Positions 1-44,656 of a stretch of 44,656 bases of DNA are shown here, piece after piece. The position numbers were made by a program, and so were the translations under genes. How positions within the stretch are numbered: position 1 is the first letter of the stretch; each line of letters opens with the position of its first letter. The DNA comes from a virus. Lineage: Duplodnaviria; Heunggongvirae; Uroviricota; Caudoviricetes. The notes beneath the pieces are model-generated. The model did not search any database and had not been told where the DNA came from. It saw only the letters and a program-made list of their open reading frames with translations. The stretch lies in IMG/VR virus record IMGVR_UViG_3300045988_024106, one strand, 5' to 3'.

Positions 1-85
1 ACGGAAACCGACTTAGCGGAAGCAATTGAAAGCCTGGAGAAGTTACGGGAGTACCGAAGTAATATTGATGAGTAAGAAAAAAAAG
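1..85. repeat. 85-bp terminal duplication, identical to 44572-44656 (circular closure or terminal redundancy)
   Basis: Direct comparison of the first and last 85 nt of the window; contains the 3' end of the CDS that starts at 44416. Confidence 0.9.
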
Positions 86-108
86 CCCCTTTCGGGGCCT
101 TAGTTTTA
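76..108. terminator. Bidirectional rho-independent terminator between convergent genes
   Basis: A-run, GC hairpin gcccc-tttc-ggggc (85-98), then T-rich tail; sits between the end of the plus gene (stop at 75) and the stop of minus CDS 106..1272. Confidence 0.7.
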
Positions 109-1272
109 TGCGTAGGTGATACGCTGGATAACAATAGACGACTGGTACTGATTGCCAGTAGCCTGACCTTCAATGGACTGAGTGATTGACTCAGGTCCGC
201 CAATCTCTGGTGTTACCGCTGTAAGCTCTGCGCGTTTCAAACTGAAAGACATAGCTCCGTTTACCCCCGCCAGAATAGAGTTAATCTCTACCTGCTGCTC
301 GTTGATAAACTTCTGAATCATCGCCATGTCATACAGCTTACCGGAGATGGAGAAGGTGTTAGCCGCGCGGCTACGCTCCACAAATGCTACGCTAGTGTTA
401 CCAAGTTCGAACTGCGCGGACGCGCTGTTGTCGTTGGTGATGGTGAGGCTGTCGCAGCGCAACGGCGTAGAACCATCGAACACGGAAACGTCAACCGAGG
501 AGAACGGCTCGTCACCAAACGTAACAGAGGAGAAATCAGAACCAGACGGCGGCTCGGTGAGAATTTCCTGGCTACGCCCGATGAACGGGAAGCTGCCAGT
601 TACCATCGCGTTAACCGCCTGTTCAACGGTAAAACCAGAAACTTCCACGCCTTTGGTAAGCGTGTACGCGGCAGTCCCGCCACATTGGCCTTTGTACCAG
701 GTGAGAATAGAGAACGTCTTACACTGGCTACCCGTCTCCAGCTTATCCCCGGTCTTAGCCGCGGTAGTGGCAGTCTCTGTGGTCAAAGTGTGCTGGATAC
801 CGGCACCGGTGACAACAGTTGCGCTTACCTCGGTTACGATAAACGGTTTGGTGTTATCACCGGTTAAGTCGGTAAACGCAATCAGGTCGCCTACTTCCAC
901 ACCGTCAGTAATAAAGCTGCCATCAGCACGGGTGAACGTCTTGCCCGCCGGTGCGACGGTAATTGACAGGTCAGTCAAGGATACACCTGATTGCCACGTA
1001 GAGCCTAAAGCACCCGCCAGCCAGTCGTCCTGGCTTTTCGAGCTTAGCTCGATAGCGTATTCACCGCTAACCTGTTTGTTACCGGTGCGGATGGATGTAG
1101 TTTCACGGCTGCCGTCCAGTTCGTTGGAGGTCAGCGTGTCGCGGGTGATGGCGGGAACACCGCCAGTGTTACGCAACGGCGACCAGACAGGGTTAGTCGG
1201 TGTTACGCCCGGGGTGACTTCCGCCACATAGAATTGCGCGGTAGTCGCGCCCTTAAAAGGAGTTGTAGCCAT
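106..1272 (-). CDS. Major tail (tube) protein, putative
   Basis: 388-aa ORF; ATG at 1270-1272 preceded by AAGAGG (track start at 1278 is GTG); last gene of the head-tail shaft operon, followed by a strong terminator; Thr/Gly-rich structural composition. Confidence 0.55.
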   Translation of the reverse strand: MATTPFKGATTAQFYVAEVTPGVTPTNPVWSPLRNTGGVPAITRDTLTSNELDGSRETTSIRTGNKQVSGEYAIELSSKSQDDWLAGALGSTWQSGVSLTDLSITVAPAGKTFTRADGSFITDGVEVGDLIAFTDLTGDNTKPFIVTEVSATVVTGAGIQHTLTTETATTAAKTGDKLETGSQCKTFSILTWYKGQCGGTAAYTLTKGVEVSGFTVEQAVNAMVTGSFPFIGRSQEILTEPPSGSDFSSVTFGDEPFSSVDVSVFDGSTPLRCDSLTITNDNSASAQFELGNTSVAFVERSRAANTFSISGKLYDMAMIQKFINEQQVEINSILAGVNGAMSFSLKRAELTAVTPEIGGPESITQSIEGQATGNQYQSSIVIQRITYA

Positions 1273-1274
1273 AT

Positions 1275-1688
1275 TCACAGCCTCTTGGTGAATGCAATAA
1301 AGTTAATTGACAATGGCCGTTTGGCCCATCCGTTTTCTACAATCAGCGGCCCCAGGCTAACCGATTGAACCTCGGCGCAGATGTCGTTACGTGAAAATGA
1401 CTTGCCTGCTTTAAACGCCGTGTTAAGTAAGTCTGCCATTTTATTGATTGGCGCGCTACCTTTCGCCGATGCGTAGTTAATGTCGACCTGATAGATACCA
1501 GAGCGTTGCTCGGTGAAGAACAAATCCGCCTGTTCCGTATCCGCCAGCAACATGTAACTCGCCAGATACGGCGTATCTGTTGACGTCGGCGCGTCGATGT
1601 TTTCAAGCGCAACCTTGATGCCGTTTGCGTTCCCGAAGGCTACCAACGGCACATCAAACGCTTTGGTTAAGTCCTCAAAGTAGCCCAT
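1275..1688 (-). CDS. Tail completion / tail terminator-like structural protein
   Basis: 137-aa ORF immediately upstream of the major tail gene, coupled to its neighbours; assigned by position only. Confidence 0.45.
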   Translation of the reverse strand: MGYFEDLTKAFDVPLVAFGNANGIKVALENIDAPTSTDTPYLASYMLLADTEQADLFFTEQRSGIYQVDINYASAKGSAPINKMADLLNTAFKAGKSFSRNDICAEVQSVSLGPLIVENGWAKRPLSINFIAFTKRL

Positions 1689-2083
1689 TATTTCACCTTG
1701 TTGGCTTCTTCATTAATGAGTTGCTGGAAGCGAGACACGTTAGTCCTGACCATCCCGGCGGGCGCTTGCTGCGACCAACCATACTCCAGTCGTTGTGCAT
1801 ACGGCAGATTATTTGTCAGCGTGAACTCGCGCCAGTCGGTGGCTTTCAGTACGAAACCTGTAGCGTTTCCGATTGCTATGTTTCCTGATTTATCCGTAGC
1901 GTCCGTAATCCCGGAAGCAGGAGTACCGCCAGATGCCATCCAGTTCATACGAAATCGGCCTGTATCTACCGGACTCGCCTTTATGATAGCGGAAAACAGC
2001 TTGATAGACACCTGACGCATCACCTTCTCTGGGTTCTTCTTCGCCTTTTCCACGAACTTAGAGACATCAAGCGCGAAACTCAT
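1688..2083 (-). CDS. Head-tail connector protein (HK97 gp10-like neck protein)
   Basis: 131 aa; contains VDTGRFRMNW, resembling the HK97 gp10-family signature; position between head and tail genes. Confidence 0.5.
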   Translation of the reverse strand: MSFALDVSKFVEKAKKNPEKVMRQVSIKLFSAIIKASPVDTGRFRMNWMASGGTPASGITDATDKSGNIAIGNATGFVLKATDWREFTLTNNLPYAQRLEYGWSQQAPAGMVRTNVSRFQQLINEEANKVK

Positions 2084-2439
2084 TTTCTCACCTGGATAAA
2101 GTATGCCACGACATCATCGTTAACCATCTTCTTCTCAATGGCTACGACAGACCATTGCTCGCCGCCGAATTGCACCTTGTCTTCCATCTTCGGTACAACA
2201 CTGCAATCCGCTTTAACAATCATGTCGCCAGCCTGAATCGTCGTACCGTTTACCAGTCCCGCGTTTACCGGAACCGGAACCGCCTTCAACGGCAACACTT
2301 CATCCGCAGACCAGACGTACTCACCGAGAACTTCATCCCACACTTTCGAGCCAGCACGAACCAGAGATACCGTGCTACCGAATTTGGTTAGCAGACGTGT
2401 ACCCACGCCTTGCATACGTTTACTGAAAGCGGTGCTCAT
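2080..2439 (-). CDS. Head-tail adaptor / head completion protein, putative
   Basis: 119 aa from ATG at 2437-2439 (RBS AGGTG); the track ORF 2080..2520 begins further upstream at a non-ATG codon; position in the connector cluster. Confidence 0.4.
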   Translation of the reverse strand: MSTAFSKRMQGVGTRLLTKFGSTVSLVRAGSKVWDEVLGEYVWSADEVLPLKAVPVPVNAGLVNGTTIQAGDMIVKADCSVVPKMEDKVQFGGEQWSVVAIEKKMVNDDVVAYFIQVRK

Positions 2440-2533
2440 TTTAACACCTCTTGCAGCGTCAAAAGAACACCGTAACTGTGCAAGACTACCGCGGTAAGAA
2501 AACCAAAAACTAAACCACATGCGAACTTATTCA

Positions 2534-3148
2534 TCAAGCGGCCTCCAGTCTCGAGATAACCAGTAGCGCCGACGGTGCCGTGCCCCATGAGGTTACTGTA
2601 GCCGCTTGTGGGTATACACCGCCGAAGTTGGCCCCGGCGCTATCCCGCATAATCTGAACGGCAAACGTCTGGCCTGCGGTTGGGTTAATAACGACGCGGG
2701 ACTCAATAGGAATTGTTATGTCGGCGCTGACTATTTTTGTGGCAGCGGGAGAGCCGTACTGAGCACCGTTGATGAGGATGCGCGATAACAGGATAGATGT
2801 ACCGCTCGCTCCAGTGCGCCCCGCCTGTAACTTGATGCGGACGGCATAATTACCCGCGGTGTTGAACGTAACCAGCCCCGCAGCATTAAGCATTACCGGG
2901 TCAGATGCGCTACCCTGAGCAGAGCCGAAAGTTAACTGCAATGCTGTATCTACTGCGGCGGGCGCTTGCGCTACTGTTGACGCTGCGCGGAGAACTTCAA
3001 CCTCTTTAACACCGGGAGTGGCGTAAATAGGTGAGTCCGCCATCTGGGTTAATACCCCGCGCAGCTTCGCTGGCGTGATAAGTCCGGTCGTGTTGTCTGG
3101 TAGCTCGGAACCGATTAGCGTGAATATCTCTGTTTTAGTATTCGCCAT
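2534..3148 (-). CDS. Virion structural protein (connector region), function unknown
   Basis: 204-aa ORF in the structural operon; Ala/Gly/Thr-rich; no motif recognised. Confidence 0.45.
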   Translation of the reverse strand: MANTKTEIFTLIGSELPDNTTGLITPAKLRGVLTQMADSPIYATPGVKEVEVLRAASTVAQAPAAVDTALQLTFGSAQGSASDPVMLNAAGLVTFNTAGNYAVRIKLQAGRTGASGTSILLSRILINGAQYGSPAATKIVSADITIPIESRVVINPTAGQTFAVQIMRDSAGANFGGVYPQAATVTSWGTAPSALLVISRLEAA

Positions 3149-3150
3149 TT

Positions 3151-3663
3151 TTAACCCCGGTACACGTTAAACGAGAAGCCATTGTTAAGACCGCCGCACA
3201 GTAACGGGCGTAAGGCGTCGTCCGCAGCCGTAATCGCGGTCGTAGCGCCACTGTTGCCGTTGTTGAAGTAGGTCACTGTCACTGCACCCTCGACACGCTC
3301 AGTCTGCACGGAACGGCCGTCTGAGTTAGCCCGCACTTCGGTGCCTGCGCCATACGTAACTGCGGCGATTACCTGCGCAAGAATTATCTGTTTCGGGATA
3401 ACACTGTTCGCTACAGGGAAGCCATTTAACGTTACGCCGGTGCGGGGATACGCAAGAGACTGTTCTGCCGACACTCGTCTACCGCACATCTGCGGTTCTG
3501 CAAGCCCGACATAAGTAGCGCCGTTGCGCAAGGCCACCTCTGCTGCGGTATCGTCTTCCGGTAGCTCAAGGCCATAATTAGCCGCTAACGCGCGGGCGTC
3601 AGCCAGGCTAATGTAACTGTCAGCGCCAGGTACGATTTCTCCCGTTTCCACGATTAGCGGCAT
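3151..3663 (-). CDS. Virion structural protein (head-tail joining region), function unknown
   Basis: 170-aa ORF, translationally coupled to flanking structural genes. Confidence 0.45.
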   Translation of the reverse strand: MPLIVETGEIVPGADSYISLADARALAANYGLELPEDDTAAEVALRNGATYVGLAEPQMCGRRVSAEQSLAYPRTGVTLNGFPVANSVIPKQIILAQVIAAVTYGAGTEVRANSDGRSVQTERVEGAVTVTYFNNGNSGATTAITAADDALRPLLCGGLNNGFSFNVYRG

Positions 3664-3666
3664 AAA

Positions 3667-3846
3667 TTATTCCTCTGACTTACGGCGACGACGCTTAGTA
3701 CCGCCGCCGTTGTTGTGCGCTTCTTCGCTGTCCGGTTGGGTTGCAACCAGCTCGTCCGCTTCTACAACACCGCGAACTGGTATCACCTGACCGTCAACAA
3801 TATCAACGTGGGTGTACTTTTCGCGGATTACGTAATTATCTGCCAT
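3667..3846 (-). CDS. Small protein with basic C-terminal tail (59 aa)
   Basis: ATG at 3844-3846 preceded by AAGGAAAGG; ends ...GGGTKRRRRKSEE; not in the ORF track (<60 aa). Confidence 0.35.
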   Translation of the reverse strand: MADNYVIREKYTHVDIVDGQVIPVRGVVEADELVATQPDSEEAHNNGGGTKRRRRKSEE

Positions 3847-3882
3847 GACCTTTCCTTATTACGGCCCCGAAGGGCCGTTGCA

Positions 3883-4233
3883 TTAAGACACAGTTGCTAC
3901 AGTGCTGCCGGAGATAATATTACCATACACATCCTGCACGACCACTTTATACGTACCAGAATCGGTGGTAGCGAGCGAAGTTTTCTCGTAGGTGGCGGCG
4001 TTAGCACCAGGGATAGCGTTGTTATCTTTGTACCACTGGTATGTGTACGGGGCCAGACCGCCAGTTACGGCTACGGTAAGAGTCATCGTCTTCCCCGTAG
4101 ACCCGGTAGTGGTAGCGGCAAGTGCGGTAGAAAAAGATGCGGGCGAGATATTCGCCATATCGATTTCAACCTGACCATCGGCAGGAGAATCATTAGAAAC
4201 ACCAGTAATACGACGTTTAATTACATCAACCAT
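3883..4233 (-). CDS. Ig-like domain protein (putative capsid decoration/accessory)
   Basis: 116 aa; C-terminal YTYQWYKDNNAI...GTYKVVVQD resembles a bacterial Ig-like domain; downstream of the capsid gene. Confidence 0.5.
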   Translation of the reverse strand: MVDVIKRRITGVSNDSPADGQVEIDMANISPASFSTALAATTTGSTGKTMTLTVAVTGGLAPYTYQWYKDNNAIPGANAATYEKTSLATTDSGTYKVVVQDVYGNIISGSTVATVS

Positions 4234-4245
4234 TTTTAAGCTCCT

Positions 4246-4533
4246 TTAGCCTACAGTTCCTGCGTTTTTAAGCGCAGTCAACAGGTCTGCTACGGTAGTG
4301 TGCAGCGCGGTAACATCAGTTAGAAGTTTGTCGTGCTCCGCTACAAGCGCATCGAACTCCGCCTTAGTCGGGTCCGCCACGGCCTGAACCCCAGCGGCGG
4401 CGGGTGCAGCTACAGTAGCTGACTTTTTAACCCCACCAACTACGCTGGTAGTAGCGGGCGTGACTGGGATATCCAGGTCGCCGAAGTCGACATTCTGAAG
4501 GCCGCGCGGCAAGCCTTTTCCGGTCTTAGCCAT
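4246..4533 (-). CDS. Small structural protein, function unknown
   Basis: 95-aa ORF with RBS AAGAGG, immediately downstream of the major capsid gene and its hairpin. Confidence 0.45.
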   Translation of the reverse strand: MAKTGKGLPRGLQNVDFGDLDIPVTPATTSVVGGVKKSATVAAPAAAGVQAVADPTKAEFDALVAEHDKLLTDVTALHTTVADLLTALKNAGTVG

Positions 4534-4540
4534 AAATTAC

Positions 4541-4576
4541 CTCTTAGTAAATGAAAAGAGGGACCGAAGTCCCTCT
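4541..4576 (-). terminator. Terminator/attenuator hairpin downstream of the major capsid gene (minus strand)
   Basis: Hairpin agaggga-ccgaag-tccctct (4557-4576) followed on the minus strand by the T-rich tttcatttac. Confidence 0.5.
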
Positions 4577-4592
4577 CGATTATATATTAACC

Positions 4593-5642
4593 TTAAGCCC
4601 CGACACCAGTTACCAGGAAGGCAATCGGTACATGCTTACGGTCAACAACACGGTTCCAGTTGGAGGCGTTCGCCAGGTCCTGCCAGGAAGCAGAGCGAGC
4701 GACAGTCTCAGTGCCGTTGCCGGTGATTACCGCGCTGGTGAAGCTGTAGCCCAGTGGGTGCAACAGCCAGGTCTTACGGGTCCACAGGGTTTCGACGCCA
4801 CCACCGTTACCGCGGGACGCTTCGCGTTCGTATTCCAGCGGGTTAGACGGATTGCCTTCACCGTAACCGATAGCGCCGTTGCCGAAGATGATGGAGATGA
4901 ACTTACGGCTTTGGCCGGTACCAACTACGGTCATGCTGTCGTCAACAATCACGCGGTAACCCTGGTAGGTGGCGAACAAGGTGTCGTTGTCAGCGTCTTT
5001 GATGAAGTCAATAAGCTGCTGCTTACGCGCCTGCGCATAAACGAAGCTGTGCATCGCGATAGCGCCCAGCACTTCGCCACCGTTACCCATCAACGCATCA
5101 CCCATAGTCTGGGTAGCGTCAATGAACGCACCTGCGTCGAAGCCCAGAGAAGCAGACACGTTGATAACCATATCGTTCTGCTTGTGGTAGTCGTCGTCAG
5201 CGGTTACGTTGTCGTTGTACAGACCGAGCGCGGTAGCAATCAGACGGCGTTGTGCCTGACGCTGCCAGAAGTTATCCAGACGAGAAGCCACAGATTGCAG
5301 CGGGTTCTGACTGGTCAGTTCGACCGTCAGGTCTGCCTGACCAAAACCTTCGTTCAGGTACGCAACGCGGGCCATCATCTCGCCAGTCTGCACATTACGC
5401 GGAGTAGCGATGTCCTGATACACATCGTTCGAGTAGTTAGGCTCGATAGAAGTATCAATCGCTTTCCAGAAAGGAATGTTGGCGATGTTGGACGGGCCAC
5501 GAGCGATCTCAGCGGCGTACGGAGTCGGGGTCAGAATACCGGACTGGAAGAACGCGGTTTTTTCTACCGGGTCTTCGGTCATATAAGACGCCAGGACCGG
5601 GATGTTGCCAGTTACGATATCGCCGATAGTGGTAATTGCCAT
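4593..5642 (-). CDS. Major capsid protein
   Basis: 349-aa ORF directly downstream of the scaffold gene, tightly coupled; size and position typical of HK97-fold capsid proteins. Confidence 0.75.
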   Translation of the reverse strand: MAITTIGDIVTGNIPVLASYMTEDPVEKTAFFQSGILTPTPYAAEIARGPSNIANIPFWKAIDTSIEPNYSNDVYQDIATPRNVQTGEMMARVAYLNEGFGQADLTVELTSQNPLQSVASRLDNFWQRQAQRRLIATALGLYNDNVTADDDYHKQNDMVINVSASLGFDAGAFIDATQTMGDALMGNGGEVLGAIAMHSFVYAQARKQQLIDFIKDADNDTLFATYQGYRVIVDDSMTVVGTGQSRKFISIIFGNGAIGYGEGNPSNPLEYEREASRGNGGGVETLWTRKTWLLHPLGYSFTSAVITGNGTETVARSASWQDLANASNWNRVVDRKHVPIAFLVTGVGA

Positions 5643-5644
5643 TA

Positions 5645-6346
5645 TTATTTCCTCAGGGCTTTAAGTTGCCGTTCAAATTCGGCAGGGTTCGATTTATACA
5701 GAGCCAAACGCTCCGCTTCACTCATGTCTTTAAACGCTGGTGCGGCCCCGCCGCCTTTGCCACCGGAAGCCCCGCCGCCGGAAGCTGCATTTGCTTTAAT
5801 CAAATGCGAAAACGCTTTGTGTTCACGCAGGTATTTGCGGAACTGTTCCGGGTCAGTCGTGATTACGTTGCCATCTGCGCCAACAAACTTAGTAACCACA
5901 TCATCGCCTTCGAACTCAGTCTTAACGAACGGCGCAAGAATGTCCACTGCTTCCGGGGTGATAAAGTCACCCGCGAAAGAGCCTAACACTGCTTTACGTT
6001 CGCTGCCGAGGATGCGCTCTGCCATTCTGGAGATGCGACCATCTTTCTCGGCTAACACCGGGTCATACTGGCTACGAATCGTCTTTTCGAACTCGTCCAT
6101 CTTACCAGCGGCTTTTAACGCCTCCTGGTGTGCGCGCTGCCGTTCTTCTTCGGCCTCTTTTGCTTTACGGGCGGCTTCTTTCTTCTCCGCCAGCAACGCT
6201 TCCTGATTGGCCTTAAGACCGGCTACTTCTTTCTCAATCAGCGCCTGAACTTCTTCAGCGGTGAACATTTTCGGCGCGTCACCGCCGCCAGATTTATCTT
6301 CTGCCCCAGCTTCTTCCTGGAACGGATAACGTAAAAAACGATTCAT
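5645..6346 (-). CDS. Head scaffolding protein
   Basis: 233 aa from ATG at 6344-6346 (track start at 6400 is TTG); Ala/Glu/Lys-rich predicted coiled coil; immediately upstream of the capsid gene. Confidence 0.65.
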   Translation of the reverse strand: MNRFLRYPFQEEAGAEDKSGGGDAPKMFTAEEVQALIEKEVAGLKANQEALLAEKKEAARKAKEAEEERQRAHQEALKAAGKMDEFEKTIRSQYDPVLAEKDGRISRMAERILGSERKAVLGSFAGDFITPEAVDILAPFVKTEFEGDDVVTKFVGADGNVITTDPEQFRKYLREHKAFSHLIKANAASGGGASGGKGGGAAPAFKDMSEAERLALYKSNPAEFERQLKALRK

Positions 6347-6428
6347 AGTCAGTATGTCCCCTGGACGTTGGAATCCGGGCCACCCGGATTTACATGTCAA
6401 GAATAAATTATTCCAACATGCAAGGCAA

Positions 6429-6692
6429 CTATTCCAGAATATTCCGCACGTAATCCTGCAACATGAACACTTTCAGTCTCAGTTGCCGTACACATTCGGC
6501 GTTCCGAACGTCAATAGCCAAATCCTCGTCAGCGTCACTACTTGGCGGCGCCAGTTTGCACGGCGGCTGCATCATCGTCGTATCCGGGGATGGAATTGGC
6601 GTTTGCGACGGCGCGGGACTTGAGCAGGACGTGAGCATCATCGAAAGTGCACACGCTGCGGCCAGGCGTTCTAATGTACTTAACGACTTCAC
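6429..6692 (-). CDS. Rz1: o-spanin (Rz1-like outer-membrane lipoprotein)
   Basis: 87 aa; signal peptide ending in lipobox LTSC, Pro-rich mature part; GTG start with RBS GAGGTG; overlaps the 3' end of the Rz-like gene in another frame. Confidence 0.6.
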   Translation of the reverse strand: MKSLSTLERLAAACALSMMLTSCSSPAPSQTPIPSPDTTMMQPPCKLAPPSSDADEDLAIDVRNAECVRQLRLKVFMLQDYVRNILE

Positions 6693-6924
6693 GGGTAATC
6701 ACCTCTGATTTCGTCTTGCCTTCGTTGTCAGCAGCGGCTGCCTTTGATTCGTCCTGCTGCTGCCGTTGTGTTTTCTTCGCTAACTCGGCCTGCGCTTCTT
6801 GCTGTTGCTGTGAAACGAGATTCGCCCGGCCTTCGTTCCAGCCGCTGCGGTATTGAAAGTAGCCGTGTGCGTAAGCCAGGATGATGAAACATGCTCCAGC
6901 TACGACAGTTGCTTTAAGATTCAT
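6538..6924 (-). CDS. Rz: i-spanin (Rz-like)
   Basis: 128 aa; N-terminal transmembrane segment (KATVVAGACFIILAYAHGYF) then Gln/Glu-rich coiled coil; RBS AAGGAG; overlapping Rz1 partner. Confidence 0.65.
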   Translation of the reverse strand: MNLKATVVAGACFIILAYAHGYFQYRSGWNEGRANLVSQQQQEAQAELAKKTQRQQQDESKAAAADNEGKTKSEVITREVVKYIRTPGRSVCTFDDAHVLLKSRAVANANSIPGYDDDAAAVQTGAAK

Positions 6925-6940
6925 GTTTCTCCTTTCTCGA

Positions 6941-6968
6941 TAAGTAAAGCCCCGCCATAAAGCGGGGC
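6941..6968 (-). terminator. Terminator-like hairpin ~20 nt upstream of the Rz start (minus strand)
   Basis: gccccgc-cataaa-gcggggc (6949-6968); minus-strand tail TTTACTTAT; lies between element R1 and Rz. Confidence 0.45.
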
Positions 6969-7034
6969 GCTAGTCCTTATCATTTAAACATAGAAACGGC
7001 GTAATCTCAGTAAACCCGTTACTTTTTACACAAG

Positions 7035-7177
7035 CAATAGAGTATGGCCCTTCCGAACGCGTCAGCGTAACTACACTCAGGACTTACGTCCCGCTCCGCT
7101 ACCTGCCCGCGCCGCGGTCGCTTGTTCATACTTCACAAGCTCAGGTGGAGCTTAGCATATTTTCAGTGAAAAGTCAA
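7035..7177. repeat. Element R1: ~145-bp structured intergenic element, paralogous to R2 (20251-20395); candidate sRNA/regulatory element
   Basis: Alignment by eye to 20251-20395; core 7112-7160 differs from 20330-20378 by one base; contains hairpins gcttgt-N9-acaagc and aagctc-N5-gagctt. Confidence 0.6.
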
Positions 7178-7242
7178 CTATTCGAATAGTTTATTCCAAC
7201 ATTTACAATTCGGTGGAATAACTGGAATACGTAAATAAATAG

Positions 7243-7276
7243 TTTACAGACACCAACATAATAGGGTACCATTCGG
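7243..7276 (+). promoter_or_regulatory. Promoter/operator box (P-box) upstream of the mini-clamp gene
   Basis: tttacagacaccaacataatagggtaccattcgg; related to boxes at 9398, 42810, 18253(-), 20065(-); holds a TATAAT-like hexamer and an imperfect AATAG-N4-CTATT palindrome. Confidence 0.55.
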
Positions 7277-7299
7277 ATAACTTAAACAGGAGATGTAAA

Positions 7300-7821
7300 A
7301 TGGTTGCCACAGTAATTACTTTTCCCGCGTATGTAGGGGCGAAAATCTGCAGGGCTAAAAATGATGTACGCTACTATCTGAACGCTTTTTACATAGACCC
7401 GGAAGGATTGATAGTGTCTACGGACGGCCATAGATTGTTCTGCGACAATGTTAAGACAAACGTTGAGAATGGGGCTCTCATAGACATAAAAGGGAGAGAG
7501 CCTTCTAAATTTAACTACGCGGAAGTAGACCACGACAACGGCAGTGTATCTTTCTATGACGATAGTCGTGCGCTTATATGTACACTTCCGGTGGATGTTG
7601 TAGACGGAAAATTTCCTGACTGGCGACGTGTGGCGCACATCACGCCGGGGGCAGTTGATAGCATAGGATTTACCATGCCCTACTTGGCAGACGCGCACAA
7701 GATTTCTAAGGCATACAAAAATGAAATTGCTCGTTTCGATTTCCAGGACCAAACCAGAGGATGCAAAATATCGTTTTCAAACACTGCATTTATGGTGCTA
7801 ATGCCAGCGCGATTTAAATAA
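7300..7821 (+). CDS. Truncated beta-sliding-clamp (DnaN-like) protein, moron
   Basis: 173 aa; DVRYYLN...STDGHRL, VDGKFPDWRRV, IGFTMPYLAD and C-terminal MVLMPARFK match conserved E. coli DnaN domain II/III segments (from memory); RBS ACAGGAG; own promoter and terminator. Confidence 0.6.
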   Translation: MVATVITFPAYVGAKICRAKNDVRYYLNAFYIDPEGLIVSTDGHRLFCDNVKTNVENGALIDIKGREPSKFNYAEVDHDNGSVSFYDDSRALICTLPVDVVDGKFPDWRRVAHITPGAVDSIGFTMPYLADAHKISKAYKNEIARFDFQDQTRGCKISFSNTAFMVLMPARFK

Positions 7822-7827
7822 AACTAA

Positions 7828-7848
7828 GGCCCCTTAACGGGGCCTTTT
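7828..7848. terminator. Bidirectional rho-independent terminator
   Basis: ggcccc-ttaa(c)-ggggcc hairpin followed by TTTT; A-rich on the opposite side; between convergent CDS 7300..7821 (+) and 7850..8311 (-). Confidence 0.7.
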
Positions 7849-7849
7849 A

Positions 7850-8311
7850 TCATTCTGGCTTAGTAACCTTCGCCGCCTTGCTTACCGCCTCTACCCCATC
7901 AGCATCAGTAACTTTAACGAAGTATTCACCAGCCGCATTAACAGTCAGAGACAGAGCCTCTTCCGGGGCGTTCACCACTTCCTTCCCGTCTTTGTACCAG
8001 GTCAGTACATACGGCGCTTTACCTGCCTTAACTTCGACGGTGATGGTGGCGCTACCGTCGACCAGCTCGGTGTCTTTCGGTTGCACAGAGAAATACATGT
8101 CACCAGCGTCTGCCAGATACGGAATCTCGTAAAGCATGCCCGCCGCCGGTAGCGCAATACCGGTTTTATCTGCGAACGGCATATCGTCTACCGGTGTACC
8201 TAGTACACTTTCATCTTCAATAAACACCACATTCTCGCCGGAGCCAGACACACGGGCGTACTGGACTACGCGGCGCGCGGGTACATCAGTTACTTTGAAA
8301 AAGCCCATCAT
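7850..8311 (-). CDS. Ig-like domain protein (putative head decoration/accessory)
   Basis: 153 aa; C-terminal TITVEVKAGKAPYVLTWYKDGKEV...GEYFVKVTD is an Ig-like repeat; start overlaps the stop of the head morphogenesis gene (TAATG). Confidence 0.5.
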   Translation of the reverse strand: MMGFFKVTDVPARRVVQYARVSGSGENVVFIEDESVLGTPVDDMPFADKTGIALPAAGMLYEIPYLADAGDMYFSVQPKDTELVDGSATITVEVKAGKAPYVLTWYKDGKEVVNAPEEALSLTVNAAGEYFVKVTDADGVEAVSKAAKVTKPE

Positions 8312-9411
8312 TAATCCCCTTTCAGATAATCAGCAACACGTTTATCGAGTTCCGCCATCTGCTTAAGCGTGAGCGGATTCCCGAAACCATCTACAGATAT
8401 TACGCGAAACTCTTCCGGCGATATACCGCTGTTACGGAAAATCTTACCGCGAACTGGCCCTAATGCTTCATCCTGAAACCACGCCGGTTGTTGTTTAAGG
8501 AACTCGTAATAGGTGGTGTCTGCACTTACCTGAGTACCGCCGTCCGCACCCTTAGCCGCGCGTTTTGCGCCTTTATCGAGGAAGTCGAACTCAGAACTGA
8601 TTACAGGCGCGGTGGTGCTTCGGCAATTAGGATGCGCGGGTGGCATCGGCCCTTTACCAATTTCCCACGTCATTCCGTCTCTGGCCCTGCAAATCGTGCT
8701 GGTGCGGCTGTCCAGCGTTGACACCCACTCGTATTTCTCGATGATGTCGTCGTTCCGGCGATACGTCTCGTTACGGGCTTCATTGGATACGTGAGACAGC
8801 GCGGTGCGGATTACGGTAGCCGCGTTACGTTCAGAGATGTCAGCCAGTCCGCCAGCGCCTACGACATTCTTAACAATCTGTCGTGTTGTCTGACCTTGTA
8901 CGAACCCCATCTTAACGCCCGTTACAAGACGGGCGACTTCGGTTTCACCCCAGCCATCCATCAGCTTAGTGAAGTCGACAGGCTTGTCGCTCAGTGAGAG
9001 CGGTTGAAACTCAGCAGCGGCCCACACCTGTTCAGCGGTGGGTGTAACGAATTCTGCGTTAACGTTGGTGGCTAGTGTCTTTACGTTCCACTCAGCCTCA
9101 TACGCTGCCAGCTCCTTAAGGTCTTCTGTCAGCTTTGTTCGCCAGTCGCCTGTAAGTCCGGTTAGTGCTTCTTCAATGTCGCGTAACAGTTTATTCAGTC
9201 GCGCAGTGCTACGCCCGTCGTCACCGAATAGCAGCACCTGCCGTTTGATTTCATCTCGCATTTCCTGGATAAACGGAGCGAGGTCTTTCACTTCACCGGA
9301 TGCGGTGCGTTGCAGCCAAATCTGGTGGCTGATTAGGGATGTAAGTAAGCTCATAGGCCCTCCTGTGGTATCGCCAGTGTAACGCATAAAAATAATATTT
9401 GCAGACACCAA
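8311..9411 (-). CDS. Head morphogenesis protein (Mu F / SPP1 gp7-like minor head protein)
   Basis: 366 aa; STLDSRTSTICRARDGMTW resembles the Phage_Mu_F family; located just downstream of the portal gene. Confidence 0.7.
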   Translation of the reverse strand: MVSANIIFMRYTGDTTGGPMSLLTSLISHQIWLQRTASGEVKDLAPFIQEMRDEIKRQVLLFGDDGRSTARLNKLLRDIEEALTGLTGDWRTKLTEDLKELAAYEAEWNVKTLATNVNAEFVTPTAEQVWAAAEFQPLSLSDKPVDFTKLMDGWGETEVARLVTGVKMGFVQGQTTRQIVKNVVGAGGLADISERNAATVIRTALSHVSNEARNETYRRNDDIIEKYEWVSTLDSRTSTICRARDGMTWEIGKGPMPPAHPNCRSTTAPVISSEFDFLDKGAKRAAKGADGGTQVSADTTYYEFLKQQPAWFQDEALGPVRGKIFRNSGISPEEFRVISVDGFGNPLTLKQMAELDKRVADYLKGD

Positions 9412-9431
9412 TATAATAGGGTACTATTCAG
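9398..9431 (+). promoter_or_regulatory. Promoter/operator box (P-box)
   Basis: tttgcagacaccaatataatagggtactattcag; exact TATAAT at 9412-9417 and palindrome AATAG-ggta-CTATT at 9415-9428. Confidence 0.6.
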
Positions 9432-9455
9432 TTATTGAAACGAGGATATAAAGAA

Positions 9456-9671
9456 ATGAAGTTAACTAAATTAGAGAAGAAAACAACAGAAGAAGCCATT
9501 AAACATGGCTATACCTTCAAAAACGACTCACATTTCACTAGCTTTCAGCAAGGGGACCGCACAATTAGAAAACTAATGGATAAGGGTTTTCTTGTAATGG
9601 TCGACGACGGGAATGGGGTTGAATACAGACCATCACAACGGGCTTTCGACTTCATAAAATACGGCGTATAA
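9456..9671 (+). CDS. Hypothetical protein (moron; possible small winged-helix protein)
   Basis: 71 aa from ATG at 9456 (RBS GAGGA); flanked by P-box and terminator; opposite strand to the surrounding head genes. Confidence 0.5.
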   Translation: MKLTKLEKKTTEEAIKHGYTFKNDSHFTSFQQGDRTIRKLMDKGFLVMVDDGNGVEYRPSQRAFDFIKYGV

Positions 9672-9678
9672 CGTTATT

Positions 9679-9704
9679 AGGCCCCATAACGGGGCCTTTT
9701 CTTT
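9679..9704. terminator. Bidirectional rho-independent terminator
   Basis: ggcccc-ataac-ggggcc hairpin followed by TTTTCTTT; between convergent CDS 9456..9671 (+) and portal (-). Confidence 0.7.
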
Positions 9705-11172
9705 ACTCCTGTTGCTGCGCCGACTGCGGAATCTCTCCCGCTACCTGAGTAACCGCGCCCAACGGCAGCGGCGCGTCCTCAATAGCGTTCTGGATGTCTT
9801 CGTCAGTCCAGTCAGTAACCCCCGCCTTACGCAATGCCGCGTAATAAGCGGTGGCAGGCAGCAAGCCAGCGTTAATGTCCGCCATCCACTGAGCGCGGTC
9901 CTGAGCGGTCATCGGTTGCAGGAAGAACTCCATGTTAAGCTTGAATTCAATCTCTGTGCCTTCACGCGGCCCCAGCATCGCCGCAACCCAGCGCAACGCA
10001 TCAGTATACGCCATGCTTACGTTACGTGCGATTGTTGCCATAACAGACGTATCAGCACCACGTTGCAGGCGGGCGGATTCAGCGGTGATTTGCTGCGTCG
10101 GGGTGATAAGCTGCGCGCCAATCTGGATGGCCTGATTCTCTTTATCCAACATGTTCTGCTTGGCGAGGTTGTTCTCTCCGGCCTGAACCAGGAACGCGTT
10201 GCCGCCGTAACCGATGTTATGCCCTGAACGCGACCCCATGCGAACGCCGTGAGGGTTGGCTTCTTTCCACTGTTCCATGCTCATGTTCTCACCGGGGGCG
10301 ATGAACAGAGTGGGCTGGCCCACAACGAAGCTGGACTCCTCATTGTCCGCGCTGTTGCGGAAATGCCCGATATTAAGCTCGGCCAACGGCAGCAAAGGGG
10401 CGTCGTCGATGGTCGCATCGTTGTTGCTTGCTCCAATGAACGTGAACGGGATTTTGCCGCGTAACTGTTCGCCGAGTTCCGGGAATATTTCGATTACTTC
10501 ATCCTGAGCACCACCTTCGGCGTCGAAGCGATAGATTCGCTGGCGGTAACGGCCTTCAATCAGGTCAAGGACGCGGTATTGCTCGCCGAACTTTGTTTCG
10601 AACTCTGCACCTTGTTCCGAGTATTCCCATACTTCGCGCAACACGACCATCGTAACGCGGTTCACTGAACCGATGCGGGTCAGTCGCCAGTTGATGATGT
10701 TCTCCGCAGTGTAGAATGCTATGACCGGGTTTAATAACCCCGCGTTCTGCTCCGCCGCCGTTGCCGCGGCTGTCTCGGGGGCGTCCACCAGCAACCCGCC
10801 ACGACCCATCGAGTCAATCTCCATCAGCGTATCCTGCGCGTGCTGCCACAGCCCGACACCGGAACCGTCGGCATTACGTAGCAGGTACTCCAGTTCAGGC
10901 GGAATAATCTGCTCAGGGTCTTTGCGCATGACACTGCCGACCATCCCCGCCAGGGTACGTTTAGTGAAGTTGTAGCAGATAGCGCCGTTCTCGTATTCTT
11001 CCTGCCGCTGTGCCGCGTAGGTCGGGTCCGGCTCGTTCTTCCCGACGTTGCGAAGATAGCGAATAAGGTCGCCTTCCAGTGCGTGGCGTACCTTCTGCCA
11101 TTTATCGAAGTGATGCAGCCATTCCCGGTGTTTTGTCTTAACACCCTGATTCTGACCGTTCATAGTTAACAT
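9703..11172 (-). CDS. Portal protein
   Basis: 489-aa ORF immediately downstream of the terminase large subunit; size and position typical for portal. Confidence 0.7.
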   Translation of the reverse strand: MLTMNGQNQGVKTKHREWLHHFDKWQKVRHALEGDLIRYLRNVGKNEPDPTYAAQRQEEYENGAICYNFTKRTLAGMVGSVMRKDPEQIIPPELEYLLRNADGSGVGLWQHAQDTLMEIDSMGRGGLLVDAPETAAATAAEQNAGLLNPVIAFYTAENIINWRLTRIGSVNRVTMVVLREVWEYSEQGAEFETKFGEQYRVLDLIEGRYRQRIYRFDAEGGAQDEVIEIFPELGEQLRGKIPFTFIGASNNDATIDDAPLLPLAELNIGHFRNSADNEESSFVVGQPTLFIAPGENMSMEQWKEANPHGVRMGSRSGHNIGYGGNAFLVQAGENNLAKQNMLDKENQAIQIGAQLITPTQQITAESARLQRGADTSVMATIARNVSMAYTDALRWVAAMLGPREGTEIEFKLNMEFFLQPMTAQDRAQWMADINAGLLPATAYYAALRKAGVTDWTDEDIQNAIEDAPLPLGAVTQVAGEIPQSAQQQE

Positions 11173-11184
11173 TGAATAATCCTC

Positions 11185-12435
11185 TTAAAGTGCGAAAGTC
11201 ACCGGGATGTTGATTACGGGTTTAACCACCGGCATCTCGTAAACTACAGGATAGCCGAGGGCATCCGCCATATGGTCGATTACGCCGTCTTTAGCTGGCT
11301 CTCCATTATCGTCGTATGCCTGCTGCTCCAGCGTCTTCGCTATCTCGGGGCATAAGTGGTCGTTAACCCACAGCTTACCTTTTTCCAGTGCGGTATTCAC
11401 GGCTAAAACACGGTCTTTAACCGGGGGGTTGGCGGATTTAGCGCGAACATCGAACCCGGCCTGCTGGAGTAACGCGATATCAGAGATTGACGCCGAGTTG
11501 GTTTTGCGGTTCTTACCGCTGGCGTCCGGGTACACGACGATGCGATGGCCTTGCGACTTCCACTTCTCAGTAATCACTCTCACCGTGTCCGGCGTATCGA
11601 ACAGGCCTTTCAGTTCGGCAACCGCGTGCCAGCCGTCTTTACGTTGCACATACACGGCGCTGGCGTTCTTCGTAACGTTGAAGTCTTGCCCGATGTACAG
11701 TGTATCGCCTGGCTGAATTGTCTCTTTGCTGCGGTGTTTGCGACGGTCATACGCATAATACACGCTGCCGGATGTCAGGTTAACGAACTCACCGTTCAGA
11801 TACGCGTTAATCAGTTGCGCGGGGTAAGTCTCGGTCAGCGAGCTGATGTAATCCGGCGGCAGGAATCTCGCGTTCTCGTGTGTGGAAGCCTGCACCATAG
11901 AGTAACTCGGCGTCGGATTCTCTTTGAACTTGGCATAGACGAACTTAAACCCTTCCGGCGTCGTGGTGACGGAGATGTGGTTAGTTACGCCCGGGATAAC
12001 CAGACGCATACGGGCTACGATTTTGTTCCACGCCAGCTCAGCTTTCTCGCGGCTCAATACGTCCAGCTCATCCACGACCGCAGCCGCGATTTTGAAGCCG
12101 ACTATCGAGCCGGGGTTATCCATCGAGCGGCAGATAACAGTTCCGAGCACCGTCTTACCGCGGGTAACAACGACTTCTTTGTCGCCTGATTTAACCAGCA
12201 CATCGAGGCCAAGCAGGTTAGCCGCTTCCTCGAATGTCGGATAGAAGATGTCACGGATAGCAGGGTATGTGGGGCCGAAGTATCCAAGGCGTGTGCCGGG
12301 GTGCTTGAGCATAAACGTGAGCAGGTCCAGACATCCGACAAACGTCTTGCCGCTGCCGAATCCCCCGACATAGGCTTTGTATTTGTTATTGCAATTCAGG
12401 AACAGTGCCTGTGGTGCGGATAGCTGAATACTCAT
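11185..12435 (-). CDS. terL: Terminase large subunit
   Basis: 416 aa; N-terminal Walker A (GGFGSGKT) ATPase and C-terminal nuclease-like region; overlaps the upstream small-subunit candidate. Confidence 0.8.
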   Translation of the reverse strand: MSIQLSAPQALFLNCNNKYKAYVGGFGSGKTFVGCLDLLTFMLKHPGTRLGYFGPTYPAIRDIFYPTFEEAANLLGLDVLVKSGDKEVVVTRGKTVLGTVICRSMDNPGSIVGFKIAAAVVDELDVLSREKAELAWNKIVARMRLVIPGVTNHISVTTTPEGFKFVYAKFKENPTPSYSMVQASTHENARFLPPDYISSLTETYPAQLINAYLNGEFVNLTSGSVYYAYDRRKHRSKETIQPGDTLYIGQDFNVTKNASAVYVQRKDGWHAVAELKGLFDTPDTVRVITEKWKSQGHRIVVYPDASGKNRKTNSASISDIALLQQAGFDVRAKSANPPVKDRVLAVNTALEKGKLWVNDHLCPEIAKTLEQQAYDDNGEPAKDGVIDHMADALGYPVVYEMPVVKPVINIPVTFAL

Positions 12436-12977
12436 TCCTCTACCTCGCCCATATTCGTTGTTACGATTTTACCTACAGGCTCCGCGACACTAAAAATAAT
12501 CTCAGTCGGTGCTGTTTCTTCGGTGGATTCAACTGGTTTCTCTTTGCTGAGGCCCAGCTTCGCCGCCGCAAACGTAGCAGAGATACCCGCAGCCCCTGTC
12601 TCTGTGAAGTACGCCTCTTCCAGCGCCTGCGCCGTTTCATAGGCTTCTGCAAATGCGGGAATCTCGCGCAGCCACAGCTTAATAATTGGGATAGTGACAC
12701 CGATATGTAAGGCGAAGCGGGCCAGTGATGGGGGTTTATCCTGAATCAGCGGGCGTTCGTCGCCCTTGGAGGTAGGCACAAGCTCCCACGACGTGCGGTC
12801 AAAGAACTCGATTAATTCGTCGCAATAGTCCGGGTCCCACAACGCGGCGGAATTACGGGATGATTGATAAAGGCTCTGTTTACCGCGAGGTCGTCTACGG
12901 CGACGGTTTGCGCTAACAGCTTCTTCATGTGCAGCTTGCACCACCTCTGGCGATGGCTGCTTAAGTTTCAGCTTCAT
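12432..12977 (-). CDS. Terminase small subunit, putative
   Basis: 181 aa from ATG at 12975-12977 (RBS AAGGGGA); directly upstream of and overlapping terL; Arg-rich N-terminus and HTH-like segment. Confidence 0.45.
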   Translation of the reverse strand: MKLKLKQPSPEVVQAAHEEAVSANRRRRRPRGKQSLYQSSRNSAALWDPDYCDELIEFFDRTSWELVPTSKGDERPLIQDKPPSLARFALHIGVTIPIIKLWLREIPAFAEAYETAQALEEAYFTETGAAGISATFAAAKLGLSKEKPVESTEETAPTEIIFSVAEPVGKIVTTNMGEVEE

Positions 12978-13106
12978 ATAATCCCCTTGCATATGCGTCT
13001 GACCATCAGAGCGCACCAGACGCGCCCTACGCGCCTAAAGGGATTATATAAGGGGATTAGGTGGGATGTACAGAAAAGCCCTCCGTAGAGGGCCTGTATC
13101 AGTTAT

Positions 13107-13301
13107 CTACCTTTTACCCATGTACTCATCAACTATGTCGATAATGTACCTGTGCTCTACAAGCCACGCCAACATATTTTCTGGCCTGACATCACCGTTT
13201 GGTGCACTGCCGTACAGAATGCAGTCGGCATAGCAATCCATAAAGTTCTTTATGGCAGCGGCCTTGTCTAATGTTTTTGCAATAGCTTCTTTTTCTGTCA
13301 C
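13107..13301 (-). CDS. Hypothetical protein
   Basis: 64-aa ORF in a coupled small-gene array upstream of the packaging genes. Confidence 0.4.
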   Translation of the reverse strand: MTEKEAIAKTLDKAAAIKNFMDCYADCILYGSAPNGDVRPENMLAWLVEHRYIIDIVDEYMGKR

Positions 13302-13534
13302 TCCCCACGCCCCCCTCTGGCAATACGTTGTTCAGTTTTAGTGATACCACGGCGCGTGAATAACACCGGGCTTGTCTTAACGTGCGTCATGAGACGGTTG
13401 TTATAAATTACGTGGCGCTCGCAGTTCACGTCTTTGCTGTACTTCGCAATCGTCATTTCGTTGATGCCGGTTTGTCGGCATGTCTCAGCCATCGTGCCGT
13501 ATTCTTTAATCAGGTTCGGAATGCTGGTAATCAT
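13298..13534 (-). CDS. Putative HTH DNA-binding protein
   Basis: 78 aa from ATG at 13532-13534; helix-turn-helix-like segment GTMAETCRQTGINEMTIAKY. Confidence 0.4.
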   Translation of the reverse strand: MITSIPNLIKEYGTMAETCRQTGINEMTIAKYSKDVNCERHVIYNNRLMTHVKTSPVLFTRRGITKTEQRIARGGRGE

Positions 13535-13725
13535 TCTGAGGCAATCTCCGTTATGCACATGATTATGACCTTCGCACCGTACGGTACATGCTCTTTCGCT
13601 TCATCTTCAATTACCCTAATCTCTGCTAAGGTGAGCTTTTCCCCGTTTTTCGCCGACGCGGTGCAATTTCCGAAGCCTGAACTCCGACCGTTTGACCAGC
13701 TGTAGCTTATAAAGAACTGTTTCAT
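13531..13725 (-). CDS. Hypothetical protein
   Basis: 64 aa from ATG at 13723-13725, overlapping the upstream stop (ATGA); the track ORF begins at GTG 13749. Confidence 0.4.
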   Translation of the reverse strand: MKQFFISYSWSNGRSSGFGNCTASAKNGEKLTLAEIRVIEDEAKEHVPYGAKVIIMCITEIASE

Positions 13726-13892
13726 CCTAAGAAATTCCTCGTTGTCCACATCGCATTCGGATATTTATTATCTCTGTCCTGCACCACGGCAATCATGTTA
13801 CCGCGCTGCACGAGGCAGAAGTGTCTTTGTTGCTCGCCGTTGTAGCGACGCCAGATTGCTTCTTCGATTGCTGCGTCAATATTGTCGAACAT
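13722..13892 (-). CDS. Hypothetical protein (56 aa)
   Basis: Manual translation MFDNIDAAIEEAIWRRYNGE...; coupled to neighbours; not in track (<60 aa). Confidence 0.35.
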   Translation of the reverse strand: MFDNIDAAIEEAIWRRYNGEQQRHFCLVQRGNMIAVVQDRDNKYPNAMWTTRNFLG

Positions 13893-13894
13893 AA

Positions 13895-14131
13895 TTAATC
13901 TTCCATACTTAGTAACACGTAACCAGGGAGGTACGCAGATACGTCCGCAACATGAATAACACGACGGTAAACAATACGACCTGTGTACTCACCGTTTTTG
14001 TATTCTCTCAGACACAAAGTATCATCCACTTTAAAGTTACGGTCGTTTAATCTCAGTTCCGCCAGTTTAAGGCCCGCCAGAACAGGCTCAAAATGCTCAG
14101 GTAATATCTTTAATTCATGGAACATACTCAC
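13895..14131 (-). CDS. ASCH (PUA-like) domain protein
   Basis: 78 aa; N-terminal pattern LKILPEHFEPVLAGLKLAELRLNDRNFKVDDTL resembles ASCH/DUF3850 domains. Confidence 0.45.
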   Translation of the reverse strand: MSMFHELKILPEHFEPVLAGLKLAELRLNDRNFKVDDTLCLREYKNGEYTGRIVYRRVIHVADVSAYLPGYVLLSMED

Positions 14132-14310
14132 CCCACTATCTCATCACCTAGCCACGCCGTTTCTCGTATATCGTCAACCACGCAAGCGGCATGTTCACGG
14201 CTAATTGCAAAAATGTAGAAGCTAAACTTCTTCCCGTCGGCGTCGATGTGGTTAACCGAGTAAGGTTTCCACAGGACGCCATCGACAACTACTGGCTCAG
14301 GCGCTTTCAT
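14128..14310 (-). CDS. Hypothetical protein
   Basis: 60-aa ORF with ATG start at 14308-14310. Confidence 0.4.
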   Translation of the reverse strand: MKAPEPVVVDGVLWKPYSVNHIDADGKKFSFYIFAISREHAACVVDDIRETAWLGDEIVG

Positions 14311-14449
14311 TCTTCATGCGCTCAAGCAACAACTTAAACGCCTCCAGTTGAAACTCTCCGTTAATCGACAGTTGCCCGCCTAACGTCTGTTTCTCTGACT
14401 CAAGCACCATAATACGGCGCTCGAGTGATGCGATTGTGATTTTAGGCAT
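14297..14449 (-). CDS. Hypothetical small coiled-coil protein (50 aa)
   Basis: Manual translation MPKITIASLERRIMVLESEKQ...; overlaps neighbouring ORFs at both ends; weak RBS. Confidence 0.25.
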   Translation of the reverse strand: MPKITIASLERRIMVLESEKQTLGGQLSINGEFQLEAFKLLLERMKNESA

Positions 14450-14627
14450 TGGTATCGCCTTTGTTCAGATTGAAGCGGTTAATCAGCTCACGACGTGTCT
14501 CATAAAGCGACTCGACCATTTGCTCGGCTACCGCGATTTTAGTATTCAGGACGTGCATCACGTGCCCGATGTCTACGCCGCCGTTGACGGCCTCTACCAT
14601 CATCTTTTCGTATTCGTTGTTAGTCAT
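14442..14627 (-). CDS. Hypothetical protein
   Basis: 61-aa ORF; ATG at 14625-14627 with RBS GGGGAG. Confidence 0.45.
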   Translation of the reverse strand: MTNNEYEKMMVEAVNGGVDIGHVMHVLNTKIAVAEQMVESLYETRRELINRFNLNKGDTNA

Positions 14628-14781
14628 TTTTACGCTCCCCCCACATGCGATTGAGATACTTGTTCTTGTCAGGCCCAGGGAAACTGTTACGTTTCATCAG
14701 TTCCTCGCGTGTCGGGAACGGGGTGTGACTGACTTTGCGGCCTGCTCGTAATGGTTGGCTTACTTGACCTTGTTCGCTCAT
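14620..14781 (-). CDS. Hypothetical protein (53 aa)
   Basis: Manual translation MSEQGQVSQPLRAGRKVSHTPFP...; RBS AGGAGAG; ATGA overlap with the upstream gene. Confidence 0.3.
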   Translation of the reverse strand: MSEQGQVSQPLRAGRKVSHTPFPTREELMKRNSFPGPDKNKYLNRMWGERKND

Positions 14782-14927
14782 TTCTTCTCTCCTGCATAAG
14801 CTGCTTTAAGTGTCTGCATCGCAGCGAACCAGAACGCGTCCGCCGGAATTCTGTTGCTCAGGTTACTAACGGCGATACGCGCCATCAGTTGTGCGTCTTT
14901 GAATGCTTCGGTATCTGTGATTTTCAT
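14778..14927 (-). CDS. Hypothetical protein (49 aa)
   Basis: Manual translation MKITDTEAFKDAQLMARIAVS...; RBS AGGA. Confidence 0.3.
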   Translation of the reverse strand: MKITDTEAFKDAQLMARIAVSNLSNRIPADAFWFAAMQTLKAAYAGEKK

Positions 14928-14932
14928 ATTCA

Positions 14933-15145
14933 TTATCCTGCGTTAAATGAGCCAAGTACGATGCCACTTTCTTTTGGTTTCTCGATTTCGGTAACTTTTA
15001 CGTTATCGTTGAAGTTATTCATGGTTATTGGGTCATCCTTAGCGCGAACTAAGCTCAAGGCTTCATCCGGGGAATTAGCCCACACCACAAAAGAATCGTA
15101 TTGGTCATAATCACACCAGTCTGCTTCTACTAAATATAATTTCAT
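14933..15145 (-). CDS. Hypothetical protein (first gene after the 15.2-kb promoter)
   Basis: 70-aa ORF; RBS GGAG; directly downstream of a sigma70-like promoter. Confidence 0.45.
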   Translation of the reverse strand: MKLYLVEADWCDYDQYDSFVVWANSPDEALSLVRAKDDPITMNNFNDNVKVTEIEKPKESGIVLGSFNAG

Positions 15146-15178
15146 CTTCTCTACTCCGTTCTCGTTGTCAATGGAGTA

Positions 15179-15207
15179 AATATAATAGGGTCGATGGTAA
15201 TAGTCAA
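15179..15207 (-). promoter_or_regulatory. Sigma70-like promoter (minus strand), TTGACT-17-TATATT
   Basis: Minus-strand -35 TTGACT (15202-15207) and -10 TATATT (15179-15184) with 17-nt spacer; just downstream of a strong terminator. Confidence 0.5.
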
Positions 15208-15228
15208 CTAGTCATTACAGAAAATAGA

Positions 15229-15261
15229 TAAAAAAAATCCCGGCTGGGTCAGGGCCGGGAT
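15229..15261 (-). terminator. Rho-independent terminator (minus strand) ending the early/lysis unit
   Basis: 8-bp GC stem atcccggc / gccgggat with 9-nt loop, followed on the minus strand by a run of eight T. Confidence 0.75.
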
Positions 15262-15445
15262 AAAACTGGAGAGCAGAGGGATGGAACAGGAGGTGATTTA
15301 AGTATCGTCGGATTAGTCTTAGGTGTCAACAGAGATTCTCCGGCACGCGTTACCGCACTTTGGCCCGACCTTGTTACAGGTCCGCGAGGGTGATGATACC
15401 CGGAGTGCCCTCAATGTTGTTTAATCTTCTGTTGCCGTTAGTCTA

Positions 15446-15934
15446 TCAACCTTTAACCGCGCGTCCAATAGCCTCCGCCTCCTGCCACGGTTTGCCGTCG
15501 AACAGCGCCAGACGTCCTGCTGTACGGCGACGCAGGCCGAGTAATGGCTTGCCATTCTGGTTGATGAACAACGCCAGCTTAGCCCGCAGCGTCGCAATAT
15601 CGCCAGAACGCAGCGCCTTGCCCGTGCCAGTAGTAGCCGCAATCACGCCAGCACCCGCGTTATAGACCAGGTCACACACTGCATCGAACTGCGCCTGTGT
15701 CAATGAATAGTGTGCTGCCGCATCAACCGCAGCTACAGCCTTAGCCATATCGCGATTCAGTAACAGCAAGCCTTGTCCAGGGGTGATGGTCTTACCCGGT
15801 GTTACGTCTGGACCGTAATGCCCGTAGCCTATGGTAAGGTACTTCTCGTTTGACGTAGCGCGGTACGCAGTTCCGCGGAATCCCTCAAACGCGGCACAGA
15901 AATGCAATCCATTATCTGAAATGTTTCGAGACAC
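15446..15934 (-). CDS. Endolysin (GH24 lysozyme-like)
   Basis: 162 aa; N-terminal FEGFRGTAYRAT...TIGYGH and C-terminal LLGLRRRTAGRLALF resemble P22 gp19/T4-type lysozymes; preceded by two membrane-protein genes. Confidence 0.7.
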   Translation of the reverse strand: MSRNISDNGLHFCAAFEGFRGTAYRATSNEKYLTIGYGHYGPDVTPGKTITPGQGLLLLNRDMAKAVAAVDAAAHYSLTQAQFDAVCDLVYNAGAGVIAATTGTGKALRSGDIATLRAKLALFINQNGKPLLGLRRRTAGRLALFDGKPWQEAEAIGRAVKG

Positions 15935-16184
15935 GCTTATGCCCTCCGTATGACAACCACGCCTGGCGAATCTGACGCAGCGCGGCTAATGTGATTAACG
16001 TCTCAGGCAGCGTCGGCGACACGCTGCCCTGTAACAGGTGGATACATCCGGCGGCGCAGACGATAGCGGTCAGGATATAGAGCACCCGACCAAATAGCCC
16101 GTCGTCCACGCTGGGATGATACACATTAAACAGCGATGTGCCCCCGATTGCCAGCATACCGCCGAACCAGAATAACTCATTCAT
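15912..16184 (-). CDS. Small membrane protein (holin/antiholin-like)
   Basis: 90 aa from ATG at 16182-16184 (RBS GAGGAGG); two hydrophobic segments; between holin and endolysin. Confidence 0.5.
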   Translation of the reverse strand: MNELFWFGGMLAIGGTSLFNVYHPSVDDGLFGRVLYILTAIVCAAGCIHLLQGSVSPTLPETLITLAALRQIRQAWLSYGGHKRVSKHFR

Positions 16185-16485
16185 CTGTGCCTCCTCGACG
16201 CGCGATGTATTCTCCGGCAACGATACTGGAGAGACGGGAATAGATGGGCATCCAGAGAACAGCGATAATGAAGCCCAGGCCCGCGATTTCACGGTCGCCC
16301 GTGATACCGAACCATTGAGCTGCGAGAGGTGCGCCAAATACGGCGCAGGCGAAACCAGTAGCGATGAAGCAGAAGCCGTCGATAGGGTCAGAAATAGCGG
16401 ACTTATGTTGTCTCAGTCCGATTACCCCACCGGCTAGTGCGGCAGCCAGAAGCCAGCCTGTCACAGTTTCAGTAAATTTATCCAA
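16177..16485 (-). CDS. Holin, putative
   Basis: 102 aa with about three hydrophobic transmembrane segments and a charged C-terminus; first gene of the cassette. Confidence 0.55.
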   Translation of the reverse strand: MDKFTETVTGWLLAAALAGGVIGLRQHKSAISDPIDGFCFIATGFACAVFGAPLAAQWFGITGDREIAGLGFIIAVLWMPIYSRLSSIVAGEYIARRGGTDE

Positions 16486-16560
16486 GATGAATCCTCCAGG
16501 TGCGTATTAAGTATGCAGTAACTGGAGGATACCACGCTTAGGAATTATCCTAATAACGGT

Positions 16561-16842
16561 TTATTTATATCTCCTGACGTATTGTCGTCTCTGTGGTTTC
16601 GTTGGAATATCATCGTATCCCAGCGATTTCCAGTAATTAAATAGCCGATTAGCGATAGCTGCGCGTTCCTGTGTTTTAAACTCACCGAGATTCACGGCCT
16701 TCCCGTTCTGGGATGCGCTGGCGCGTATTGTCCCATACCGCTCGACCAGTTCCCTATAGGTTGCGTTACGTTCTCGCGTCTTAACTTTCGGCGACAGCGG
16801 CGCAAGGCCGCTTCGTTTCAGGATGTCAGTTGCGAGGCTCAT
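16561..16842 (-). CDS. Hypothetical protein
   Basis: 93 aa from ATG at 16840-16842 (MSLATDILKR...); the track ORF extends to 16866. Confidence 0.4.
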   Translation of the reverse strand: MSLATDILKRSGLAPLSPKVKTRERNATYRELVERYGTIRASASQNGKAVNLGEFKTQERAAIANRLFNYWKSLGYDDIPTKPQRRQYVRRYK

Positions 16843-17074
16843 TGCGATACTTCTCCAGAATCTCACCTACTCTATCGTATGCATATTCGTCCGGTATTAC
16901 CCCGTAGCCCAGGTCATTGTCCAGCTTAACTAGCATATCCAGGATACCGTTCAGATTGGATTCTAGTTTCGCGTAGTCCTCGTAACTTACATACCGCCCT
17001 TCATGAGAGTCCGGCACCGGCGTTATATCTACCGCACCCGCGAAATCTTCTGTTAAGTCGTATCGTACAACCAT
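16826..17074 (-). CDS. Hypothetical protein, tandem paralogue A (YV.YEDYAKLE motif)
   Basis: 82 aa from ATG at 17072-17074 (MVVRYDL...); shares MV.RY.L and G.YV.YEDYAKLE with the adjacent upstream gene. Confidence 0.45.
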   Translation of the reverse strand: MVVRYDLTEDFAGAVDITPVPDSHEGRYVSYEDYAKLESNLNGILDMLVKLDNDLGYGVIPDEYAYDRVGEILEKYRNEPRN

Positions 17075-17268
17075 CACTCCACCCCTTCCACACGTGTAAC
17101 TGACCCACAGTTCGCGCACTCGACGTAATCCGGGAACTGGTCTTTGTATTTCTGTAACTCGGCTTCGAGTTTCGCGTAGTCTTCGTACTCTACGTACCCA
17201 CCATCATCGCACGGGTTTACCGAACCACCTTTTTGATGGAACAACTCTAATTCGTATCTCTGTACCAT
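17074..17268 (-). CDS. Hypothetical protein, tandem paralogue B (YV.YEDYAKLE motif)
   Basis: 64 aa (MVQRYELELF...GGYVEYEDYAKLEAEL...); ATGA overlap with paralogue A. Confidence 0.45.
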   Translation of the reverse strand: MVQRYELELFHQKGGSVNPCDDGGYVEYEDYAKLEAELQKYKDQFPDYVECANCGSVTRVEGVE

Positions 17269-17270
17269 AA

Positions 17271-17474
17271 TTATTTCTCCTGTTTACCAAGTCGCTTAGG
17301 TGAGCAGATAGCGCGTACCTCTGAATCATTGGGCTTGTCGCCCTGGAACAAGAAGTGCGCGTTTTCTGCGGCGCGTGCCGCTGACTGACACGCCTCCATC
17401 GAATAAAACGTTTCTGATGCCGCCAGGTGCATCTGGCCTGCGGACAATACCCAGATAAATAAGATGCTGGTCAT
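17271..17474 (-). CDS. Small secreted/membrane protein
   Basis: 67 aa from ATG at 17472-17474; N-terminal hydrophobic signal-like segment MTSILFIWVLSAGQMHLAA. Confidence 0.4.
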   Translation of the reverse strand: MTSILFIWVLSAGQMHLAASETFYSMEACQSAARAAENAHFLFQGDKPNDSEVRAICSPKRLGKQEK

Positions 17475-17840
17475 TTTATTTTCCCGCATTTATAGCACTG
17501 CTGTAAGTCGCTACACCACGTAACCAAACGATAGTCGTGCTCGCACTCCTCAGCTTTGGTCGCGCCGCAATTAATACATCCGGGTAAAGGTTTGCTCGGG
17601 GTAGGGTCTCCGGAAATGCCACCACCCTTACGTATAAGTTTATACGCCTCCGCATCACCCGTAGCTGTAGCCAATGCCAGATGCAACTCCTTAATCTGTT
17701 TTGACGCATCACGTAACTGATTCTTAAGTGACTGCACCTCATGCGCCAGGTCTTCGCACTGTTGCTTGTACGGTGGGTTACTTACCTGCTGCCGTAGCTG
17801 GTCAATCAGGTACTCGAATACTTCGTTTTTTGCTACTCAT
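17471..17840 (-). CDS. Hypothetical Cys-rich protein interrupted by a +1 frameshift in an A6 tract
   Basis: ATG at 17838-17840 with RBS GGAGA; frame stops after 12 codons, but the +1 frame continues from the A6 run (17826-17831) into ORF 17471..17737 (C-terminal CINCG...CYKCG). Confidence 0.4.
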
Positions 17841-18060
17841 TGGTTTCTCCTAACACCGACTCAATAATGTAAGTATGGACCGCATGGGTTAATGTGTCGC
17901 CGTATGACACGCCTGGCGTACCAGGGATACCCGCCATCCAACGCATATCACCTTTCGACTGGCGACCTATCATGTGGATGCCGTACCTCTCTACAAGGAT
18001 GTCCACCTCATCGAGAATCCCCTTGCGGCGTAACAGCGCACGTGCTTTTGCGGGGGTCAT
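17833..18060 (-). CDS. Hypothetical protein
   Basis: 75-aa ORF; ATG overlaps the upstream stop (ATGA). Confidence 0.45.
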   Translation of the reverse strand: MTPAKARALLRRKGILDEVDILVERYGIHMIGRQSKGDMRWMAGIPGTPGVSYGDTLTHAVHTYIIESVLGETNE

Positions 18061-18224
18061 TGCGCAACCTCATACAAAGTTTCCGGGTAACCCCATGTTG
18101 CTTTAGCAACAAGATTATTATCACTATCAACGTATATAGACTCTGGCGTACCTGCATTAATAACCATGTGATACATAAGACCTTCTACTGTGCTGAAAAA
18201 CTCATCTTTAGTTACTGCTTTCAT
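18057..18224 (-). CDS. Hypothetical protein (55 aa)
   Basis: Manual translation MKAVTKDEFFSTVEGLMYHMV...; RBS GGAGAG; directly downstream of P-box 18253-18285. Confidence 0.4.
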   Translation of the reverse strand: MKAVTKDEFFSTVEGLMYHMVINAGTPESIYVDSDNNLVAKATWGYPETLYEVAQ

Positions 18225-18252
18225 CTTCTGTCTCTCCTCTCGTTTGTGTAAA

Positions 18253-18285
18253 TGAATAGTAGCCTATTCTATCTTAGTGTGCAAG
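18253..18285 (-). promoter_or_regulatory. Promoter/operator box (P-box), minus orientation
   Basis: Reverse complement cttgcacactaagatagaataggctactattca matches the plus-strand P-boxes; palindrome AATAG-tagc-CTATT. Confidence 0.55.
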
Positions 18286-18291
18286 TAAATT

Positions 18292-18462
18292 TTATTGGTG
18301 TTTTAAAGATAATCGTTCACCTCTAATCCAGTAGTACCTCGGGCGTCGGGCCCACTGACGCCAGCGCATAACACGGTACTTGTTGCCGTCTGACGCAACA
18401 ATAAGCCCGAATCGCTTTTCTCCGTTTCTACCGGTCCAGGTTACGATGTCATTCAGTTTCAC
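18292..18462 (-). CDS. Hypothetical protein (56 aa, GTG start)
   Basis: Manual translation (M)KLNDIVTWTGRNGEKRFGLIV...; RBS AGGAG 8 nt upstream of GTG; low confidence. Confidence 0.25.
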   Translation of the reverse strand: MKLNDIVTWTGRNGEKRFGLIVASDGNKYRVMRWRQWARRPRYYWIRGERLSLKHQ

Positions 18463-18532
18463 TGTTGCATCTCCTGCAATAGTCGCTTCGATTGTTGCGT
18501 TTGGTGAAATAGAACAAAAATGAGAAAAATGA

Positions 18533-18554
18533 TACGCTGCTGTGTAGCAGCGTA
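18533..18554 (-). terminator. Rho-independent terminator (minus strand)
   Basis: 8-bp stem tacgctgc / gcagcgta; on the minus strand followed by the T-rich tcatttttctcatttttgtt; downstream of the DUF551 gene. Confidence 0.6.
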
Positions 18555-18586
18555 AGTCACTCAGTAAAGTCCCAAACTATTGACCA

Positions 18587-18796
18587 TCACACTTCCGGCG
18601 GCTCAGGTAATGGCATCCAGTGGGATGGCTTCCACGAAGCGCCAGGAATTAGCCACCCATCATCAGCGTCAGGATGACCGGGAATATAAGTAGCCCACTT
18701 CATCCGCCAATCGCCTTTATGTCCAAACTCTGTAGCTACAAGAACGCCCGTCATTTTTGGGGGCATCCGCTCACTACACTTAATCCACTTACCCAT
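18587..18796 (-). CDS. DUF551-like protein
   Basis: 69 aa; ...WIKCSERMP...SHWMPLPEPPEV matches the DUF551 pattern (W...ERLP...HWMPLPEPP). Confidence 0.5.
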   Translation of the reverse strand: MGKWIKCSERMPPKMTGVLVATEFGHKGDWRMKWATYIPGHPDADDGWLIPGASWKPSHWMPLPEPPEV

Positions 18797-18947
18797 ATCT
18801 CACACCTCTTTCAATCAAGGATTGCACACCAGCTTTCCACGCCCGCCACGCGAGACGCGTCTTAACGTTCAGGTACTCTTTCTTTGAACCCTTGTTAACC
18901 GGCAGACCCTCGACGACGGCCCACCGCTCGAATGCTTCTCTCACAAC

Positions 18948-19139
18948 TTAGTCCTCCTCATCTCCTAAATCTGGATACACTATGAAATCCCCAAGCCTTT
19001 GCAGCTCCGCACCAGCCATAAAATAACCAAGTGCTTCGGCTCTTTCGGAATCTGTTTTAAACTCGGATAGCGGGTAACGTTCATAGAACTTGTTAATCAA
19101 AAACGCCTGGTCGAATTTAGTAGCATCGTAATTACTCAT
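18948..19139 (-). CDS. Hypothetical protein
   Basis: 63-aa ORF in the early gene array. Confidence 0.4.
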   Translation of the reverse strand: MSNYDATKFDQAFLINKFYERYPLSEFKTDSERAEALGYFMAGAELQRLGDFIVYPDLGDEED

Positions 19140-19342
19140 AGCCCTACCCCATGGTGCTTAAGGAAACTGTTTAACTTGTACTCACGGTACTGTACGGATG
19201 CTTTAGCGCGAGCTACAAACAACGCCTTTGAGGAAAAATAAGGCGTACTCTCCCATATATCGAGAGCTAATCTGGCGTTAGACAATCCGCGACGTAGACG
19301 CGCCAAACGAGATTTGTTATACGGACTCATACCAACCCCCAT
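19136..19342 (-). CDS. Hypothetical protein
   Basis: 68-aa ORF coupled to its neighbours. Confidence 0.4.
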   Translation of the reverse strand: MGVGMSPYNKSRLARLRRGLSNARLALDIWESTPYFSSKALFVARAKASVQYREYKLNSFLKHHGVGL

Positions 19343-19394
19343 AACGCGTGCACCACATAAACGGCGCTGACAATTAAAATAAACGGGTAATTAT

Positions 19395-19667
19395 TCATAC
19401 CACCCCCATCTTATCTTTAACGTGCACCCAGAACTCACCACAGTACCAGCACCACATAAGATTGGGCGTCTCGCGCACCCAACCGTAATCCTTACGCGCA
19501 CGAATCGGAATAATACCCTTAGTAAAATAATAACCTGTTCGTAGAAACTCAGGGTCGCGCGTCGCAGTGCGCCACATGTTGTAAAACTGCTCCAGCCCGG
19601 CACCCCGACGCAAAACCCGTATTTTATGGTTATATTCCGCTACTGTTTTCAGTTCAGTGTTATTCAT
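19395..19667 (-). CDS. Hypothetical protein
   Basis: 90-aa Trp/Tyr-rich ORF; no motif recognised. Confidence 0.4.
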   Translation of the reverse strand: MNNTELKTVAEYNHKIRVLRRGAGLEQFYNMWRTATRDPEFLRTGYYFTKGIIPIRARKDYGWVRETPNLMWCWYCGEFWVHVKDKMGVV

Positions 19668-19852
19668 CTACGGCAACCTCCCTCAGAGTCGTCGGCACGA
19701 GCATCATGATTCGATGCCGTTCTGGATTTAAATTCTGCGTTGAAACCTAACTTTGTTAAGGCGCAGCAATGGTCGAATGCTTCGCTTCTGCTTCTTGTTG
19801 AGTAACTAAATCTTCCACCTACATATACGTCGTAAATTAATTCTTCCATCAC
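19664..19852 (-). CDS. Hypothetical protein
   Basis: 62-aa ORF with stop/start overlap to the upstream gene. Confidence 0.4.
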   Translation of the reverse strand: MMEELIYDVYVGGRFSYSTRSRSEAFDHCCALTKLGFNAEFKSRTASNHDARADDSEGGCRR

Positions 19853-20043
19853 TTCACCCCTTTGAATTTAAAATTGTTGCCGATGAGTGTTAAATTATCT
19901 CGTAAGGCGTAACCATGTTTCTTTCGTACAAGACCCCATACGTCTACAGCGATACTATATTCATCTTCGTCCTGGGTAACTATCACGTACTGTCCGCAGC
20001 GTTTCGTTTTCACCAACTGACCCTTCTTAAACATAACCCTCAC
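19849..20043 (-). CDS. Hypothetical protein (first gene of the leftward early unit)
   Basis: 64-aa ORF; RBS GAGGAG; downstream of P-box 20065-20098. Confidence 0.45.
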   Translation of the reverse strand: MRVMFKKGQLVKTKRCGQYVIVTQDEDEYSIAVDVWGLVRKKHGYALRDNLTLIGNNFKFKGVK

Positions 20044-20064
20044 TCCTCTGTCTCGTTTCGATAA

Positions 20065-20098
20065 GTGAATAGTATCCTATTATGTTGGGGTGTGCAAG
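20065..20098 (-). promoter_or_regulatory. Promoter/operator box (P-box), leftward early promoter
   Basis: Reverse complement cttgcacaccccaacataataggatactattcac; palindrome AATAG-tatc-CTATT. Confidence 0.6.
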
Positions 20099-20164
20099 AG
20101 ATTAGTTACGTTGCCGTTGTGATTCTTTCGTGTAATAGGATAGCGAGCGAAACGAAACGAACGT

Positions 20165-20196
20165 GGTGCCGAAGGCACCAAGAGTGAGTGAGTGAG
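20165..20196. other. GC hairpin (ggtgcc-gaa-ggcacc) followed by (GAGT)n microrepeat
   Basis: Hairpin 20165-20179 and gagtgagtgagtgag 20182-20196; on the minus strand the hairpin is followed by a moderately T-rich tail. Confidence 0.4.
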
Positions 20197-20250
20197 CTTG
20201 CGGTTCTGACCTACGGCAAATCAGTAACTTATATACTTAGGCGGGAATTA

Positions 20251-20395
20251 CAATAGACTATGGCCCTTCCGAATGCGCCAGCGAGACTCACTCCACACGT
20301 CGAGACGTGCTCGTTTCGCCTGCCGCGCACCGCGGTCGCTTGTTCATACTTCACAAGCTCAGGTCGAGCTTAGCATATTTCTTAGTAAAAGTCAA
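20251..20395. repeat. Element R2: ~145-bp structured intergenic element, paralogous to R1 (7035-7177); candidate sRNA/regulatory element
   Basis: Alignment by eye to R1; nearly identical core 20330-20378; the upstream half has a different hairpin (cacgtc-ga-gacgtg) at the position of R1's ggac-ttac-gtcc. Confidence 0.6.
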
Positions 20396-20442
20396 TACCT
20401 GTAGCATCTTTTGTATCTTAGTAACTTTGTGTGTTGTTTCGG

Positions 20443-20471
20443 TTGCTTTTACATTCCCGCTATCCTATACT
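20443..20471 (+). promoter_or_regulatory. Sigma70-like rightward early promoter (TTGCTT-17-TATACT)
   Basis: -35 at 20443-20448, -10 at 20466-20471; ~30 nt upstream of the first plus-strand gene. Confidence 0.4.
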
Positions 20472-20502
20472 TGGCTTCACCGAACAAACAGGAGATATAG
20501 AA

Positions 20503-20685
20503 ATGCAACATTACATGACACAGAATGAAGTAGCTGAACGTATCGGGGTGACACGGCAGACAATTAATAACTGGTTGCGCAGTGGTAAATTCCCGGATTG
20601 TTGTATTAAGGTTATGGGTAGACGTTTACCGGGAACATTTGACCGTAATAAAGTTGAAGCGTGGATTAAGGAGAACGTGAAATGA
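20503..20685 (+). CDS. AlpA/excisionase-family HTH DNA-binding protein
   Basis: 60 aa from ATG at 20503 (RBS AGGAG); MTQNEVAERIGVTRQTINNWLRSGKFP is a typical HTH_17/AlpA-like helix-turn-helix. Confidence 0.6.
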   Translation: MQHYMTQNEVAERIGVTRQTINNWLRSGKFPDCCIKVMGRRLPGTFDRNKVEAWIKENVK

Positions 20686-20894
20686 TTGGGCGTATGGGTT
20701 GTTACTTTGAAAACGGTAAAGTTAAATACTGGTTTAAGTTTGCGTCGGAAATTACTGACAGCGGATTCTATGCGGAAATATGTAAGCCTAATCATTTGTC
20801 AGAACCTACGCGCATTATTAAGATGCCAATCGAGGCGTTGAGTAAATGCCGTTTCTATGATTCTGCGTACGCGTGGTTTGCGGGCGATAAGTAA
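20682..20894 (+). CDS. Hypothetical protein
   Basis: 70-aa ORF overlapping the upstream stop. Confidence 0.4.
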   Translation: MIGRMGCYFENGKVKYWFKFASEITDSGFYAEICKPNHLSEPTRIIKMPIEALSKCRFYDSAYAWFAGDK

Positions 20895-20962
20895 AAGAAA
20901 CCCCAACGCTATAACGTCGGGGTTAAAGTACAAATCATCAAAGTAAGCATAAGGATTATACA

Positions 20963-21091
20963 ATGACAAAGTTAATAGTTCCACAGCTACGCCGCCAGAA
21001 ACACGGCGCTGACTTCTTCGCACCGGTAAAGATGAACCGCGCAATGCGCCGTATGCAGGAAGCCTTAGAACGTGCGGAGAAAAAGAAATGA
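20963..21091 (+). CDS. Hypothetical small basic protein (42 aa)
   Basis: Manual translation MTKLIVPQLRRQKHGADFFAP...; RBS AAGGA; stop overlaps the primase-helicase start. Confidence 0.3.
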   Translation: MTKLIVPQLRRQKHGADFFAPVKMNRAMRRMQEALERAEKKK

Positions 21092-23349
21092 ATATTGTTT
21101 TTGCAGCGCTGCGAAACACATTCGATAAAAACCCGGTAGCGCGTGAAATGCCGCTGGAGCAGTTCGTAGAGTATGTCTGTGATACGTCGAAGCGTTTATC
21201 TGTAGACCCGTCGTGGACTAAGGAAGAGTACGACGCAGCCAAGATTAAGCAGAAGGCTATCGCACCTGTTGGTGGTCGCCGTAAAAACGCGATTCTGGAA
21301 GACAGTGTGGTTAAGTTCGACTTTGACCATCTCAACCGTACTCAGTACCGCGACCTGACACGCAAATTCAAGAACGCGCCGTTCTTCAATATTCTGCACA
21401 CGACGGCGTCGCACCAGCACGCGTGTAAAAACGGTGACTACGCTTTCCGCGTTCTCGTACCGGCCCGCACGCCGTTTAACTCTAACGACGCGTGGATGGT
21501 GCAACGTGCTATTTGTGCTGAGTTAGAAATAGACGAAGCATTGCGCGACCACTGCACAGAAGATGGCAACCGCCTTATCTACCTGCCGCATAAAGAGTCA
21601 AAGATAACGGTTACAGAAGGGCGTGTTATCCGTGCCGAGCGGTACATCAAGAAAGCCGAAGAGATGGGGCTGCGTAAACGTGAAGCTAAGACGCTTGCTG
21701 CCGATGAGCACGGGCTTAACGCAGATATAGCTCATTTCTGCGAAGCCGAGCTGGGCCTTGACGCTTTATCTTCCGGCCGAGGGTATGAAGTGCCATGCCC
21801 TAATGAACATCTGCATACTGGCAAAGGCTCTACCAGCATCATGCTCGATGGTAAAGAAGTGCGCTTTGTATGCCAGCATACGAACAACGGCGCTTGTACC
21901 GAGCTTAACCGTCGGCAACATTTGGCCTTGCGTATGTGCGGCCTGCCCGACGAGCTTAACGTAGACAAGCAACCTATCAGTATTAACAGCATTCGTGCGG
22001 CTTTGCCTGACTTACCTGACGAAGAGATTGAAGAACTGCACCGCACAGAGAACGAGGAGCCTGTAACTTGTACGCTGGAAGACCTCGAAGACGAGCCGGA
22101 AGTAGAAAAAGAACCTGCTTACTCCGTCGTAGATGGTCTTATGCAGACTAACGAATCATTCTACATTTGCGCAAAGTCCCACACCGGTAAGTCGACATTT
22201 AGTATGGCGATTGACGCCGCCATCACCGCCGAAAAAAGATATGCGTTCGGTGGCGCTGAGGTCGCAGAAGGTCATGCATTTATCTTCGCAGGCGAAGGTG
22301 CACAGTCGTTCGAGAGACATAAAAAATCTTTGCAGATTGCACTTGGCGATAGCCTCGACCGCTTACACATTATCGATTGTGTTGCTGAGGGGTGTAACTT
22401 ACTTGACGAAGCGTGGCGACGTAAGGCGGTGAGAATGATGCGCCGTGTTGCCGGTGAAGAGAGAATTGTAAAGGTTACGTTTGATACCCTGCAAACCTGT
22501 ATACCTGGCTTCGACGAAAACGACAACAGGTCAATGAAAGAAGCGGCGCAGGCGCTTAACGAAATAGCGTCTACGCTTAACGCCGCGGTAGGTGCTATGG
22601 TGCACCCGACTAAAAACATCGATGAAACTGTACCATCCGAGAACGGCATGATGCCGAAGGGCGGTAGTGATTTTCACAACTCCATCGATAACGGGATGTT
22701 CCTGCATAAACCAGACAACGACAATAACTTAGAGATAAACCTGTATCACATAAAGAACCGAAACGGAGAACGGCAGAAAGCCAGAGGATTCGTAATACAG
22801 AAGATTCAGATAGCGGAGCCACCGGAAAAGAAAGAACCAACTCACAACTTCATGGGACTCCCGGAAGGGTACAGTAGTGACGATGTACGAGATTTTGACG
22901 CAGGAAATCCGCACATCGATGTCTTTGTTAACTTTAACGCCTTCTCTGTCTTCGTGAAGAAAGTAGAAGGTATGACCGACGAACAGAAGGAAGCCGTTAA
23001 AGAAAAAGTAGGCCAGTTCGAGAAACTGGACACCAAAGAGGCTACGGTTATTTACGCATTAGGTAAATTGCAGGAGCAGGGCGACGACAAGCGAGGGTTT
23101 TCTATGTCCGCTATCGTCAAAGCGGCGAAAGAAGATAGTTACGGCGTACCGATTAACGCTAATAACGACCTTCGAAAAAAACTGGAAGAGATGCACGAGG
23201 CGGGGGTTATCGTCTCGGGTCTGGATAACAACAACAGACCTATCCCTAAGCAATACAGGTTGCCGTGGGGCATAAACGACAACAAGATTCCTAAGACAAT
23301 ATACGAACAGAATGAAATGCTTACAGTGACCGAGGAAGATTTGGAATAG
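21088..23349 (+). CDS. DNA primase/helicase (N-terminal primase-like and zinc-binding region, C-terminal P-loop RecA-like ATPase)
   Basis: 753 aa; Cys/His cluster CPNEHLH...CQHTNNGAC; Walker A AKSHTGKST in the C-terminal half; first large gene of the replication block. Confidence 0.6.
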   Translation: MNIVFAALRNTFDKNPVAREMPLEQFVEYVCDTSKRLSVDPSWTKEEYDAAKIKQKAIAPVGGRRKNAILEDSVVKFDFDHLNRTQYRDLTRKFKNAPFFNILHTTASHQHACKNGDYAFRVLVPARTPFNSNDAWMVQRAICAELEIDEALRDHCTEDGNRLIYLPHKESKITVTEGRVIRAERYIKKAEEMGLRKREAKTLAADEHGLNADIAHFCEAELGLDALSSGRGYEVPCPNEHLHTGKGSTSIMLDGKEVRFVCQHTNNGACTELNRRQHLALRMCGLPDELNVDKQPISINSIRAALPDLPDEEIEELHRTENEEPVTCTLEDLEDEPEVEKEPAYSVVDGLMQTNESFYICAKSHTGKSTFSMAIDAAITAEKRYAFGGAEVAEGHAFIFAGEGAQSFERHKKSLQIALGDSLDRLHIIDCVAEGCNLLDEAWRRKAVRMMRRVAGEERIVKVTFDTLQTCIPGFDENDNRSMKEAAQALNEIASTLNAAVGAMVHPTKNIDETVPSENGMMPKGGSDFHNSIDNGMFLHKPDNDNNLEINLYHIKNRNGERQKARGFVIQKIQIAEPPEKKEPTHNFMGLPEGYSSDDVRDFDAGNPHIDVFVNFNAFSVFVKKVEGMTDEQKEAVKEKVGQFEKLDTKEATVIYALGKLQEQGDDKRGFSMSAIVKAAKEDSYGVPINANNDLRKKLEEMHEAGVIVSGLDNNNRPIPKQYRLPWGINDNKIPKTIYEQNEMLTVTEEDLE

Positions 23350-23359
23350 GTAAAAAGAA

Positions 23360-23376
23360 AGGGGCGTTAAGCCCCT
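23360..23376. terminator. Hairpin terminator overlapping the XRE gene stop (aggggc-gttaa-gcccct)
   Basis: GC hairpin between convergent primase-helicase (+) and XRE (-) genes; T-rich tail on the minus strand. Confidence 0.5.
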
Positions 23377-23582
23377 TCACCGAACGCCAGCCACTTGGCG
23401 TCTACTTCCAGCACTTCTGCCAGTTTAAACAGCGTCGCCGGGCGGACATCCTGAGTTACACCGAGTGCCAGTTGGTTAATCGCGCCCTGGGAAACCCCAG
23501 CCAGAACAGCCAGACGGCGCTGGGAGATGCCGAGTTCTTTACGGCGTTGTTCTACACGGATGCCTAGTTCAGATGGTTGCAT
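23367..23582 (-). CDS. XRE-family (Cro/CI-type) HTH transcriptional regulator
   Basis: 71 aa; ...RRKELGISQRRLAVLAGVSQGAINQLALG is a canonical HTH_3 motif; sole minus-strand gene in the plus block; RBS AAGGAG. Confidence 0.75.
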   Translation of the reverse strand: MQPSELGIRVEQRRKELGISQRRLAVLAGVSQGAINQLALGVTQDVRPATLFKLAEVLEVDAKWLAFGEGA

Positions 23583-23610
23583 GTCAATTACTCCTTAGTC
23601 AGTTGATATG

Positions 23611-23677
23611 TGAATAGTACCATATTAATTATTTTAGGAAAGCCCATTGACATCATGAATAGTTAGCTATTATAGTT
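23611..23677. promoter_or_regulatory. Divergent control region with two operator palindromes and a TTGACA -35
   Basis: tgaatagtaccatatta (23611-23627) and tgaatagttagctattatagtt (23656-23677); TTGACA at 23647-23652; lies between the XRE gene and gene 23709. Confidence 0.55.
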
Positions 23678-23708
23678 AGCACATACCAAACGAGAGGAGA
23701 GAAACAAA

Positions 23709-23885
23709 ATGGCTAAACGTAAAGATTATGATGCTAACTGGAAAGTGTGGTTTCCCAACGTCATCCTAGAAGGACGTGGGGATGTTGAAGGTATGATTAC
23801 TCAGGCATTCCGTTTCTTACCCGAAAACATGCAGAAAGACATTCTTAAAGAACTTAACAATATCGCCGAACAGGAGAACAAATAA
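23709..23885 (+). CDS. Hypothetical protein (58 aa)
   Basis: Manual translation MAKRKDYDANWKVWFPNVILEGRGDV...; RBS GAGAGGAGAG; stop overlaps the next ATG. Confidence 0.4.
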   Translation: MAKRKDYDANWKVWFPNVILEGRGDVEGMITQAFRFLPENMQKDILKELNNIAEQENK

Positions 23886-24412
23886 TGTTAGAGAAATTCT
23901 TAGTATTACTGGAACGTTTCGTAGTTGCGCATGAACTGATTGCTGCGAACAGTGTGAAACAACCGACTAATAAATCTGTAGGTGAATTGACTGTTGACGT
24001 CGCGGTAACGGGGGTAGAGACAGTTAAAAAAGAACTGGCTAAAGCACTTGAAGAAGTCGAGAAGGCGAAAGAAATCCCGGTTGAAGGTGAAGACGTCGTT
24101 GACACTAAACCGGCAGAAGATGAGAAGCCGAAACGCAAGCCTGGCAAATCAAAACCAGCCCCTAAACCTGTAGAGGAACCAACACCGGAGCCGGAAGAAG
24201 AAGTCGATTACCAGTCTCTGCGTGACCAGATTCAGGCTATCGACGATGCGATTAACGAAGGTCCGAGCGATGCCGCGTGCGACGATTCCGATGAACTACT
24301 GGAAGAGTTCACCGGTAAGAAAATGAAGATTGCCGCGATTAAAGACGAAGACCTGGCTGAATATCTGGAACGCCTCACGGCAATCAAGAACAAGTATTTC
24401 GAAGAAGAATAA
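23885..24412 (+). CDS. Acidic early protein (possible DNA mimic), function unknown
   Basis: 175 aa, roughly a quarter Asp+Glu with Pro/Glu/Lys-rich linker (EEPTPEPEEEVDY...); early position. Confidence 0.4.
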   Translation: MLEKFLVLLERFVVAHELIAANSVKQPTNKSVGELTVDVAVTGVETVKKELAKALEEVEKAKEIPVEGEDVVDTKPAEDEKPKRKPGKSKPAPKPVEEPTPEPEEEVDYQSLRDQIQAIDDAINEGPSDAACDDSDELLEEFTGKKMKIAAIKDEDLAEYLERLTAIKNKYFEEE

Positions 24413-24425
24413 CTACTTAACTTAT

Positions 24426-24449
24426 GGTGCCCTCGCTATTGAGGGCACC
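24426..24449. other. Stable hairpin (9-bp stem ggtgccctc / gagggcacc) without a U-tract
   Basis: Perfect inverted repeat 14 nt after the stop of CDS 23885..24412; not a canonical terminator. Confidence 0.4.
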
Positions 24450-24467
24450 AAACTGAGGGTCAGAATT

Positions 24468-24740
24468 ATGATTTACCAACTCTACCGAGCCGTAGACAGG
24501 CGGGATAGCACAGAGGCGTTATGGCTGTTGCGCGCGCCGTCCGGTGCGCACCAGATGGAAGAGATGGCGTACTTAGGCAAAGTACCACGGCCTAAAGATA
24601 TAGGCCGTCACGTGTCGCAGATTAAGCGCACGACTTTCGCCAAGCCTGACTTTTATGTCTTCGAGTCGATGTATGGGTGGGCTATGCACTGCGAACATAA
24701 GACCCGGCATTTAATTGACCAGTGGGAGAACAGGGTATGA
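24468..24740 (+). CDS. Hypothetical protein
   Basis: 90 aa from ATG at 24468 (MIYQLYRAVDRRD...); the track ORF begins upstream at 24330. Confidence 0.4.
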   Translation: MIYQLYRAVDRRDSTEALWLLRAPSGAHQMEEMAYLGKVPRPKDIGRHVSQIKRTTFAKPDFYVFESMYGWAMHCEHKTRHLIDQWENRV

Positions 24741-25234
24741 ATTGGCATGAAGTTTTTGACTACGACCCCGCTACAGGTAAATTATTTTGGAAAATAAGTC
24801 CGTCAAAATCTGTAAAAATAGGGCAAGAAGCTGGCAGTACGAGGGCGGACAACGACGGGAGTGAATTTAAAATACTACGTTTTAACGGGACTACTAAACT
24901 TATCCACCACGTAGTTTGGGAGATGTTTAACGGGCCGATAGCGCCTGGGGAAGTAATTCGTCATAAAAATAAAGATAGAACTGATAACAGAATAGAAAAT
25001 CTTATAAAAATGCGTCGGGGCAGTATCGCACACGGCACCAGCATACGGACGGACAATACTTCAGGGGTTAAAGGTGTTGGGTTTCATAAACGCTATGGTA
25101 AGTGGGTCGCAAGAATTTATGTAGACGGCAGGCCGATTTATTTAGGGGCTTACGATAAGTTAGAGAACGCGGCTAAGGCTCGCAGGCAAGCCGAGATTAA
25201 ATACGGGTTTACAGTTAACGGAGCTGAGAAATGA
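24737..25234 (+). CDS. HNH homing endonuclease with AP2-type DNA-binding domain
   Basis: 165 aa from ATG at 24737 (RBS GGAGA); HNH signature ...IRHKNKDRTDNRIENL... and AP2-like GVKGVGFHKRYGKWVARIYVDGRPIYLGAYDKLENAAKARRQAE. Confidence 0.7.
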   Translation: MNWHEVFDYDPATGKLFWKISPSKSVKIGQEAGSTRADNDGSEFKILRFNGTTKLIHHVVWEMFNGPIAPGEVIRHKNKDRTDNRIENLIKMRRGSIAHGTSIRTDNTSGVKGVGFHKRYGKWVARIYVDGRPIYLGAYDKLENAAKARRQAEIKYGFTVNGAEK

Positions 25235-26481
25235 TTCTAAAAGAACGCGGCGGCAATAATGACGTACACGCCTTACTGTCGCCGTCAGGTGCTAAAAAGT
25301 GGCTAAGCTGCGCCGCGTCACTGGCCTGTGAAAAAGATATTCCTAACACGTCAGGTAAAGCCGCGGTATTAGGCACAGCTATGCATACAATAGCCGAGGT
25401 CCATTTAAATCAGTACATCAAAGGCACTGCGCTGCCGTTAGAACGTGAAGTTGGCGCTTACGTGCTGGATGGGGGTAAAGGTCAGATTAAGGCGCTAATC
25501 AGCCCGATTAAAGGCGCGGTACTGATTACGGCGGATATGATTGAGCAGGTGCGTAAGTACACCGACTACTGCAAACCGATTATCGATGTAGCGACTTACG
25601 CCAAGCTCGAGATGCGCGTCAATCTTACTGAGGTATTGCATCCTGGCTACGAAGGTGTCGAGACGTTCGGAACTGCTGACCTTGTTGCCGTACAGGAACT
25701 GGCAAACACTGACGAGCACATGTTAATTATCGGCGACCTGAAAACTGGGCGGCATCGTATCGAAGCGAAAGAAAACAAGCAGCTTATGCTCTATGCTCTC
25801 GGTGTTTATCGCCGACTCAAGAGACGTTATAACATCGCAGTTGTTCGTCTGGTCATCTTCCAGCCGTACGCTGGCGGGGCGTCGGAGTGGGACATCTCGG
25901 TTGAAGGTCTGGAACTGTTCGCTAAGTTCGCACAGAAACGTGCACTGTTGGCTCTTGATGCCTATTTCCGCGGTAAGAAGAACCTGAAAGCGTCGGACTT
26001 CAAGCCGTCTGTCGATGGTTGTCAGTGGTGCCGGTTCTCTGAACAGTGTGCTGCGCGTACAAAAACCGTTAACGCGGTACTGGTGGAAGAGCTGGAGGAC
26101 GACTTTGCACTGGAACTGACGCCGGAGCAACTCGTAACTGAGTATGAGAAGCTGCCGTTGTTGCGCCAGCACATAGACAAGGTTGAGAAAGCGATGGCCG
26201 CCGCATTGCATTCAGGTAAGAAAGTGCCAGGGTACAAGCTGGTTGAAGGCCGTCCTGGTAATCGTGCGTGGAAAGACTCCGATGCGATTGAAGTGTCACA
26301 CGGCGACATTCTCAAAAAAGAGGTATTGATGTCGCCTACGGAGGCAGCAAAAGTTCTTTCGGCGGACGAGATGGCAGCGCTTGAGCCGTTTATCACGCGT
26401 AAGCCGGGCGCACCATGTGTCGCATCGGCAGACGACAAGCGTCCTGAGTGGAATCAGGTAACAGAGGAGGATTTAGAATGA
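25231..26481 (+). CDS. DUF2800-family PD-(D/E)XK exonuclease (Cas4/RecB-like, Fe-S cluster)
   Basis: 416 aa; N-terminal ALLSPSGAKKWLSCAAS and C-terminal Cys cluster DGCQWCRFSEQCAAR; lies upstream of DUF2815 and PolA. Confidence 0.65.
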   Translation: MILKERGGNNDVHALLSPSGAKKWLSCAASLACEKDIPNTSGKAAVLGTAMHTIAEVHLNQYIKGTALPLEREVGAYVLDGGKGQIKALISPIKGAVLITADMIEQVRKYTDYCKPIIDVATYAKLEMRVNLTEVLHPGYEGVETFGTADLVAVQELANTDEHMLIIGDLKTGRHRIEAKENKQLMLYALGVYRRLKRRYNIAVVRLVIFQPYAGGASEWDISVEGLELFAKFAQKRALLALDAYFRGKKNLKASDFKPSVDGCQWCRFSEQCAARTKTVNAVLVEELEDDFALELTPEQLVTEYEKLPLLRQHIDKVEKAMAAALHSGKKVPGYKLVEGRPGNRAWKDSDAIEVSHGDILKKEVLMSPTEAAKVLSADEMAALEPFITRKPGAPCVASADDKRPEWNQVTEEDLE

Positions 26482-26714
26482 TTCGTAAAATGTTCAGAGT
26501 AATTGGCGGTTTTGTGGCGTTTTTAAGCTATCACTTTATGATGTTGCCGGTTTATTCTTTGCTTTTTCCATTAATGGCTTATATTGCGGTTAAGTATAAA
26601 ACTGTAGACCTGGAAGACTTAATGGAAGTTAATGAGATAAAGTTTGTTCAGAATTTGGAGTGGCCTTTCGAATACGTACTGATAGTTGAGAAAATAACTG
26701 GCTGGAAGGGTTGA
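26478..26714 (+). CDS. Small membrane protein
   Basis: 78 aa from ATG at 26478 (RBS AGGAGG); hydrophobic segments FVAFLSYHFMMLPVYSLLFPLMAYIAV. Confidence 0.4.
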   Translation: MIRKMFRVIGGFVAFLSYHFMMLPVYSLLFPLMAYIAVKYKTVDLEDLMEVNEIKFVQNLEWPFEYVLIVEKITGWKG

Positions 26715-26739
26715 CACCTGAATAGTTAGCTATTATAGT
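26710..26739 (+). promoter_or_regulatory. Promoter with operator palindrome (TTGACA + tgaatagttagctattatagtt)
   Basis: TTGACA at 26710-26715; the 22-nt block 26718-26739 is identical to 23656-23677; followed by a short hairpin (26751-26766) and the DUF2815 gene. Confidence 0.55.
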
Positions 26740-26793
26740 TCTAATCACTGGCCGGGCAGCTTCCCGGAGTAAACTTAAAAGCGAGAAATCACG

Positions 26794-27420
26794 ATGGGAC
26801 TGAAATTAAATCTGCGTAAAGTAAACACTGCATGGGTTAACGTATTCGAACGCGAAAAAGACCGTGAAAACGATGATGGCTCAATCACTAAAGGCCAGTA
26901 CAGCGCGACTATCATCCTGCCGTCCGACCATGCTCAAATCGACGCGCTATACGACACTGTTTACGCTGTAGTTGAAGAAGCGTTAGGTGCAGCCGCCGCT
27001 GAGAAATGGATGAAGTCCAACTACGGCGAAGGCAAGCACATGGATAAATGCGCGATTAAAGACATTGCCGAGCGCGACAATCCGTTTGAAGACTTCCCAG
27101 AAGGCTTCTACTTCAAAGCGAAGGCACAGAAACAGCCGCTGATTGTAACCTCTAAAAAAGGTGAGACTCAGGTAGAGCAGGACTTCAACGTAGACGGCGA
27201 ACAGATTGAAGGCGAACAGGTTTACAGCGGCTGCGTCGCTAACGTAAGCGTTGAAATCTGGTTCAGCCAGAAATATAAAGTCCTCGGCGTTAACCTGCTG
27301 GCGATTAAATACGTTGGTGAAGGTAAAGCGTTCGGTGGTTCTAAAGTAGTCGCAAGCGTCAATGACCTGGAAGACGACGAAGAAGATGGAGCACCACGCC
27401 GTGAACGCCGCCGTCGCTAA
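26794..27420 (+). CDS. DUF2815-family protein (putative ssDNA-binding replication factor)
   Basis: 208 aa; conserved position between the DUF2800 exonuclease and PolA; basic C-terminus APRRERRRR. Confidence 0.55.
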   Translation: MGLKLNLRKVNTAWVNVFEREKDRENDDGSITKGQYSATIILPSDHAQIDALYDTVYAVVEEALGAAAAEKWMKSNYGEGKHMDKCAIKDIAERDNPFEDFPEGFYFKAKAQKQPLIVTSKKGETQVEQDFNVDGEQIEGEQVYSGCVANVSVEIWFSQKYKVLGVNLLAIKYVGEGKAFGGSKVVASVNDLEDDEEDGAPRRERRRR

Positions 27421-27439
27421 TATCTGAATCAATTTAACT

Positions 27440-27462
27440 AAGGCCCTTCATTGGGCCTTTTT
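27440..27462 (+). terminator. Rho-independent terminator/attenuator before the DNA polymerase gene
   Basis: aaggccc-ttcatt-gggcctt hairpin followed by TTTTT. Confidence 0.6.
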
Positions 27463-27479
27463 ACTAAGGGTCGAAAATA

Positions 27480-29681
27480 ATGAGTTACCTGTTCTTAGAC
27501 TTTGAAACATTCTCCGAAGCCGATTTAAAGAAAGTCGGCTCCTACGCTTACGCCGAACACCCAACTACTGAAGTGCTTATCTGCACGTATGCTTTTGACG
27601 ACGAGCCTGTTCGGGTATGGGATTGCACCGACGGCAGCGACATGCCTGGCGATTTGCACCGCGCGTTACGCCGTCTGGTTAAACCGAACAGCCGCATCAA
27701 GATGGTGTGGCACAACGGCTCAATGTTCGACCGCCTCATCATGAAACACTGCTGGGGTTTTGATATTCCGGTAAGCAACACCATTGATACGATGATTTGG
27801 GCGTTCCGCCACGCGCTGCCGGGTTCACTTGATGCATTGTGCGAAGTGCTGGGTGTATCCGCGGACAATGCAAAAGATAAACGCGGCAAGGCGCTGATTC
27901 AGCGTTTTTCTAAACCGACGCCGAAGAACTACAAAATCCGTCGCTACACCGCCGAAACACACCCGGGCGAGTGGGCGCTGTTCATCAAGTACGCCGTGAG
28001 CGACATCACTGCGATGCGTGAAGTCTCCCATAAGCTGCCGAGGTGGGGTAACTCCGAGTTTGAGGACCGTGTACTGGAACTGGACCAGTTAATTAACGAC
28101 CGCGGGTTTAAGGTTGACGTCGCACTGGCGGAAGCCGCGATTGAGGCCGTGGAGAAACACAAGGCACAGTTACAGGAAGAAGCCCAACGCAAATACGGCG
28201 GCTCGCTTACTGGTAAAGACTTCCTGCCAATTCTACGCGAACTGGCTCCTGCGCACCGTATTCATAACGCACAGAAGTCTACGCTTAACGACCTGCTGGC
28301 GGACGATGATTTACCTGACGACGCCCGCGCGATTATAGAAATGCGCCTCGGGGCCGCATCCACCGCATCAACGAAATATAACCCGCTGTTGTTAGGCCGC
28401 TCTTCGGACGACCGCCGTCGAGGGTGTTTACAGTATGGCGGGGCAAAACGTACTCTGCGATGGGCGGGTAAAGGCTTCCAGCCGCAGAACCTGGCGCGCG
28501 GGTACTATCACGATGATGAACTGGATAAAGGCATTTCAGCGTTACTTAAGGGCCGCGCGCACCGCCGTTTTGATGTCGCTAAATTAACGGCATCGACGGT
28601 GCGTAGCTGCATCATACCGGAAGCAGGACATAAGTTTGTTGTTGCCGATTATTCTAACGTCGAAGGTCGCGGTTTAGCGTGGCTGGCCGGTGAAGAAACC
28701 GCGCTCGATACGTTCCGCGCTGGCCTTGATATTTACTGCGTAACCGCGGGTAAGATGTTCGGCATGGACCCAGATGATATTAAGAAAAACTTCAAGGAAA
28801 TCAGACAGATAGGCAAGGCTTGCGAACTGGGCCTCGGCTATGAGGGGGGTGTCGGAGCGTTCGTTACGTTCGCTAAAAACTTAGGTCTTGACCTTATTGA
28901 GATGGCAAAAACAATGGACGGGACTTTCCCCGACCACATCTGGGCTGCTACCGCACGAGGGTATGAGTGGGCGCGTATTCAGGAAGCCAAGCGACCGCCA
29001 CATCCCGGTGAAAAGGATGACCGACCATCGTATATTCTTGATAAGAAAGTGTGGCGCACATGTGACGCTATCAAGCGTATGTGGCGTGAGTCTCACCCTG
29101 AAACAGTAGCGTTCTGGCGAGACCTTAAAGATGGAATTTTAGCCGCTGTTCGCAATCCTGGTCGTGAATTTTGGGCAGGAGCACACTTGCGCAAGAATGG
29201 TGAAAGGGCTATCCGCATATGGCGTACTGTTGAATTTGATTCGTCCGGTAGGAAGGTTCCTGGTTGGTGGTTGTGTATGGAGTTGCCGTCGGGTCGTATC
29301 CTCTCGTATCCGGGGATCGGCGTTAGCGTGACAAAGGAAACAGACGAAGACGGACGGGTAAACACGAATGTGCGAATCAAGTACCAAGGCGAAAACCAGT
29401 TAACCCGCCAATGGACTACCCTGTACACACACGGTGGCAAAGCCTGCGAAAACATTGTCCAGGCGCTGTGCCGTGATTTACTCGCGTATGCGATGATTAA
29501 TGTTGAGGGTGGCGGGTATCCAATCGTGCTTTCGGTACACGATGAACTGGTATGTGAAACTCCAGACACCCCCGAGTATACGGTGGCTGAACTGGAAAAA
29601 TTAATGTGTTCGCTGCCTGAGTGGGCCGAGGGGTTCCCTCTTGTAGCGGAAGGTCAGGAGTTAAAACGTTATGCTAAGTAA
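27480..29681 (+). CDS. Family A DNA polymerase (PolA-like with 3'-5' exonuclease domain)
   Basis: 733 aa; N-terminal exonuclease motif LFLDFETFS, large polymerase domain; downstream of DUF2800/DUF2815. Confidence 0.75.
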   Translation: MSYLFLDFETFSEADLKKVGSYAYAEHPTTEVLICTYAFDDEPVRVWDCTDGSDMPGDLHRALRRLVKPNSRIKMVWHNGSMFDRLIMKHCWGFDIPVSNTIDTMIWAFRHALPGSLDALCEVLGVSADNAKDKRGKALIQRFSKPTPKNYKIRRYTAETHPGEWALFIKYAVSDITAMREVSHKLPRWGNSEFEDRVLELDQLINDRGFKVDVALAEAAIEAVEKHKAQLQEEAQRKYGGSLTGKDFLPILRELAPAHRIHNAQKSTLNDLLADDDLPDDARAIIEMRLGAASTASTKYNPLLLGRSSDDRRRGCLQYGGAKRTLRWAGKGFQPQNLARGYYHDDELDKGISALLKGRAHRRFDVAKLTASTVRSCIIPEAGHKFVVADYSNVEGRGLAWLAGEETALDTFRAGLDIYCVTAGKMFGMDPDDIKKNFKEIRQIGKACELGLGYEGGVGAFVTFAKNLGLDLIEMAKTMDGTFPDHIWAATARGYEWARIQEAKRPPHPGEKDDRPSYILDKKVWRTCDAIKRMWRESHPETVAFWRDLKDGILAAVRNPGREFWAGAHLRKNGERAIRIWRTVEFDSSGRKVPGWWLCMELPSGRILSYPGIGVSVTKETDEDGRVNTNVRIKYQGENQLTRQWTTLYTHGGKACENIVQALCRDLLAYAMINVEGGGYPIVLSVHDELVCETPDTPEYTVAELEKLMCSLPEWAEGFPLVAEGQELKRYAK

Positions 29682-29802
29682 ACTGATTATCGCGGTACTG
29701 GCAGGATTTGCCGCCGGTGTCTACTGTCACGAGGGTCAATACGGCATGATTGTCGCCGTGTTAGGCATGTTCATCGCAATTTATCTGTGGGTGCTGGAAT
29801 GA
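29671..29802 (+). CDS. Small hydrophobic peptide (43 aa)
   Basis: Manual translation MLSKLIIAVLAGFAAGVYCHEGQYGMIVAVLGMFIAIYLWVLE; overlaps the PolA stop. Confidence 0.3.
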   Translation: MLSKLIIAVLAGFAAGVYCHEGQYGMIVAVLGMFIAIYLWVLE

Positions 29803-29888
29803 AAATCTACTGGTTCTACGAAGAAGACTGTCGAATCTGTCCGCGCTGCGGGGTTGAGCATACAAAACGAGAGGGGTGCGTATTATGA
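29799..29888 (+). CDS. Small CxxC zinc-ribbon-like peptide (29 aa)
   Basis: Manual translation MKIYWFYEEDCRICPRCGVEHTKREGCVL; ATGA overlaps at both ends. Confidence 0.3.
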   Translation: MKIYWFYEEDCRICPRCGVEHTKREGCVL

Positions 29889-30076
29889 AAGAAGAATGTT
29901 TTAGCAACACCAAAGCGTTAGTAGATATGCCGGAGTGGGAATTTATCATGGTAATGGGCGATGGGTTCTTTAGCGATGCTTGCACCGGGTGTACGCACAA
30001 AGGTGTTTACTATTCAGAACACGACATCTATCAAGCGTACTTCCTGCGAAACCCAGATGCGGAGCCGTTGTTATGA
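29885..30076 (+). CDS. Hypothetical protein
   Basis: 63 aa from ATG at 29885 (MKEECFSNTK...). Confidence 0.4.
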   Translation: MKEECFSNTKALVDMPEWEFIMVMGDGFFSDACTGCTHKGVYYSEHDIYQAYFLRNPDAEPLL

Positions 30077-30225
30077 CAATGTTTGTATTTTGGACGATAG
30101 TAACCATGCTCGCACTGTTACTCGGCGCTGGAATAGCTGCGATGTTCTGTTATGGCCTGTTCTTTAAGTTTGTCGGTGTTGCCGTTCTCGGTGGAGCTTT
30201 CCTTACTTGGATTCTGCGGTCGTGA
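30073..30225 (+). CDS. Small membrane protein (50 aa)
   Basis: MTMFVFWTIVTMLALLLGAGIAAMFCYGLFFKFVGVAVLGGAFLTWILRS; two hydrophobic helices. Confidence 0.35.
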   Translation: MTMFVFWTIVTMLALLLGAGIAAMFCYGLFFKFVGVAVLGGAFLTWILRS

Positions 30226-30506
30226 CTAAAGAGGGCCGCGTACAGAAATACGCAAAAGAGAGGTTCGAGGCCCTGGGCGGCCTCGTTCGTAAACTTTCCT
30301 ATGAGGGGCGCTCCGGCGCTCCCGACCTGCTGGTAATTCTCCCCGGGGGCATCGTCTGGTTCGTCGAGGTTAAGAAAGATGAAAACACGAAGCCGGACCC
30401 CCACCAGTTACGCGAGCACGAGCGGATGCGTAAACGCGGTGCGAATGTTTTTGTCGTCGGTTCGTACAAACAGGTTGACGACCTAATAGCGAACTATTAT
30501 AGTTAG
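30207..30506 (+). CDS. VRR-NUC domain nuclease
   Basis: 99 aa; GAPDLLVILPGGIVWFVEVKK carries the PD-(D/E)XK-like D...E.K core typical of VRR-NUC; start uncertain (TTG at 30207 or GTG at 30222). Confidence 0.6.
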   Translation: MDSAVVTKEGRVQKYAKERFEALGGLVRKLSYEGRSGAPDLLVILPGGIVWFVEVKKDENTKPDPHQLREHERMRKRGANVFVVGSYKQVDDLIANYYS

Positions 30507-30536
30507 TCCCACACCAACAATATAAGGAATTGAGAA

Positions 30537-30728
30537 ATGAAACACGAATATGACCGCAAACCAGCACGCGGCATCGTACCAGGCGACATGATTTTCAACG
30601 TTAAGACCCGCCAGCCTGTTGCCGTTGATACGGTGTTCGTCGAGTCGAATGGTAAACTGGTTATCGAAGATGCGACCGGTAACGTTACGGCGTTCGGGCG
30701 TAAAGAGCTGGTGCTGGTGGCGAAATGA
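30537..30728 (+). CDS. Hypothetical protein
   Basis: 63-aa ORF with RBS AAGGA. Confidence 0.4.
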   Translation: MKHEYDRKPARGIVPGDMIFNVKTRQPVAVDTVFVESNGKLVIEDATGNVTAFGRKELVLVAK

Positions 30729-31648
30729 ACTATTACAATGAGTGGGATAAAGGCGCAGCCGCGTGGCTGCGTGAATTAATAAAACAGGGTCACATACCTT
30801 TTGGAGTTGTAGATGAAAGAAGCATTACAGAAGTTAAGCCAGAAGACCTCGACGGGTTCACCCAGTGTCATTTTTTCGCTGGTATTGGCGGCTGGCCTCT
30901 CGCGCTCAGACTTGCGGGAGTTTCGGAAAATACGCCTCTCTGGACGGGAAGCCCGCCTTGCCAACCGTTTAGCGCGGCAGGAAAGCAACTCGGACATTTC
31001 GACCCGAGACACCTCGCGCCGGTATTCCTTGACCTCATCAGCGAGTGCCGCCCTCCAGTCCTCTTTGGGGAACAGGTTGCACCAGCAATTGCAAAATCGT
31101 GGATGTGCGATTTACAAACTCACCTGGAAGGAGAAGACTACGCCGTCGGGTTTGCCGTACTCCCAGCTTGTGGCGTCGGCGCACCGCATAAAAGAGAGCG
31201 ACTCTTCTTTGGTGCGTACCAACTGGCCGACACCGACAGCGAACGATTACAAAGGGAGCGGAGAGACAGTGATTCGCAAGGACGGGAAGGACAGAACATT
31301 CGACAGGCTGGACTACTCAACGGAGCAGGGACTGAAAGCGGCATGGGGGACGCCGACGGTTCAGAATTCGCGTCACGGCAGCTACAGCGAGGCGGAAACA
31401 AAAAGAGACCCGAACAATCTGCACAATCAATGCTACCTCGTGGTGGCAATCCGAATCGCAGCTTCTGGTCGGATGCTGACTGGCTCGGATGCCGTGACGG
31501 AAAATTTAGGCCAGTTGAACCCGGCACATTCCCGCTGGCTAATGGGATACCCGCCAGAGTGGGACGATTGCGCGGTTACGGCAATGCTATCGTCCCGCAA
31601 GTAGCTGCAGAATTTATAAAGGCGTTTATGGGGGCCATAAATGAGTAA
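30725..31648 (+). CDS. DNA (cytosine-5)-methyltransferase with two compensating frameshifts (+1 near 31219-31220, -1 near 31572-31576)
   Basis: Frame A holds motifs I (FFAGIGG), IV (PPCQPFSAAGK), VI-like (GEQV), VIII (APHKRERLFF) and X (GYGNAIVPQV); the middle segment with NWPTPTANDYKG and LNPAHSRWLMGYPPEW is in the frame of ORF 30813..31604. Confidence 0.6.
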   Translation: MNYYNEWDKGAAAWLRELIKQGHIPFGVVDERSITEVKPEDLDGFTQCHFFAGIGGWPLALRLAGVSENTPLWTGSPPCQPFSAAGKQLGHFDPRHLAPVFLDLISECRPPVLFGEQVAPAIAKSWMCDLQTHLEGEDYAVGFAVLPACGVGAPHKRERLFFGAYQLADTDSERLQRERRDSDSQGREGQNIRQAGLLNGAGTESGMGDADGSEFASRQLQRGGNKKRPEQSAQSMLPRGGNPNRSFWSDADWLGCRDGKFRPVEPGTFPLANGIPARVGRLRGYGNAIVPQVAAEFIKAFMGAINE

Positions 31649-33065
31649 GTTTCAAAGGCGCGAGTACCAGAAGCTCATGACCTCGTTCATGTTGCAACAC
31701 CATCGCTGCAACATATGGGCAAGCATGGGCGCTGGGAAGACTGGCAGCGTACTGTGGGCATTAAACCGACTGTTCCGCAACGGCCAACTTAATGATGACG
31801 ACCGCGTGTTAATACTCGCCCCGCTGCGCGTTGCGTCCGGCACATGGCCCGCAGAACAAGAGAAATGGCGATTCCCGTGTCTGAGTGTCGTAGATGCGAC
31901 CGGTTCAGAGAAGCGCCGTATCGCGGCGCTGGAGTCGGACGCTAACGTGGTATGCACAAACTACGAAGTTATCGAGTGGCTGATTGACTACTACGGCAAA
32001 GATGACTGGCCTTTTACCGTTATCGTTGCCGATGAAAGCACGAAGCTTAAATCATTCCGCAGCCGTTCAGGTGGTAGTAAGAGGGCGAAGGCGCTCAGTA
32101 AGGTGGCATTTGGAAAGGTTAAGCGTTTTATTAACCTGACGGGAACGCCGTCACCGAACGGCCTCAAAGACTTGTGGGGGCAGAACTGGTTTATCGACGC
32201 GGGCGAGCGCCTGGGTTCTTCCTACACGGCATTCACTGACCGCTGGTTTAACTCGGTACAGAAAGGTAAGTCGGCGATGGCGCGTGAATACCATGCACGA
32301 CCAGGTGCTGATAATGAAATCCACCAGAAGATGAAGGACATTAGCCTCACGATTGACGCCGCCGAGTGGTTCGGTTGTGAAGCTCCGATTATCGTACCGG
32401 TTGAAATCGACCTGCCGAAGAAAGCACGTCAGGCGTACATAGATATGGAGGAGAAGTTATTCGCGGAACTGGAGAGTGGGGAAGTTGAAGCGGCTAACGC
32501 AGCAGCGAAGACGTCTAAGTGTTTGCAGATTGCTTCCGGTGCCGTGTATGTGACTGGCGACGACGGAGAAGCAACGAAAGACTGGGAGAAAGTGCACGAT
32601 ACGAAACTGGATGCGCTCGAGTCCATTGTGGGGGAACTACAGGGTGCGCCGTTGCTGGTAGCATATCAGTTTAAGCACGAACTGGAGCGCATCCTTAAGC
32701 GATTCCCCCAAGCACAGGCGTTTGCAAAAGGTGCTAAGGGTAATAAGCAGATGGAAGCATGGAACCGTGGTGAAATCGAAATCTTATGCGTGCACCCCGC
32801 GTCAGCTGGGCATGGTTTGAATTTACAGGACGGCGGACATCATCTGGCGTTCATCTCACAAGGCTGGAACCTTGAGCACTATTTGCAGGTCGTTGAGCGT
32901 ATAGGCCCGGTCCGCCAGAAACAGGCAGGCCACGAGCGCCCGGTGTTCCTTTACCACATCGTTGCTAAGGACACGCTGGACGAGGTTGTTGCCGCGCGTA
33001 CGGACGAGAAAAAATCTGTACAGGAAGAGTTGCTTAATTACATGAAGAGACGAGGTAAGAAATGA
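31641..33065 (+). CDS. SNF2-family (DEAD/DEAH-like) helicase
   Basis: 474 aa; Walker A GAGKTG, DExx box VIVADEST, C-terminal helicase domain. Confidence 0.7.
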   Translation: MSKFQRREYQKLMTSFMLQHHRCNIWASMGAGKTGSVLWALNRLFRNGQLNDDDRVLILAPLRVASGTWPAEQEKWRFPCLSVVDATGSEKRRIAALESDANVVCTNYEVIEWLIDYYGKDDWPFTVIVADESTKLKSFRSRSGGSKRAKALSKVAFGKVKRFINLTGTPSPNGLKDLWGQNWFIDAGERLGSSYTAFTDRWFNSVQKGKSAMAREYHARPGADNEIHQKMKDISLTIDAAEWFGCEAPIIVPVEIDLPKKARQAYIDMEEKLFAELESGEVEAANAAAKTSKCLQIASGAVYVTGDDGEATKDWEKVHDTKLDALESIVGELQGAPLLVAYQFKHELERILKRFPQAQAFAKGAKGNKQMEAWNRGEIEILCVHPASAGHGLNLQDGGHHLAFISQGWNLEHYLQVVERIGPVRQKQAGHERPVFLYHIVAKDTLDEVVAARTDEKKSVQEELLNYMKRRGKK

Positions 33066-33577
33066 TGGATGGCGAGGAGTTGCTACTTAAGGCGCATCTG
33101 CTGTCGCGTGGTTTTGATGCGGACCGATTACGTGTAGTCTTAGGCTCTGGGGTAGCTACGTTTTACCTGTGGGGATTTGATGGTAGGCTTCGCGGATACC
33201 AGCACTACAAACCACATGCGGAAAAGAACTGTAAAAACCCTAAAGACGCGAGGTACTTTACCAGAACAACAAGGCCGTGTTTATGGGGGCTTGAGTATTT
33301 GCCGGAGAGCGGGGTGGTATTTGTTACTGAAAGCGTATTCAAAGCCGTAGCCTTGATGAATTGCGGGTTCAATGCCGTAAGCGCACTTGGGTCAAATATA
33401 CCAACCGACCTACGTCAGCAAATGTCACTTTTGCCGTATGACTGGGTGTGCGCGGGCGACAATGATAAAGCTGGCCTAAAGTTCAGCAAAACATTCACCA
33501 GAGGATTTGTGTCAAACGACCTTGATGAACTTTGTGAAGAAGAAATAACGTATCTTGCGAGGAAATTTACCAGATGA
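33062..33577 (+). CDS. Toprim-domain protein (DnaG-like primase catalytic core)
   Basis: 171 aa; Toprim-like VFVTESVFKAV (conserved Glu) and CAGDNDKAG (DxD). Confidence 0.5.
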   Translation: MMDGEELLLKAHLLSRGFDADRLRVVLGSGVATFYLWGFDGRLRGYQHYKPHAEKNCKNPKDARYFTRTTRPCLWGLEYLPESGVVFVTESVFKAVALMNCGFNAVSALGSNIPTDLRQQMSLLPYDWVCAGDNDKAGLKFSKTFTRGFVSNDLDELCEEEITYLARKFTR

Positions 33578-33711
33578 ACATCACAGCCCCGATTCCGGCA
33601 TTGCAAAAACGTATCAAGGAACTTGAAGAAGAGGTTCTACGACTACGTCAGCAGAGAGATGCCTCTAATGCACAACTGGCGTTTGTACTGGAGAAATTAG
33701 CAGAAGAGTAG
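33574..33711 (+). CDS. Small coiled-coil protein (45 aa)
   Basis: MNITAPIPALQKRIKELEEEVLRLRQQRDASNAQLAFVLEKLAEE; ATGA overlap with the upstream stop; followed by a terminator. Confidence 0.35.
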   Translation: MNITAPIPALQKRIKELEEEVLRLRQQRDASNAQLAFVLEKLAEE

Positions 33712-33716
33712 AGAAA

Positions 33717-33742
33717 AGGCCCCAAACGGGGCCTTAGTTTTA
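33717..33742. terminator. Bidirectional rho-independent terminator between replication and tail-fibre genes
   Basis: aggcccc-aaa-cggggcct hairpin followed by TTAGTTTTA; convergent genes on both sides. Confidence 0.7.
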
Positions 33743-35731
33743 CAGGGCCGCCATAATAAAACAAAGAAGTTCCTCATAGCGCACGCCGAAGTTTTCACCT
33801 GCCTCTAAGGTGCATCTCTTTTCCCCGGTGTCGTACTCTTCCTCGACTTCAATCGTCTTAGTGGTAGTAATAGTTTTGCCGGTTAGGTCGTCTATTTCCG
33901 TTACTTCTTGGTCCTTAAGTACGGTACGCTTAGCCATGATTGGCTCATACTTAGCGTCCCAGGTATCGTGGCAGTAGAAAGCGTACATTTCAGGGTCCAG
34001 TCCATGCTTACGCAAAATTTTACCTATAGATTGCGCACCTACGCCAAAATGGTATCTGGCACCGTTGCCTTTCTCGGAGATAGCATCTTTGAATCTAAAT
34101 TTCCATATGTCATTCTTTATTTCCAGGGCCGCGGCACGTTCGGCTTCAAGTATCTTATCCCGTACTTTGAGGTCTTCATTTGATGTGTTTATCGCCCCGG
34201 TTCCCGCGTATACCACAGACCACCGACGAGACGCGGTGCCATTCGATATGGTATTGTCCGTAGAGGGCCTTATGTTGGCGGCGGCTATGACTTCAGTAGA
34301 AGCCTTAAGCTGAATAACACCCGCGTTAACCCCATAAGTGCCTTGCCCGGAAGACGACGCCCCGCCACTAACCACAACCCTTGCGTCATAATCGTTAGGG
34401 TTTCCGCTTGAGTGAAAGTCTATGTATGTCGTACCTAGGGCTGTGGTGCTTCCCAGTTCAATAGCAGACCCAGAAGCGCTCATGATTAATTTATCGTTCT
34501 GTAAATTAACGTCTCCGGATGTTAAAATAGTAGTTGAGCACTTTGGTATCTCGAACCCAGATGTGATCGACGTCACATCGGTAAACGCTACAAGTATTTT
34601 GCTGTCCGATGCTAACGCGTGCCCCCCATTCATGTTCCCTATACGAAAGGCGTTTCTCCATCGGACCGTAGCTGTCGAAAGATTCGACAAGGCAACCCCA
34701 ACGTCTACGGCGCTTCCTTGTACGTCCCCACCACCAATGACCTGAATCCCTGACCTATACCATACAGACGACCCTTCGGAGGCTACTGTGTTAAACTCAC
34801 ATGCGGTCACGTTATATACACCAACGGCGGACGGGCTCAAACTACCGTACATATGCCCGCCAAAGTACCCACCTTTGAATGTGCTCGGGGACGCTGATAC
34901 TGCCCCTCCGTCGCCATTTTGCGACACTGCCAACCCAACCACACCCACATAGTTACGGTCCGGGTTGTCGGCACTGGTAGGTGATTTATGGGTAGATACA
35001 AATTCTGCCGCGTGCCTGCCACCTTTGGCTGCGGTGCCGCCGAAAACATGGTTTACCTGTAGCCCGTCAACTTTTGTCCCGGCCGTTAAATCGTCAACAG
35101 CATTAACCTGGTCGTCTATGATAGCAAGGTAGTTAAATTTTGCAGTGCTGGCGTTGGGTATAGTGCCAGTGATAGGGTCCGTAAGGATAACTCCTATCCC
35201 ATATGTCATACCATCGTTTTGATACTCCCCGGTTCTCCCTTGCATGATAGAAAACTTATCGTTTCCGCGGGACATTACACCTGGACCAATCAATGATGCT
35301 CCACCAAAAGCAGCCAGGTCCTGTCGTAAAATAACACCTCCAACCGACAACCATGCGCCGCCGCCTACACCGCCTGAGGTTGACGGTGTTGACGCCGCGG
35401 GGATAGTCTTCGGTAAACTACCAGCCCAATAGTACCAATCCCCATCCCCCCCATCAGTCGAAGGCCACAGCACCGCCTTGTTTCTATCGTCCGTAGTTAA
35501 TGTTCCACCAGTTGTGAAATCAAAAGATGCTGGGGCTAGGCCCAAGCTACGCAACACAGCGGGTAGCGTCTTCTGATTCTGCCCTGTAACCTGGTTTGTC
35601 GCGTAATCAATATCTGCACCCCCGGCTACTCCGCCAGATTTACCGGTAATTACCTCTGCTTCGAAAATCTGGTGTTTCTTGGCGGTTTGTAAATCCGCCA
35701 GGCTTAAAACATCACCGCATCCGCTTGACAT
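33740..35731 (-). CDS. Tail fibre/tailspike with C-terminal intramolecular chaperone (peptidase S74-like) domain
   Basis: 663 aa; Gly/Ser/Thr-rich beta-structure; C-terminal ...SNEDLKVRDKILEAERAAALEIKNDIWKFRF...YHFGVGAQSIGKIL... resembles self-cleaving chaperone domains of endosialidase/T5 fibres; last gene of the tail operon. Confidence 0.6.
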   Translation of the reverse strand: MSSGCGDVLSLADLQTAKKHQIFEAEVITGKSGGVAGGADIDYATNQVTGQNQKTLPAVLRSLGLAPASFDFTTGGTLTTDDRNKAVLWPSTDGGDGDWYYWAGSLPKTIPAASTPSTSGGVGGGAWLSVGGVILRQDLAAFGGASLIGPGVMSRGNDKFSIMQGRTGEYQNDGMTYGIGVILTDPITGTIPNASTAKFNYLAIIDDQVNAVDDLTAGTKVDGLQVNHVFGGTAAKGGRHAAEFVSTHKSPTSADNPDRNYVGVVGLAVSQNGDGGAVSASPSTFKGGYFGGHMYGSLSPSAVGVYNVTACEFNTVASEGSSVWYRSGIQVIGGGDVQGSAVDVGVALSNLSTATVRWRNAFRIGNMNGGHALASDSKILVAFTDVTSITSGFEIPKCSTTILTSGDVNLQNDKLIMSASGSAIELGSTTALGTTYIDFHSSGNPNDYDARVVVSGGASSSGQGTYGVNAGVIQLKASTEVIAAANIRPSTDNTISNGTASRRWSVVYAGTGAINTSNEDLKVRDKILEAERAAALEIKNDIWKFRFKDAISEKGNGARYHFGVGAQSIGKILRKHGLDPEMYAFYCHDTWDAKYEPIMAKRTVLKDQEVTEIDDLTGKTITTTKTIEVEEEYDTGEKRCTLEAGENFGVRYEELLCFIMAAL

Positions 35732-35743
35732 ATAGAGTCCTCT

Positions 35744-38290
35744 TTAATTAAAACCATTGCTGAATCCGTCGGAGAAACCGCGGCCTAAAGGTGCGACGCC
35801 GTCGTATTTATAGAATCCGTCGTCATAGTTGTAGCCAGTAATCTTGACCGTGCGGTCATCGCCCGGGTCTATTGAAGAAACAACTATCTTCTGAGCATTA
35901 TGCCTTGCTTCGTTGCCGAATGAAAACTCAGTTTTTAGCGCGCTATTCCCCGTGTAGATTGCCTCCTCCGGCGCGGAGAGCATAACCACTTCGCGGTCAT
36001 GACTTCCTTTGATAACGGAGATACTCTGTACGGAGCCGTCGCGCTTCTTAAGAATGATGGAGTGGTCGTCTCCGGGGGTAAACGTAACAGGCTGGGACAA
36101 TGTCAGTGTAAGCCCATTAACGGCAACAACATAACCATCTTGCGGCGCAATGCGAGAGCCTTTAACAACGCTGATTACCCCGCCGGGGGTGGCGAGCGCA
36201 CCTTCTTCCGTAGCTTCAAACTCTACGACAACTTTACTTAACGTGTTGCGCTGGTAGCGGCGCCACGCCAGCCAGTACGCCTGCTGGTAGTTGCGCACCC
36301 CCTTCGATTCGTACTCCTCGGTGTTTGCGCCGAGTTCTTCCGGGATATAAATCGTTTCCTGTACGTTAGTATCAGGGTCAATGTACGAGAACGACAGGCT
36401 ATCGTAGGTTGTCGAATCGTTGAACGTGCGGGTCCATTTCTCTGTACCAGTTGTCTTACTGCGGTGGGTGAATACCATTTCAGGCCCCGCGACAGGACGG
36501 TCGAATCGCAGCATAATATCCGCGCCTTTACGGTACGCAGTACAGAACACGGCTTCCGCTATGGTCTGAACGATGTCCTGCATCGTGGTGTCGTAGTCGT
36601 CGAACGTGTAGCAGAACTGCCCCGCTAATTCACTTCCGAAATAGGACTCGATTTCTTCCTGCACGGATAGTAACTTATCCATGTTTGCCGTTGTCAGTTC
36701 CAGATTACCCACCGCCGGGTCGCGCGCCAGCCTGATTAGCGACTGCACGGCCTGAGTGTTTGGTGTCATTACCGTATCGAATACCCCATTGCCTAAGTAT
36801 TTGTGGCACATCTCGGTCGCGATCATGCGCAGTTCAGGGTTATTGATACTGGCAGCGCGCGGCGTCTGTTTACGGGCACAATGTACGGTAGTTCGGTTGC
36901 CGTAGTGTGGGGTTGTGTCCAGTGACTGCCCGTACAGGTTGATGAAGGTTATCTCGTCACTTACCGTCCCGTCGTAGTCCTTGTCGAAATTCGTTACGCG
37001 GCGCATGCGGGCACGGAAACGAGACGCTGTCGGCAATTGGCCATAGATAGACGTACCGACGTAATCCGTATTGTTGCCTGTAATTGTAGCCTGTACCGTG
37101 TAAATATCGCCCAACGGGTTACGCTGAGAGTCAATCATCTGATACTGGAGTTCTACGGTTACGCTGGTACGGTTATAGCCGCCGTCGTATTTGTAGAGGC
37201 CGTTCTGCCCGGCAACGTTAGCAAGTACCCGGTCAACTTCTCCGCGTACCATGTAATACCAGTCCGTAAGAGATACGTCATATGTGTTGCTCGGGCCGAT
37301 AAACGTATCTGAACGCTCTGTTAGCGTGTACGTCTGTCCGCTGGTCAACGCGGCCCAGTTAGACGCACCGTTTACGGCTAATCTTACTTCGAAGTCGTCA
37401 ACGTATAAAACCTCAAACGAGCCGTTCAGGTTAGTGACATCAGCAACGTCAAAGTTGCTCAGCACCGCCACATCACCGACGCTAAGAAACTCAGAAAAAG
37501 CAGAGTCTCCTGACGGGTCATAGATGTAGCCGGTGTTTGAAATACGTTTAGCGGTGCCGTCGGCGCTTGGGTTGGCCCCGATGTCGTTCGGCGCTTTCAG
37601 TACAATACCGTCAACGTCGTCGTTGGAGTACGTCACATAGAGTTTCTGGTCAATGATGTCGCCGATTTGTAGTTGCGGGGTAGTTGTATTGTTTGGTGAT
37701 GTATAGGGGGTGTACACGGCAACAGAAGAACCTGTGATGTCGCTTATCAGGGTGTCGCCTTCCGTGACGCCATCAGCCTCAATATGCAGATGCCCGCGAC
37801 CAGCGTCATAGTACGAATACTCCAGCAAAGCACCAGTGGAGTTGAACGCCTTGTACGTCTGCATAAGGTCGTTAGGGATTGTCTGCACAGTCCCGCATAT
37901 GTCATAAGAGCGCTCGTAAGGACGCGGCTTGTTGGAGCGGTCTGTTAGGCTGTTATTAGCGGATTTTGCTTGGTTATTTGTCGCTGTTACCGCCAGACTC
38001 GGTTTCTTAGTTAGTAAAACCGTAGCCGCAACGACGACCAAAGCAACAAGCGCACCTACTACAAGCGCACCTCCACCAGCTCCTTCTACTATGTGATACA
38101 CCGCGTCTTCGTCTTTAAGCGCGTCGAAGTCGTCAGTGATATCGGTGTCGTCACCAATCTCACCGAGATATACGCGCACAGGAACGCCGTCAGGGATATG
38201 GTTAACAACAAACTCCATTGGCATCCCGACGTGTTTTGTACGGTCGAAAACACCGTTAGCATTTCGCGTGTAGTGCAGGATTATCGCCAA
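35744..38290 (-). CDS. Tail tip / host-specificity protein (lambda gpI-like N-terminus fused to gpJ-like body)
   Basis: 848 aa downstream of the K-like gene; N-terminal ~100 aa with a hydrophobic segment (GGGALVVGALVALVVVAATVLL); position equivalent to lambda I-J. Confidence 0.55.
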   Translation of the reverse strand: MAIILHYTRNANGVFDRTKHVGMPMEFVVNHIPDGVPVRVYLGEIGDDTDITDDFDALKDEDAVYHIVEGAGGGALVVGALVALVVVAATVLLTKKPSLAVTATNNQAKSANNSLTDRSNKPRPYERSYDICGTVQTIPNDLMQTYKAFNSTGALLEYSYYDAGRGHLHIEADGVTEGDTLISDITGSSVAVYTPYTSPNNTTTPQLQIGDIIDQKLYVTYSNDDVDGIVLKAPNDIGANPSADGTAKRISNTGYIYDPSGDSAFSEFLSVGDVAVLSNFDVADVTNLNGSFEVLYVDDFEVRLAVNGASNWAALTSGQTYTLTERSDTFIGPSNTYDVSLTDWYYMVRGEVDRVLANVAGQNGLYKYDGGYNRTSVTVELQYQMIDSQRNPLGDIYTVQATITGNNTDYVGTSIYGQLPTASRFRARMRRVTNFDKDYDGTVSDEITFINLYGQSLDTTPHYGNRTTVHCARKQTPRAASINNPELRMIATEMCHKYLGNGVFDTVMTPNTQAVQSLIRLARDPAVGNLELTTANMDKLLSVQEEIESYFGSELAGQFCYTFDDYDTTMQDIVQTIAEAVFCTAYRKGADIMLRFDRPVAGPEMVFTHRSKTTGTEKWTRTFNDSTTYDSLSFSYIDPDTNVQETIYIPEELGANTEEYESKGVRNYQQAYWLAWRRYQRNTLSKVVVEFEATEEGALATPGGVISVVKGSRIAPQDGYVVAVNGLTLTLSQPVTFTPGDDHSIILKKRDGSVQSISVIKGSHDREVVMLSAPEEAIYTGNSALKTEFSFGNEARHNAQKIVVSSIDPGDDRTVKITGYNYDDGFYKYDGVAPLGRGFSDGFSNGFN

Positions 38291-38646
38291 AATTCAATCT
38301 CCGTGTACAAGTCTCTCAGGTCAACAAGCCTGTCAAGCCGTACCTGACGGGAGGCCATTTCGCAATGACTCACCATTCCGTCAAAGTAGACCCCGGCGTG
38401 CCACACGATTCTGCCGCCGCGGCGCCTACCCATAAGAACCGCGCACAAGTTTTCAGGCTTATCAATTTTCGTAAGCCCCTTCGTGTCACGATGACCTTCA
38501 TCAAACGCTTCGTTAATTGCCGTTGGGCTTGTAGCGTCGAACGCCGGGGTTGCTAACCCGGCATCCGCACGGACAATACGCACATGATGCCAGCAATTGC
38601 GTTTGCGAAAGTCGTAAGGTATTCCCGTGTAGTCGTTAATGTTCAT
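38281..38646 (-). CDS. Tail-associated NlpC/P60-family peptidase (lambda gpK-like)
   Basis: 121 aa; Cys/His arrangement (NCWHHV...H.GVYFDGMVSHCE) typical of NlpC/P60 papain-like hydrolases; position between L-like and tip genes. Confidence 0.55.
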   Translation of the reverse strand: MNINDYTGIPYDFRKRNCWHHVRIVRADAGLATPAFDATSPTAINEAFDEGHRDTKGLTKIDKPENLCAVLMGRRRGGRIVWHAGVYFDGMVSHCEMASRQVRLDRLVDLRDLYTEIEFWR

Positions 38647-39173
38647 GTGATTAACAGACCGCGTAATAACGGTATCTCTTTAGGTGTCATAAGTATACCA
38701 GTGCTTCGTTGGTTCAGCATAGGCGTCCCTAAATTAGCAGAGAACCGCCCCTTGTCCTGAGCTATGGTCTGCGCCTCATATACCACGGGGCCATCTGCCG
38801 GGTATGACAGGTCGGTGCTGACATAACGGCGAAATATGAACTTCGGCAACTCAGTGCTATCCATCGGAATATTATCCAGCTCATCGTCCAGTAAATTTCC
38901 GACGTCAGGAAGGGTAAACGTCGTCGTCTGGTCCATGTCGTTATTGTTAGCAGCCCCCGACGCCTCCATCGGGGTTGGTTCGAACGTGATTGTTTCGCCT
39001 GTCTCCAGCGTTGCCGTAAGTTCCTGCAGTCCGCGTACAAGATAGTACGTCTTTGACAGCAACGGGTGGCTGACTTGCAACGTGATGTAGTCCATCTCGC
39101 CGTCGGGATTTGAGGCCAGCTTACGGCGATAGGCGGCTTCTACTGATTCCTGGCTCATTGCATCGGGTCCCAA
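38643..39173 (-). CDS. Minor tail protein (gpL-like), putative
   Basis: 176-aa ORF; assigned by position. Confidence 0.45.
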   Translation of the reverse strand: MGPDAMSQESVEAAYRRKLASNPDGEMDYITLQVSHPLLSKTYYLVRGLQELTATLETGETITFEPTPMEASGAANNNDMDQTTTFTLPDVGNLLDDELDNIPMDSTELPKFIFRRYVSTDLSYPADGPVVYEAQTIAQDKGRFSANLGTPMLNQRSTGILMTPKEIPLLRGLLIT

Positions 39174-39655
39174 ATTCGTGGAAACGTTGATTGCGCGGTT
39201 CCGTAGGCTTTAAGGAAACATCCCAGCCCATCACCATAGCAACCATACAAGTCCGGCAGATTGTTAACAAGGCACTGGTTCTCAAGGTTCTGGAACGGCG
39301 ATTTCTCTGCGGTTGCCGTGAAAGTAATAGTCCAGTTGACCCCGTCTTCGGTGGACTCGGCGATGGTTGACGTGATTGTTACCTGATAATCCTCAATACC
39401 CATTCCGAAGTCATGCGCCATCCAGAAACTTGACGCACCGCCGTCTACTTTTTCGAGGAACGACAGAAACGCCTGCCGCCCCAGCGCCGATGTAATCAGG
39501 GTTACGCTTATTGGGAACACGTCGTAATACGTGTCGCGACCCTGACGCACCCCGCCACCGGCTAAATCAACGCTCCAGACGTTGTTACGTCTGGTCATTG
39601 AGTAGCCTTTTGACACCACCGGCTTAAGGCTACGTGGAAAAAATAAGTCAGTCAT
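39155..39655 (-). CDS. Minor/distal tail protein (gpM-like), putative
   Basis: 166-aa ORF immediately downstream of the tape measure gene; assigned by position. Confidence 0.45.
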   Translation of the reverse strand: MTDLFFPRSLKPVVSKGYSMTRRNNVWSVDLAGGGVRQGRDTYYDVFPISVTLITSALGRQAFLSFLEKVDGGASSFWMAHDFGMGIEDYQVTITSTIAESTEDGVNWTITFTATAEKSPFQNLENQCLVNNLPDLYGCYGDGLGCFLKAYGTAQSTFPRIWDPMQ

Positions 39656-41943
39656 TATTTGAACCCCGGCGCATTTCTTGTGGCCTTTCGGGCCTTGCTA
39701 ATCTTACTGTTGCTGTTCTGCAAAGAGGCAGCCACTTGCTCTTCGATGATGATACGCAAACGGCCTTCATCATCTTGTTCAGTGGATACGTTGCCAATCT
39801 GACTCGATGTGTTATTTACGATGGTAACATTAGATGGGCCAGAAGAAGACCCGTTTTGCCCCATAATTTCTTTCATCTGCTGCGCGGTGCGCACACGCGA
39901 TGCGCCAGCGGGCATGATAACTTCGGGTTTACCACGTTCAGCGATAGTAGAAGCCTGCCCCGCGGATAACTGACCGCCCTGTTCACGCGCGGACCTGATA
40001 GCGGAAATCTGCGCCATACCCGCCCCAACGGCTGCGGCAGCGGCTACAGGGGCAAGGAACGGACCAACAATAGGGATAGCCGCCGTAGACTTGTACGCCT
40101 CAATAGCTGCGGTGTACGTGGCTATAGTGGCCTGTACGATAGCGAATGCTTTATACGCACCAGAAGCCTCGCCCAACGCAGACCCGATGTTTGAAGCCAT
40201 GTTACCAAAGGCGGTTGCTGTTGCGTCGGCACGTTTCGTGGCGTACTGCTCGTTGATGGCGTTAAGCGCGGCCTGATACTGCGTCTCACTAATCAGACCC
40301 TGCTCACGGTACTTATCCGCCACCGCCAGTTTCTGCTGTTCCTGGATGTCGAGAAGCTCAAGCTCAGTAGCGTTCTGGCCCATAATCTGAGCCATGAAGT
40401 CGTCACCTTTCTGCTGCTTTTCCTGGGCTTCTTTCTGGCGTTTATCCAGTTCATCTTGGCGTTTTTGCCCTGCTTCAAGGACGATAGCTGTTTTAGCTTG
40501 TTCGTATTCTTTCAGAGACAACGCGCCCTGTCTGTAGAACTCTTTTGCCTTAGCCAGTTTCTGCTGTTCCTGAGCGTCAATAGCCTTTAACTCGTCGTTG
40601 TTCTGACGGGCTAAAGTGTCGAGGTAATCCTGCGCCTGTTTACGCAGTTGCTCCGCTTTCTTAGCGGCGGCTTTCGCGTCTTTGTCGTCGGCGTTTCCGG
40701 TGCCGCCAGTTCCGCCCTTTTTATTAACAAGGCTGGCTAAGTCAATTTCTTGCTTCTTGCGCTCGTCATACTGCTTGCGCTGTTCCTCAATTTCTTTCTT
40801 ACGCTGCTTAGACCTGTTGGTGATGGCCTGTGATTCGGCCTCTGCGCGTTTTATGCTGGCGGCGTATGCGGCGTCAGCCTCTGCGGTCAGGTTTTTAAAT
40901 GTGAGTGCTGCCGTTTTGCTCGGGTCAAACACGTCAGCGAGGGTCTGTCCTAACGCTACGGCATAATCGTCAATGCGCTGGAACCACGCAATAACCTCAT
41001 GGAATGTCTGCTGGATGTCAGGCAACCACTCACGGATAGCGTCCGGTATAGTACCCAGCGAGTCGGACATGTCCGCGGATTTGTTCTCGGTGTCATATGC
41101 CAGGTCGTTCAAAGCGTCAGAAATAAACTTGAACGACTCATTGAACAGTGTCACCCAATCCTGGAGTGTGGCGGCTATCTCATTAGACGCGATGGCATCA
41201 GTAAGCGCCGTGATAGCATCTTCCGCCCTCGCAGCTTGCTCACCTACTGCGTCGCCGAAACCTGATTGCGCCACCGCAAGTACAAGGCCGTCAAAGGAGT
41301 CCGCCAGGCTCGACAACTGACCATCTAATGTCTTAGAGCGCGTCTCCATTGCCCCGGCGAAATCCGTGTTGCCGATGTTCAGAAGGTATTTCTGAATCTC
41401 TTCGGAGTTCTTTTTAACAGTAGTCGTTACGCCGCGGAACGTGAACGAAACCGTATCCGCCTGTTGCGACGACTTGATACCAAACTCTTTCAGTCGCTCA
41501 AACTCAAAGGTACTGGCGTCCGCCACGGCCTCAATCATCTGATTAAGGTCTTTACCCATCGCAGCGGCGGTGTTGCCGTAGGAGATTAACGCCTCTTTGC
41601 TGGGATTCAGGCCGAGAGCTACAAGTTTAGTGAAGCCCTCAACAGCCTGGTTAAGGCCGTATGGGGTCTCTTTTGCGAACTGTTGCAGGACGCTGAAAGC
41701 CTTAGCGGCATTCTCGGCACTCCCGGTCATCGTGATGAGGCCGGAGTTCAGCTTGTCGAAGTTTCGCTGGGAGTCCACCAGCGCACTGAACACCTGTTTG
41801 GCGGTTTCCAGACTGACGACGGCGGCTGCGGCAGCCCCCGCCGCCTTAGTGAGCCCGTTCAGTTGTGATGTGGTTTTATCGACGCCGGTCGATGATACTC
41901 GTACTATCAAGCTAGCGGTATCAGCCATGATTTCTACCTTCAA
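39655..41943 (-). CDS. Tail tape measure protein
   Basis: 762 aa; long Ala/Gln/Glu/Lys-rich predicted helical protein; downstream of the G/T chaperone pair. Confidence 0.8.
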   Translation of the reverse strand: MKVEIMADTASLIVRVSSTGVDKTTSQLNGLTKAAGAAAAAVVSLETAKQVFSALVDSQRNFDKLNSGLITMTGSAENAAKAFSVLQQFAKETPYGLNQAVEGFTKLVALGLNPSKEALISYGNTAAAMGKDLNQMIEAVADASTFEFERLKEFGIKSSQQADTVSFTFRGVTTTVKKNSEEIQKYLLNIGNTDFAGAMETRSKTLDGQLSSLADSFDGLVLAVAQSGFGDAVGEQAARAEDAITALTDAIASNEIAATLQDWVTLFNESFKFISDALNDLAYDTENKSADMSDSLGTIPDAIREWLPDIQQTFHEVIAWFQRIDDYAVALGQTLADVFDPSKTAALTFKNLTAEADAAYAASIKRAEAESQAITNRSKQRKKEIEEQRKQYDERKKQEIDLASLVNKKGGTGGTGNADDKDAKAAAKKAEQLRKQAQDYLDTLARQNNDELKAIDAQEQQKLAKAKEFYRQGALSLKEYEQAKTAIVLEAGQKRQDELDKRQKEAQEKQQKGDDFMAQIMGQNATELELLDIQEQQKLAVADKYREQGLISETQYQAALNAINEQYATKRADATATAFGNMASNIGSALGEASGAYKAFAIVQATIATYTAAIEAYKSTAAIPIVGPFLAPVAAAAAVGAGMAQISAIRSAREQGGQLSAGQASTIAERGKPEVIMPAGASRVRTAQQMKEIMGQNGSSSGPSNVTIVNNTSSQIGNVSTEQDDEGRLRIIIEEQVAASLQNSNSKISKARKATRNAPGFK

Positions 41944-42187
41944 AGATTGCTTCTAAGCCCATGATAATGTCTATCTCGAACAGACTAAGCTGCTTTTGCG
42001 TAACATCGAGATAGGCTTTCAGGTCTTGCCACGTAACGGATTCTCTTGCAAACAATACTACAGCGTCCTCGCGCACGTGTCGCGTAAACTTAATGTCGCA
42101 ATACGTCTCAAAGGTGGATATAAAAAGGGGTGGACATTCTGGCCCACCCCGTCGCGCTGCACGTTTTTTCTTATCGATTACACCCAT
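41921..42187 (-). CDS. Tail assembly chaperone T-extension (likely made as a G-T fusion by -1 frameshift)
   Basis: ORF in the -1 frame relative to G; manual translation shows this frame open from before the G stop (42286-42288) through to 41921. Confidence 0.5.
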   Translation of the reverse strand: MGVIDKKKRAARRGGPECPPLFISTFETYCDIKFTRHVREDAVVLFARESVTWQDLKAYLDVTQKQLSLFEIDIIMGLEAIFEGRNHG

Positions 42188-42285
42188 CGCGATAAGCGCC
42201 TGTTCGTGTCCGTCAGCTATAGAATCAAACTCTCTGATTTTATGTTTATCAACGAACTCGTAGGTGGCGAACCTGTACAGCGCGT

Positions 42286-42702
42286 CTACTTTTCCTGTAA
42301 TGCTTTACGCTCAGCGTTATGGAACGCGGCCACCTGTGTGCCTAATGCCTTGAACTGGTCGAGCAATTTGTTAAACGCTTCCTTAGAGAAAGGCTCATCA
42401 AAGCTCCAGCCGTTTACGACTTCCGCCGCGAGTTGTCGGTTGAGGTCTTCCGCCAGTTCGTTAACCGCCAGGTTATATTCAGTGTAGTCACCAGATTCTT
42501 TGGCGGCTTTTTCCAGTTCTTCAAAACGCGCCAAGCCGCGGCGATACGCGATAATGAAAGCACGCCCCGCTTTAACGGCGGCATCCGCATCCGGATTTAC
42601 AACGTTAAGCCACTCACCGGAGTCTTCGCCATTCGGCAGCAGAATCGGCATCTTCTTGCCTACCAGTGCTTTCTCTTCGAAATAGAAATCAGAAAGTTTC
42701 AT
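42286..42702 (-). CDS. Tail assembly chaperone (gpG-like)
   Basis: 138-aa acidic protein directly upstream of T and the tape measure; RBS AAGGA; G-T architecture. Confidence 0.6.
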   Translation of the reverse strand: MKLSDFYFEEKALVGKKMPILLPNGEDSGEWLNVVNPDADAAVKAGRAFIIAYRRGLARFEELEKAAKESGDYTEYNLAVNELAEDLNRQLAAEVVNGWSFDEPFSKEAFNKLLDQFKALGTQVAAFHNAERKALQEK

Positions 42703-42809
42703 TCTTTAATCCTTTGGTTAAGAGGTTACGGGTTAATGGTAAATGCGCCAGACGGGAACCACCCGCTTTTCGTGTGCGACACTAGGCGCAAAATTATTCT
42801 ATCACATTA

Positions 42810-42843
42810 CTTGCAGACCCCAATATAATAGGGTACTATTCAC
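42810..42843 (+). promoter_or_regulatory. Promoter/operator box (P-box) for the moron island
   Basis: cttgcagaccccaatataatagggtactattcac; TATAAT plus palindrome AATAG-ggta-CTATT; upstream of the Imm-like gene. Confidence 0.6.
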
Positions 42844-42869
42844 TTACACCATCAATGAAGGGGTTTAAA

Positions 42870-43061
42870 ATGTCAAGTTTACCAGTTTCCTTAATTCTGT
42901 TTGCACTGCTCGCTTATTTCGCGCCTTTCCTGGTTGCGTACTTCCGTAACCATAAAGCGAAGTTGGCAATATTCATGGCCAATCTGTTTCTTGGCTGGAT
43001 TCTGCTGCCGTGGGTATTTATCTTAATCTGGGCGTGCAACTCGAATGTTAACGAGAAGTGA
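42870..43061 (+). CDS. Superinfection immunity protein (Imm_superinfect-like small membrane protein)
   Basis: 63 aa from ATG at 42870 (RBS GAAGGGG); AYFAPFLVAYFRNHKAKLAIFMANLFLGWILLPWVFILIWA matches the family pattern (..RNHK...IF.LNL.LGW...W..ALIWA). Confidence 0.6.
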   Translation: MSSLPVSLILFALLAYFAPFLVAYFRNHKAKLAIFMANLFLGWILLPWVFILIWACNSNVNEK

Positions 43062-43098
43062 GCTAGTATAGGACAAATCCTAAACACGAGGAATAAGC

Positions 43099-44229
43099 AT
43101 GGCCCGGAAGAAAATAACCGACGAACAGTTGCAGGAAGAATTGAACGCCGGCATGAAGAATATCGACATCGCCCGTAAATACGGCATATCAGACCGCGTT
43201 ATTCGTATTCGTAAAGCGAAGCTGGCTAAGAAAGGCGTAGGCCACGGGCGTGACGTTAGCCACCTTGTGCCAGACGGCTACAAGATTAAAGGCACGTCGT
43301 CACTTGTGGACGAGTTCGGCAACACTAAGTTGCAATGGGTTAAGACCGATACTGACGCCGAACGTCAGATAGAGTTGATGAAAGCCGTAATCGAAGGCAT
43401 GAAGTCAGAGATTACACCCGTTGCACCTGTTAAAGCCGTTCGCGCTAAACGCGACGACAAGCTACTCAATCTTTACACGGTATCTGATTTCCATCTCGGT
43501 ATGCTGGCATGGGCCGACGAGAGCGGCGACGACTGGGACATGAAGATTGCGGAAGACCTGTTCTCCCGCTGGTTCGATGCGGCGTTTCAGAAAGCACCGG
43601 ATGCGGGAACAGGGGTTATTAACCTGCTTGGTGATTTCGCGCACTTCGATAGTCTGGATGCCGTTACGCCAGCGAGCGGTCATGTTCTTGATGCGGACAC
43701 ACGCTACCAAAAGCTAGTCCGCTACATGATTCGTATGGTGCGCCGTGTTATTGATACGGCCCTCGTTAAGCATAAAAATGTTCGCTTGCTTATCGTGCAA
43801 GGGAACCACGACGAAAGCGGAATGATTTGGTTGGCTGAGATGTTCAGTACACTGTACGACAATGAGCCGCGTGTGTTCGTCGATACGTCGCCGGATGTTT
43901 ACAAGATGGTGCAACACGGCAAAACTACACTGTTCTTTCACCACGGGCATAAGGCGCGATTCGACGCTATCGAACCGGTAATGATTGCTAAGTTCCGCAA
44001 AGCGTTCGGAGAGAGTGTTTACAGCTACGCCCACGTAGGCCACCTGCACCATCAGAAGATTGTAGAAAGCCGTAACATGATTGTTGAGCAACACCGAACC
44101 TTAGCGGCTAAAGACGCCTATGCCTCACGCGGCGGTTGGATGTCAGGGCGCAGTGCAAATGTAATTACTTATAGCGCCGAATATGGTGAGGTTGCACGTT
44201 TAACTATTTCACCGGAGATGCTGGGATGA
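43099..44229 (+). CDS. HTH-domain / calcineurin-like metallophosphoesterase fusion protein
   Basis: 376 aa; N-terminal HTH-like NIDIARKYGISDRVIRIRK; phosphoesterase motifs D-x-H (VSDFHLG), GD (LLGDFAHFD), GNHD/E (VQGNHDE), HHGH and GHLHH. Confidence 0.65.
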   Translation: MARKKITDEQLQEELNAGMKNIDIARKYGISDRVIRIRKAKLAKKGVGHGRDVSHLVPDGYKIKGTSSLVDEFGNTKLQWVKTDTDAERQIELMKAVIEGMKSEITPVAPVKAVRAKRDDKLLNLYTVSDFHLGMLAWADESGDDWDMKIAEDLFSRWFDAAFQKAPDAGTGVINLLGDFAHFDSLDAVTPASGHVLDADTRYQKLVRYMIRMVRRVIDTALVKHKNVRLLIVQGNHDESGMIWLAEMFSTLYDNEPRVFVDTSPDVYKMVQHGKTTLFFHHGHKARFDAIEPVMIAKFRKAFGESVYSYAHVGHLHHQKIVESRNMIVEQHRTLAAKDAYASRGGWMSGRSANVITYSAEYGEVARLTISPEMLG

Positions 44230-44426
44230 AAGACATGTATGAATGCACCGATGTGAGTCCGTACGCGGAGAAAAATGGATTCGAAGTAGGTGCTGTATAT
44301 GAAGGGGTCACCCTAGAGAATGGCGATGTAAGAATGTATTCGCCTAAATATCGCAGCTTCTTTGAAATAGGCAACATTAACGAGTCAGGCATAGCCAGAT
44401 TTAAGAGAGTTAACAGTGACAAATAA
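44226..44426 (+). CDS. Hypothetical protein
   Basis: 66-aa ORF; ATGA overlap with the upstream stop. Confidence 0.4.
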   Translation: MKDMYECTDVSPYAEKNGFEVGAVYEGVTLENGDVRMYSPKYRSFFEIGNINESGIARFKRVNSDK

Positions 44427-44646
44427 ATACAACCGCACAATGACAAACACTCACGGCAGCACTATGACAGTAGACGTTTATGACGTGCTACGTGCTTTCG
44501 ACATCCGCGACCCGGCGTTACAGCACGCATTGAAGAAGCTATTGTGTATGGGCCTTCGCGGGCACAAAGATACGGAAACCGACTTAGCGGAAGCAATTGA
44601 AAGCCTGGAGAAGTTACGGGAGTACCGAAGTAATATTGATGAGTAA
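44416..44646 (+). CDS. Hypothetical protein (runs into the terminal duplication)
   Basis: 76-aa ORF (GTG at 44416; alternative ATG at 44440); 3' end lies in the 85-bp repeat and is followed by terminator 76-108. Confidence 0.4.
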   Translation: MTNKYNRTMTNTHGSTMTVDVYDVLRAFDIRDPALQHALKKLLCMGLRGHKDTETDLAEAIESLEKLREYRSNIDE

Positions 44647-44656
44647 GAAAAAAAAG
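44572..44656. repeat. 85-bp terminal duplication (copy of 1-85)
   Basis: Exact identity with window positions 1-85. Confidence 0.9.

Follow-up and report, generated by a model that had tools for sequence, protein, structure and literature searches.

Two GGAATA palindromes as candidate paired operators beside the spanin genes and a structured RNA in Guernseyvirinae phages

The stretch of DNA analysed here (44,656 nt, hereafter the window) is the genome of a coliphage of the genus Kagunavirus (Guernseyvirinae). It contains two clusters of GGAATA/TATTCC elements, one at each border of a segment that holds the spanin genes Rz and Rz1 and a structured RNA, R1. Judging from sequence and conservation, we lean towards the view that these clusters are paired operator-like sites for one sequence-specific regulator. 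The conserved unit is a 14-bp palindrome, GGAATA-N3-TATTC, with neighbouring GGAATA half-sites. A preliminary description had pointed to identical 12-mers bracketing the segment and had proposed either a shared regulator binding both borders or the footprint of a module insertion. The shared regulator fits, as the unit occurs twice per genome in promoter regions, but the unit is the palindrome with its half-sites and not the 12-mer.

If this reading is correct, the presence of spanins in the head gene cluster would be explained by a control region common to scaffold and capsid genes. The operators, promoters and RNA would also be handles for engineering phages of the Guernseyvirinae, which include K1-capsule coliphages and Jersey-like Salmonella phages and are widely isolated for therapy and biocontrol. 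What we describe is a two-copy operator-like motif, two predicted promoters and a conserved structured RNA without an Rfam family. In the accessible literature we found no description of how late or lysis genes are timed in Guernseyvirinae with host RNA polymerase alone; a temporal RNA-seq study of the 93%-identical phage vB_Eco_K1B4 is coarse, gives no transcript ends and does not mention the spanins (PMC12645636).

All features of the preliminary description are found where it places them. The genes concerned, with the matches that identify them, are as follows.

5645–6346, minus strand: scaffold protein gene, ATG start at 6346 (reading frame and annotation of relatives)
6429–6692, minus strand: Rz1 (o-spanin), matching PHROG 5672 (1.3e-29) and PHROG 1267
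6538–6924, minus strand: Rz (i-spanin), 128 aa, full-length match to PHROG 2536 'Rz-like spanin' (4.7e-54)
7300–7821, plus strand: variable accessory gene, 173 aa, beta-clamp-like; in relatives this slot is empty or holds other genes
7826–7846, both strands: bidirectional terminator at which both the upstream head-gene unit and the accessory gene end
8311–9411, read from 9411 to 8311: head-morphogenesis gene, Mu-F (profile match)
15446–16485, minus strand: holin, second holin and endolysin cassette (two PHROG holins and Phage_lysozyme)

The i-spanin of the window is 60–95% identical to annotated spanins of relatives. Rz and Rz1 overlap by 155 bp (6692–6538) in the 'overlapped' architecture, with Rz1 running beyond the end of Rz, and a lipobox-like LTSC can be read in the Rz1 translation. 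The spanins of phage Jersey likewise have a 155-bp overlap and are of the overlapped two-component kind (Kongari et al. 2018, PMC6139136). By homology as well as by overlap, the predicted window pair belongs to this Jersey family of two-component spanins and shows no difference from it; this type is already known.

The same is true of the split spanin position. In the window the spanins lie about 8.5 kb from the holin/endolysin genes, between head-morphogenesis and scaffold genes, and this layout is found throughout the Guernseyvirinae that we examined (the phage collection searched holds about 500 records of the subfamily). A published account of phage Schulenberg mentions it (PMC6763661), and it can be seen in the gene table of phage Golestan (PMC7203180). 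The separation noted earlier is real, but it is a published norm of the subfamily and not a peculiarity of this genome. A synteny comparison for genomes lacking the segment found the spanins at this place in all Guernseyvirinae examined; only a distant outgroup is without the insert. In this outgroup phage, which has a homologous scaffold, the morphogenesis, scaffold and capsid genes are contiguous with no spanins between them, and therefore something was inserted here in the ancestor of the subfamily.

The elements at the two borders of the segment are listed below.

6401–6414: site 1 palindrome, GAATAAATTATTCC (minus strand GGAATAATTTATTC), overlapping the predicted scaffold promoter in its spacer and −10
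6408–6419: 12-mer copy 1, TTATTCCAACAT (minus strand ATGTTGGAATAA), in the spacer of the predicted scaffold promoter
6430–6445: two direct TATTCC half-sites, TATTCCAGAATATTCC (minus strand GGAATAttctGGAATA), which overlap the last codons of Rz1 (RNILE-stop) and immediately precede the −35 of the predicted scaffold promoter
7178–7189: perfect 12-bp palindrome, CTATTCGAATAG, adjoining the −35 hexamer and confined to the Kagunavirus type
7184–7197: site 2 palindrome, GAATAGTTTATTCC (GGAATAAACTATTC on the minus strand), upstream of the predicted R1/spanin promoter's −35
7191–7202: 12-mer copy 2, TTATTCCAACAT
7215–7230: two GGAATA half-sites, GGAATAACTGGAATAC (minus strand TATTCCagtTATTCC), between divergent promoters

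The direct 12-mers are exact, the half-site pairs are present as originally described, and a full count over the window gave two copies of the 12-mer only, with no third even when one mismatch was allowed. The exact 12-mer pair alone is nevertheless not beyond chance. The window holds 8 distinct pairs of exact direct 12-mers no more than 1 kb apart, against a mean of 3 in shuffled sequence, and at least one such pair occurs in 87% of shuffles. The bracket of 12-mers as such has no special meaning. These numbers are what could be said for the pair being a functionless coincidence, which as an account of the two sites we consider very improbable. Extended to 19 bases, the two places still agree at 17 (19-mers of this kind number 4 in the window and 0.17 in shuffles), they are the sole half-site clusters in the genome, and, most decisively, their core is conserved at both sites across genera. 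Read from the alignments, coincidence holds for the five non-conserved bases only, and for the core it is contradicted by conservation.

The same arrangement without the flanking repeats is common: the exact 12-mer is found at both sites in 24 of the 46 relatives carrying the segment, and this identity is missing in about half. In Jerseyvirus and several mosaic phages the flanks differ from it. Within copy 1, GGAATAA alone is conserved across genera while the ATGTT part varies, and the first five bases of the 12-mer on the coding strand lie in the freely varying part of a promoter spacer. The 12-mers look like the overlapping part of the conserved palindrome rather than insertion scars. That they are a target-site duplication or an attachment-site remnant, left when a spanin-plus-R1 module was inserted, would agree with direct repeats bracketing the segment and with the ancestral insertion indicated by the contiguous head genes of the outgroup. 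However, besides the incomplete identity and the five bases in a variable stretch, the conserved core is a palindrome and not a plain duplication, and Cornellvirus keeps site 1 with its partner placed differently. The segment encodes no integrase, transposase or homing endonuclease, Rz and Rz1 being its only genes, and there is no empty site in any subfamily relative examined. We reject this explanation, which is close to refuted.

The palindrome itself is rare and well conserved. GAATA-N3-TATTC occurs in the 44.6 kb of the window at 6401 and 7184 only, and clusters of GGAATA/TATTCC are confined to these two places. Phages Snoke, Jersey and VSiP each carry two copies, no more and no fewer, and a more distant Klebsiella relative has none, so that two palindromes per genome are seen in three genera (Kagunavirus, Jerseyvirus and Cornellvirus). 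Site 1 retains it in 52 of 54 related loci, Jerseyvirus and Cornellvirus included, and site 2 in 43 of the 46 loci that have the promoter P_R1 described below; a few phages carry point changes in one half-site of site 2. The predicted scaffold/capsid promoter always carries one copy in its spacer and −10, and the partner copy is located 600–800 bp upstream (616–789 bp across genomes, with no obvious helical phasing). The half-sites at 6430–6445 do not vary among Kagunavirus and Jerseyvirus loci even though the Rz1 sequence immediately upstream diverges, and the locus alignments show that conservation of the sites exceeds that of the neighbouring non-coding bases. In Cornellvirus, where site 1 is kept, an exact 14-mer in inverted orientation forms the partner 616 bp away; it lies at the start codon of the o-spanin, inside the spanin coding region. 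By our own arithmetic, the chance of a 14-mer recurring in a 43-kb genome is about 3e-4. Since the partner is kept in a different context, the pair as such appears to matter. In the window, Snoke, Jersey and VSiP, the motif has both properties expected of an operator pair, namely dyad symmetry and recurrence limited to regulatory regions.

The regulatory regions concerned comprise the following predicted elements.

6372–6390, minus strand: conserved hairpin AAUCCGGGuggCCCGGAUU where the scaffold mRNA is predicted to begin, found in the Klebsiella phage as well
6400–6428, minus strand: predicted sigma-70 promoter P_scaf, TTGCCT (6428–6423), 17 nt, TATTCT (6405–6400)
6945–7142, minus strand: R1 (R1a), a predicted structured non-coding RNA or leader of about 195 nt, just before Rz/Rz1
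6949–6968, minus strand: GC-rich hairpin ending R1 (−17.9 kcal/mol, z = −3.55), terminator-like in Kagunavirus
7149–7177, minus strand: predicted sigma-70 promoter P_R1, TTGACT (7177–7172), 17 nt, TGc-TAAGCT (7157–7149, extended −10)
7243–7272, plus strand: divergent early-type promoter TTTACA-18-TACCAT, of a repeated promoter family with the near-palindrome TAATAG-N4-CTATTC that is backed by the PHIRE table of phage Golestan

P_scaf and P_R1 each match the sigma-70 consensus at 8 of 12 positions, and neither was called at the scan threshold of 9/12. Around P_scaf, Kagunavirus, Jerseyvirus and Cornellvirus all have GGAATAGTTGCCTT and GGAATAATTTATTCTTG unchanged, with 8 variable nt in between. 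The Cornellvirus block follows a reverse-strand gene, and therefore the scaffold gene needs its own promoter there. In the Klebsiella relative a consensus-like TTGTTA-17-TATATT stands equally far from the conserved 5' hairpin. For P_R1, the hexamers and the TG motif are conserved in Jerseyvirus (TAGACT, 17 nt, TGt-TACGCT) and the spacer differs. From these patterns we infer that the hexamers of P_scaf and of P_R1 are active promoters. A TTGACA-based promoter at site 1 was also considered and discarded, as it has no −10 downstream and Jerseyvirus has TTGTTA at that position. In the hairpin following P_scaf, the base pair beside CCGGG is U-A in Kagunavirus, A-U in Jerseyvirus and G-C in Cornellvirus, and G.U variants arise only when it is read on the minus strand. 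Both R1 and this scaffold hairpin show RNA structure on the coding strand.

Site 1 (6401–6445) would thus overlap the spacer and −10 of the promoter predicted to start the scaffold/major-capsid transcript, which would begin at the conserved 5' hairpin. Site 2 (7178–7230) would lie between two divergent predicted promoters, its partner palindrome abutting the −35 of P_R1 in the window. P_R1 would produce R1 and, by read-through of the R1 hairpin, the mRNA of Rz/Rz1. A protein occupying both sites, about 780 bp apart, could set the level or timing of transcription into the scaffold and capsid genes, possibly with the intervening DNA, which carries R1 and the spanins, looped out, and the same regulator would couple scaffold/capsid control to the R1/spanin promoter. 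Binding of the motif by a protein, the identity of that protein, the sign of regulation and looping are all steps that we infer from the sequence. The motif is placed differently in each case (in the core promoter at site 1, upstream of the −35 at site 2, in a coding region in Cornellvirus), and therefore no single simple mode of action is suggested.

Distant paired or auxiliary operators are well known from lac (O1/O2/O3), gal (OE/OI), deo and lambda (OL-OR). As in those systems, the phage has two dyad-symmetric copies, one on a core promoter and the other hundreds of base pairs away, and the distal Cornellvirus copy resembles lac O2 in lying within a coding region. The phage sites differ in their separation (616–789 bp) and in the extra direct and inverted half-sites around the palindromes, and looping in the phage is conjecture.

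The predicted −10 falls within the site 1 palindrome, whose conservation may therefore in part be that of the promoter alone. Taken further, site 1 could simply be the core promoter of the most highly expressed genes and site 2 could resemble it through duplication of a promoter region, with no dedicated regulator involved. The overlap with the −10 TATTCT would agree with this, as would the GAATAG that precedes the −35 in both promoters and the fact that promoter duplication does occur in this genome, where P_R1 and R1 appear again at 20395. We regard this as rather unlikely. Three genera share the spacer bases GGAATAATT without change while leaving the first half of the spacer free, which plain sigma-70 promoters do not require; the site 2 copy is not positioned to serve as a −10 or −35; the duplicated P_R1 (20395–20367) lacks the GGAATA motif; and the second exact copy of Cornellvirus is within a coding region.

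Less likely still is that the border blocks are kept, or spread, because they supply the homology by which co-infecting relatives swap the R1/spanin module. In favour of this, the mosaic loci L034, L035 and L048 have R1 and site 2 of the Kagunavirus type together with Rz and site 1 of the Jerseyvirus type, L016 has a Jerseyvirus-type 8-mer within a Kagunavirus-type site 1, and R1 keeps 95–99% identity between coliphages and Salmonella phages that have diverged more in the adjacent genes. Yet exchange at conserved sequence is a consequence of conservation and not its reason. The direct repeat covers only 12–19 bp, too short for efficient homologous recombination, and both the dyad symmetry and the count of exactly two are left unexplained.

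A regulator acting on the palindrome pair, as we favour, is probably phage-encoded, with two small proteins as candidates.

20506–20685, plus strand: 60-aa HTH_17 DNA-binding protein, candidate regulator (Pfam PF12728, 1.6e-8)
23367–23582, minus strand: 71-aa Cro-like HTH_3 protein, candidate regulator (Pfam PF01381, 2.3e-12)

The Cro-like protein occurs in all four genomes compared. A homologue of the HTH_17 protein is found in Jersey and not in VSiP or the Klebsiella phage; a link between this protein and the palindrome would be drawn from four non-independent genomes, and it fails for Cornellvirus, which keeps the palindromes with no detectable homologue. Among about 45 small ORFs there were no other regulator families and no matches to proteins of the Q, AlpA or N families. 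In a by-eye comparison with host-factor motifs, none of the ARG box, RcsAB box, CpxR, DnaA box, Lrp or sigma-54 motifs fits in register.

R1 consists of a 5' hairpin (P1), a long three-part hairpin (P2), a conserved tail (UUCGGAAGGGCC..CUAUUG) and a 3' hairpin, and it is 95–99% identical in 177 of 181 phage records. The thermodynamic z-score is weak for R1a (−1.9) and uninformative for its second copy, R1b (−0.05, for a stretch whose 5' end was cut inside P1), so the case for an R1 structure rests on the covariation seen in alignments. The terminator-like hairpin at 6949–6968 was found as proposed, GCCCCGCTTTATGGCGGGGC being followed by TTTACTTATC on the minus strand. Its stem shows compensatory changes (C-G/G-C/U-A), its tail UUUACUUAUC passes the terminator scan, and in phage Golestan it has been predicted as terminator T03; the U-tract is poor or absent in Jerseyvirus and absent in Cornellvirus. 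Two reading frames at R1, a 36-aa ORF annotated in Snoke (7129–7019 in the window) and Jersey_08 of phage Jersey, were rejected as coding because of 1-nt indels among relatives. No Rfam family matched at the gathering score in the whole window, matches in 6300–7320 were at chance level only (E up to 10), and ARAGORN found no tRNA or tmRNA.

In lambda, late control starts at PR', where Q is loaded; the 194-nt 6S RNA and tR' come next, ahead of the lysis and head genes. The region upstream of Rz has a similar order: a predicted sigma-70 promoter with binding-like sites, an RNA of about 195 nt, a hairpin, and then lysis (spanin) and head genes. It differs in that R1 is a conserved structured RNA whose hairpin, in Jerseyvirus and Cornellvirus, is not followed by a U-tract. 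Q and AlpA bind elements situated between −35 and −10 (PMC9371919), whereas the site 2 motif is upstream of the −35, which is not the placement seen in these antitermination systems. The HTH_17 protein was rejected as an AlpA-like antiterminator on the same ground and for its size, AlpA of P. aeruginosa being much larger (residue numbering to at least 142; PMC9371919).

Another possible parallel is HK022, whose putL and putR are cis-acting antiterminator RNAs (PMC9378689). R1 has a paralogue in Kagunavirus:

20150–20395, minus strand: R1b, a second R1 promoter with P1 and P2, 82% identical over 150 nt and ending in a hairpin at 20179–20165

Like the put sites, R1 and R1b of Kagunavirus lie just downstream of predicted promoters, have two predicted stem-loops each (P1 and P2, about 88 nt) and head two long same-strand gene blocks with internal terminators. 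Unlike them, the RNA is single-copy in Jerseyvirus and Cornellvirus (R1b was not detected in Jersey, VSiP or the Klebsiella phage), and the downstream units have promoter-like sites of their own. It is tempting to go further, and we do so only tentatively. R1 and R1b could be a new family of promoter-proximal structured RNAs that act on transcription of the long late and lysis gene blocks, in cis like put or as trans-acting small RNAs, and the GGAATA pair could be the switch that lets a small phage HTH protein set the timing of R1, spanin and capsid expression. The two combined would be a protein-plus-RNA circuit for late-gene control in virulent siphophages that use host RNA polymerase only. 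R1b was also found in Snoke and in one Kagunavirus contig of IMG/VR. When viral contigs were scanned with a 14-base R1 motif, 85 of the 119 matches were due to chance, and the full R1 context appeared in Guernseyvirinae-type contigs only.

A search with positions 5600-9500 of the window matched 484 phage records. Kagunavirus phages of Escherichia (subfamily Guernseyvirinae) ranked first, with identities reaching 96%, and many Salmonella Jersey-like phages came next. Judged by its sequence, the window is a complete genome of the Kagunavirus (Guernseyvirinae) type. The preliminary description had placed the spanin genes away from the holin and endolysin genes and near the scaffold gene, and this was borne out, with a separation of 8.5 kb:

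6924-6538, minus strand: Rz, match to a PHROG spanin family
6692-6429, minus strand: Rz1, match to a PHROG spanin family
true start ATG 6346, minus strand: scaffold gene, followed by the major capsid gene, downstream of Rz/Rz1
16485-15446: two holins and the endolysin

This layout is normal for the group. The order head morphogenesis, decoration protein, (variable gene), spanins, scaffold and capsid is common to Kagunavirus (Snoke, Ivi, HSE2), Jerseyvirus (Jersey), Cornellvirus (VSiP, St162) and one unclassified Klebsiella phage, and the synteny comparison found the spanins at the same place in all Guernseyvirinae genera compared. The split position is also already known: the Schulenberg announcement calls holin/antiholin and endolysin 'genetically separate' from the spanins (PMC6763661), and in Golestan the spanins are ORF7/8 and the lysis genes ORF66-68 (PMC7203180). 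The spanins of the window are members of the 'Jersey family' of Kongari et al., with the identical 155-bp overlap described for it (PMC6139136). In an outgroup phage whose scaffold is homologous at 32% identity, the morphogenesis, scaffold and capsid genes are contiguous, which argues that the spanin insert is old and subfamily-wide.

The spanin segment had also been described as bracketed by identical 12-mers (TTATTCCAACAT, 6408-6419 and 7191-7202), read as sites of a shared regulator or as an insertion footprint. These coordinates hold, as do those given for the two half-site pairs (6430-6445, 7215-7230) and the hairpin (6949-6968), and the 12-mer is absent elsewhere in the window with one mismatch allowed. 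The bare 12-mer pair is not beyond chance; the window contains 8 distinct exact direct 12-mer pairs no more than 1 kb apart, and 87% of shuffled genomes contain at least one. The match grows to 17 of 19 bases (GAATAaaTTATTCCAACAT and GAATAgtTTATTCCAACAT), and there are 4 such 19-mers in the window versus 0.17 in shuffles. GAATA-N3-TATTC, a palindrome found in each of the two copies, has no third occurrence in 44.6 kb, and GGAATA/TATTCC clusters are found in the window only at these two places, site 1 (palindrome 6401-6414, scaffold side) and site 2 (7184-7197, upstream). Exact direct repeats less than 1 kb apart also include one of 14 nt among small early genes (AGTTTCGCGTAGTC, 16958-16980 / 17161-17183) and one of 20 nt inside the tape-measure gene (GCCAGTTTCTGCTGTTCCTG, 40323-40342 / 40551-40570).

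Among the relatives (47 IMG/VR loci retrieved via the Rz protein, and several GenBank genomes), 52 of 54 loci have the palindrome at site 1, and 43 of 46 have it at site 2. Only 24 of the 46 carry the exact 12-mer at both, which is one of the reasons for rejecting the insertion footprint. The Jerseyvirus sites read AGTAAGTGGAATAATTTATTC (site 1) and AATTCAGGAATACTTTATTC (site 2) on the coding strand and have only GGAATA-N3-TATTC in common. In mosaic phages (L016, L034, L035, L048), site 2 is of the Kagunavirus type and the site 1 spacer of the Jerseyvirus type. Whole genomes of Snoke, Jersey and VSiP, like the window, hold exactly 2 palindromes; the Klebsiella phage has 0. A shared regulator is the best supported reading, not with the 12-mer as its unit but with a promoter-associated pair of GGAATA-N3-TATTC sites, a putative operator pair of which the scaffold promoter would be the constant partner.

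On the minus strand, site 1 reads GGAATAttctGGAATAG-TTGCCT-tgcatgttGGAATAATT-TATTCT-tgacatg-(hairpin AAUCCGGGuggCCCGGAUU)-...-GGGGA-...-scaffold ATG. TTGCCT and TATTCT lie 17 bp apart and match the sigma-70 consensus at 8 of 12 positions; with this spacing they fit a sigma-70 promoter (P_scaf, predicted at 6428-6400). Three genera have GGAATAGTTGCCTT and GGAATAATTTATTCTTG without change, and vary in the 8 bases between them. Copy 1 of the 12-mer sits in the spacer of this predicted promoter, with its first 5 bases in the free part and its last 7 in the palindrome. In Cornellvirus the site 1 block comes after a terminator and a gene on the reverse strand, so that scaffold transcription must start there from a promoter of its own. 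In the Klebsiella phage, a near-consensus TTGTTA-17-TATATT replaces the block at an unchanged distance from the shared hairpin. One position of this hairpin carries three different Watson-Crick pairs across three genera, and its G.U variants can pair on the minus strand only, which identifies the hairpin as an RNA structure that lies at the predicted 5' end of the scaffold/capsid mRNA or near it. This element (6372-6390, minus strand, before the scaffold ribosome-binding site) is kept in four lineages with compensatory pairs, and is the only item of this intergenic region shared by the Klebsiella phage; its probable role is to stabilise the 5' end of the mRNA. In L016 (IMG/VR 3300045988_011391) the locus is of Kagunavirus type and the 8-mer in the spacer of the scaffold promoter is AGTAAGTG, the form seen in Jerseyvirus; a small patch of recombination would account for this, or else the variable spacer has a second allele.

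Site 2 reads TATTCCagtTATTCC-N17-GGAATAaacTATTCGAATAG-TTGACT-17 nt-TGc-TAAGCT on the minus strand and adjoins P_R1, the predicted promoter (7177-7149) of the structured RNA element R1. Its hexamers and TG are kept in Jerseyvirus (TAGACT, TGt-TACGCT) while the spacer differs, the pattern expected if the predicted promoter is real. On the opposite strand, 7243-7272 belongs to a promoter family (tTTGCAgACaCCAAtATAATAGGGTACTATTCA) with about 10 copies in the genome, so that site 2 lies between predicted divergent promoters; the plus-strand one is predicted to drive a 173-aa beta-clamp-like gene. This gene (PHROG label 'RusA-like', weak Pfam DNA_pol3_beta_2) occupies the slot 7300-7846, with an early-type promoter on one side and a bidirectional terminator on the other. 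Relatives have unrelated genes there or none, which makes it a classic moron slot.

The most informative comparison comes from Cornellvirus, whose leader promoter (TGTATAAT) lacks GGAATA sites. The second palindrome of this genus is an exact inverted copy of the site 1 14-mer, 616 bp from site 1 and equally placed in VSiP and St162:

L056 (Salmonella virus VSiP) 7108-7125; L053 (St162) 1717-1732: GGAATAATTTATTC on the o-spanin start (ATGAATAAATTATTCC)

It covers the o-spanin start codon, so the spanin N-terminus and the putative operator share bases. By our own arithmetic, the chance of a second 14-mer copy in 43 kb is about 3e-4. The scaffold-promoter copy is thus constant, and its partner 600–800 bp upstream is kept despite a changed context, which favours paired operators with the scaffold/capsid promoter as common target. 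Upstream of Rz, Klebsiella phage VLCpiS11a has a different motif, TTGCGAG repeats including a perfect palindrome (CTCGCAAAATTTTGCGAG), and a 74-nt stretch of this region is also present in its early region:

L052 3290-3345 (= L057 35652-35934); L057 5192-5265: TTGCGAG region and its recurrence

The logic here may be the same, with an operator of different specificity.

R1 (about 195 nt between P_R1 and the hairpin 6968-6949) is 95–99% identical in 177 of 181 phage records, and is kept in Salmonella phages with an Rz only 73% identical. Its ORFs of 36 aa (Snoke) and 63 aa (Jersey) are disrupted by 1-nt indels between relatives; in view of these, the GenBank ORFs in R1 (window 7019-7129, minus strand; Jersey_08, KF148055) are probably not genes. 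RNAalifold and pair counting support a basal stem, an apical hairpin and a 3' hairpin, with 97.9% of alignment cells paired versus 31–49% with partners slid. A C-G pair of the basal stem is U-A in 9 sequences. Seven pairs are changed on both sides, most of them separating two clades, so that the independent events are few. The G.U pairs assign the RNA to the minus strand. Rfam returned no match for R1. The genome also holds a paralogue:

20395-20150, minus strand: R1b, 82% identical to R1 over 150 nt, ending in the hairpin 20179-20165

R1b repeats the promoter of R1 and has an identical first hairpin (P1), and compensatory changes have rebuilt the second (P2). Downstream of R1b is an early-type promoter (20082-20066), and the HTH_17 gene is divergent from it. 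R1b occurs in Snoke and one further Kagunavirus; searches of Jersey and VSiP detected no copy. In layout, the arrangement recalls lambda PR'-6S-tR' and HK022 putL/putR. The R1 3' hairpin has no U-tract outside Kagunavirus, and the units downstream of R1/R1b have promoter-like sites of their own. New here are the putative operator pair, both predicted promoters and the RNA R1/R1b, which go unmentioned in the small set of papers found by searches aimed at the phages, not at the motif or R1.

Only 3 of the roughly 45 small ORFs of the window, scanned against Pfam, contain DNA-binding domains, and none matched Q, N, AlpA or sigma families:

20506-20685: 60-aa HTH_17 protein
23367-23582: 71-aa Cro-like HTH_3 protein
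third ORF: HNH-AP2 endonuclease

An HTH_17 homologue was found in Jersey, with none in VSiP and none in the Klebsiella phage, and all four genomes compared encode the Cro-like protein. Neither of these two candidate regulators has a distribution that exactly matches that of the palindrome (Kagunavirus, Jerseyvirus and Cornellvirus, not the Klebsiella phage). Near-identical copies of the early promoter family, a motif that PHIRE reported in phage Golestan, are located as follows:

7259, 9414, 30484, 42826, plus strand: tTTGCAgACaCCAAtATAATAGGGTACTATTCA family
18269, 20082, 23627, 23672, 26735, minus strand: tTTGCAgACaCCAAtATAATAGGGTACTATTCA family

Over the -10 they carry a near-palindrome, TAATAG-N4-CTATTC, with a GAATA-type half-site as in the putative operator pair, at a different spacing. 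Two copies lie upstream of the Cro-like gene, and we infer that the near-palindrome may be the Cro-like operator. The replication module contains an HNH_3 and AP2-domain homing-endonuclease-like gene (24722-25234, plus strand) and a Toprim-like gene (33062-33577, plus strand), both absent or diverged in the relatives compared.

Follow-up and report, generated by a model that had tools for sequence, protein, structure and literature searches.

R1 (7035-7177) and R2 (20251-20395), two copies of an element in a window of 44,656 nt that is a complete Kagunavirus genome, are very probably a portable module in which a host-type promoter is joined to a folded leader RNA of ~110 nt, with transcription predicted to start at that promoter. 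The module represents a new covariation-supported RNA family, suitable for Rfam and matched by no catalogued family, and it probably controls transcription of the phage late genes.

A repeated module with no conserved reading frame

Global alignment of R1 and R2 gives 123 matches in 150 columns (82%), in line with the initial annotation, which had judged the direct repeats about four-fifths identical by eye. An exact recount likewise upholds its ~50-nt core: 7112-7160 and 20330-20378 are 49 nt each and differ solely by G/C at 7147/20365. A 47-nt core pattern (≤3 mismatches) has exactly two matches in the window and none in 100 dinucleotide shuffles. The likeness ends sharply on both sides, the outer 40 nt matching at 13/40 and 6/40 positions, which is the random level. 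The palindromes gcttgt/acaagc and aagctc/gagctt, a hairpin of differing sequence at the same place in both copies (ggac-ttac-gtcc versus cacgtc..gacgtg), minus-strand TTGACT at 7177-7172 and 20395-20390, and GC hairpins at 6968-6949 and 20180-20164 are all found as first described. No ORF had been seen to be common to the copies, and this holds among 46 distinct copies, where ORFs over the element vary in frame, start, end and strand and no small ORF is kept; moreover, near-identical R1 copies differ by 1-nt indels. Several small ‘hypothetical protein’ annotations run across the element and are probably spurious. R1 is 93% identical to nearer relatives and about 77-81% identical to Jerseyvirus copies; the proposal that it is unusually conserved with respect to its neighbours was rejected, as it evolves about as fast as the flanking genes.

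A predicted promoter heads each copy

Read on the minus strand, each repeat copy starts exactly at TTGACT, which had been suggested as a -35 and indeed heads a well-formed predicted promoter (Table 1). All 113 of 113 copies keep its geometry, with a 17-nt spacer, TG at -15/-14 and TA[A/C]GCT, the third base of TGn being variable. The -35 hexamer is TTGACT in about 98 of these 113 genuine copies and TAGACT, TAGATT or TCGACT in about 15 others, non-TTGACT hexamers occurring in 14/15 Jerseyvirus-type and 2/98 Kagunavirus-type copies. In phage phi135, a promoter was marked at the same spot by an independent annotator. The perfect 14-bp palindrome ACTATTCGAATAGT that abuts the R1 -35 is R1-specific, with unrelated sequence at R2; lying outside the shared module, it is possibly an operator. 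An inverted repeat, AAGCTC-N5-GAGCTT, spans the predicted start from -11 to +6. Its R1 form (aagctc-aggtg-gagctt) had been taken for a hairpin, a view that finds no support: both the -10 hexamer (TAAGCT, 7154-7149) and the predicted start fall within it, and most of it would lie outside the transcript. In both lineages, the unusual -10 hexamer (TAAGCT or TACGCT) has its complement in one arm of hairpin A and, as a result, read-in transcripts would fold differently from promoter-started ones. It would fit the data if only transcripts started at the module promoter were licensed past the terminator.

The predicted leader folds into a covarying long-range hairpin

In the predicted transcript, a 5′ hairpin (hairpin A) is followed by an irregular long-range hairpin of 65 nt, made up of P1, P2 and P3, and then by a conserved 18-nt tail. 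In R1, P1 is CCG.GGCGCG / CGCGUUCGG, P2 is CAGGUAAC / GUUACgCUG, the internal loop is GGAG / AGUGUA, and P3 is CGGGAC-GUAA-GUCCUG; together the long hairpin has about 23 pairs, or ~two helical turns, with the internal loop between. Folded alone, each of the distinct sequence variants (28/28) gives this same shape as its minimum free energy (MFE) structure. Paired cells amount to 90.7%, versus 19-42% in shifted controls with the partners slid, and the covariation score is 0.203 versus 0.092, a level reached by 0/500 shuffles. Pair counts, RNAalifold and a covariance model reveal compensatory changes in every helix. One P1 pair, for example, occurs across variants as C-G (20), U-A (16) and A-U (4); between the two copies, a P1 pair is C-G in R1 and U-A in R2, and the sequences of P2 and P3 differ. 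The apical helix P3 is the divergent hairpin in which structure-preserving change had been suspected, and with at least seven stem sequences across relatives this suspicion is well founded. Its apical loop varies freely (GUAA, GUUAA, AUUA, CUCG, CACA and others). The invariant residues are concentrated in the basal part of the long hairpin and the 18 nt after it, and the internal loop has conserved residues, G.A.C opposite GAGYGUAG. Hairpin A is the least conserved part: it varies by U-A to U-G change, has another stem in Jerseyvirus (ACGCU/AGCGU), and is nearly lost there if the start lies 7 nt past the -10. The initial annotation had drawn two adjacent small hairpins from the core. The palindromes are present, but the dominant 65-nt hairpin was overlooked; covariation sits in this hairpin (7117-7053), where the core is paired with the far end of the repeat.

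All covariance-model matches (77/77) lie on the promoter's strand. The mean folding energy is -31.1 kcal/mol in the sense and -23.2 kcal/mol in the antisense reading, and invariant G-U pairs occur in the sense reading only. On account of these G-U pairs and the 8 kcal/mol sense advantage, the RNA is assigned to the minus strand, in agreement with the strand on which the element had first been read. Structured regulatory DNA, raised initially as an alternative, is disfavoured because the invariant G-U pairs and one-sided changes to G-U fit the minus-sense strand only. Single-sequence folding of the whole ~210-nt leader is not significant (z -1.1 to -1.4), and only the comparative analysis is informative.

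Table 1. Positions of the module parts and of neighbouring features in the window.
Feature	Position	Strand	Basis
R1 -35 hexamer TTGACT, at the start of the conserved block	7172..7177	-	sequence and copy comparison
R1 extended -10 TGc TAAGCT, 17 nt past the -35; predicted start ~7142	7149..7157	-	copy comparison
Perfect 14-bp palindrome abutting the R1 -35	7177..7190		sequence
R1 hairpin A, predicted RNA 5′ end, GCUUGU-GAAGUAUGA-ACAAGC	7120..7140	-	folding, alignment
R1 long irregular hairpin P1-P2-P3	7053..7117	-	MFE of 28 variants, RNAalifold, covariance model, pair counts, strand asymmetry
R1 conserved single-stranded tail AAGGGCCAUAnUCUAUUG, 3′ end of the shared module	7035..7052	-	alignment
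A+U-rich spacer, specific to the R1 locus	6969..7034	-	sequence and alignment
Terminator-like hairpin GCCCCGC-UUUAUG-GCGGGGC, then UUUACUUAU	6940..6968	-	sequence and relatives
i-spanin, first gene downstream of R1	6538..6924	-	annotation of relatives
R2 -35 TTGACT	20390..20395	-	sequence and copy comparison
R2 extended -10 TGc TAAGCT, 17-nt spacer; predicted start ~20360	20367..20375	-	sequence and copy comparison
R2 hairpin A, same sequence as in R1	20338..20358	-	sequence, folding
R2 long hairpin, same architecture as in R1	20269..20335	-	folding, covariance model, pair counts
R2 conserved tail AAGGGCCAUAGUCUAUUG	20251..20268	-	alignment
R2-locus GC hairpin UGGUGCC-UUC-GGCACCA, poor U tract	20164..20180	-	sequence
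First small ORF of the minus-strand unit downstream of R2	19849..20043	-	sequence

Distribution and genomic placement

R1 is present in essentially all Guernseyvirinae (about 450 records), which are phages of E. coli and Salmonella, whereas R2 is optional and carried by about 40 phages. L030 has R1 flanks around an R2-type core, from which we conclude that cores exchange between the two loci. The elements are found only at promoters, never between genes. R1 precedes a terminator-like hairpin and then the operon for spanins, capsid and tail, in the order promoter (7177-7149), leader, hairpin (6968-6949) and spanin start (6924), an order not seen at R2. The hairpin ends 16 nt before the spanin ribosome-binding site and its stem covaries in relatives (CCCUGC/GCAGGG, CCCGGC/GCCGGG, CCCGAC/GUCGGG). 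After the i-spanin gene come those for o-spanin, scaffold, major capsid, connector and tail tube, with strong terminators inside the operon at 4577-4556 and 101-82. The single Kagunavirus RNA-seq paper gives gene-level results only. Upstream of R1, the nearest same-strand unit ends at a bidirectional terminator (7826-7846) with a divergent clamp-like gene between; in Jerseyvirus, the upstream terminator lies about 60 nt ahead of the element. At the R2 locus, a member of the CATAAT/AATAGG..CTATT repeat family precedes the first small ORF at about 20065-20100.

The shared module stops about 65-70 nt short of either downstream hairpin, and both spacers and hairpins are locus-specific. Phage K1G retains the R2-locus hairpin in the absence of R2 and has an ordinary TTGACA-16-TAAAAT promoter at the R2 position, which indicates that the leader is dispensable at this locus. 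The downstream GC hairpins, initially described as following each copy, thus belong to the loci rather than to the repeat, and for this reason an autonomous small-RNA gene of 150-220 nt is not the best reading. The promoter, body and terminator of such a gene are not conserved as one unit.

Searches for related RNAs and candidate signals set aside

The Infernal/Rfam scan that had been suggested matched no family: Rfam 15 at gathering thresholds has no match in the whole window, and permissive thresholds give chance-level matches only (E ≥0.75), none of them on the element. Scans for tRNA and tmRNA returned nothing, and no host homologue occurs in 5,426 E. coli genomes. A metagenome pattern scan recovered only ~44-kb contigs of the same phages and false positives that lack the promoter. 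Several candidate signals were also rejected. An RfaH ops-like site (GGTAGCG in R1) is taken to be a coincidence, since most copies have GGTAACG and R2 copies are wholly different, and a boxA in the tail is not conserved. Pairing of the hairpin A loop (AGUAUG) with the tail (CAUACU) in a pseudoknot is contradicted by a key tail position that is C, G, A or U with no matching change, and is missing in type-c variants and Jerseyvirus. By inspection, the three different downstream hairpins share no complementarity with the tail, which speaks against a riboswitch-type terminator/antiterminator.

Possible action of the leader

By analogy with HK022 put, we tentatively propose that the leader acts in cis to modify RNA polymerase, a reading that may be correct but falls short of an even chance. 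In this scheme, a host sigma-70 extended -10 promoter fused directly to a structured 5′ leader would drive minus-strand transcription. R1, the universal copy, would restart transcription past the terminator closing the upstream unit and would head the spanin, capsid and tail operon, and R2 would be an optional paralogue at a divergent early control region. The nascent leader would fold on leaving RNA polymerase and then act in cis on that same polymerase, letting elongation withstand the terminator-like hairpin that comes 85 nt later as well as the terminators inside the long operon. We regard the element as a leader rather than a gene because no terminator belongs to the shared module itself and the loci exchange cores. 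A put-like action is suggested by the terminator upstream, the covarying terminator-like hairpin before the first gene and the strong terminators inside the operon, and by the invariant hairpin base and following 18 nt, which would be the part of the nascent RNA next to the polymerase exit channel. It is also suggested by a Pfam search of 30 small or uncharacterised phage proteins, most of which match nothing, that recognised no antiterminator family. Several observations count against it. The leader shows no homology to put, and at the R2 locus of K1G it is dispensable. The U tracts after the element are weak (the window has UUUACUUAU and Jerseyvirus UUAGCGUAU, and the R2 locus lacks one), and there is perhaps little termination to overcome. 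Hairpin A is nearly lost in Jerseyvirus with a start 7 nt past the -10. Finally, no coupling of leader and terminator is seen: K1G lacks both R2 and the terminator at 18554-18533, but that terminator region occurs in 446 records, many of them devoid of R2.

The same structure could instead serve mRNA stability or processing, either with the 5′ hairpin opposing 5′-end-dependent decay or with the ~23-bp hairpin acting as an RNase III site as in T7, which we consider unlikely though worth keeping in mind. T7 RNase III sites generally have about two helical turns broken by an internal loop, and the long hairpin, with ~two helical turns and an internal loop, agrees with this form; hairpin A at the predicted 5′ end and the portable promoter-plus-5′-stem cassette, which recalls the 5′ stem-loops of T7 late transcripts, point in the same direction. 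However, the invariant bulge, internal loop and 18-nt tail would be superfluous for a protective hairpin, hairpin A is the least conserved part and nearly lost in Jerseyvirus, and the elements occur at promoters only, never between genes. The helices are also very G+C-rich, and E. coli RNase III tends to disfavour such helices.

Less probable again is a recruitment site of the lambda nut type, at which a phage or host protein would modify RNA polymerase or otherwise regulate the operon, the RNA alone being inert. The fold and placement that suggest a put-like action apply equally here, and the internal-loop residues (G.A.C opposite GAGYGUAG) together with the conserved tail resemble a recognition surface. 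For most of the small early proteins no function is known, and in one of them (13895-14131) Pfam recognises DUF3850 and an ASCH-like domain, a fold for which RNA binding has been proposed. Against recruitment, Pfam recognised no antiterminator family, N and Q included, among the 30 proteins searched, the apical loop varies freely, unlike the boxB loop read by N, and there is no boxA-like consensus, the tail being CUCUAUUG or CUAUAUUG as opposed to GCUCUUUA.

A trans-acting small RNA of ~200 nt, extending from the promoter to the downstream hairpin and either pairing with host or phage mRNAs or titrating a host protein, is improbable. The order of promoter, structured RNA and terminator-like hairpin (6968-6949) would suit it and the conserved single-stranded stretch could be a seed, but the module ends 65-70 nt before either hairpin, spacers and hairpins differ between R1 and R2, K1G has the R2-locus hairpin without R2, and tail-complementary targets in the phage genome are at chance level (5 versus 3.4 expected). 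Moreover, no other promoter is evident for the late operon, which therefore requires read-through. That the element acts as DNA, whether as a transcription-primed replication origin or as an operator at AAGCTC-N5-GAGCTT across the start, is very improbable: R2 does lie at the cumulative GC-skew minimum and the inverted-repeat arms are invariant in Kagunavirus copies with a variable spacer, but the minimum coincides with a switch in gene orientation and the universal copy R1 shows no inflection (an origin called from GC skew was rejected on these grounds), the repeat is off by 1 bp in spacing in one variant and absent in Jerseyvirus, and G-U covariation and the 8 kcal/mol sense advantage point to RNA.

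Implications

To our knowledge, RNA-only control of polymerase processivity in enterobacteria is essentially limited to HK022 put, with a few Gram-positive elements besides. It is rather doubtful, though conceivable, that the present leader evolved independently of put as another RNA-only device, one rendering the E. coli/Salmonella RNA polymerase terminator-resistant; such a device would be universal in a virulent subfamily with no recognisable Q or N, and built into its late promoter. If so, comparing two unrelated folds that target one E. coli enzyme would reveal what a nascent RNA must have to reprogramme polymerase, and Guernseyvirinae could be understood to turn on their lysis and structural genes with nothing but the host polymerase. 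Many of these phages have been isolated for use in therapy against E. coli K1, uropathogenic E. coli and Salmonella, with genomes of about 450 Guernseyvirinae on hand. Whatever its function, the module is a compact promoter-leader cassette that recombines between loci, and it flags small ‘hypothetical protein’ calls over the element as probably spurious.

Comparison with known leader systems

The lambda PR′-qut-tR′ (‘6S’) region resembles R1 in its constitutive-looking promoter, ~200-nt leader and terminator ahead of lysis and then head/tail genes. In contrast to R1/R2, the lambda leader lacks a conserved fold and depends on the DNA-binding Q together with an early -10-like pause signal; here, Pfam finds no Q homologue and copy comparison no conserved -10-like pause signal, the AAGTAT in the hairpin A loop being lost in type-c variants and Jerseyvirus copies. 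Lambda nut/N likewise has paired copies of an RNA signal downstream of two promoters, whereas R1/R2 have no boxA (CGCUCUUA-like), no conserved GNRA-like pentaloop and no recognised N-like protein. The EAR element of the Bacillus eps operon, conAn2 of pLS20 and canT of Tn916 are cis-acting antiterminator leader RNAs that are thought to modify RNA polymerase (PMC11658703). They share with R1/R2 the position as leader RNA of a long operon with internal terminators, in a mobile element or operon, but differ in sequence, in size (canT needs about 340-450 nt) and in their Gram-positive hosts. The T7 RNase III sites and late 5′ stem-loops are also repeated, irregular hairpins of ~two turns in a phage transcript leader. 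The T7 sites lie between genes genome-wide, whereas R1/R2 are only ever fused to one promoter type and have invariant unpaired residues and a tail; the shape of their hairpin (about 23 pairs, internal loop) is compatible with an RNase III site and their promoter-only position atypical of one.

HK022 put RNAs let polymerase pass both intrinsic and Rho-dependent terminators, acting in cis and needing no protein, and mutations in the beta-prime zinc-binding domain block this effect. HK022 carries two paralogous put RNAs, both located directly after an early promoter; pairing in putL starts at position +3, and the put RNAs act over at least 10 kb, protein-free (PMC9378689). A covariance model of the R1/R2 element, run on the whole HK022 genome with filters off to look for homology, gives a best E of about 4, outside the PL/PR regions. 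In architecture, R1/R2 are nonetheless similar, with two paralogous copies in one genome, each downstream of a (here predicted) sigma-70 promoter, bulged stem-loops and a long terminator-bearing operon downstream. One put copy begins within a few nt of the start, as do both copies here with respect to the predicted start. The two differ in size and setting: the R1/R2 leader of about 110 nt combines a short and a very long hairpin with a tail and occurs in virulent Guernseyvirinae, with R1 at the late operon, whereas put has about 72 nt in two similar stems and serves the early operons of a temperate lambdoid phage.

The repeat pair and its genomic setting

R1 and R2 align with 123 identities over 150 columns (82%), share a 49-nt core (7112–7160 and 20330–20378) with a single difference, and are unrelated over the 40 nt beyond each edge, the homology stopping at ...CUAUUG. 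A 47-nt core pattern with up to three mismatches allowed occurs twice in the window and in none of 100 shuffles. The initial annotation had described direct repeats of about four-fifths identity, and this is confirmed together with all the hairpins and hexamers that it listed; the repeat is real, and better supported than that annotation could know.

The first and last 85 nt of the window (1–85 and 44572–44656) are identical, which indicates a complete genome, assembled as a circle 44,571 bp long. Between genes it is 93–99% identical to E. coli phages of the genus Kagunavirus (subfamily Guernseyvirinae), with many Salmonella phages also among the relatives, and the gene order was transferred from annotated relatives. 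R1 lies between a clamp-like gene and the spanin gene, and R2 in a divergent control region with small early ORFs on the minus strand and a helix-turn-helix gene, then replication genes, on the plus strand.

Features of the window in and around the two repeat loci
Feature	Position	Strand	Remark
R1	7035–7177	minus	late locus
R2	20251–20395	minus	early control region
Predicted start, R1	~7142	minus	from the usual 7-nt distance
Predicted start, R2	~20360	minus	from the usual 7-nt distance
Hairpin A, R1	7140–7120		5′ hairpin of the leader
R2-locus hairpin	20180–20164		almost no U tract
Tetranucleotide microsatellite	20183–20197		between R2 and its hairpin
Small early ORFs, holins and endolysin, terminase, portal, head genes	20043 down to 7850	minus	annotated relatives
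Bidirectional terminator	7826–7846
Clamp-like gene	7300–7821	plus	weak resemblance to sliding clamp
Spanins, scaffold, major capsid protein, connectors, tail tube	6924 downward	minus	annotated relatives
Strong terminators of the capsid-tail operon	4577–4556, 101–82
Internal terminator	18554–18533
Perfect palindrome ACTATTCGAATAGT	7177–7190		touches the R1 -35; not at R2
Near-consensus promoters	23646–23677, 26709–26740, 30473–30504	plus	ahead of replication genes
Third repeat family	7241–7279, 9396–9434, 42808–42846	plus	no proper -35
Third repeat family	about 20065–20100	minus	no proper -35
DUF3850 protein (78 aa)	13895–14131	minus	ASCH-like domain, E 6e-19

The clamp-like gene, divergent from R1, encodes 173 aa annotated in relatives as 'DNA polymerase III sliding clamp', its Pfam match being sub-threshold (E 0.004, 17.7 bits against a cut-off of 27). 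The gene is absent from phage K1G and from Jerseyvirus, ends at the bidirectional terminator and looks like an accessory insertion equipped with a promoter-like repeat of its own.

A predicted promoter in every copy

On the minus strand the conserved block opens exactly at TTGACT and continues, after 17 nt, with TGcTAAGCT, which we read as the -35 hexamer and extended -10 of a predicted sigma-70 promoter. Copies of the module were gathered from GenBank phages, IMG/VR and metagenomes, and 113 were counted as genuine. All 113 carry a -35-like hexamer (98 have TTGACT and 15 have TAGACT, TAGATT or TCGACT), an invariant 17-nt spacer, TG at -15/-14 followed by C, A, G or T, and a -10 of TA[A/C]GCT, a constancy of geometry that upholds the earlier suggestion of TTGACT as a -35. 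The rest of the spacer and the stretch from the -10 to the first hairpin vary freely, a pattern of conservation expected of a working sigma-70 promoter, and the phi135 genome record carries a promoter annotation at this position, placed there by its authors. A simple consensus scan overlooked both promoters because TAAGCT matches TATAAT at only three positions.

The -10 shows the same kind of deviation from consensus in the two lineages (TAAGCT in Kagunavirus, TACGCT in Jerseyvirus), and in each it is the complement of one hairpin A arm: AAGCUC pairs with GAGCUU in the former (7149–7154 with 7137–7142 in the window) and UACGCU with AGCGUA in the latter (sequence L041, about 1600–1620). The second hairpin of the initial annotation, aagctc/gagctt, is this same complementarity. 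It could form an operator across the start site, or an alternative pairing only in transcripts reading in from upstream, in which case correct folding would be specific to transcripts started at this promoter.

Other promoter-like repeats occur in the window. The palindrome abutting the R1 -35 shares its CTATT/AATAG half-sites with the other promoter families, and CUAUUG also closes the tail of the repeat. Three near-consensus promoters (TTGACA, 17–18 nt, TATAGT) each enclose the palindrome AATAGTTAGCTATT and look like a second promoter class with a built-in operator; they match the 'phage promoter' consensus reported in phage fBC-Eco01 (PMC9825357). A third family, (T/C)ATAAT then AGG(G/A)TAC(T/C)ATT (AATAG-N4-CTATT), has members ahead of the clamp-like gene, a short ORF, a cluster of plus-strand genes and the small ORF that comes first beyond R2.

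A probable leader RNA with covarying helices

RNAalifold on 21 copies gave a 5′ hairpin A and a long-range hairpin in which the 'core' base-pairs with the distal end of the repeat; the two small adjacent hairpins of the initial annotation did not come out as the main fold. Folded singly, all 28 distinct core sequences adopt the same architecture (-28 to -38 kcal/mol), in which P1 (CCG, bulged C, GGNGCG paired with CGCNUUCGG) is followed by P2, an internal loop and the apical helix P3. In the first 76 sources, a covariance model built on this fold recovered 77 copies, each on the same strand as the promoter and at most two per genome; at metagenome loci it gave 39 more clear matches and one borderline match lacking the promoter. 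Standard pairs fill 90.7% of cells in the proposed structure versus 19–42% when partners are slid by 1–3 columns, and the covariation score is 0.203 versus 0.092 in shuffles, none of 500 reaching the observed value; the alignment behind these counts was fitted to the covariance model and is thereby biased towards this structure, with the single-sequence folds and a MAFFT-based RNAalifold run concurring independently.

Seven pairs changed on both sides. Covariation is clearest in one P1 pair, where 20 distinct sequences have C-G, 16 have U-A and 4 have A-U; in P2, U-A is switched to G-C or A-U, and Jerseyvirus has the replacement CGCG/CGCG. The divergent hairpin in which the initial annotation saw structure-preserving change is P3, and that view holds: its stems read GGGAC/GUCC, CGGAC/GUCCG, CACGU/ACGUG, GUGCC/GGCAC, GUGC/GCAC, GGGCGC/GCGCCC or GGGCGU/ACGCCC, with freely varying loops. 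On this model, structure is what is conserved in the predicted transcript. Invariant residues are concentrated in the basal part of the long hairpin and over the next 18 nt, the apical loop being free; this would be the stretch of nascent RNA lying closest to the exit channel at the moment the hairpin first forms.

In P1, two pairs are always G-U, and a number of one-sided changes yield G-U or U-G, which favours a minus-sense RNA because the other strand would have A-C mismatches. The sense strand also folds better than the antisense in 28/28 variants (on average -31.1 versus -23.2 kcal/mol, a gain of 8). These results argue for an RNA product of the minus strand and against a DNA cruciform or a palindrome bound by protein, so that the 'structured regulatory DNA' first proposed as one option is disfavoured. 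The copies have no ORF in common, as had been noted at the outset: frame, start, stop and strand all differ, one variant has no sense-strand ORF, and near-identical R1 copies differ by 1-nt insertions or deletions. Small 'hypothetical protein' genes annotated over the element in several GenBank records (L001 6095–6205, L042 1513–1671, L075 720–827, L156 474–593) lie on different strands and frames and are probably spurious artefacts.

Distribution and exchange

Kagunavirus-type R1 occupies the late locus in 181 GenBank records, and Jerseyvirus-type R1, with the same promoter geometry and fold, does so in 268, being too divergent for blastn except in the tail. Jointly they cover nearly all of the ~446 Guernseyvirinae genomes found with another probe; within this well-sampled phage subfamily the module is all but universal. 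R2 occurs in about 40 Kagunavirus records as at least five sequence types (76–100% identity). There was no copy in 5,426 E. coli genomes, and none outside these phages in a metagenome scan. The Rfam scan that the initial annotation had suggested returned no match; the module defines a new, covariation-supported RNA family that carries a promoter of its own.

At the R2 position K1G has an ordinary TTGACA-16-TAAAAT promoter, retaining the downstream hairpin and the second promoter-like repeat, so the GC hairpin that the initial annotation noted after R2 is independent of R2. One contig (L030, 2182–2333) has a chimeric element of R1 flanks and an R2-type core, and the divergent R2 copy of L024 (4364–4446) has two P1 mismatches and may be decaying. 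The module accordingly behaves as an exchangeable promoter–leader cassette, with an obligatory copy at the late locus and an optional copy at the early locus. The consensus promoter of K1G lies at 36684–36711, and its leader includes 27 nt (36779–36805) that match the R1-locus terminator hairpin (6945–6972 in the window) exactly in reverse complement; intergenic cassettes have evidently been shuffled between loci and orientations.

Downstream of the module

At the R1 locus a 66-nt A+U-rich spacer leads to the hairpin GCCCCGC-UUUAUG-GCGGGGC and UUUACUUAU, directly followed by the ribosome-binding site and start codon of the spanin gene. The U tract is imperfect, and the stem has compensatory versions in one Kagunavirus (CCCUGC/GCAGGG) and in Jerseyvirus (CCCGGC/GCCGGG, CCCGAC/GUCGGG). 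Since a window scan found no other good minus-strand promoter between the bidirectional terminator and the spanin gene, the capsid-tail operon appears to depend on the R1 promoter and on passage through this hairpin, and its transcription appears to pass the strong terminators further along as well. At the R2 locus, the microsatellite is (GAGT)n on the plus strand, (CUCA)n in the RNA sense, and varies in copy number by phage (~3–4 in the window, 7 in phage Golestan; also in sequences L073 and L075).

Possible function and comparison with known leaders

A strong constitutive-looking promoter, an RNA that would fold from its first nucleotides, a terminator-like hairpin preceding the first gene and a long operon that itself contains terminators suggest, tentatively, that the leader acts in cis on the polymerase transcribing it, much as put RNAs do. 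Phage HK022 makes two similar ~70-nt RNAs just downstream of PL and PR, putL pairing from position +3; each binds its own transcribing polymerase at the beta-prime zinc-binding domain and suppresses pausing and termination over at least 10 kb, protein-free (PMC9378689). EAR, conAn2 and canT are further cis-acting antiterminator RNAs (PMC11658703). The conservation of hairpin base and tail favours such a leader, as does the scan of 30 small or uncharacterised proteins, among which Pfam recognised no Q, N or other antiterminator. Against it, the element has no homology to put, the hairpins that the polymerase would have to pass may terminate only weakly, a plain promoter can stand in for R2, and R2 presence shows no link with the internal terminator.

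A stability or processing element, which the 5′-terminal hairpin and two-turn irregular helix would fit, is unlikely, as it does not explain why unpaired residues are invariant, why there is a tail and why the element is linked exclusively to a single promoter type. It is rather doubtful that the leader recruits a protein as lambda nut does; the conserved internal loop and tail are compatible with this, but the freely varying apical loop and the lack of a boxA speak against the lambda pattern. The only hint of an RNA-binding protein among the 30 scanned is the DUF3850 protein, with its ASCH-like fold, for which RNA binding has been proposed. We consider a trans-acting small RNA improbable because the conserved unit lacks its own terminator and has no conspicuous target. 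A role at the DNA level is most improbable given the strand-specific pairing, the GC-skew minimum at R2 coinciding with the gene-orientation switch and having no counterpart at R1. A terminator/antiterminator riboswitch is not supported, as inspection showed no conserved alternative pairing with the three different downstream hairpins.

The cis-acting leader thus favoured shares the logic of its arrangement with the HK022 put RNAs and with the PR′–tR′ late leader of lambda, the latter being read through when the Q protein acts. Judged from its anatomy, the module would work most like HK022 put or a lambdoid late leader, and belongs to neither family.

What the first reader, a model, noticed from the sequence alone, without database searches (positions are those of the whole stretch)
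7243..7848. Truncated beta-sliding-clamp (DnaN domain II/III) homologue encoded as a self-contained moron inside the head gene cluster
ORF 7300..7821 (173 aa) has a run of motifs that match conserved segments of E. coli DnaN, recalled from memory, in the same order: DVRYYLN(A/G), (V)STDGHRL, VDGKFPDWRRV (DnaN VDGRFPDYRRV), IGFTMPYLAD (DnaN IGFNVSYVLD) and C-terminal MVLMPARFK (DnaN VVMPMRL). It is less than half the length of a clamp protomer, so it would lack domain I and most of domain III. It has its own promoter/operator box (7243-7276) and a bidirectional terminator (7828-7848), and reads opposite to the flanking head genes. A clamp fragment could act as a dominant-negative partner of the host clamp or as a decoy for clamp-binding proteins; I know of no described system of this kind.
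Basis: partly seen in the sequence, partly recalled or inferred. Interest (0 to 1): 0.8.

Follow-up and report, generated by a model that had tools for sequence, protein, structure and literature searches.

The report
Pocket-only mini sliding clamp of phages
This phage carries, as a small movable gene cassette, a cut-down copy of the bacterial DNA sliding clamp that keeps the clamp's protein-docking pocket but has lost the parts that close a ring around DNA. It belongs to a very large, widely annotated but functionally unstudied phage protein family that probably competes with, or redirects, host proteins that normally dock on the clamp.

Summary

Its anatomy is more specific than "truncated". 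It has clamp domain II (second helix deleted), the inter-domain linker and only the second half of domain III. Domain I and the first half of domain III, which form the ring-closing dimer interface, are absent.

Of the 18 E. coli residues that form the clamp-binding-motif pocket, 15 are identical. Across 74 family members these columns are 80% identical to E. coli DnaN, against 22% elsewhere.

The cassette claim also holds. Window 7229-7848 (promoter-like element, gene, bidirectional terminator) sits as one unit in a different slot in phage fBC-Eco01.

The gene is not new as an object. GenBank calls it "DNA polymerase III sliding clamp", PHROGs mislabels it "RusA-like", and short phage clamp homologues were noted in 2011. 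The family is very large (857 clusters at E<=1e-30, all about 170-250 aa), and I found no functional study.

Best reading, inferred: a free-standing docking pocket that titrates or redirects clamp clients. A ring-poisoning role is disfavoured.

The parts
7229..7848 (+). Mobile cassette: promoter-like element, mini-clamp gene and terminator
   Evidence: blastn shows window 7229-7848 equals fBC-Eco01 L092 2771-3392 (90.5%, 622 nt), located there between the head-morphogenesis and portal genes instead of between spanin and decoration genes. The three-piece matches of H5, H11, H12 and H16-H18 suggest a similar rearrangement in several further phages (not examined individually).
7241..7279 (+). Conserved 39-nt promoter-like element. 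It contains TTTACA(7243-7248)-18-TACCAT(7267-7272) and an alternative -10-like CATAAT at 7255-7260.
   Evidence: Consensus scan. Three copies occur in the window, at 7241-7279, 9396-9434 and 42808-42846, each upstream of a + strand cassette (family D2, 0 expected by chance). Its counterpart in fBC-Eco01 is annotated as a PHIRE 'phage promoter2'. Not experimentally verified.
7288..7292 (+). Shine-Dalgarno sequence AGGAG, 7 nt before the ATG
   Evidence: Read directly from the sequence. A ribosome-binding site is annotated at the same place in phage Snoke.
7300..7821 (+). Mini-clamp CDS, 173 aa (the end coordinate includes the stop codon)
   Evidence: ORF list; purifying selection in this frame; PHROG 3007 at E 1.6e-37; AF2 pLDDT 96.
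7300..7638 (+). Residues 1-113: clamp domain II plus the inter-domain linker (DnaN 129-253). The second helix (DnaN about 197-206) is deleted. Carries pocket residues R24, L27, T41, G43, H44, R45, L46, P106, R110, V111.
   Evidence: phmmer against PDB sequences; MAFFT mapping to E. coli DnaN; secondary structure of the model. The helix is retained in the distant member P0088.
7639..7818 (+). Residues 114-173: second half of clamp domain III (DnaN 311-366). Carries pocket residues T125, Y128, T152, V166, M168, P169, A170, R171.
   Evidence: The C-terminal sub-profile alone gives hhalign 92%, E 6e-7 to DnaN 311-366 against 0.65% to 260-288, and hmmsearch 21.8 against -1.3 bits. The Foldseek alignment spans about 255 columns for 173 residues, so the first half of domain III is a gap. 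The Bas77 homologue hits PF02768 positions 71-121 of 121.
7826..7846 (.). Bidirectional intrinsic-terminator-like hairpin (AAGGCCCC-loop-GGGGCCTT) with T-runs on both strands
   Evidence: Similar hairpins occur at 9669-9701 and 27431-27463 (family D6). Terminators are annotated on both strands at this position in Snoke and fBC-Eco01.

Best explanation
The gene encodes a 'pocket-only' mini clamp. It is a compact protein derived from the bacterial beta sliding clamp. It keeps domain II, the linker and the second half of domain III, which are exactly the elements that build the hydrophobic cleft where clamp clients insert their clamp-binding motif (QL[SD]LF-like peptides). It has lost domain I and the first half of domain III, which close the ring (shown by sequence and model).

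It is transcribed from its own sigma-70-like promoter, in the direction of the replication genes and against the late head genes, and is insulated by a bidirectional terminator (cassette shown; timing inferred).

Inferred mechanism: because it does not use the clamp's native ring-closing interface, it acts as a soluble copy of the docking site and competes with DNA-loaded host clamps for their clients. Clients that depend on one weak motif should be titrated most easily. These include the translesion polymerases II/IV/V, MutL/MutS, Hda, and RecB of the RecBCD nuclease. The Pol III holoenzyme makes several contacts, so it should be buffered. That would explain why the family is tolerated both in phages that use host Pol III and in phages with their own polymerase.
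For: Homology and fold.

Architecture (domain II plus second half of III, with domain I and DnaN 254-310 absent). The same architecture appears in the distant member P0088, which is 27% identical to the window protein (pLDDT 93).

Pocket conservation. The pocket residue list comes from review PMC11139829.
- 15 of 18 pocket residues are identical to E. coli DnaN, against 28 of 137 other aligned positions (Fisher p 2.4e-7).
- Across 74 members the pocket columns are 80% identical to E. coli DnaN, against 22% elsewhere.
- Every column conserved at 80% or more is a pocket residue or lies next to or within three residues of one.

No partner inside the phage:
- No QLxLF or QLxLxF motif was found in the phage PolA, primase-helicase or other replication proteins.
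- No gene is consistently adjacent across 79 viral loci.

Breadth of hosts and lifestyles. The family occurs in phages with their own PolA (this window; L093). It also occurs in a phage with no detectable polymerase, next to an anti-restriction gene, a ParB-like gene and a methyltransferase (Bas77). It occurs in a lambdoid prophage after cro (L094) and in a P. aeruginosa island.

Candidate client: RecB carries a motif that binds the canonical pocket, and mutating it impairs RecBCD DNA degradation (bioRxiv 10.1101/2025.08.20.671105).
Against: There is no binding, expression or phenotype data.

The pocket motifs are also the most conserved motifs of DnaN itself, and they were used as search seeds. 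Part of their conservation could therefore be structural or an ascertainment effect.

In prophages the gene sits directly upstream of replication genes: Rep_O in L094, and DUF2800/SSB/PolA in L093. That would equally suit a positive role in phage replication. A strong general sink for clamp-binding motifs would harm phages that rely on host Pol III.

The oligomeric state is unknown. Family pI (median 7.7 against 5.25 for DnaN) is inconclusive. About 40% of members carry a C-terminal tail of unknown role.
Confidence: 0.42

Rival explanations
1. Replisome adaptor or unconventional processivity factor. The mini clamp uses its pocket to hold a polymerase or clamp-loader component (host Pol III alpha/delta, or a phage protein with a divergent motif) at the phage replication fork or origin. 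It would do this without encircling DNA, as herpesvirus UL42/UL44 do.
For: In prophages the gene is the first gene of the replication operon: cI|cro|mini-clamp|?|Rep_O in L094, and cI-like|mini-clamp|..|DUF2800|SSB|PolA|SNF2 in L093. O-like and DnaB genes lie at +1/+2 in 12-13 viral loci (clusters c20 and c19). In the window it is transcribed in the direction of the replication genes. Family pI is higher than that of ring clamps, the criterion used for non-ring clamps in PMC3201878.
Against: No recognisable clamp-binding motif was found in the phage polymerase or primase. The family occurs with very different replication modules and in a phage with no detectable polymerase, so no single phage partner exists. 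Only two long channel-type helices remain in the Kagunavirus form. The pI is near neutral, not strongly basic.
Confidence: 0.25
2. Self-assembling clamp. Four copies of the 1.5-domain protein (4 x 3 beta-alpha-beta-beta-beta units = 12 units), or two copies forming a C-shaped arc, would rebuild a ring or half-ring through new two-fold contacts between the exposed half-domains.
For: Clamp rings have pseudo-symmetry in which half-domains are near-equivalent (established structural knowledge). An orphan half-domain usually needs a partner. In the domain-III helix the large hydrophobic residues of DnaN (L325, L328, L331) are replaced by Ala/Gly/Ser in most members, which could allow close helix packing.
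Against: The monomer model is compact and confident without a partner (pTM 0.91 and 0.88). The same Ala/Gly/Ser and Lys substitutions fit solvent exposure equally well. The Kagunavirus form lacks one inner helix. No clamp loader is encoded. Multimer prediction could not be run with these tools.
Confidence: 0.1
3. Ring poison. The fragment caps a host beta monomer, or inserts at the opened clamp interface, and so prevents ring closure or loading.
For: The free edge of the second half of domain II is homologous to the edge of domain I that pairs with domain III in the native dimer (inference from the repeat structure).
Against: Both native interface elements are missing: domain I, and DnaN 254-310 with I272/L273. 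Conservation is concentrated on the pocket, not on sheet edges. Blocking the host clamp would harm the members found in Pol III-dependent phages.
Confidence: 0.07
4. It is what part of the databases call it: either a bona fide 'DNA polymerase III sliding clamp' subunit, or a 'RusA-like Holliday junction resolvase' (the PHROG 3007 label).
For: GenBank and Pharokka annotations of orthologues. PHROG 3007 at E 1.6e-37.
Against: The protein is 173 aa against 366, and lacks domain I and half of domain III. It scores below the Pfam and TIGR00663 cut-offs. A Pfam scan with the E-value limit set to 10 returns no RusA family (HMMER filters drop most matches above about 0.1), and the fold is a clamp, not RusA.
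Confidence: 0.02

Closest known systems
Bacterial beta sliding clamp DnaN (E. coli, PDB 1MMI/2POL; Pfam PF00712/PF02767/PF02768)
   Same: Homologous sequence and fold for domain II, the linker and the last ~56 residues of domain III. 15 of 18 residues of the clamp-binding-motif pocket are identical.
   Different: It is less than half the length. It has no domain I, no first half of domain III (the dimer interface) and no second helix of domain II. It cannot form the native head-to-tail dimer ring, and it scores below the curated family thresholds.
Short phage polIII-beta homologues noted by Kazlauskas and Venclovas 2011 (PMC3201878); PHROG 3007
   Same: This is the same kind of object: phage proteins shorter than DnaN that match its C-terminal two thirds. 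The window protein is a full-length member of PHROG 3007.
   Different: [quoted passage not shown] Here domain III is shown to be only half present, and the conservation is shown to be centred on the pocket. PHROG's label 'RusA-like resolvase' is wrong.
E. coli beta* (UV-inducible ~26 kDa product of an internal start in dnaN; Skaliter et al. and Paz-Elizur et al., J Biol Chem 1996; cited from my own knowledge, not retrieved here)
   Same: A natural N-terminally truncated clamp that starts near the domain I/II boundary, as this protein does (query residue 1 aligns to DnaN 129).
   Different: beta* keeps all of domains II and III and was proposed to form a PCNA-like trimer that still stimulates Pol III. 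The phage protein lacks half of domain III and is a separate, ancient gene family (28% identity).
Herpesvirus UL42 / UL44 / BMRF1 non-ring processivity factors
   Different: They have two full domains, a strongly basic DNA-binding face and a cognate viral polymerase tail that docks on them. None of this is shown here.
Phage-encoded clamp inhibitors such as Staphylococcus phage Twort Gp168 (PDB 7EVP)
   Different: Gp168 is unrelated in fold and acts by binding the host clamp. The mini clamp is itself a copy of the clamp's docking site and would act on the clients, not on the clamp.

Membership tests
Beta sliding clamp DnaN (TIGR00663; Pfam DNA_pol3_beta, _2, _3) | Detectable homology to DnaN | tested here: met
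Beta sliding clamp DnaN (TIGR00663; Pfam DNA_pol3_beta, _2, _3) | Score above the curated family cut-offs | tested here: not met
   PF02767 scores 17.7 bits against 27. TIGR00663 scores 17.7 against 137.65. No hit to PF00712.
Beta sliding clamp DnaN (TIGR00663; Pfam DNA_pol3_beta, _2, _3) | Three tandem clamp domains (about 366 aa) | tested here: not met
   173 aa. The alignment covers DnaN 129-253 and 311-366 only.
Beta sliding clamp DnaN (TIGR00663; Pfam DNA_pol3_beta, _2, _3) | Head-to-tail dimer interface (domain I with the first half of domain III, I272/L273) | tested here: not met
   Both segments are absent. The role of I272/L273 is taken from PMC11139829.
Beta sliding clamp DnaN (TIGR00663; Pfam DNA_pol3_beta, _2, _3) | Clamp-binding-motif pocket (subsites I and II) | tested here: met
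   15 of 18 residues are identical. Subsite I is fully identical (12 of 12). N320T, V344T and M364A differ. This is sequence-level evidence only; binding was not tested.
Beta sliding clamp DnaN (TIGR00663; Pfam DNA_pol3_beta, _2, _3) | Closed ring loaded on DNA by a clamp loader; confers processivity | not testable with these tools
   No multimer prediction or biochemistry was available. No clamp loader is encoded in the genome.
Short phage clamp-derived proteins (PHROG 3007) | Full-length profile match | tested here: met
   E 1.6e-37, residues 13-172 against profile positions 12-186 of 190.
Short phage clamp-derived proteins (PHROG 3007) | Architecture of domain II + linker + second half of domain III, 170-250 aa | tested here: met
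   Alignment of 74 members. Models of the window protein and of P0088. The top 150 of 857 strong library hits are all 141-302 aa.
RusA Holliday-junction resolvase (label attached to PHROG 3007) | RusA sequence family or fold | tested here: not met
   The Pfam scan (E-value limit 10) returned only DNA_pol3_beta_2. The structural neighbours are clamps.
Moron-type autonomous cassette (promoter, gene, terminator) | Own terminator | tested here: met
   Hairpin at 7826-7846 with T-runs on both strands.
Moron-type autonomous cassette (promoter, gene, terminator) | Own promoter | tested here: inconclusive
   The consensus match is weak (9/12). However, the 39-nt element is repeated three times before co-oriented cassettes and moves with the gene. 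No transcript data are available.
Moron-type autonomous cassette (promoter, gene, terminator) | Independent insertion or mobility relative to neighbouring genes | tested here: met
   The same unit lies in a different slot in fBC-Eco01, whose original slot holds other genes.

The most novel reading that the evidence does not exclude
The mini clamp is the founding example of 'hub-pocket mimicry' as a phage counter-defence. By offering a soluble copy of the clamp's docking cleft, it pulls a clamp-dependent host nuclease off its activator. The prime candidate is RecBCD, through the QVEMEF motif of RecB. This would protect linear phage DNA early in infection without stopping Pol III. Thousands of phages and prophages would then share a previously unrecognised class of anti-RecBCD or anti-repair factor.
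Probability: 0.12. Interest if true: 0.85.

Novelty: new variant of a known kind. Interest (0 to 1): 0.6.

Why it matters
The sliding clamp is the central docking hub of bacterial DNA replication and repair, and its pocket is an antibiotic target. A natural, stable, 170-residue protein that consists essentially of that pocket is an unexplored way for phages to manipulate the hub. The family has hundreds of 50%-identity clusters and spans virulent phages, temperate phages and genomic islands.

If it titrates clamp clients, it would explain the long-standing oddity of 'stand-alone' viral clamp homologues without polymerases or loaders (raised in PMC4889955). It could also point to which clamp-dependent host activities are harmful to phages, such as translesion polymerases, mismatch repair, Hda or RecBCD.

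It would also be a ready-made minimal scaffold for screening pocket ligands.

On the practical side, two current database names are misleading and propagate through automated annotation: 'DNA polymerase III sliding clamp' and 'RusA-like Holliday junction resolvase'.

Tried and rejected
- **Phage-encoded ligand.** A strict QLxLF/QLxLxF scan of all ORFs found a single QLSLF, in the frameshift (T) part of the tail-assembly chaperone (41921-42187, minus strand). About 0.2-0.5 hits are expected by chance. Relaxed motifs hit only structural or unrelated proteins, and none hit PolA or the primase-helicase. Not pursued.
- **Defence or anti-defence libraries.** PADLOC gave nothing for four family members.
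- **Conserved neighbour across 79 IMG/VR loci.** None is universal. ParB-like, PolA/DUF2800 and Rep_O/DnaB each occur only within sub-clades. Metallophosphoesterase co-occurrence is weak: 4 loci for the window-type gene (3 of them close relatives of the window phage) and 3 loci for the L007-type gene.
- **Domain fusions.** None appeared among the top 120 profile hits. One BFVD hit lies inside a 1394-aa 'polyvalent protein', but it could not be examined. The polyvalent-protein paper does not mention clamps.
- **Whole-profile hhalign.** It ran the C-terminal helix on into the first half of domain III. I rejected this as an artefact of the internal repeat after the C-terminal-only test and the Foldseek column count.
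- **Isoelectric point as a ring versus non-ring indicator.** The family is near neutral, so this is inconclusive.
- **afdb50 fold search.** The library was not available.
- **Literature.** Ten searches found no functional study of the short family.
- **Antisense ORF 7282..7752 as the real gene.** Rejected on substitution pattern.

Full report
**What the window is**

The region 6900-8400 is 99% identical to Escherichia phage vB_EcoS_fFiEco03 (Guernseyvirinae, Kagunavirus), and 191 phage records match it. The window is a whole genome with an 85-nt overlap at its ends (family D1).

On the minus strand, the genes run portal, head morphogenesis, Ig-like decoration on one side of the finding, and spanins, scaffold, major capsid protein on the other. 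The phage has its own replication module on the + strand: primase-helicase, DUF2800 nuclease, DUF2815 SSB, family-A polymerase, VRR-NUC and SNF2 helicase.

**Checking the observation**

ORF 7300..7821 (+) encodes 173 aa, with AGGAG 7 nt upstream of the ATG.

The + frame is the coding frame. Among seven orthologues at about 90% identity, variable sites fall 14/10/47 by codon position. Synonymous:non-synonymous codon changes are about 28:12 in the + frame and about 5:30 in the antisense ORF 7282..7752.

Homology to the beta clamp is significant:
- phmmer against PDB sequences gives E 5e-6, with query 16-116 matching DnaN 144-252.
- Profile-profile comparison gives 99.6%, E 3e-24.
- PHROG 947 ('processivity factor') matches at E 1.9e-8.

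The curated thresholds of Pfam PF02767 and TIGR00663 are not reached.

**Anatomy**

Mapping on E. coli DnaN (fetched as L006) shows two aligned blocks:
- Residues 1-113 match DnaN 129-253, which is domain II plus the linker.
- Residues 114-173 match DnaN about 311-366, which is the second beta-alpha-beta-beta-beta half of domain III.

Domain I and DnaN 254-310 are absent. The second helix of domain II (DnaN about 197-206) is also deleted in the Kagunavirus type.

The two halves of a clamp domain are internal repeats, and the whole-profile hhalign slid the C-terminal helix onto the first half of domain III. I therefore tested the C-terminal part alone:
- hhalign gives 92% (E 6e-7) to DnaN 311-366, against 0.65% to 260-288.
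- hmmsearch gives 21.8 bits against -1.3 bits.
- Foldseek alignments to E. coli clamps span about 255 columns for a 173-residue query, so the first half of domain III is a gap.
- The Bas77 homologue hits the last 50 positions of Pfam DNA_pol3_beta_3.

A distant member, P0088 (27% identical), models equally well (pLDDT 93). It has a complete domain II, with both helices, plus the same half domain III and a disordered tail. The '1.5-domain' architecture is therefore a family trait.

**What is conserved**

The review PMC11139829 lists the 18 residues of the two subsites of the clamp-binding-motif pocket. In the window protein 15 are identical to E. coli DnaN. These include all 12 residues of subsite I: R152, L155, T172, G174, H175, R176, L177, P242, R246, V247, V360 and M362. 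Only N320T, V344T and M364A differ.

By comparison, 28 of 137 other aligned positions are identical (Fisher p 2.4e-7). Across 74 family members the pocket columns are 80% identical to E. coli DnaN, against 22% for the rest. Every column conserved at 80% or more is a pocket residue or lies next to or within three residues of one.

Geometrically, the retained pieces are exactly those that build the cleft: the first half of domain II, the linker and the second half of domain III. The lost pieces carry the ring-closing interface; I272/L273 lie in the missing segment. The protein is thus best described as a pocket-only mini clamp.

Family-specific signatures are W for DnaN Y244 (93%) and K for N329 (81%). 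In addition, Ala/Gly/Ser replace L325, L328 and L331 in the domain-III helix.

**The cassette**

Window 7229-7848 is found as one 622-nt unit (90.5% identity) in phage fBC-Eco01, but between the head-morphogenesis and portal genes. The original slot there holds two unrelated small genes.

The 39-nt element around the promoter-like hexamers occurs three times (7241-7279, 9396-9434, 42808-42846). Each copy precedes a + strand cassette embedded in the minus-strand structural block:
- the mini clamp;
- a 78-aa ORF;
- the superinfection-immunity gene plus a metallophosphoesterase.

The terminator hairpin also belongs to a small family (family D6). As a plain sigma-70 match the promoter is unremarkable, and no transcript data exist, so activity and timing remain inferred.

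**How widespread, and what is already known**

The family is very large.
- A full HMMER scan of 1.84 billion representative proteins gives 857 clusters at E<=1e-30; the best 150 are all 141-302 aa.
- At least 303 relatives occur in IMG/VR.
- 248 GenBank phage records carry one: Guernseyvirinae, Dhillonvirus-like, Skate/LPST10-like, Klebsiella, Bcep781, Sodalis SO-1, Serratia Eta and others.
- BFVD holds many 163-250-aa look-alikes at TMq 0.8-0.87.

Annotators call it 'DNA polymerase III sliding clamp/beta subunit', 'beta clamp domain-containing protein' or, through PHROG 3007, 'RusA-like Holliday junction resolvase'. The last label is unsupported.

[quoted passage not shown] Their 2016 survey asked what stand-alone clamp homologues without a polymerase do. 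Genome papers simply assume a processivity role. I found no experimental study.

**Context and function**

There is no constant neighbour, no clamp loader, and no recognisable clamp-binding motif in the phage's replication proteins.

The gene occurs in several kinds of element:
- phages with their own PolA (this window; prophage L093, where it is the first gene after the repressor and precedes DUF2800/SSB/PolA/SNF2);
- a lambdoid prophage at cI|cro|mini-clamp|?|Rep_O, which should replicate with host Pol III;
- BASEL phage Bas77, where no polymerase was detected and the gene closes a counter-oriented cassette of anti-restriction, ParB-like, C5-methyltransferase, a small ORF and the mini clamp;
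- a P. aeruginosa integrative island, next to an NA37 nucleoid protein.

This breadth argues that the ligand is a host component shared by all hosts. The pocket conservation argues that the ligand is the canonical clamp-binding motif.

The model I commit to is a soluble competitor for clamp clients (confidence about 0.4). Because members live in Pol III-dependent phages, the effect must spare the holoenzyme. That is plausible for a multivalent, DNA-tethered complex, but it is not shown. Single-motif clients are the likelier victims. RecB is an attractive one: its QVEMEF motif binds the canonical pocket, and its loss impairs RecBCD DNA degradation.

The main rival (about 0.25) is a positive role at the phage fork or origin, suggested by the position in front of replication genes. 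Homo-oligomeric ring or arc formation (about 0.1) and poisoning of the host ring (about 0.07) cannot be excluded without multimer modelling or biochemistry. The missing native interface and the pocket-centred conservation speak against the latter.

**Verdict**

The object is known as an annotation, but its true architecture, its pocket-only nature and its function are undescribed. I rate it a new variant of a known kind, with moderate-to-high interest because of the family's size and the directness of the tests it invites.

Noticed in passing
window 7241-7279, 9396-9434, 42808-42846: A 39-nt element (consensus about TTGCAGACACCAATATAATAGGGTACTATTC) occurs three times. Each copy lies just upstream of a + strand gene cassette embedded in the minus-strand structural genes: the mini clamp; a 78-aa ORF at 9435..9671 with no family match; and Imm superinfection immunity at 42855..43061 plus metallophosphoesterase at 43099..44229. 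It looks like a shared promoter or operator for a set of counter-oriented accessory cassettes.
   Followed up: partly
window 7817-7849, 9669-9701, 27431-27463: A family of near-identical GGCCCC-loop-GGGGCC terminator hairpins. Two of them close the cassettes that also share the promoter element, which gives a modular promoter-gene-terminator design.
   Followed up: partly
window 7035-7072 and 7108-7177 versus 20251-20288 and 20326-20395: About 110 nt of the intergenic region upstream of the spanin/scaffold/capsid genes is repeated at 87-89% identity in the main divergent early control region near the primase-helicase operon. This may be a shared minus-strand promoter or regulatory region. It includes a 36-aa ORF (7019..7129, minus strand) that is annotated in related phages.
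   Followed up: no
window 1-85 and 44572-44656: A perfect 85-nt direct repeat at the two ends of the window. The window is a complete phage genome of about 44.57 kb, written with an assembly overlap or terminal redundancy.
   Followed up: no
window 41921-42187 (minus strand), residues 66-70: The only perfect consensus clamp-binding motif in the genome, QLSLF, lies in the frameshift (T) extension of the tail-assembly chaperone, between the chaperone gene and the tape-measure gene. It is probably chance (about 0.2-0.5 expected). Its conservation in other mini-clamp phages was not checked.
   Followed up: partly
window 6949-6968 (minus strand): A strong terminator-like hairpin (GCCCCGC-loop-GCGGGGC plus a T-run) sits on the minus strand only about 25 nt upstream of the i-spanin start (6924). 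This leaves little room for a promoter for the spanin-scaffold-capsid genes. It may be a processing or stability element, or it may point to antitermination.
   Followed up: no
L092 (fBC-Eco01) 700-1142; window 9435-9671: The two counter-oriented slots in the head module exchange their cargo between related phages. In fBC-Eco01 the spanin|decoration slot holds a 33-aa and a 114-aa gene (PHROG 13472, unknown function), and the mini clamp sits in the head-morphogenesis|portal slot. These slots look like hotspots for accessory genes.
   Followed up: partly
PHROG 3007 / GenBank annotations of orthologues (for example PQ423993, PQ429079, NC_013600): The PHROG family holding these proteins is labelled 'RusA-like Holliday junction resolvase'. 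Pharokka-type pipelines spread this name, but the proteins have a clamp fold and no RusA signal.
   Followed up: yes
family members P0048, P0054, P0089, P0093, P0106, P0128 and others (not the window protein): 118 of 293 family members carry a disordered C-terminal tail of 10 or more residues after the MPxR end of the clamp fold. 55 of these tails contain a P-x-W motif (for example ALPAWALA, TPAWAQ). 49 end in Ala-Ala, which is reminiscent of ssrA-like ClpXP degrons (comparison from my own knowledge). The tail could be a degradation signal, a docking peptide or an auto-inhibitory pseudo-ligand.
   Followed up: partly
L003 8001-8699 (P. aeruginosa chromosome) and L004 10001-10576: Outside typical phages, the family occurs in an integrase-bearing island directly after an NA37 (YejK-like) nucleoid-associated protein gene. 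In a P22-portal phage contig it lies in the early region two genes after a DUF932 protein.
   Followed up: no
L091 (phage Snoke) 1712-2101: In Snoke, the head-morphogenesis gene next to the cassette is annotated as carrying a 273-residue intein. The window's copy (8311..9411) has none.
   Followed up: no
window 7282-7752 (minus strand): The antisense ORF stays free of stop codons in all six compared orthologues, although it evolves almost entirely by non-synonymous changes. This is probably a by-product of the codon usage of the + frame.
   Followed up: partly

Follow-up and report, generated by a model that had tools for sequence, protein, structure and literature searches.

A palindromic box at the promoters of the phage genome

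The window analyzed here, a stretch of 44,656 nucleotides, is the complete genome of a virulent, Kagunavirus-like (Guernseyvirinae) siphophage of E. coli. Two candidate helix-turn-helix proteins are encoded in it, namely an XRE/HTH_3 protein of 71 aa resembling 434 Cro (23367..23582, minus strand) and an HTH_17 protein of 60 aa, also described as AlpA-like, with an excisionase/MerR-type winged helix (20503..20685, plus strand). Inspection of the gene content returned no RNA polymerase gene, all ORFs of at least 660 aa corresponding to primase-helicase, DNA polymerase A, tape measure, tail or tailspike proteins. Neither an integrase nor a second repressor is annotated in EcoPhCCP1, a phage of 96.7% identity, or in relatives, and lysogeny genes are not reported in the Golestan paper. 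Intrinsic terminators are abundant in the genome.

A genome-wide palindrome search located exact copies of AATAG-N4-CTATT at positions 9415, 18255, 20068, 23658, 26721, 30485 and 42827, seven occurrences where 0.03 would be expected, and 100 shuffled sequences contained at most one match each. Copies conserving nine of the ten half-site positions were found at 7260 (CCATT) and 23613 (AATAT), thus confirming the recurrent box described in the initial annotation, whose list of sites was correct but omitted those at 30475-30503 and 15199-15212. The consensus of about 34 bp proposed there was recovered as a 32-mer at 7244, 9399, 20066 (minus strand) and 42811 with 0-3 mismatches (0 matches expected), the copy at 18253 being more diverged, and the 22-mer TGAATAGTTAGCTATTATAGTT was indeed identical at 23655 and 26718, before gene 23709 and the DUF2815/PolA unit. 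The extended form of the box is (T/A)(G/T)AATAG-N4-CTATT(A/C)(T/A), in which the half-sites make up a 14-bp palindrome. Each of the 10 half-site positions carried 2 bits of information and the central ones 0.14-0.37 bits, in a set of sites chosen on this same core. Dyad symmetry, conserved half-sites and a variable centre over about 14-18 bp are the features of a Cro/cI-type operator. The distance from the box to a start codon with a Shine-Dalgarno sequence was 26-38 nt for all copies except the class-3 site described below, for which it was 53 nt.

The box lies within sigma-70-type promoters, with -35 and -10 hexamers 17±1 nt apart, and occupies three registers, covering the -10 in class 1 (about -19 to -6), the spacer in class 2 (-25 to -12) and the -35 in class 3 (-40 to -27), with centres near -12.5, -18.5 and -33.5 respectively. 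These spans replace the -10/+1 position originally assigned to it. Counted from the end of the -35, the box starts after 10 nt in class 1, 4-5 nt in class 2 and -5 nt in class 3, and its asymmetric flanks are inverted in orientation between class 1 and class 2. On register and flank orientation, the box is an element separable from the sigma-70 hexamers.

Class-1 promoters read straight from the sequence as TTGCAG/TTGCAC-N17-TACTAT. The TATAAT-like hexamer previously taken as their -10 is only 7 nt from the -35 in the TTGCAG-type promoters and therefore cannot have this role; at the proper 17-nt distance one finds TACTAT instead, which falls within the palindrome's right half. On the plus strand, the promoter at 9398..9431 combines TTGCAG (9399-9404), a 17-nt spacer and TACTAT (9422-9427) with an exact box at 9415-9428, spanning about -19 to -6, and an ATG at 9456. 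That at 42810..42843 (TTGCAG 42811-42816, exact box 42827-42840, TACTAT 42834-42839) drives an Imm-like gene (42855/42870..43061), an SbcD-like exonuclease and further downstream genes. The promoter at 7243..7276 carries TTTACA (7243-7248), TACCAT (7267-7272) and a degenerate box, AATAG-GGTA-CCATT (7260-7273, 9/10), ahead of a gene with ATG at 7300 (7300..7821) that matches clamp/RusA-like PHROGs. The plus-strand genes formerly called morons are mostly DNA-metabolism genes, together with the Imm-like gene. On the minus strand, the promoters at 18253..18285 (TTGCAC 18284-18279, TACTAT 18261-18256, exact box 18255-18268, ATG at 18224) and 20065..20098 (TTGCAC 20097-20092, TACTAT 20074-20069, exact box 20068-20081, ATG at 20034) show the same architecture.

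The divergent region 23583-23708 holds two boxes. One, AATAT-GGTA-CTATT (23613-23626, 9/10), covers the -10 (TACTAT, 23619-23614) of the minus-strand XRE promoter (23611..23637), which has a poor -35 and leads to the ATG at 23582; the same single mismatch is present in all Kagunavirus-like loci. The other is exact (23658-23671) and occupies the spacer (-25 to -12) of the class-2 promoter at 23647..23677 on the plus strand (TTGACA 23647-23652, 18-nt spacer, TATAGT 23671-23676, ATG at 23709). Class-2 promoters, TTGACA/TTGACG-N17/18-TATAGT, match the sigma-70 consensus at 10-11 of 12 positions and include two further plus-strand members. The first, at 26710..26739 (TTGACA 26711-26716, 17-nt spacer, TATAGT 26734-26739, exact box 26721-26734), drives a DUF2815/Gp2.5-like SSB (26794..27420) and then DNA polymerase A. 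The second, one of the two omitted sites, lies at 30475..30503 (TTGACG 30475-30480, 17-nt spacer, TATAGT 30498-30503, exact box 30485-30498) with an ATG at 30537 and methylase and SNF2 helicase genes downstream.

The other omitted site is the class-3 promoter at 15179..15212 on the minus strand (TTGACT 15207-15202, 17-nt spacer, TATATT 15184-15179; 10/12 against consensus), whose box, ACTAG-TTGA-CTATT (15212-15199, 9/10), is centred on the -35. With its ATG at 15145, this promoter heads the small-gene/terminase/portal block and extends the putative regulon to it. A possible class-3-like site, weakly assigned, occurs at 7169..7182 on the minus strand, where AATAG-TTGA-CTTTT (9/10) overlies TTGACT-N17-TAAGCT facing the spanin/scaffold/capsid block. 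Nearly all strong, host-type promoters of the genome, that of the packaging block included, carry the box, which, as the initial annotation had proposed, is a cis element common to early leftward genes, replication modules, plus-strand clusters of the late region and the XRE gene.

Conservation of the box in related phages

The comparison covered about 35 related genomes in four clades, including Kagunavirus-like, Jerseyvirus-like, Tsm2 and SE1-like phages. A motif search of these relatives showed that the box is conserved where gene order is kept, with fixed half-sites and a variable central 4 bp and adjoining spacer. At one orthologous site, compared over about 31 distinct Kagunavirus-like sequences, there was no variation in TGAATAG or CTATTATA, the central 4 bp took at least six forms and the 4-5 nt from the -35 to the box varied freely. 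The box ranked first among palindromes in all Kagunavirus-like and Jerseyvirus-like loci examined, and Tsm2, a Serratia phage, has exact copies at promoters of classes 1 and 2.

In the SE1-like clade, all copies changed in concert to ATTAG-N4-GTATT (three exact copies against 0.08 expected) within the same three promoter architectures, and the box is consistently asymmetric, with ATTAG on one side and AATAC on the other. SE1-like phages and Jerseyviruses both infect Salmonella, yet they carry different variants, each uniform within a genome. The concerted change favours a lineage-specific trans factor as the reader of the box and speaks against both sigma-70 and a host protein. Overall, the conservation pattern points to a putative phage-encoded, trans-acting binder that would occlude RNA polymerase.

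Candidate binders

An operator for a dimeric HTH protein, as had been suggested, would fit the dyad symmetry, the variable centre and the overlap with core promoters. Either of the two HTH proteins had been named as the binder; our data favour the XRE protein, the only one of the two present in all four clades. It matched Pfam HTH_3 with an E value of 2e-12 (47 bits, cut-off 23) and 434 Cro, its best solved relative by sequence, in phmmer (E 5e-7). Its AF2 model showed five helices (pLDDT 84), the HTH_3 fold of Cro/cI-type regulators, and returned 2cro (434 Cro) as the top Foldseek match. Operators overlapping promoters, including the regulator's own, are likewise a Cro/cI-type trait, and the box of the XRE gene is imperfect in each clade. 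In two unrelated phage lineages, whose XRE homologues share 38-45% identity with this protein, repeated palindromes of the same 5-N4-5 design, TAAAG-N4-CTTTA and TGTAG-N4-CTACA, adjoin the gene.

Several observations count against the XRE protein as the binder. Its recognition helix reads SQGAINQL in Kagunavirus, SQSLITHL in Jerseyvirus and SQGMLNHL in Tsm2, though the box is the same, while the SE1-like helix TQSAISHL is close to that of Jerseyvirus though the box differs; therefore, XRE and box show no clean covariation. The consistent asymmetry of the SE1-like box is unexpected for a homodimer, and repression of every promoter, the packaging one included, would leave unexplained how late genes come to be expressed. 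Moreover, between Kagunavirus and Jerseyvirus the HTH_17 protein is 80-84% identical, the XRE protein 51% and the primase-helicase 29%, and such conservation of HTH_17 would suit the reader of an invariant site.

These identities, set beside an identical box, are an argument for binding by the HTH_17 protein, alone or with the XRE protein, as a global regulator, which we consider unlikely. The family is confined to Kagunavirus and Jerseyvirus; its predicted fold resembles the DNA-binding domain of RacA, which binds a 14-bp inverted repeat, as well as the BldC and MerR N-domains. Its expression probably peaks in the earliest class, which has only four genes, judging from the gene numbering of the K1B4 RNA-seq study, which gives time classes at gene level only. 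However, the family profile found no homologue, even at E<=10, in Tsm2, which has exact boxes, or in the SE1-like phages, which have the variant one. Variants with 65-70% identity and an altered recognition helix (VSTMTLNRW) coexist with an unchanged box, and direct rather than inverted repeats are the targets of most structural relatives (BldC, Xis, RdfS).

The AlpA-like designation recalls a further parallel, since class-2 boxes lie between -35 and -10 as do the ABE of AlpA and the QBE of lambda; the layout does not apply to boxes of class 1 and class 3. The HTH of P. aeruginosa AlpA (residues ~128-142) lies at the C terminus, and the ring at the RNA exit channel is built by a distinct N-terminal part. 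The HTH_17 protein lacks this part and consists of the winged helix only (60 aa), so that an antiterminator loading element of the Q/AlpA type was discarded.

The asymmetry of the SE1-like variant, and that of the TG/AT flanks in Kagunavirus, gives a hint of a reader other than a simple homodimer. We thus assign a small probability to the box being a genome-wide tag read by an asymmetric or two-protein binder, such as the XRE protein with a clade-specific partner (HTH_17).

Alternative explanations and a proposed repressor circuit

It is quite improbable that there is no dedicated binder, the likeness reflecting descent of the promoters from one ancestral copy or a symmetric -10 that makes sigma-70 promoters bidirectional. 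Class-1 promoters are alike over the whole ~34 bp, including ACMCCAAYAT from the -35 to the box, as in duplicated cassettes; the opposite strand of the left half-site and its flank reads TATTAT (5/6 against the -10 consensus), and the intergenic regions of three class-1 boxes are divergent and face late genes. However, the putative opposite-strand promoters have no usable -35, and the box is found in either orientation and in three different registers. The left half-site of class-2 boxes falls in the spacer, whose bases sigma-70 does not read, yet it is invariant while the adjoining spacer bases vary. The distinct, genome-wide uniform variants of Jerseyviruses and SE1-like phages, which share a host genus, also speak against this reading.

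A similarly low credence is given to a positive phage promoter tag, through which a phage factor would activate promoters, or protect them during host shut-off, instead of repressing them. The presence of the box on practically every strong promoter, that of the packaging block included, is odd for a pure repressor. Nevertheless, the three box centres overlap the contact surfaces of sigma-70, the classical positions for repression, and spacers of 17-18 nt are already optimal and need no MerR-type realignment. A MerR-type activator operator, with its dyad in a 19-20 nt spacer, was excluded on the same spacer lengths.

A site of a host transcription factor exploited by the phage is very unlikely: E. 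coli, Salmonella and Serratia phages do have the same box, but the variant of the SE1-like Salmonella phages differs from that of Jerseyviruses of the same host genus. We know of no enterobacterial regulator with this consensus, and the ARG box of ArgR, TGAAT-N4-ATTCA, differs in spacing.

The box sequences themselves are already known, as PHIRE retrieved the same 20-mers in the fBC-Eco01 paper, which listed them as PP1-PP7, including TGAATAGTACCCTATTATAT and TGAATAGTACCATATTAATT, under the label 'Phage RNAP promoter' with the consensus tgAATAGTa-ccTATTat-T; seven PHIRE promoters are also given in the Golestan paper, and both papers attribute the sequences to a phage RNA polymerase, which these phages lack, and omit the palindrome, the sigma-70 context and any regulator. 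Promoters for a phage-encoded RNA polymerase have a negligible probability and the label is wrong, since the genome has no such polymerase and each box sits inside a -35/-10 pair of sigma-70 type.

The operators of 434 and P22 are among the closest known systems. Those of 434 Cro/cI (ACAA-N6-TTGT) are also 14 bp long and dyad-symmetric with a variable centre, they overlap core promoters, among them a divergent pair next to the gene of the regulator itself, and 434 Cro has the same 71 aa as the XRE protein besides being its best sequence and fold match. Unlike the OR1-3/OL1-3 clusters of 434, single boxes are dispersed here over at least 10 promoters, and the half-site sequence differs. The 18-bp operators of P22 c2/Cro share the extended 7+4+7 geometry and have a non-conserved, uncontacted 4-bp centre; P22 c2 is among the XRE sequence and fold matches, with similarity below that of 434 Cro, and its genomic context differs in the same ways. 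A cI partner, an integrase and a lysogeny module are all missing, because the phage is virulent, and a bistable switch with a paired cI-type maintenance repressor was rejected. In the lack of an integrase and a second repressor, the boxes would work like a Cro operator set and not like a lambdoid immunity region.

Lambda Cro turns down PL and PR in lytic growth, and phi29 p4 represses the early promoters A2b and A2c. Both may be functional analogues, as early phage proteins that throttle their own host-RNAP early promoters, although the target promoters differ in number and distribution. The fold of p4 is unrelated, and it also activates a late promoter, of which we found no evidence here.

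With slightly better than even confidence, we regard the box as a putative operator for the phage-encoded XRE repressor, placed over the core of nearly all sigma-70-type promoters. Motif enrichment, register and conservation, together with the XRE fold, are observations, whereas binding, repression and timing are inferred. An XRE dimer would insert one recognition helix into each AATAG half-site, leaving the central 4 bp uncontacted. Since the box covers the -10, the spacer up to it, or the -35, the bound protein should keep RNA polymerase out and so lower promoter activity. The 9/10 boxes at the XRE and packaging-block promoters suggest that these would be repressed last. The outcome might be feedback, with early and replication transcription shut down by degrees.

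The motif is real, and the proposed control circuit is of an ordinary phage kind. If the box were instead the genome-wide tag of a more complex reader, its binder would set the timing of the entire infection programme, or label phage promoters as 'self' while the host is being shut off, in a virulent phage that has neither an RNA polymerase nor a sigma factor of its own.

Promoter architectures sharing a 14-bp palindrome

The window, 44,656 bp long, is a complete genome of a virulent siphophage that is Kagunavirus-like and belongs to the subfamily Guernseyvirinae; region 20000-32000 showed 96.7% identity to Escherichia phage EcoPhCCP1 and about 90% to many Kagunavirus genomes. Within it, the palindrome AATAG-N4-CTATT, a candidate operator hereafter called the box, occurred in seven exact copies (9415, 18255, 20068, 23658, 26721, 30485 and 42827) against 0.03 expected, confirming the recurrence at transcription-unit starts described in the initial annotation. 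The remaining two sites reported there, 7260 and 23613, do carry the box but with one mismatch (9/10), and two sites had been overlooked, at 30475-30503 and 15179-15212. A 32-mer consensus was matched at four sites with 0-3 mismatches, where none is expected, and the 22-mers at 23655 and 26718 were identical. All copies were intergenic, with a start codon and its Shine-Dalgarno sequence 26-38 nt downstream (53 nt for the site at 15199).

The box was found in three registers relative to sigma-70-type promoters. In class 1 (7243, 9398 and 42810 on the plus strand; 18285, 20098 and the XRE gene promoter at 23637 on the minus strand) the promoter reads TTGCAG or TTGCAC, 17 nt, TACTAT. The TATAAT-like hexamer noted earlier in these promoters cannot be their -10 element, since it starts only 7 nt after the -35; the correctly spaced TACTAT lies within the right half of the palindrome, which places the box at about -19 to -6. 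In class 2 (23647, 26711 and 30475, plus strand) the box takes up the spacer (-25 to -12) of TTGACA/TTGACG-17-18 nt-TATAGT promoters (10-11/12 matches). Class 3 is represented by the minus-strand promoter at 15207 (TTGACT-17 nt-TATATT), whose -35 lies at the centre of a 9/10 box, ACTAG-TTGA-CTATT; a weaker look-alike occurs at 7169-7182. The extended 18-mer TGAATAG-N4-CTATTAT has opposite orientations relative to the -35 in classes 1 and 2. Because of this inversion and of the three architectures, the palindrome is an element in its own right and not a by-product of sigma-70 hexamers. Opposite-strand late promoters were also searched within the class-1 boxes, and no acceptable -35 was found.

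Several other elements were observed in the window. AAACGAGR was enriched in the window, with 10 copies against 3.2 expected (9438, 18238(-), 20051(-), 23688 and elsewhere); in four cases the motif separates a box promoter from its Shine-Dalgarno sequence (e.g., ATCGAAACGAGAcagAGGAG), and the leader recurs after class-1 promoters of Jerseyvirus and Tsm2. It may represent a conserved leader or translation-initiation context. A second repeat of about 45 nt, TTCACAAGCTCAGGT(G/C)GAGCTTAGCATATTT...AAAAGTCAA, is present on the plus strand at 7132-7182, upstream of the class-1 box at 7243, and at 20350-20400, upstream of the gene for a 60-aa HTH_17 ("AlpA-like") protein (20503..20685, plus strand), and also in EcoPhCCP1; at both copies the promoter scan called TTCACA-N18-CATATT with a hairpin in the spacer and no box. 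The interval 20100-20440, about 340 bp between divergent early units, is devoid of a convincing ORF; within it lie a GGTGCCGAAGGCACC hairpin as well as a GAGTGAGTGAGTGAG run. On the minus strand at 15329-15230, immediately before the class-3 promoter, a box-less sigma-70-like TTGACA-N17-GATACT has a GC hairpin and T8 run some 60 nt downstream; the arrangement recurs in Jerseyvirus Ent1 (40770-40880), gave no Rfam match, as did the window as a whole, and may encode a short RNA or leader. Upstream of the small terminase gene, on the minus strand at 13110-13010, a terminator is followed by a box-less TGTACA-N18-TATAAT and a GC-rich hairpin (AGGCGCGTAGGGCGCGTCT); a CTATATAAT motif found here is also present at this location in SE1 and Tsm2. 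The region is a candidate late promoter or packaging-related site.

Conservation of the box in related phages

The comparison covered 74 IMG/VR loci around homologues of the XRE protein, together with the complete genomes of Ent1 (Jerseyvirus), SE1 and Tsm2, and was carried out by palindrome counting and PWM scans. The box is a real, strongly non-random and conserved feature. Among 5-Nx-5 palindromes it ranked first in nearly all loci of Kagunavirus-like and Jerseyvirus-like phages and shared the top count in the remainder; a locus, at most 20 kb long, had 2-6 copies. At orthologous promoters from about 30 distinct Kagunavirus sequences, neither TGAATAG nor CTATTATA varied; the central four bases of the box took at least six forms, and the 4-5 nt separating it from the -35 varied in sequence and length. 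Serratia phage Tsm2 showed exact boxes at one class-2 and one class-1 promoter, and two more copies at 9/10.

The canonical box was absent from the SE1-like clade, whose promoters carry ATTAG-N4-GTATT in the same three architectures, including a copy centred on TTGACT. SE1 itself has three exact copies of this variant against 0.08 expected; a repeat search of the phage recovered no promoter repeat, and the variant emerged only from the PWM scan. It is consistently asymmetric, in both orientations and in three promoter registers (SE1 3081, 7098 and 33576; loci L047-L050). Since this is a lineage-wide promoter change in phages sharing their host genus with Jerseyviruses, it points to a phage-encoded trans-acting factor as the reader of the box, rather than RNA polymerase itself or a host factor.

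The box set has been partly anticipated in print under a wrong label. The fBC-Eco01 paper gives the same 20-mers as seven "Phage RNAP promoters" with the consensus tgAATAGTa-ccTATTat-T, and the Golestan paper lists seven PHIRE promoters; neither mentions that they are palindromic, that they lie in a sigma-70 context or that a regulator might be involved. When full texts were searched with the box sequences, and with Jerseyvirus plus Cro or repressor, only the fBC-Eco01 paper came up. The phage polymerase label cannot be right, because the genome encodes no RNA polymerase; its ORFs of at least 660 aa correspond to primase-helicase, DNA polymerase A, tape measure, tail and tailspike proteins.

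Candidate binding proteins

The initial annotation had proposed either the XRE protein (71 aa; gene 23367..23582, minus strand) or the HTH_17 protein as the binder. The former matches Pfam HTH_3, and its best solved relative, both by sequence (E 5e-7) and by predicted fold, is 434 Cro, which is likewise 71 aa long and binds dyad operators of 14 bp, the length of the box. Only the XRE protein, between the two candidates, has homologues in all four clades. Its gene lies within a divergent promoter pair, each promoter bearing one box, and the copy at the XRE promoter itself departs from the perfect palindrome in Kagunavirus (AATAT), Jerseyvirus (ATTAC-TGTA-CTATT) and SE1. An imperfect own operator is the usual design of an autoregulated repressor. 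Repeated 14-bp palindromes of the 5-N4-5 type, TAAAG-N4-CTTTA and TGTAG-N4-CTACA, occur beside the gene in two unrelated lineages of phages whose XRE homologues are 38-45% identical (L053/L054/L056, about 1880-1940; L059, 9878, 10280 and 10309), with half-sites all ending in AG like those of the box; these are probably the operators of those phages. Among bacterial genomes, a scan for XRE relatives found distant homologues with no informative repeated operators, and one contig of probable Jerseyvirus origin. The XRE gene is unannotated in several public Kagunavirus records, with hit tables giving 'none' for RP180, K1ind1 and K1ind2, and the EcoPhCCP1 record carries instead a 96-nt ORF on the opposite strand (L001 10219-10314).

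Binding of the box by the HTH_17 protein appears improbable. This protein is 80-84% identical between Kagunavirus and Jerseyvirus, both of which have the box, whereas the XRE protein reaches 51% and the primase-helicase 29%; the SE1-like loci, which lack the canonical box, lack the HTH_17 protein too. However, a profile search found no match in Tsm2 or in SE1-like phages, and HTH_17 variants with an altered recognition helix occur alongside an unchanged box. The exact boxes of Tsm2 despite the missing HTH_17 protein, and the variant box kept in the same architectures by the SE1-like clade, overturned a ranking of HTH_17 above XRE. The HTH_17 protein is predicted to fold as a winged helix of the MerR/excisionase type, resembling RacA, BldC and Xis; it is too small and of the wrong fold for the box to be a Q/AlpA-like antitermination loading site. 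For the related phage K1B4, coarse RNA-seq places an HTH-domain gene among four early genes, and by gene order this is probably the HTH_17 gene. The XRE protein is thus the predicted binder, although the preference is not strong, because its recognition helix is unconserved among clades sharing the box and a homodimer would not readily account for an asymmetric SE1-type box.

A putative Cro-type regulon

The box set is best explained as operators for a regulon governed by a Cro-type repressor, here in a virulent phage. The box overlaps sigma-70-contacted DNA in every register, and a bound protein should therefore block polymerase, which would be occluded at box promoters. On the simplest reading, Cro-like feedback would shut down perfect-box promoters first, and imperfect ones later or only partially. 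Perfect boxes precede the leftward early genes, the replication/recombination modules and the plus-strand DNA-metabolism/Imm clusters inside the late region, while imperfect ones are found at the XRE promoter, at the promoter at 7243 and at that preceding the small-gene/terminase/portal block. The plus-strand genes described earlier as morons (7300-7821 and 42855-44646) proved to be mostly DNA-metabolism genes (a clamp/RusA-like PHROG match, an SbcD-like exonuclease, and kinase genes by homology to EcoPhCCP1) with an Imm-like superinfection-immunity gene, and look like early or middle genes placed antisense within the late block, with hairpin terminators on either side of each. Box-less candidate promoters were found at 13072(-) and 15329(-), and no late promoter class was definable in the window.

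Kagunavirus and Jerseyvirus, as members of the Guernseyvirinae, are among the phages most frequently isolated for E. coli and Salmonella therapy. The model is directly testable, with about ten defined sites and one 71-aa protein. Even if true, it would leave the general understanding of phage regulation unchanged; it would correct the published mis-annotation as phage RNA polymerase promoters, and the three clade-level variants of the box would constitute a natural specificity-swap experiment. A single small Cro-like protein acting through one 14-bp operator would then explain the control of most promoters in these genomes.

Follow-up and report, generated by a model that had tools for sequence, protein, structure and literature searches.

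A predicted promoter-fused leader RNA, present in two copies in a Kagunavirus-type siphophage genome

In lambdoid phages, the terminated leader transcribed from PR' (lambda 6S RNA, StxS RNA) can itself serve as a small RNA. The RNase III sites of phage T7 (R0.3, R1.1, and others) are irregular hairpins of about two helical turns found in both the early and the late regions, one of them in the 5' leader of the first early gene. Phage HK022 carries two related copies of another leader RNA, putL and putR, with two stem-loops each, one at the transcription start (PMC9378689). The put RNAs act in cis on RNA polymerase at the head of long, terminator-containing operons, and no dedicated protein factor is known for them (PMC9378689). 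They bind the zinc-binding domain of the beta' subunit and suppress pausing and termination in cis without protein factors.

The element described here occurs at two places, R1 and R2, in a stretch of 44,656 nucleotides (the window), and it very probably consists of a bacterial-type promoter and a conserved folded non-coding RNA, read leftward. In function its closest analogue would be the HK022 put RNA, which is not its homologue. Like put, it has two related copies per genome, two stem-loops (P1 and a P2-P4 rod) from about +2, and copies that head long operons with terminators. Unlike put, each copy has a dedicated promoter, the core measures about 100 to 110 nt rather than about 70 nt, and homology in sequence or structure is absent: the R1 model, run with filters off on HK022 24000-33500, the region with putL and putR, scored 10.5 bits at best (E = 0.34). 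HK022 is, moreover, a lambdoid temperate phage, whereas the carriers of the element are virulent siphophages, in which antitermination is hypothetical. The lambdoid PR'-tR' region shares with our locus the succession of a constitutive-looking sigma-70 promoter, a non-coding leader of about 200 nt, a hairpin, lysis genes (spanins), and structural genes. In contrast to PR', a Q-like antiterminator was not detected among the small phage proteins, no conserved -10-like pause element is present in the initial transcribed region of the element, and its leader has a conserved covarying fold, whereas lambda 6S RNA has no known need for one. With the T7 sites the element has in common related irregular hairpins of about two helical turns that are repeated early and late, but T7 has about ten sites between genes, and the element is present once or twice and always fused to a promoter at the transcription start.

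Likewise, the element resembles the phage-associated motifs of Rfam, being a covarying fold of one phage lineage located upstream of a conserved operon, yet it matches none of those catalogued. The 4227 models of Rfam 15 gave no match anywhere in the window at gathering thresholds, matches around the two copies at E values up to 10 were at chance level, and a tRNA/tmRNA scan found none. Our literature search, which included the core sequence string, found no description of the RNA, and intergenic RNAs are not reported in the K1B4 transcriptome paper (PMC12645636). The element is an RNA family new to Rfam, of a known general kind.

The window comprises the entire genome of a Kagunavirus-type siphophage (Guernseyvirinae), closest to phages such as EcoPhCCP1, fKuEco01, and Golestan. 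Its gene map, read off the annotated relatives Schulenburg and Ivi, contains two leftward series on the minus strand. One starts at 20043 with small early genes, holins and endolysin, and further small genes, continues with TerS, TerL, portal, and head morphogenesis, and stops at a bidirectional terminator (7826-7846). The other starts at 6924, the ATG of the i-spanin gene, and comprises i-spanin, o-spanin, scaffold, major capsid protein, connectors, and tail tube. The R1 module is the only recognizable promoter ahead of the i-spanin, scaffold, major capsid, connector, and tail tube genes, and the R2 module lies upstream of, and co-oriented with, an operator-controlled early-left promoter and its operon. 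The first and last 85 bp of the window (1-85 and 44572-44656) are identical, owing either to terminal redundancy or to overlapping ends in the assembly of a circularly permuted genome. In the small-gene region, a 47-nt direct repeat (16958-17004 and 17161-17207; 79% identity, 203 nt apart) probably stems from two paralogous small genes.

A repeat search of the window paired R1 7108-7177 with R2 20326-20395 (89% identity) and R1 7035-7072 with R2 20251-20288 (87% identity), and alignment showed a variable middle splitting the two matching blocks. A covariance model built from relatives and run over the whole window gave exactly two matches, both on the minus strand, at R1 (7009-7148, 161.9 bits) and R2 (20223-20366, 109.5 bits). 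The resemblance far exceeds what chance would give. These searches bear out the proposal in an earlier note on this DNA that one element is present in two copies, and covariation (see below) does the same for its suspicion of a structured, regulatory-type RNA. Comparison with relatives showed that the repeat, read on the minus strand, extends from the -35 hexamer through the end of the RNA tail. The duplicated regulatory RNA suggested by the note is, therefore, only partly what we find: a structured leader RNA is indeed present twice, but the repeat includes the promoter, it is read on the minus strand, and R2 is accessory. Since the repeat has its own minus-strand promoter and ends exactly at the RNA tail, it is not a passive operator or origin between the early promoters, and the operator or origin that the note had considered for the divergent early region is replaced by a minus-strand RNA. 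Within the element, no shared DNA-binding site for the helix-turn-helix (HTH) proteins of the phage was found. The likeness of the R1 and R2 units extends past the core, as a linker motif (CUGA.AUU..GCCGU) and a 5'UTR block, ACUUAUCGA, are common to both.

The R2 promoter comprises the -35 hexamer TTGACT (20390-20395) and the extended -10 TGC-TAAGCT (20367-20375), both read from the minus strand and conserved in relatives, and promoter spacing puts the predicted transcription start at about 20360/20359. At R1 the same boxes are located at 7172-7177 and 7149-7157 (promoter 7149-7177, minus strand). Both copies have the layout TTGACT-N14-TGn-TAAGCT, with a 17-nt spacer that includes the TG, and in a search of the window this promoter type was confined to R1 and R2. 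We also compared 42 distinct regions upstream of i-spanin genes, which were picked via the protein and hence blind to the promoter. The -35 hexamer was TTGACT in 34, TAGACT in 6, TCGACT in 1, and TAGATT in 1, and TGn-TAnGCT was found in all 42 at a constant 14 nt from the hexamer. The TG was invariant and n was free (C in 25, A in 10, T in 6, and G in 1), as expected of an extended -10, so that a sigma-70 promoter is predicted. By sequence, both copies contain a -35-like hexamer, a 17-nt spacer, the TG, and a TAnnnT box, as such a promoter should. A plus-strand candidate inside the element, TTCACA-N18-CATATT, was rejected because its -10 decays to CACATT or CACACT in relatives.

R1 has, in addition, an upstream region of its own (7176-7230, minus strand), with a 16-bp perfect palindrome, AACTATTCGAATAGTT, that abuts the -35 hexamer and is centered at about -42, and with TTATTCC/GGAATAA repeats. 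Palindrome and repeats are kept in Jersey-type phages, phiEap-2, and TS33 and are missing from R2; they look like putative activator or repressor sites of the capsid-operon promoter. The TTATTCC repeat was not found at the other late operons of the window, and the regions upstream of the TerS and tail-chaperone operons are unlike that of R1.

The RNA core is composed of a 5' hairpin (P1), an irregular rod of 22 to 24 bp (P2-P3-P4), and a tail, AAGGGCC..CUAUUG. In R2, P1 is the 5'-terminal hairpin GCUUGU-(9 nt)-ACAAGC (20338-20358), assigned from pair counts and folding. The rod (20269-20335), assigned from RNAalifold, pair counts, and minimum-free-energy folds, consists of P2, in which CCG(C)GGUGC (20327-20335) is paired with GCAUUCGG (20269-20276), P3 (20313-20322 paired with 20279-20287), and the P4 hairpin (20296-20309), and it is followed by the conserved single-stranded 3' tail AAGGGCCAUAGUCUAUUG (20251-20268). 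The R1 core (7035-7142), delimited by covariance model, pair counts, and folding, is built likewise, with P1 at 7120-7140, P2 at 7109-7117 with 7053-7060, P3 at 7098-7105 with 7063-7071, P4 at 7079-7092, and the tail at 7035-7052. All of these features are on the minus strand. Between the two copies of the window P1, P2, and the tail are kept, and P3 and P4 differ. In Jersey-type phages a different hairpin, ACGCU-UUC-AGCGU, takes the position of P1, and in two variants (L008 and L061) P1 is lengthened to 7 bp. In the tail, GGAAGG is invariant and CUAUUG nearly so among Kaguna-type, Jersey-type, and R2 variants, and pieces of it persist in phiEap-2 and St162.

Evidence for this fold comes from comparison. 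Unguided, RNAalifold on a MAFFT alignment returned the long-range helix CCG(C)GGNGC / GCN'UUCGG, which is P2, and P2 and P4 were each found independently of the model. The proportion of cells paired in the MAFFT alignment was 90.6%, against 30 to 44% with the partners slid. In a structure-aware, model-based alignment of 39 distinct sequences it was 93.1%, against 30 to 43% with slid partners; this alignment is biased toward the model, but the model is also borne out by the MAFFT alignment and by the RNAalifold prediction, which was made independently. All five P4 pairs showed double changes in the 39-sequence alignment. P2 contains two near-invariant G.U pairs, and another of its pairs is CG in 22, UA in 15, and AU in 2 sequences. 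The covariation score was 0.242 versus 0.100 for shuffled alignments, none of 500 shuffles scoring as high. Pairing was 93.1% on the minus strand versus 80.1% on the plus strand, with 157 versus 13 G.U cells, and the RNA strand is therefore the minus strand of the window. Minimum-free-energy folding gave an identical architecture for four divergent cores, namely, R2 and R1 of the window, a Jersey-type copy, and an R2 of the L026 type. Folds computed from single sequences, for 250-nt stretches of either strand, gave no useful information (z-scores, -0.9 to -2.8), the fold being clear only through comparison and through folding of the core alone.

Core lengths vary from 66 to 72 nt in steps of 1 nt, and no reading frame is open in all 39 variants, which together indicate that the region is not coding. 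A small open reading frame from the conserved UUG after AAGGG was discarded, as it is 1 to 10 codons long and its start is lost in one variant (L033). A conserved sigma-dependent pause element in P1 was likewise considered and rejected, as it is not kept in L030, in the L008 type, or in Jersey-type phages. We are confident, short of certainty, in this anatomy of a promoter joined to a covarying, non-coding minus-strand RNA in two copies.

Downstream of the core, a linker of about 65 to 70 nt leads to a terminator-like hairpin. The R2 linker (20197-20250), delimited by comparison with relatives, bears the motif UAAGUAU..ACUGAUUUGCCGUAG, which is common to R2, R1, Jersey-type leaders, and an unrelated RNA of the one-copy phage BUCT789. 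It is followed by a (CUCA)n repeat (20182-20196) of variable copy number (2 to 7 copies among R2-bearing relatives) and by the hairpin UGGUGCC-UUC-GGCACCA (20164-20180), with the U-rich tail CGUUCGUUUCGUUUCG (20148-20163), so that hairpin and tail together (20180-20148) lie about 200 nt from the start. Among the neighbors of R2, the earlier note had listed a (GAGT)n microrepeat, a CGAAA-type repeat, and a GC hairpin. All three are present, at 20182-20196, 20148-20163, and 20164-20180, respectively, the first being (CUCA)n on the other strand, but, instead of being separate neighbors, they form part of the leftward transcript itself, as its linker and its terminator-like 3' end. The R1 counterpart is GCCCCGC-UUUAUG-GCGGGGC (6949-6968) with the tail UUUACUUAUC (6939-6968 in all, minus strand). 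Both hairpins pass a simple terminator scan (R2, -11.2 kcal/mol; R1, -17.9 kcal/mol), and between Kaguna-type and Jersey-type phages the R1 stem shows compensatory changes, CG to GC in 7 sequences and GC to AU in 1. The R1 hairpin ends about 25 nt upstream of the i-spanin ATG, which leaves no room for a further promoter.

Every R1 and R2 lineage has a GC hairpin between +190 and +220, whether or not the sequences are related; a second R2 lineage, for instance, has an unrelated and stronger hairpin at the same distance. The U-tracts, UUUACUUAU in R1, UUAGCGUAU in Jersey-type phages, and ACGUUCGUUUCG in R2, are poor and interrupted, so that the hairpins may terminate weakly or not at all, and in phiEap-2, TS33, and St162 the hairpin precedes the ribosome-binding site (RBS) with the U-tract entirely missing. 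Conserved alternative pairing of the core with the hairpin or the RBS, as in an anti-terminator, was not found; pairing of GGGCC in the tail with a hairpin arm was considered and rejected since it is impossible in R2.

The leftward and rightward early promoters that the earlier note had placed on either side of R2 are both there, as TTGCAC (20097-20092), a 17-nt spacer, and TACTAT (20074-20069) on the left and as TTGCTT (20443-20448), a 17-nt spacer, and TATACT (20466-20471) on the right. The early-left promoter (20062-20098, minus strand), TTGCAC-N17-TACTAT with an operator-like AATAG-N4-CTATT repeat, lies outside the repeated element and downstream of the R2 unit. It belongs to a family of sigma-70-like promoters with further members at 7241-7279(+), 9396-9434(+), and 42808-42846(+); a second family is found at 23646-23677(+), 26709-26740(+), and 30473-30504(+). 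In both families the spacer from the -35 to the -10 box contains the inverted repeat AATAG-N4-CTATT, which probably serves as the operator for a single phage repressor, e.g., the Cro-like HTH protein encoded at 23370-23582(-).

The Kaguna-type element was found in 181 phage records, at most about 43 of which have it in two places, and a Jersey-type version was found in 268 further records, in all of them as a single copy. In one-copy records the R1 position is the sole site. R1 is the ancestral copy and looks essential; in about 450 Guernseyvirinae records it forms the 5' leader of the operon for spanins, scaffold, capsid, and tail tube. R2 is an accessory duplicate, found in at most about 43. 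In Jersey-type phages the R1 element is located downstream of the preceding gene's own terminator, so there the R1 promoter must drive the capsid operon. The earlier note had seen R1 as a late-region copy beside the spanin genes; R1 does adjoin them, but it is more than a neighbor, being the obligate leader of the capsid operon and the ancestral copy. Control shared between early and late regions, which the note had proposed, is not general in the lineage, as most relatives are without R2 and have the same gene order, a finding of the kind that the note itself had named as counting against its reading.

In distant Guernseyvirinae, the promoter layout and a long structured leader are kept, while the core is shared in pieces only (covariance score for phiEap-2, 19.3 bits; no match for TS33 and St162). 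The spanin-operon leaders of phiEap-2, TS33, and St162 are 250 to 300 nt long, contain several GNRA-capped hairpins, and are partly homologous to the element (L328 690-1075, L329 600-985, and L325 20-525 in their loci); each has a conserved hairpin immediately before the RBS. The one-copy phage BUCT789 has another non-coding unit, likewise leftward, in the slot that corresponds to R2. This unit combines a promoter of its own with some 270 nt of unrelated sequence and a strong hairpin, and it has only the 3' linker and the early-left promoter in common with the window. Hence, R2 looks like the R1 promoter and core swapped into the 5' part of an existing leftward non-coding slot. A loose scan for the core pattern in IMG/VR and bacterial genomes left, among the matches listed and after filtering with the model, only Guernseyvirinae loci, which lends weak support to the absence of the element elsewhere.

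What might the module do? R2 appears, from its sequence, to be a self-contained leftward transcription unit that duplicates the leader module of the late capsid operon. Tentatively, and with well under even confidence, we favor a cis-acting leader that would control passage of the hairpin about 200 nt downstream. The folded 5' domain would act in cis, its target being the polymerase that made it or the transcript to which it belongs, and would set the share of transcription that passes the hairpin into the long operon, i.e., it would exert read-through or antitermination control, either factor-independent, as HK022 put RNA, or helped by a protein. Transcripts that stop at the hairpin would build up as a small RNA of about 210 nt, and R2 would provide the leftward early/lysis series with a second promoter, free of operator control and leader-bearing. 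Consistent with a cis-acting leader, R1 and R2 both point into long co-oriented operons with internal terminator-like hairpins, the R1 hairpin has to be passed for the capsid genes to be expressed, and position and orientation are constant across the subfamily. A survey of 30 small phage proteins revealed no known antiterminator or late regulator, and the only ones to stand out were an HTH_17 excisionase-like, a Cro-like HTH, and a DUF3850/ASCH-like protein. Against the cis-acting leader, a complete separate promoter follows R2 and one-copy relatives hold an unrelated non-coding unit in the same slot, so that a free-standing RNA gene fits at least as well. Possibly, though not probably, the functional product is the transcript of about 210 nt that ends at the hairpin, acting in trans, in the manner of lambda 6S RNA or StxS RNA, to titrate or guide a host or phage factor (as sponge, decoy, or short-seed pairing partner), with R2 raising the early dose. 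This would agree with the completeness of R2, which has its promoter and hairpin ahead of the separate operon promoter, with the strong hairpin of the unrelated unit, and with the conservation of P2 and the tail in sequence, beyond structure, which suggests recognition by a factor; within one genome, too, the differences between R1 and R2 fall in P3 and P4, and P1, P2, and the tail are preserved. A trans-acting RNA is harder to reconcile with the weak U-tails, with the constant position and orientation of both copies at operon heads throughout the subfamily, with the read-through of the R1 hairpin that the capsid genes need, and with the longest complementarity to other phage transcripts, 11 to 12 nt, which is within shuffled expectation.

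A lesser possibility is that the rod or the linker is an RNase III or RNase E site at which cleavage creates a defined 5' end of the operon mRNA, protected by the hairpin near the RBS, while P1 guards the primary transcript. The rod has about two helical turns with internal loops, P1 is at the extreme 5' end, the conserved linker contains AG|AUU, which we take to fit the RNase E consensus, all lineages, including those without a U-tract, keep a stable hairpin 8 to 14 nt upstream of the Shine-Dalgarno sequence, and T7 is a precedent for an RNA element repeated in early and late regions. For RNase III, however, shape counts for more than sequence, whereas in P2 and the tail the sequence itself hardly varies, and processing leaves the copying into a slot with its own downstream promoter unexplained. 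Overall, the weak U-tracts, the lack of anti-terminator pairing, the separate promoter, and the unrelated RNA in the slot keep both the small RNA and the processing element alive as rivals of the cis-acting leader. A leader that responds to a protein or ligand, as a riboswitch or translational operator in which binding alters termination or first-gene translation, seems unlikely. It would account for the conserved internal-loop and junction nucleotides, the tandem G.U pairs, the bulged C, and the GNRA-capped hairpins of the distant leaders, and a phage partner is conceivable in the DUF3850/ASCH-like protein, a predicted RNA binder; but core and hairpin are about 65 nt apart, the core has no alternative pairing with the hairpin or RBS, Rfam riboswitch matches are lacking, and nothing ties the ASCH-like protein to the element. 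A function at the DNA level, as operator cluster, replication origin, or packaging site, is very improbable. Conceivably, the location of R2 between divergent early promoters and beside replication genes, the short palindrome ATAG-A-CUAU in the tail, and the 16-bp palindrome beside R1 could be read in that way. Yet compensatory changes keep the RNA pairing, the 157 G.U cells are C.A mismatches on the opposite strand, R1 is in the late region distant from replication genes, R2 is missing in most relatives, and the operator-like AATAG-N4-CTATT motif is not in the element.

By analogy with put, one could go further and regard the cis-acting leader as a new class of factor-independent, polymerase-modifying antitermination RNA, put-like in function and unrelated in sequence, but this we consider doubtful. 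In virulent siphophages such an RNA, joined to a promoter of its own, would permit the entire capsid and tail operon to be transcribed; equally doubtful is the corollary that a second copy, in some phages, would serve the early/lysis series likewise.

In the search for phages for therapy and biocontrol of E. coli and Salmonella, Kagunaviruses and Jerseyviruses are among those isolated most frequently. The present analysis defines, with coordinates and secondary structure, a conserved module of promoter and RNA at the head of the capsid operon in about 450 sequenced genomes. If read-through control is true, this would be only the second phage lineage known with such an RNA; if the element is a small RNA or a processing signal, it would still be a compact, portable expression element. 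Annotation would be corrected too, since in several GenBank records hypothetical proteins are drawn across the element.

Some further features of these genomes are of note. The BUCT789 unit (L330 560-945, minus strand of the locus; promoter TTGACA-N17-TAAGGT; hairpin, -18 kcal/mol) may represent a second RNA that has yet to be described; on the strand opposite to it, GenBank annotates a hypothetical protein. The gene for the DUF3850/ASCH-like protein, a 78-residue protein with a PUA-like fold, is located among the small leftward genes (13898-14131, minus strand), with no link to the RNA element. Between the head-morphogenesis and portal genes, where Schulenburg has an HNH endonuclease gene, the window contains a small antisense unit on the plus strand (9396-9701), with a promoter box, a 78-codon open reading frame (9435-9671), and a terminator (9679-9697). 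Finally, the leader of the tail assembly chaperone gene (42703-42800, minus strand) contains nested GC-rich hairpins, GCGCC...GGCGC around CGGG-UGGUU-CCCG, and may be another structured leader.
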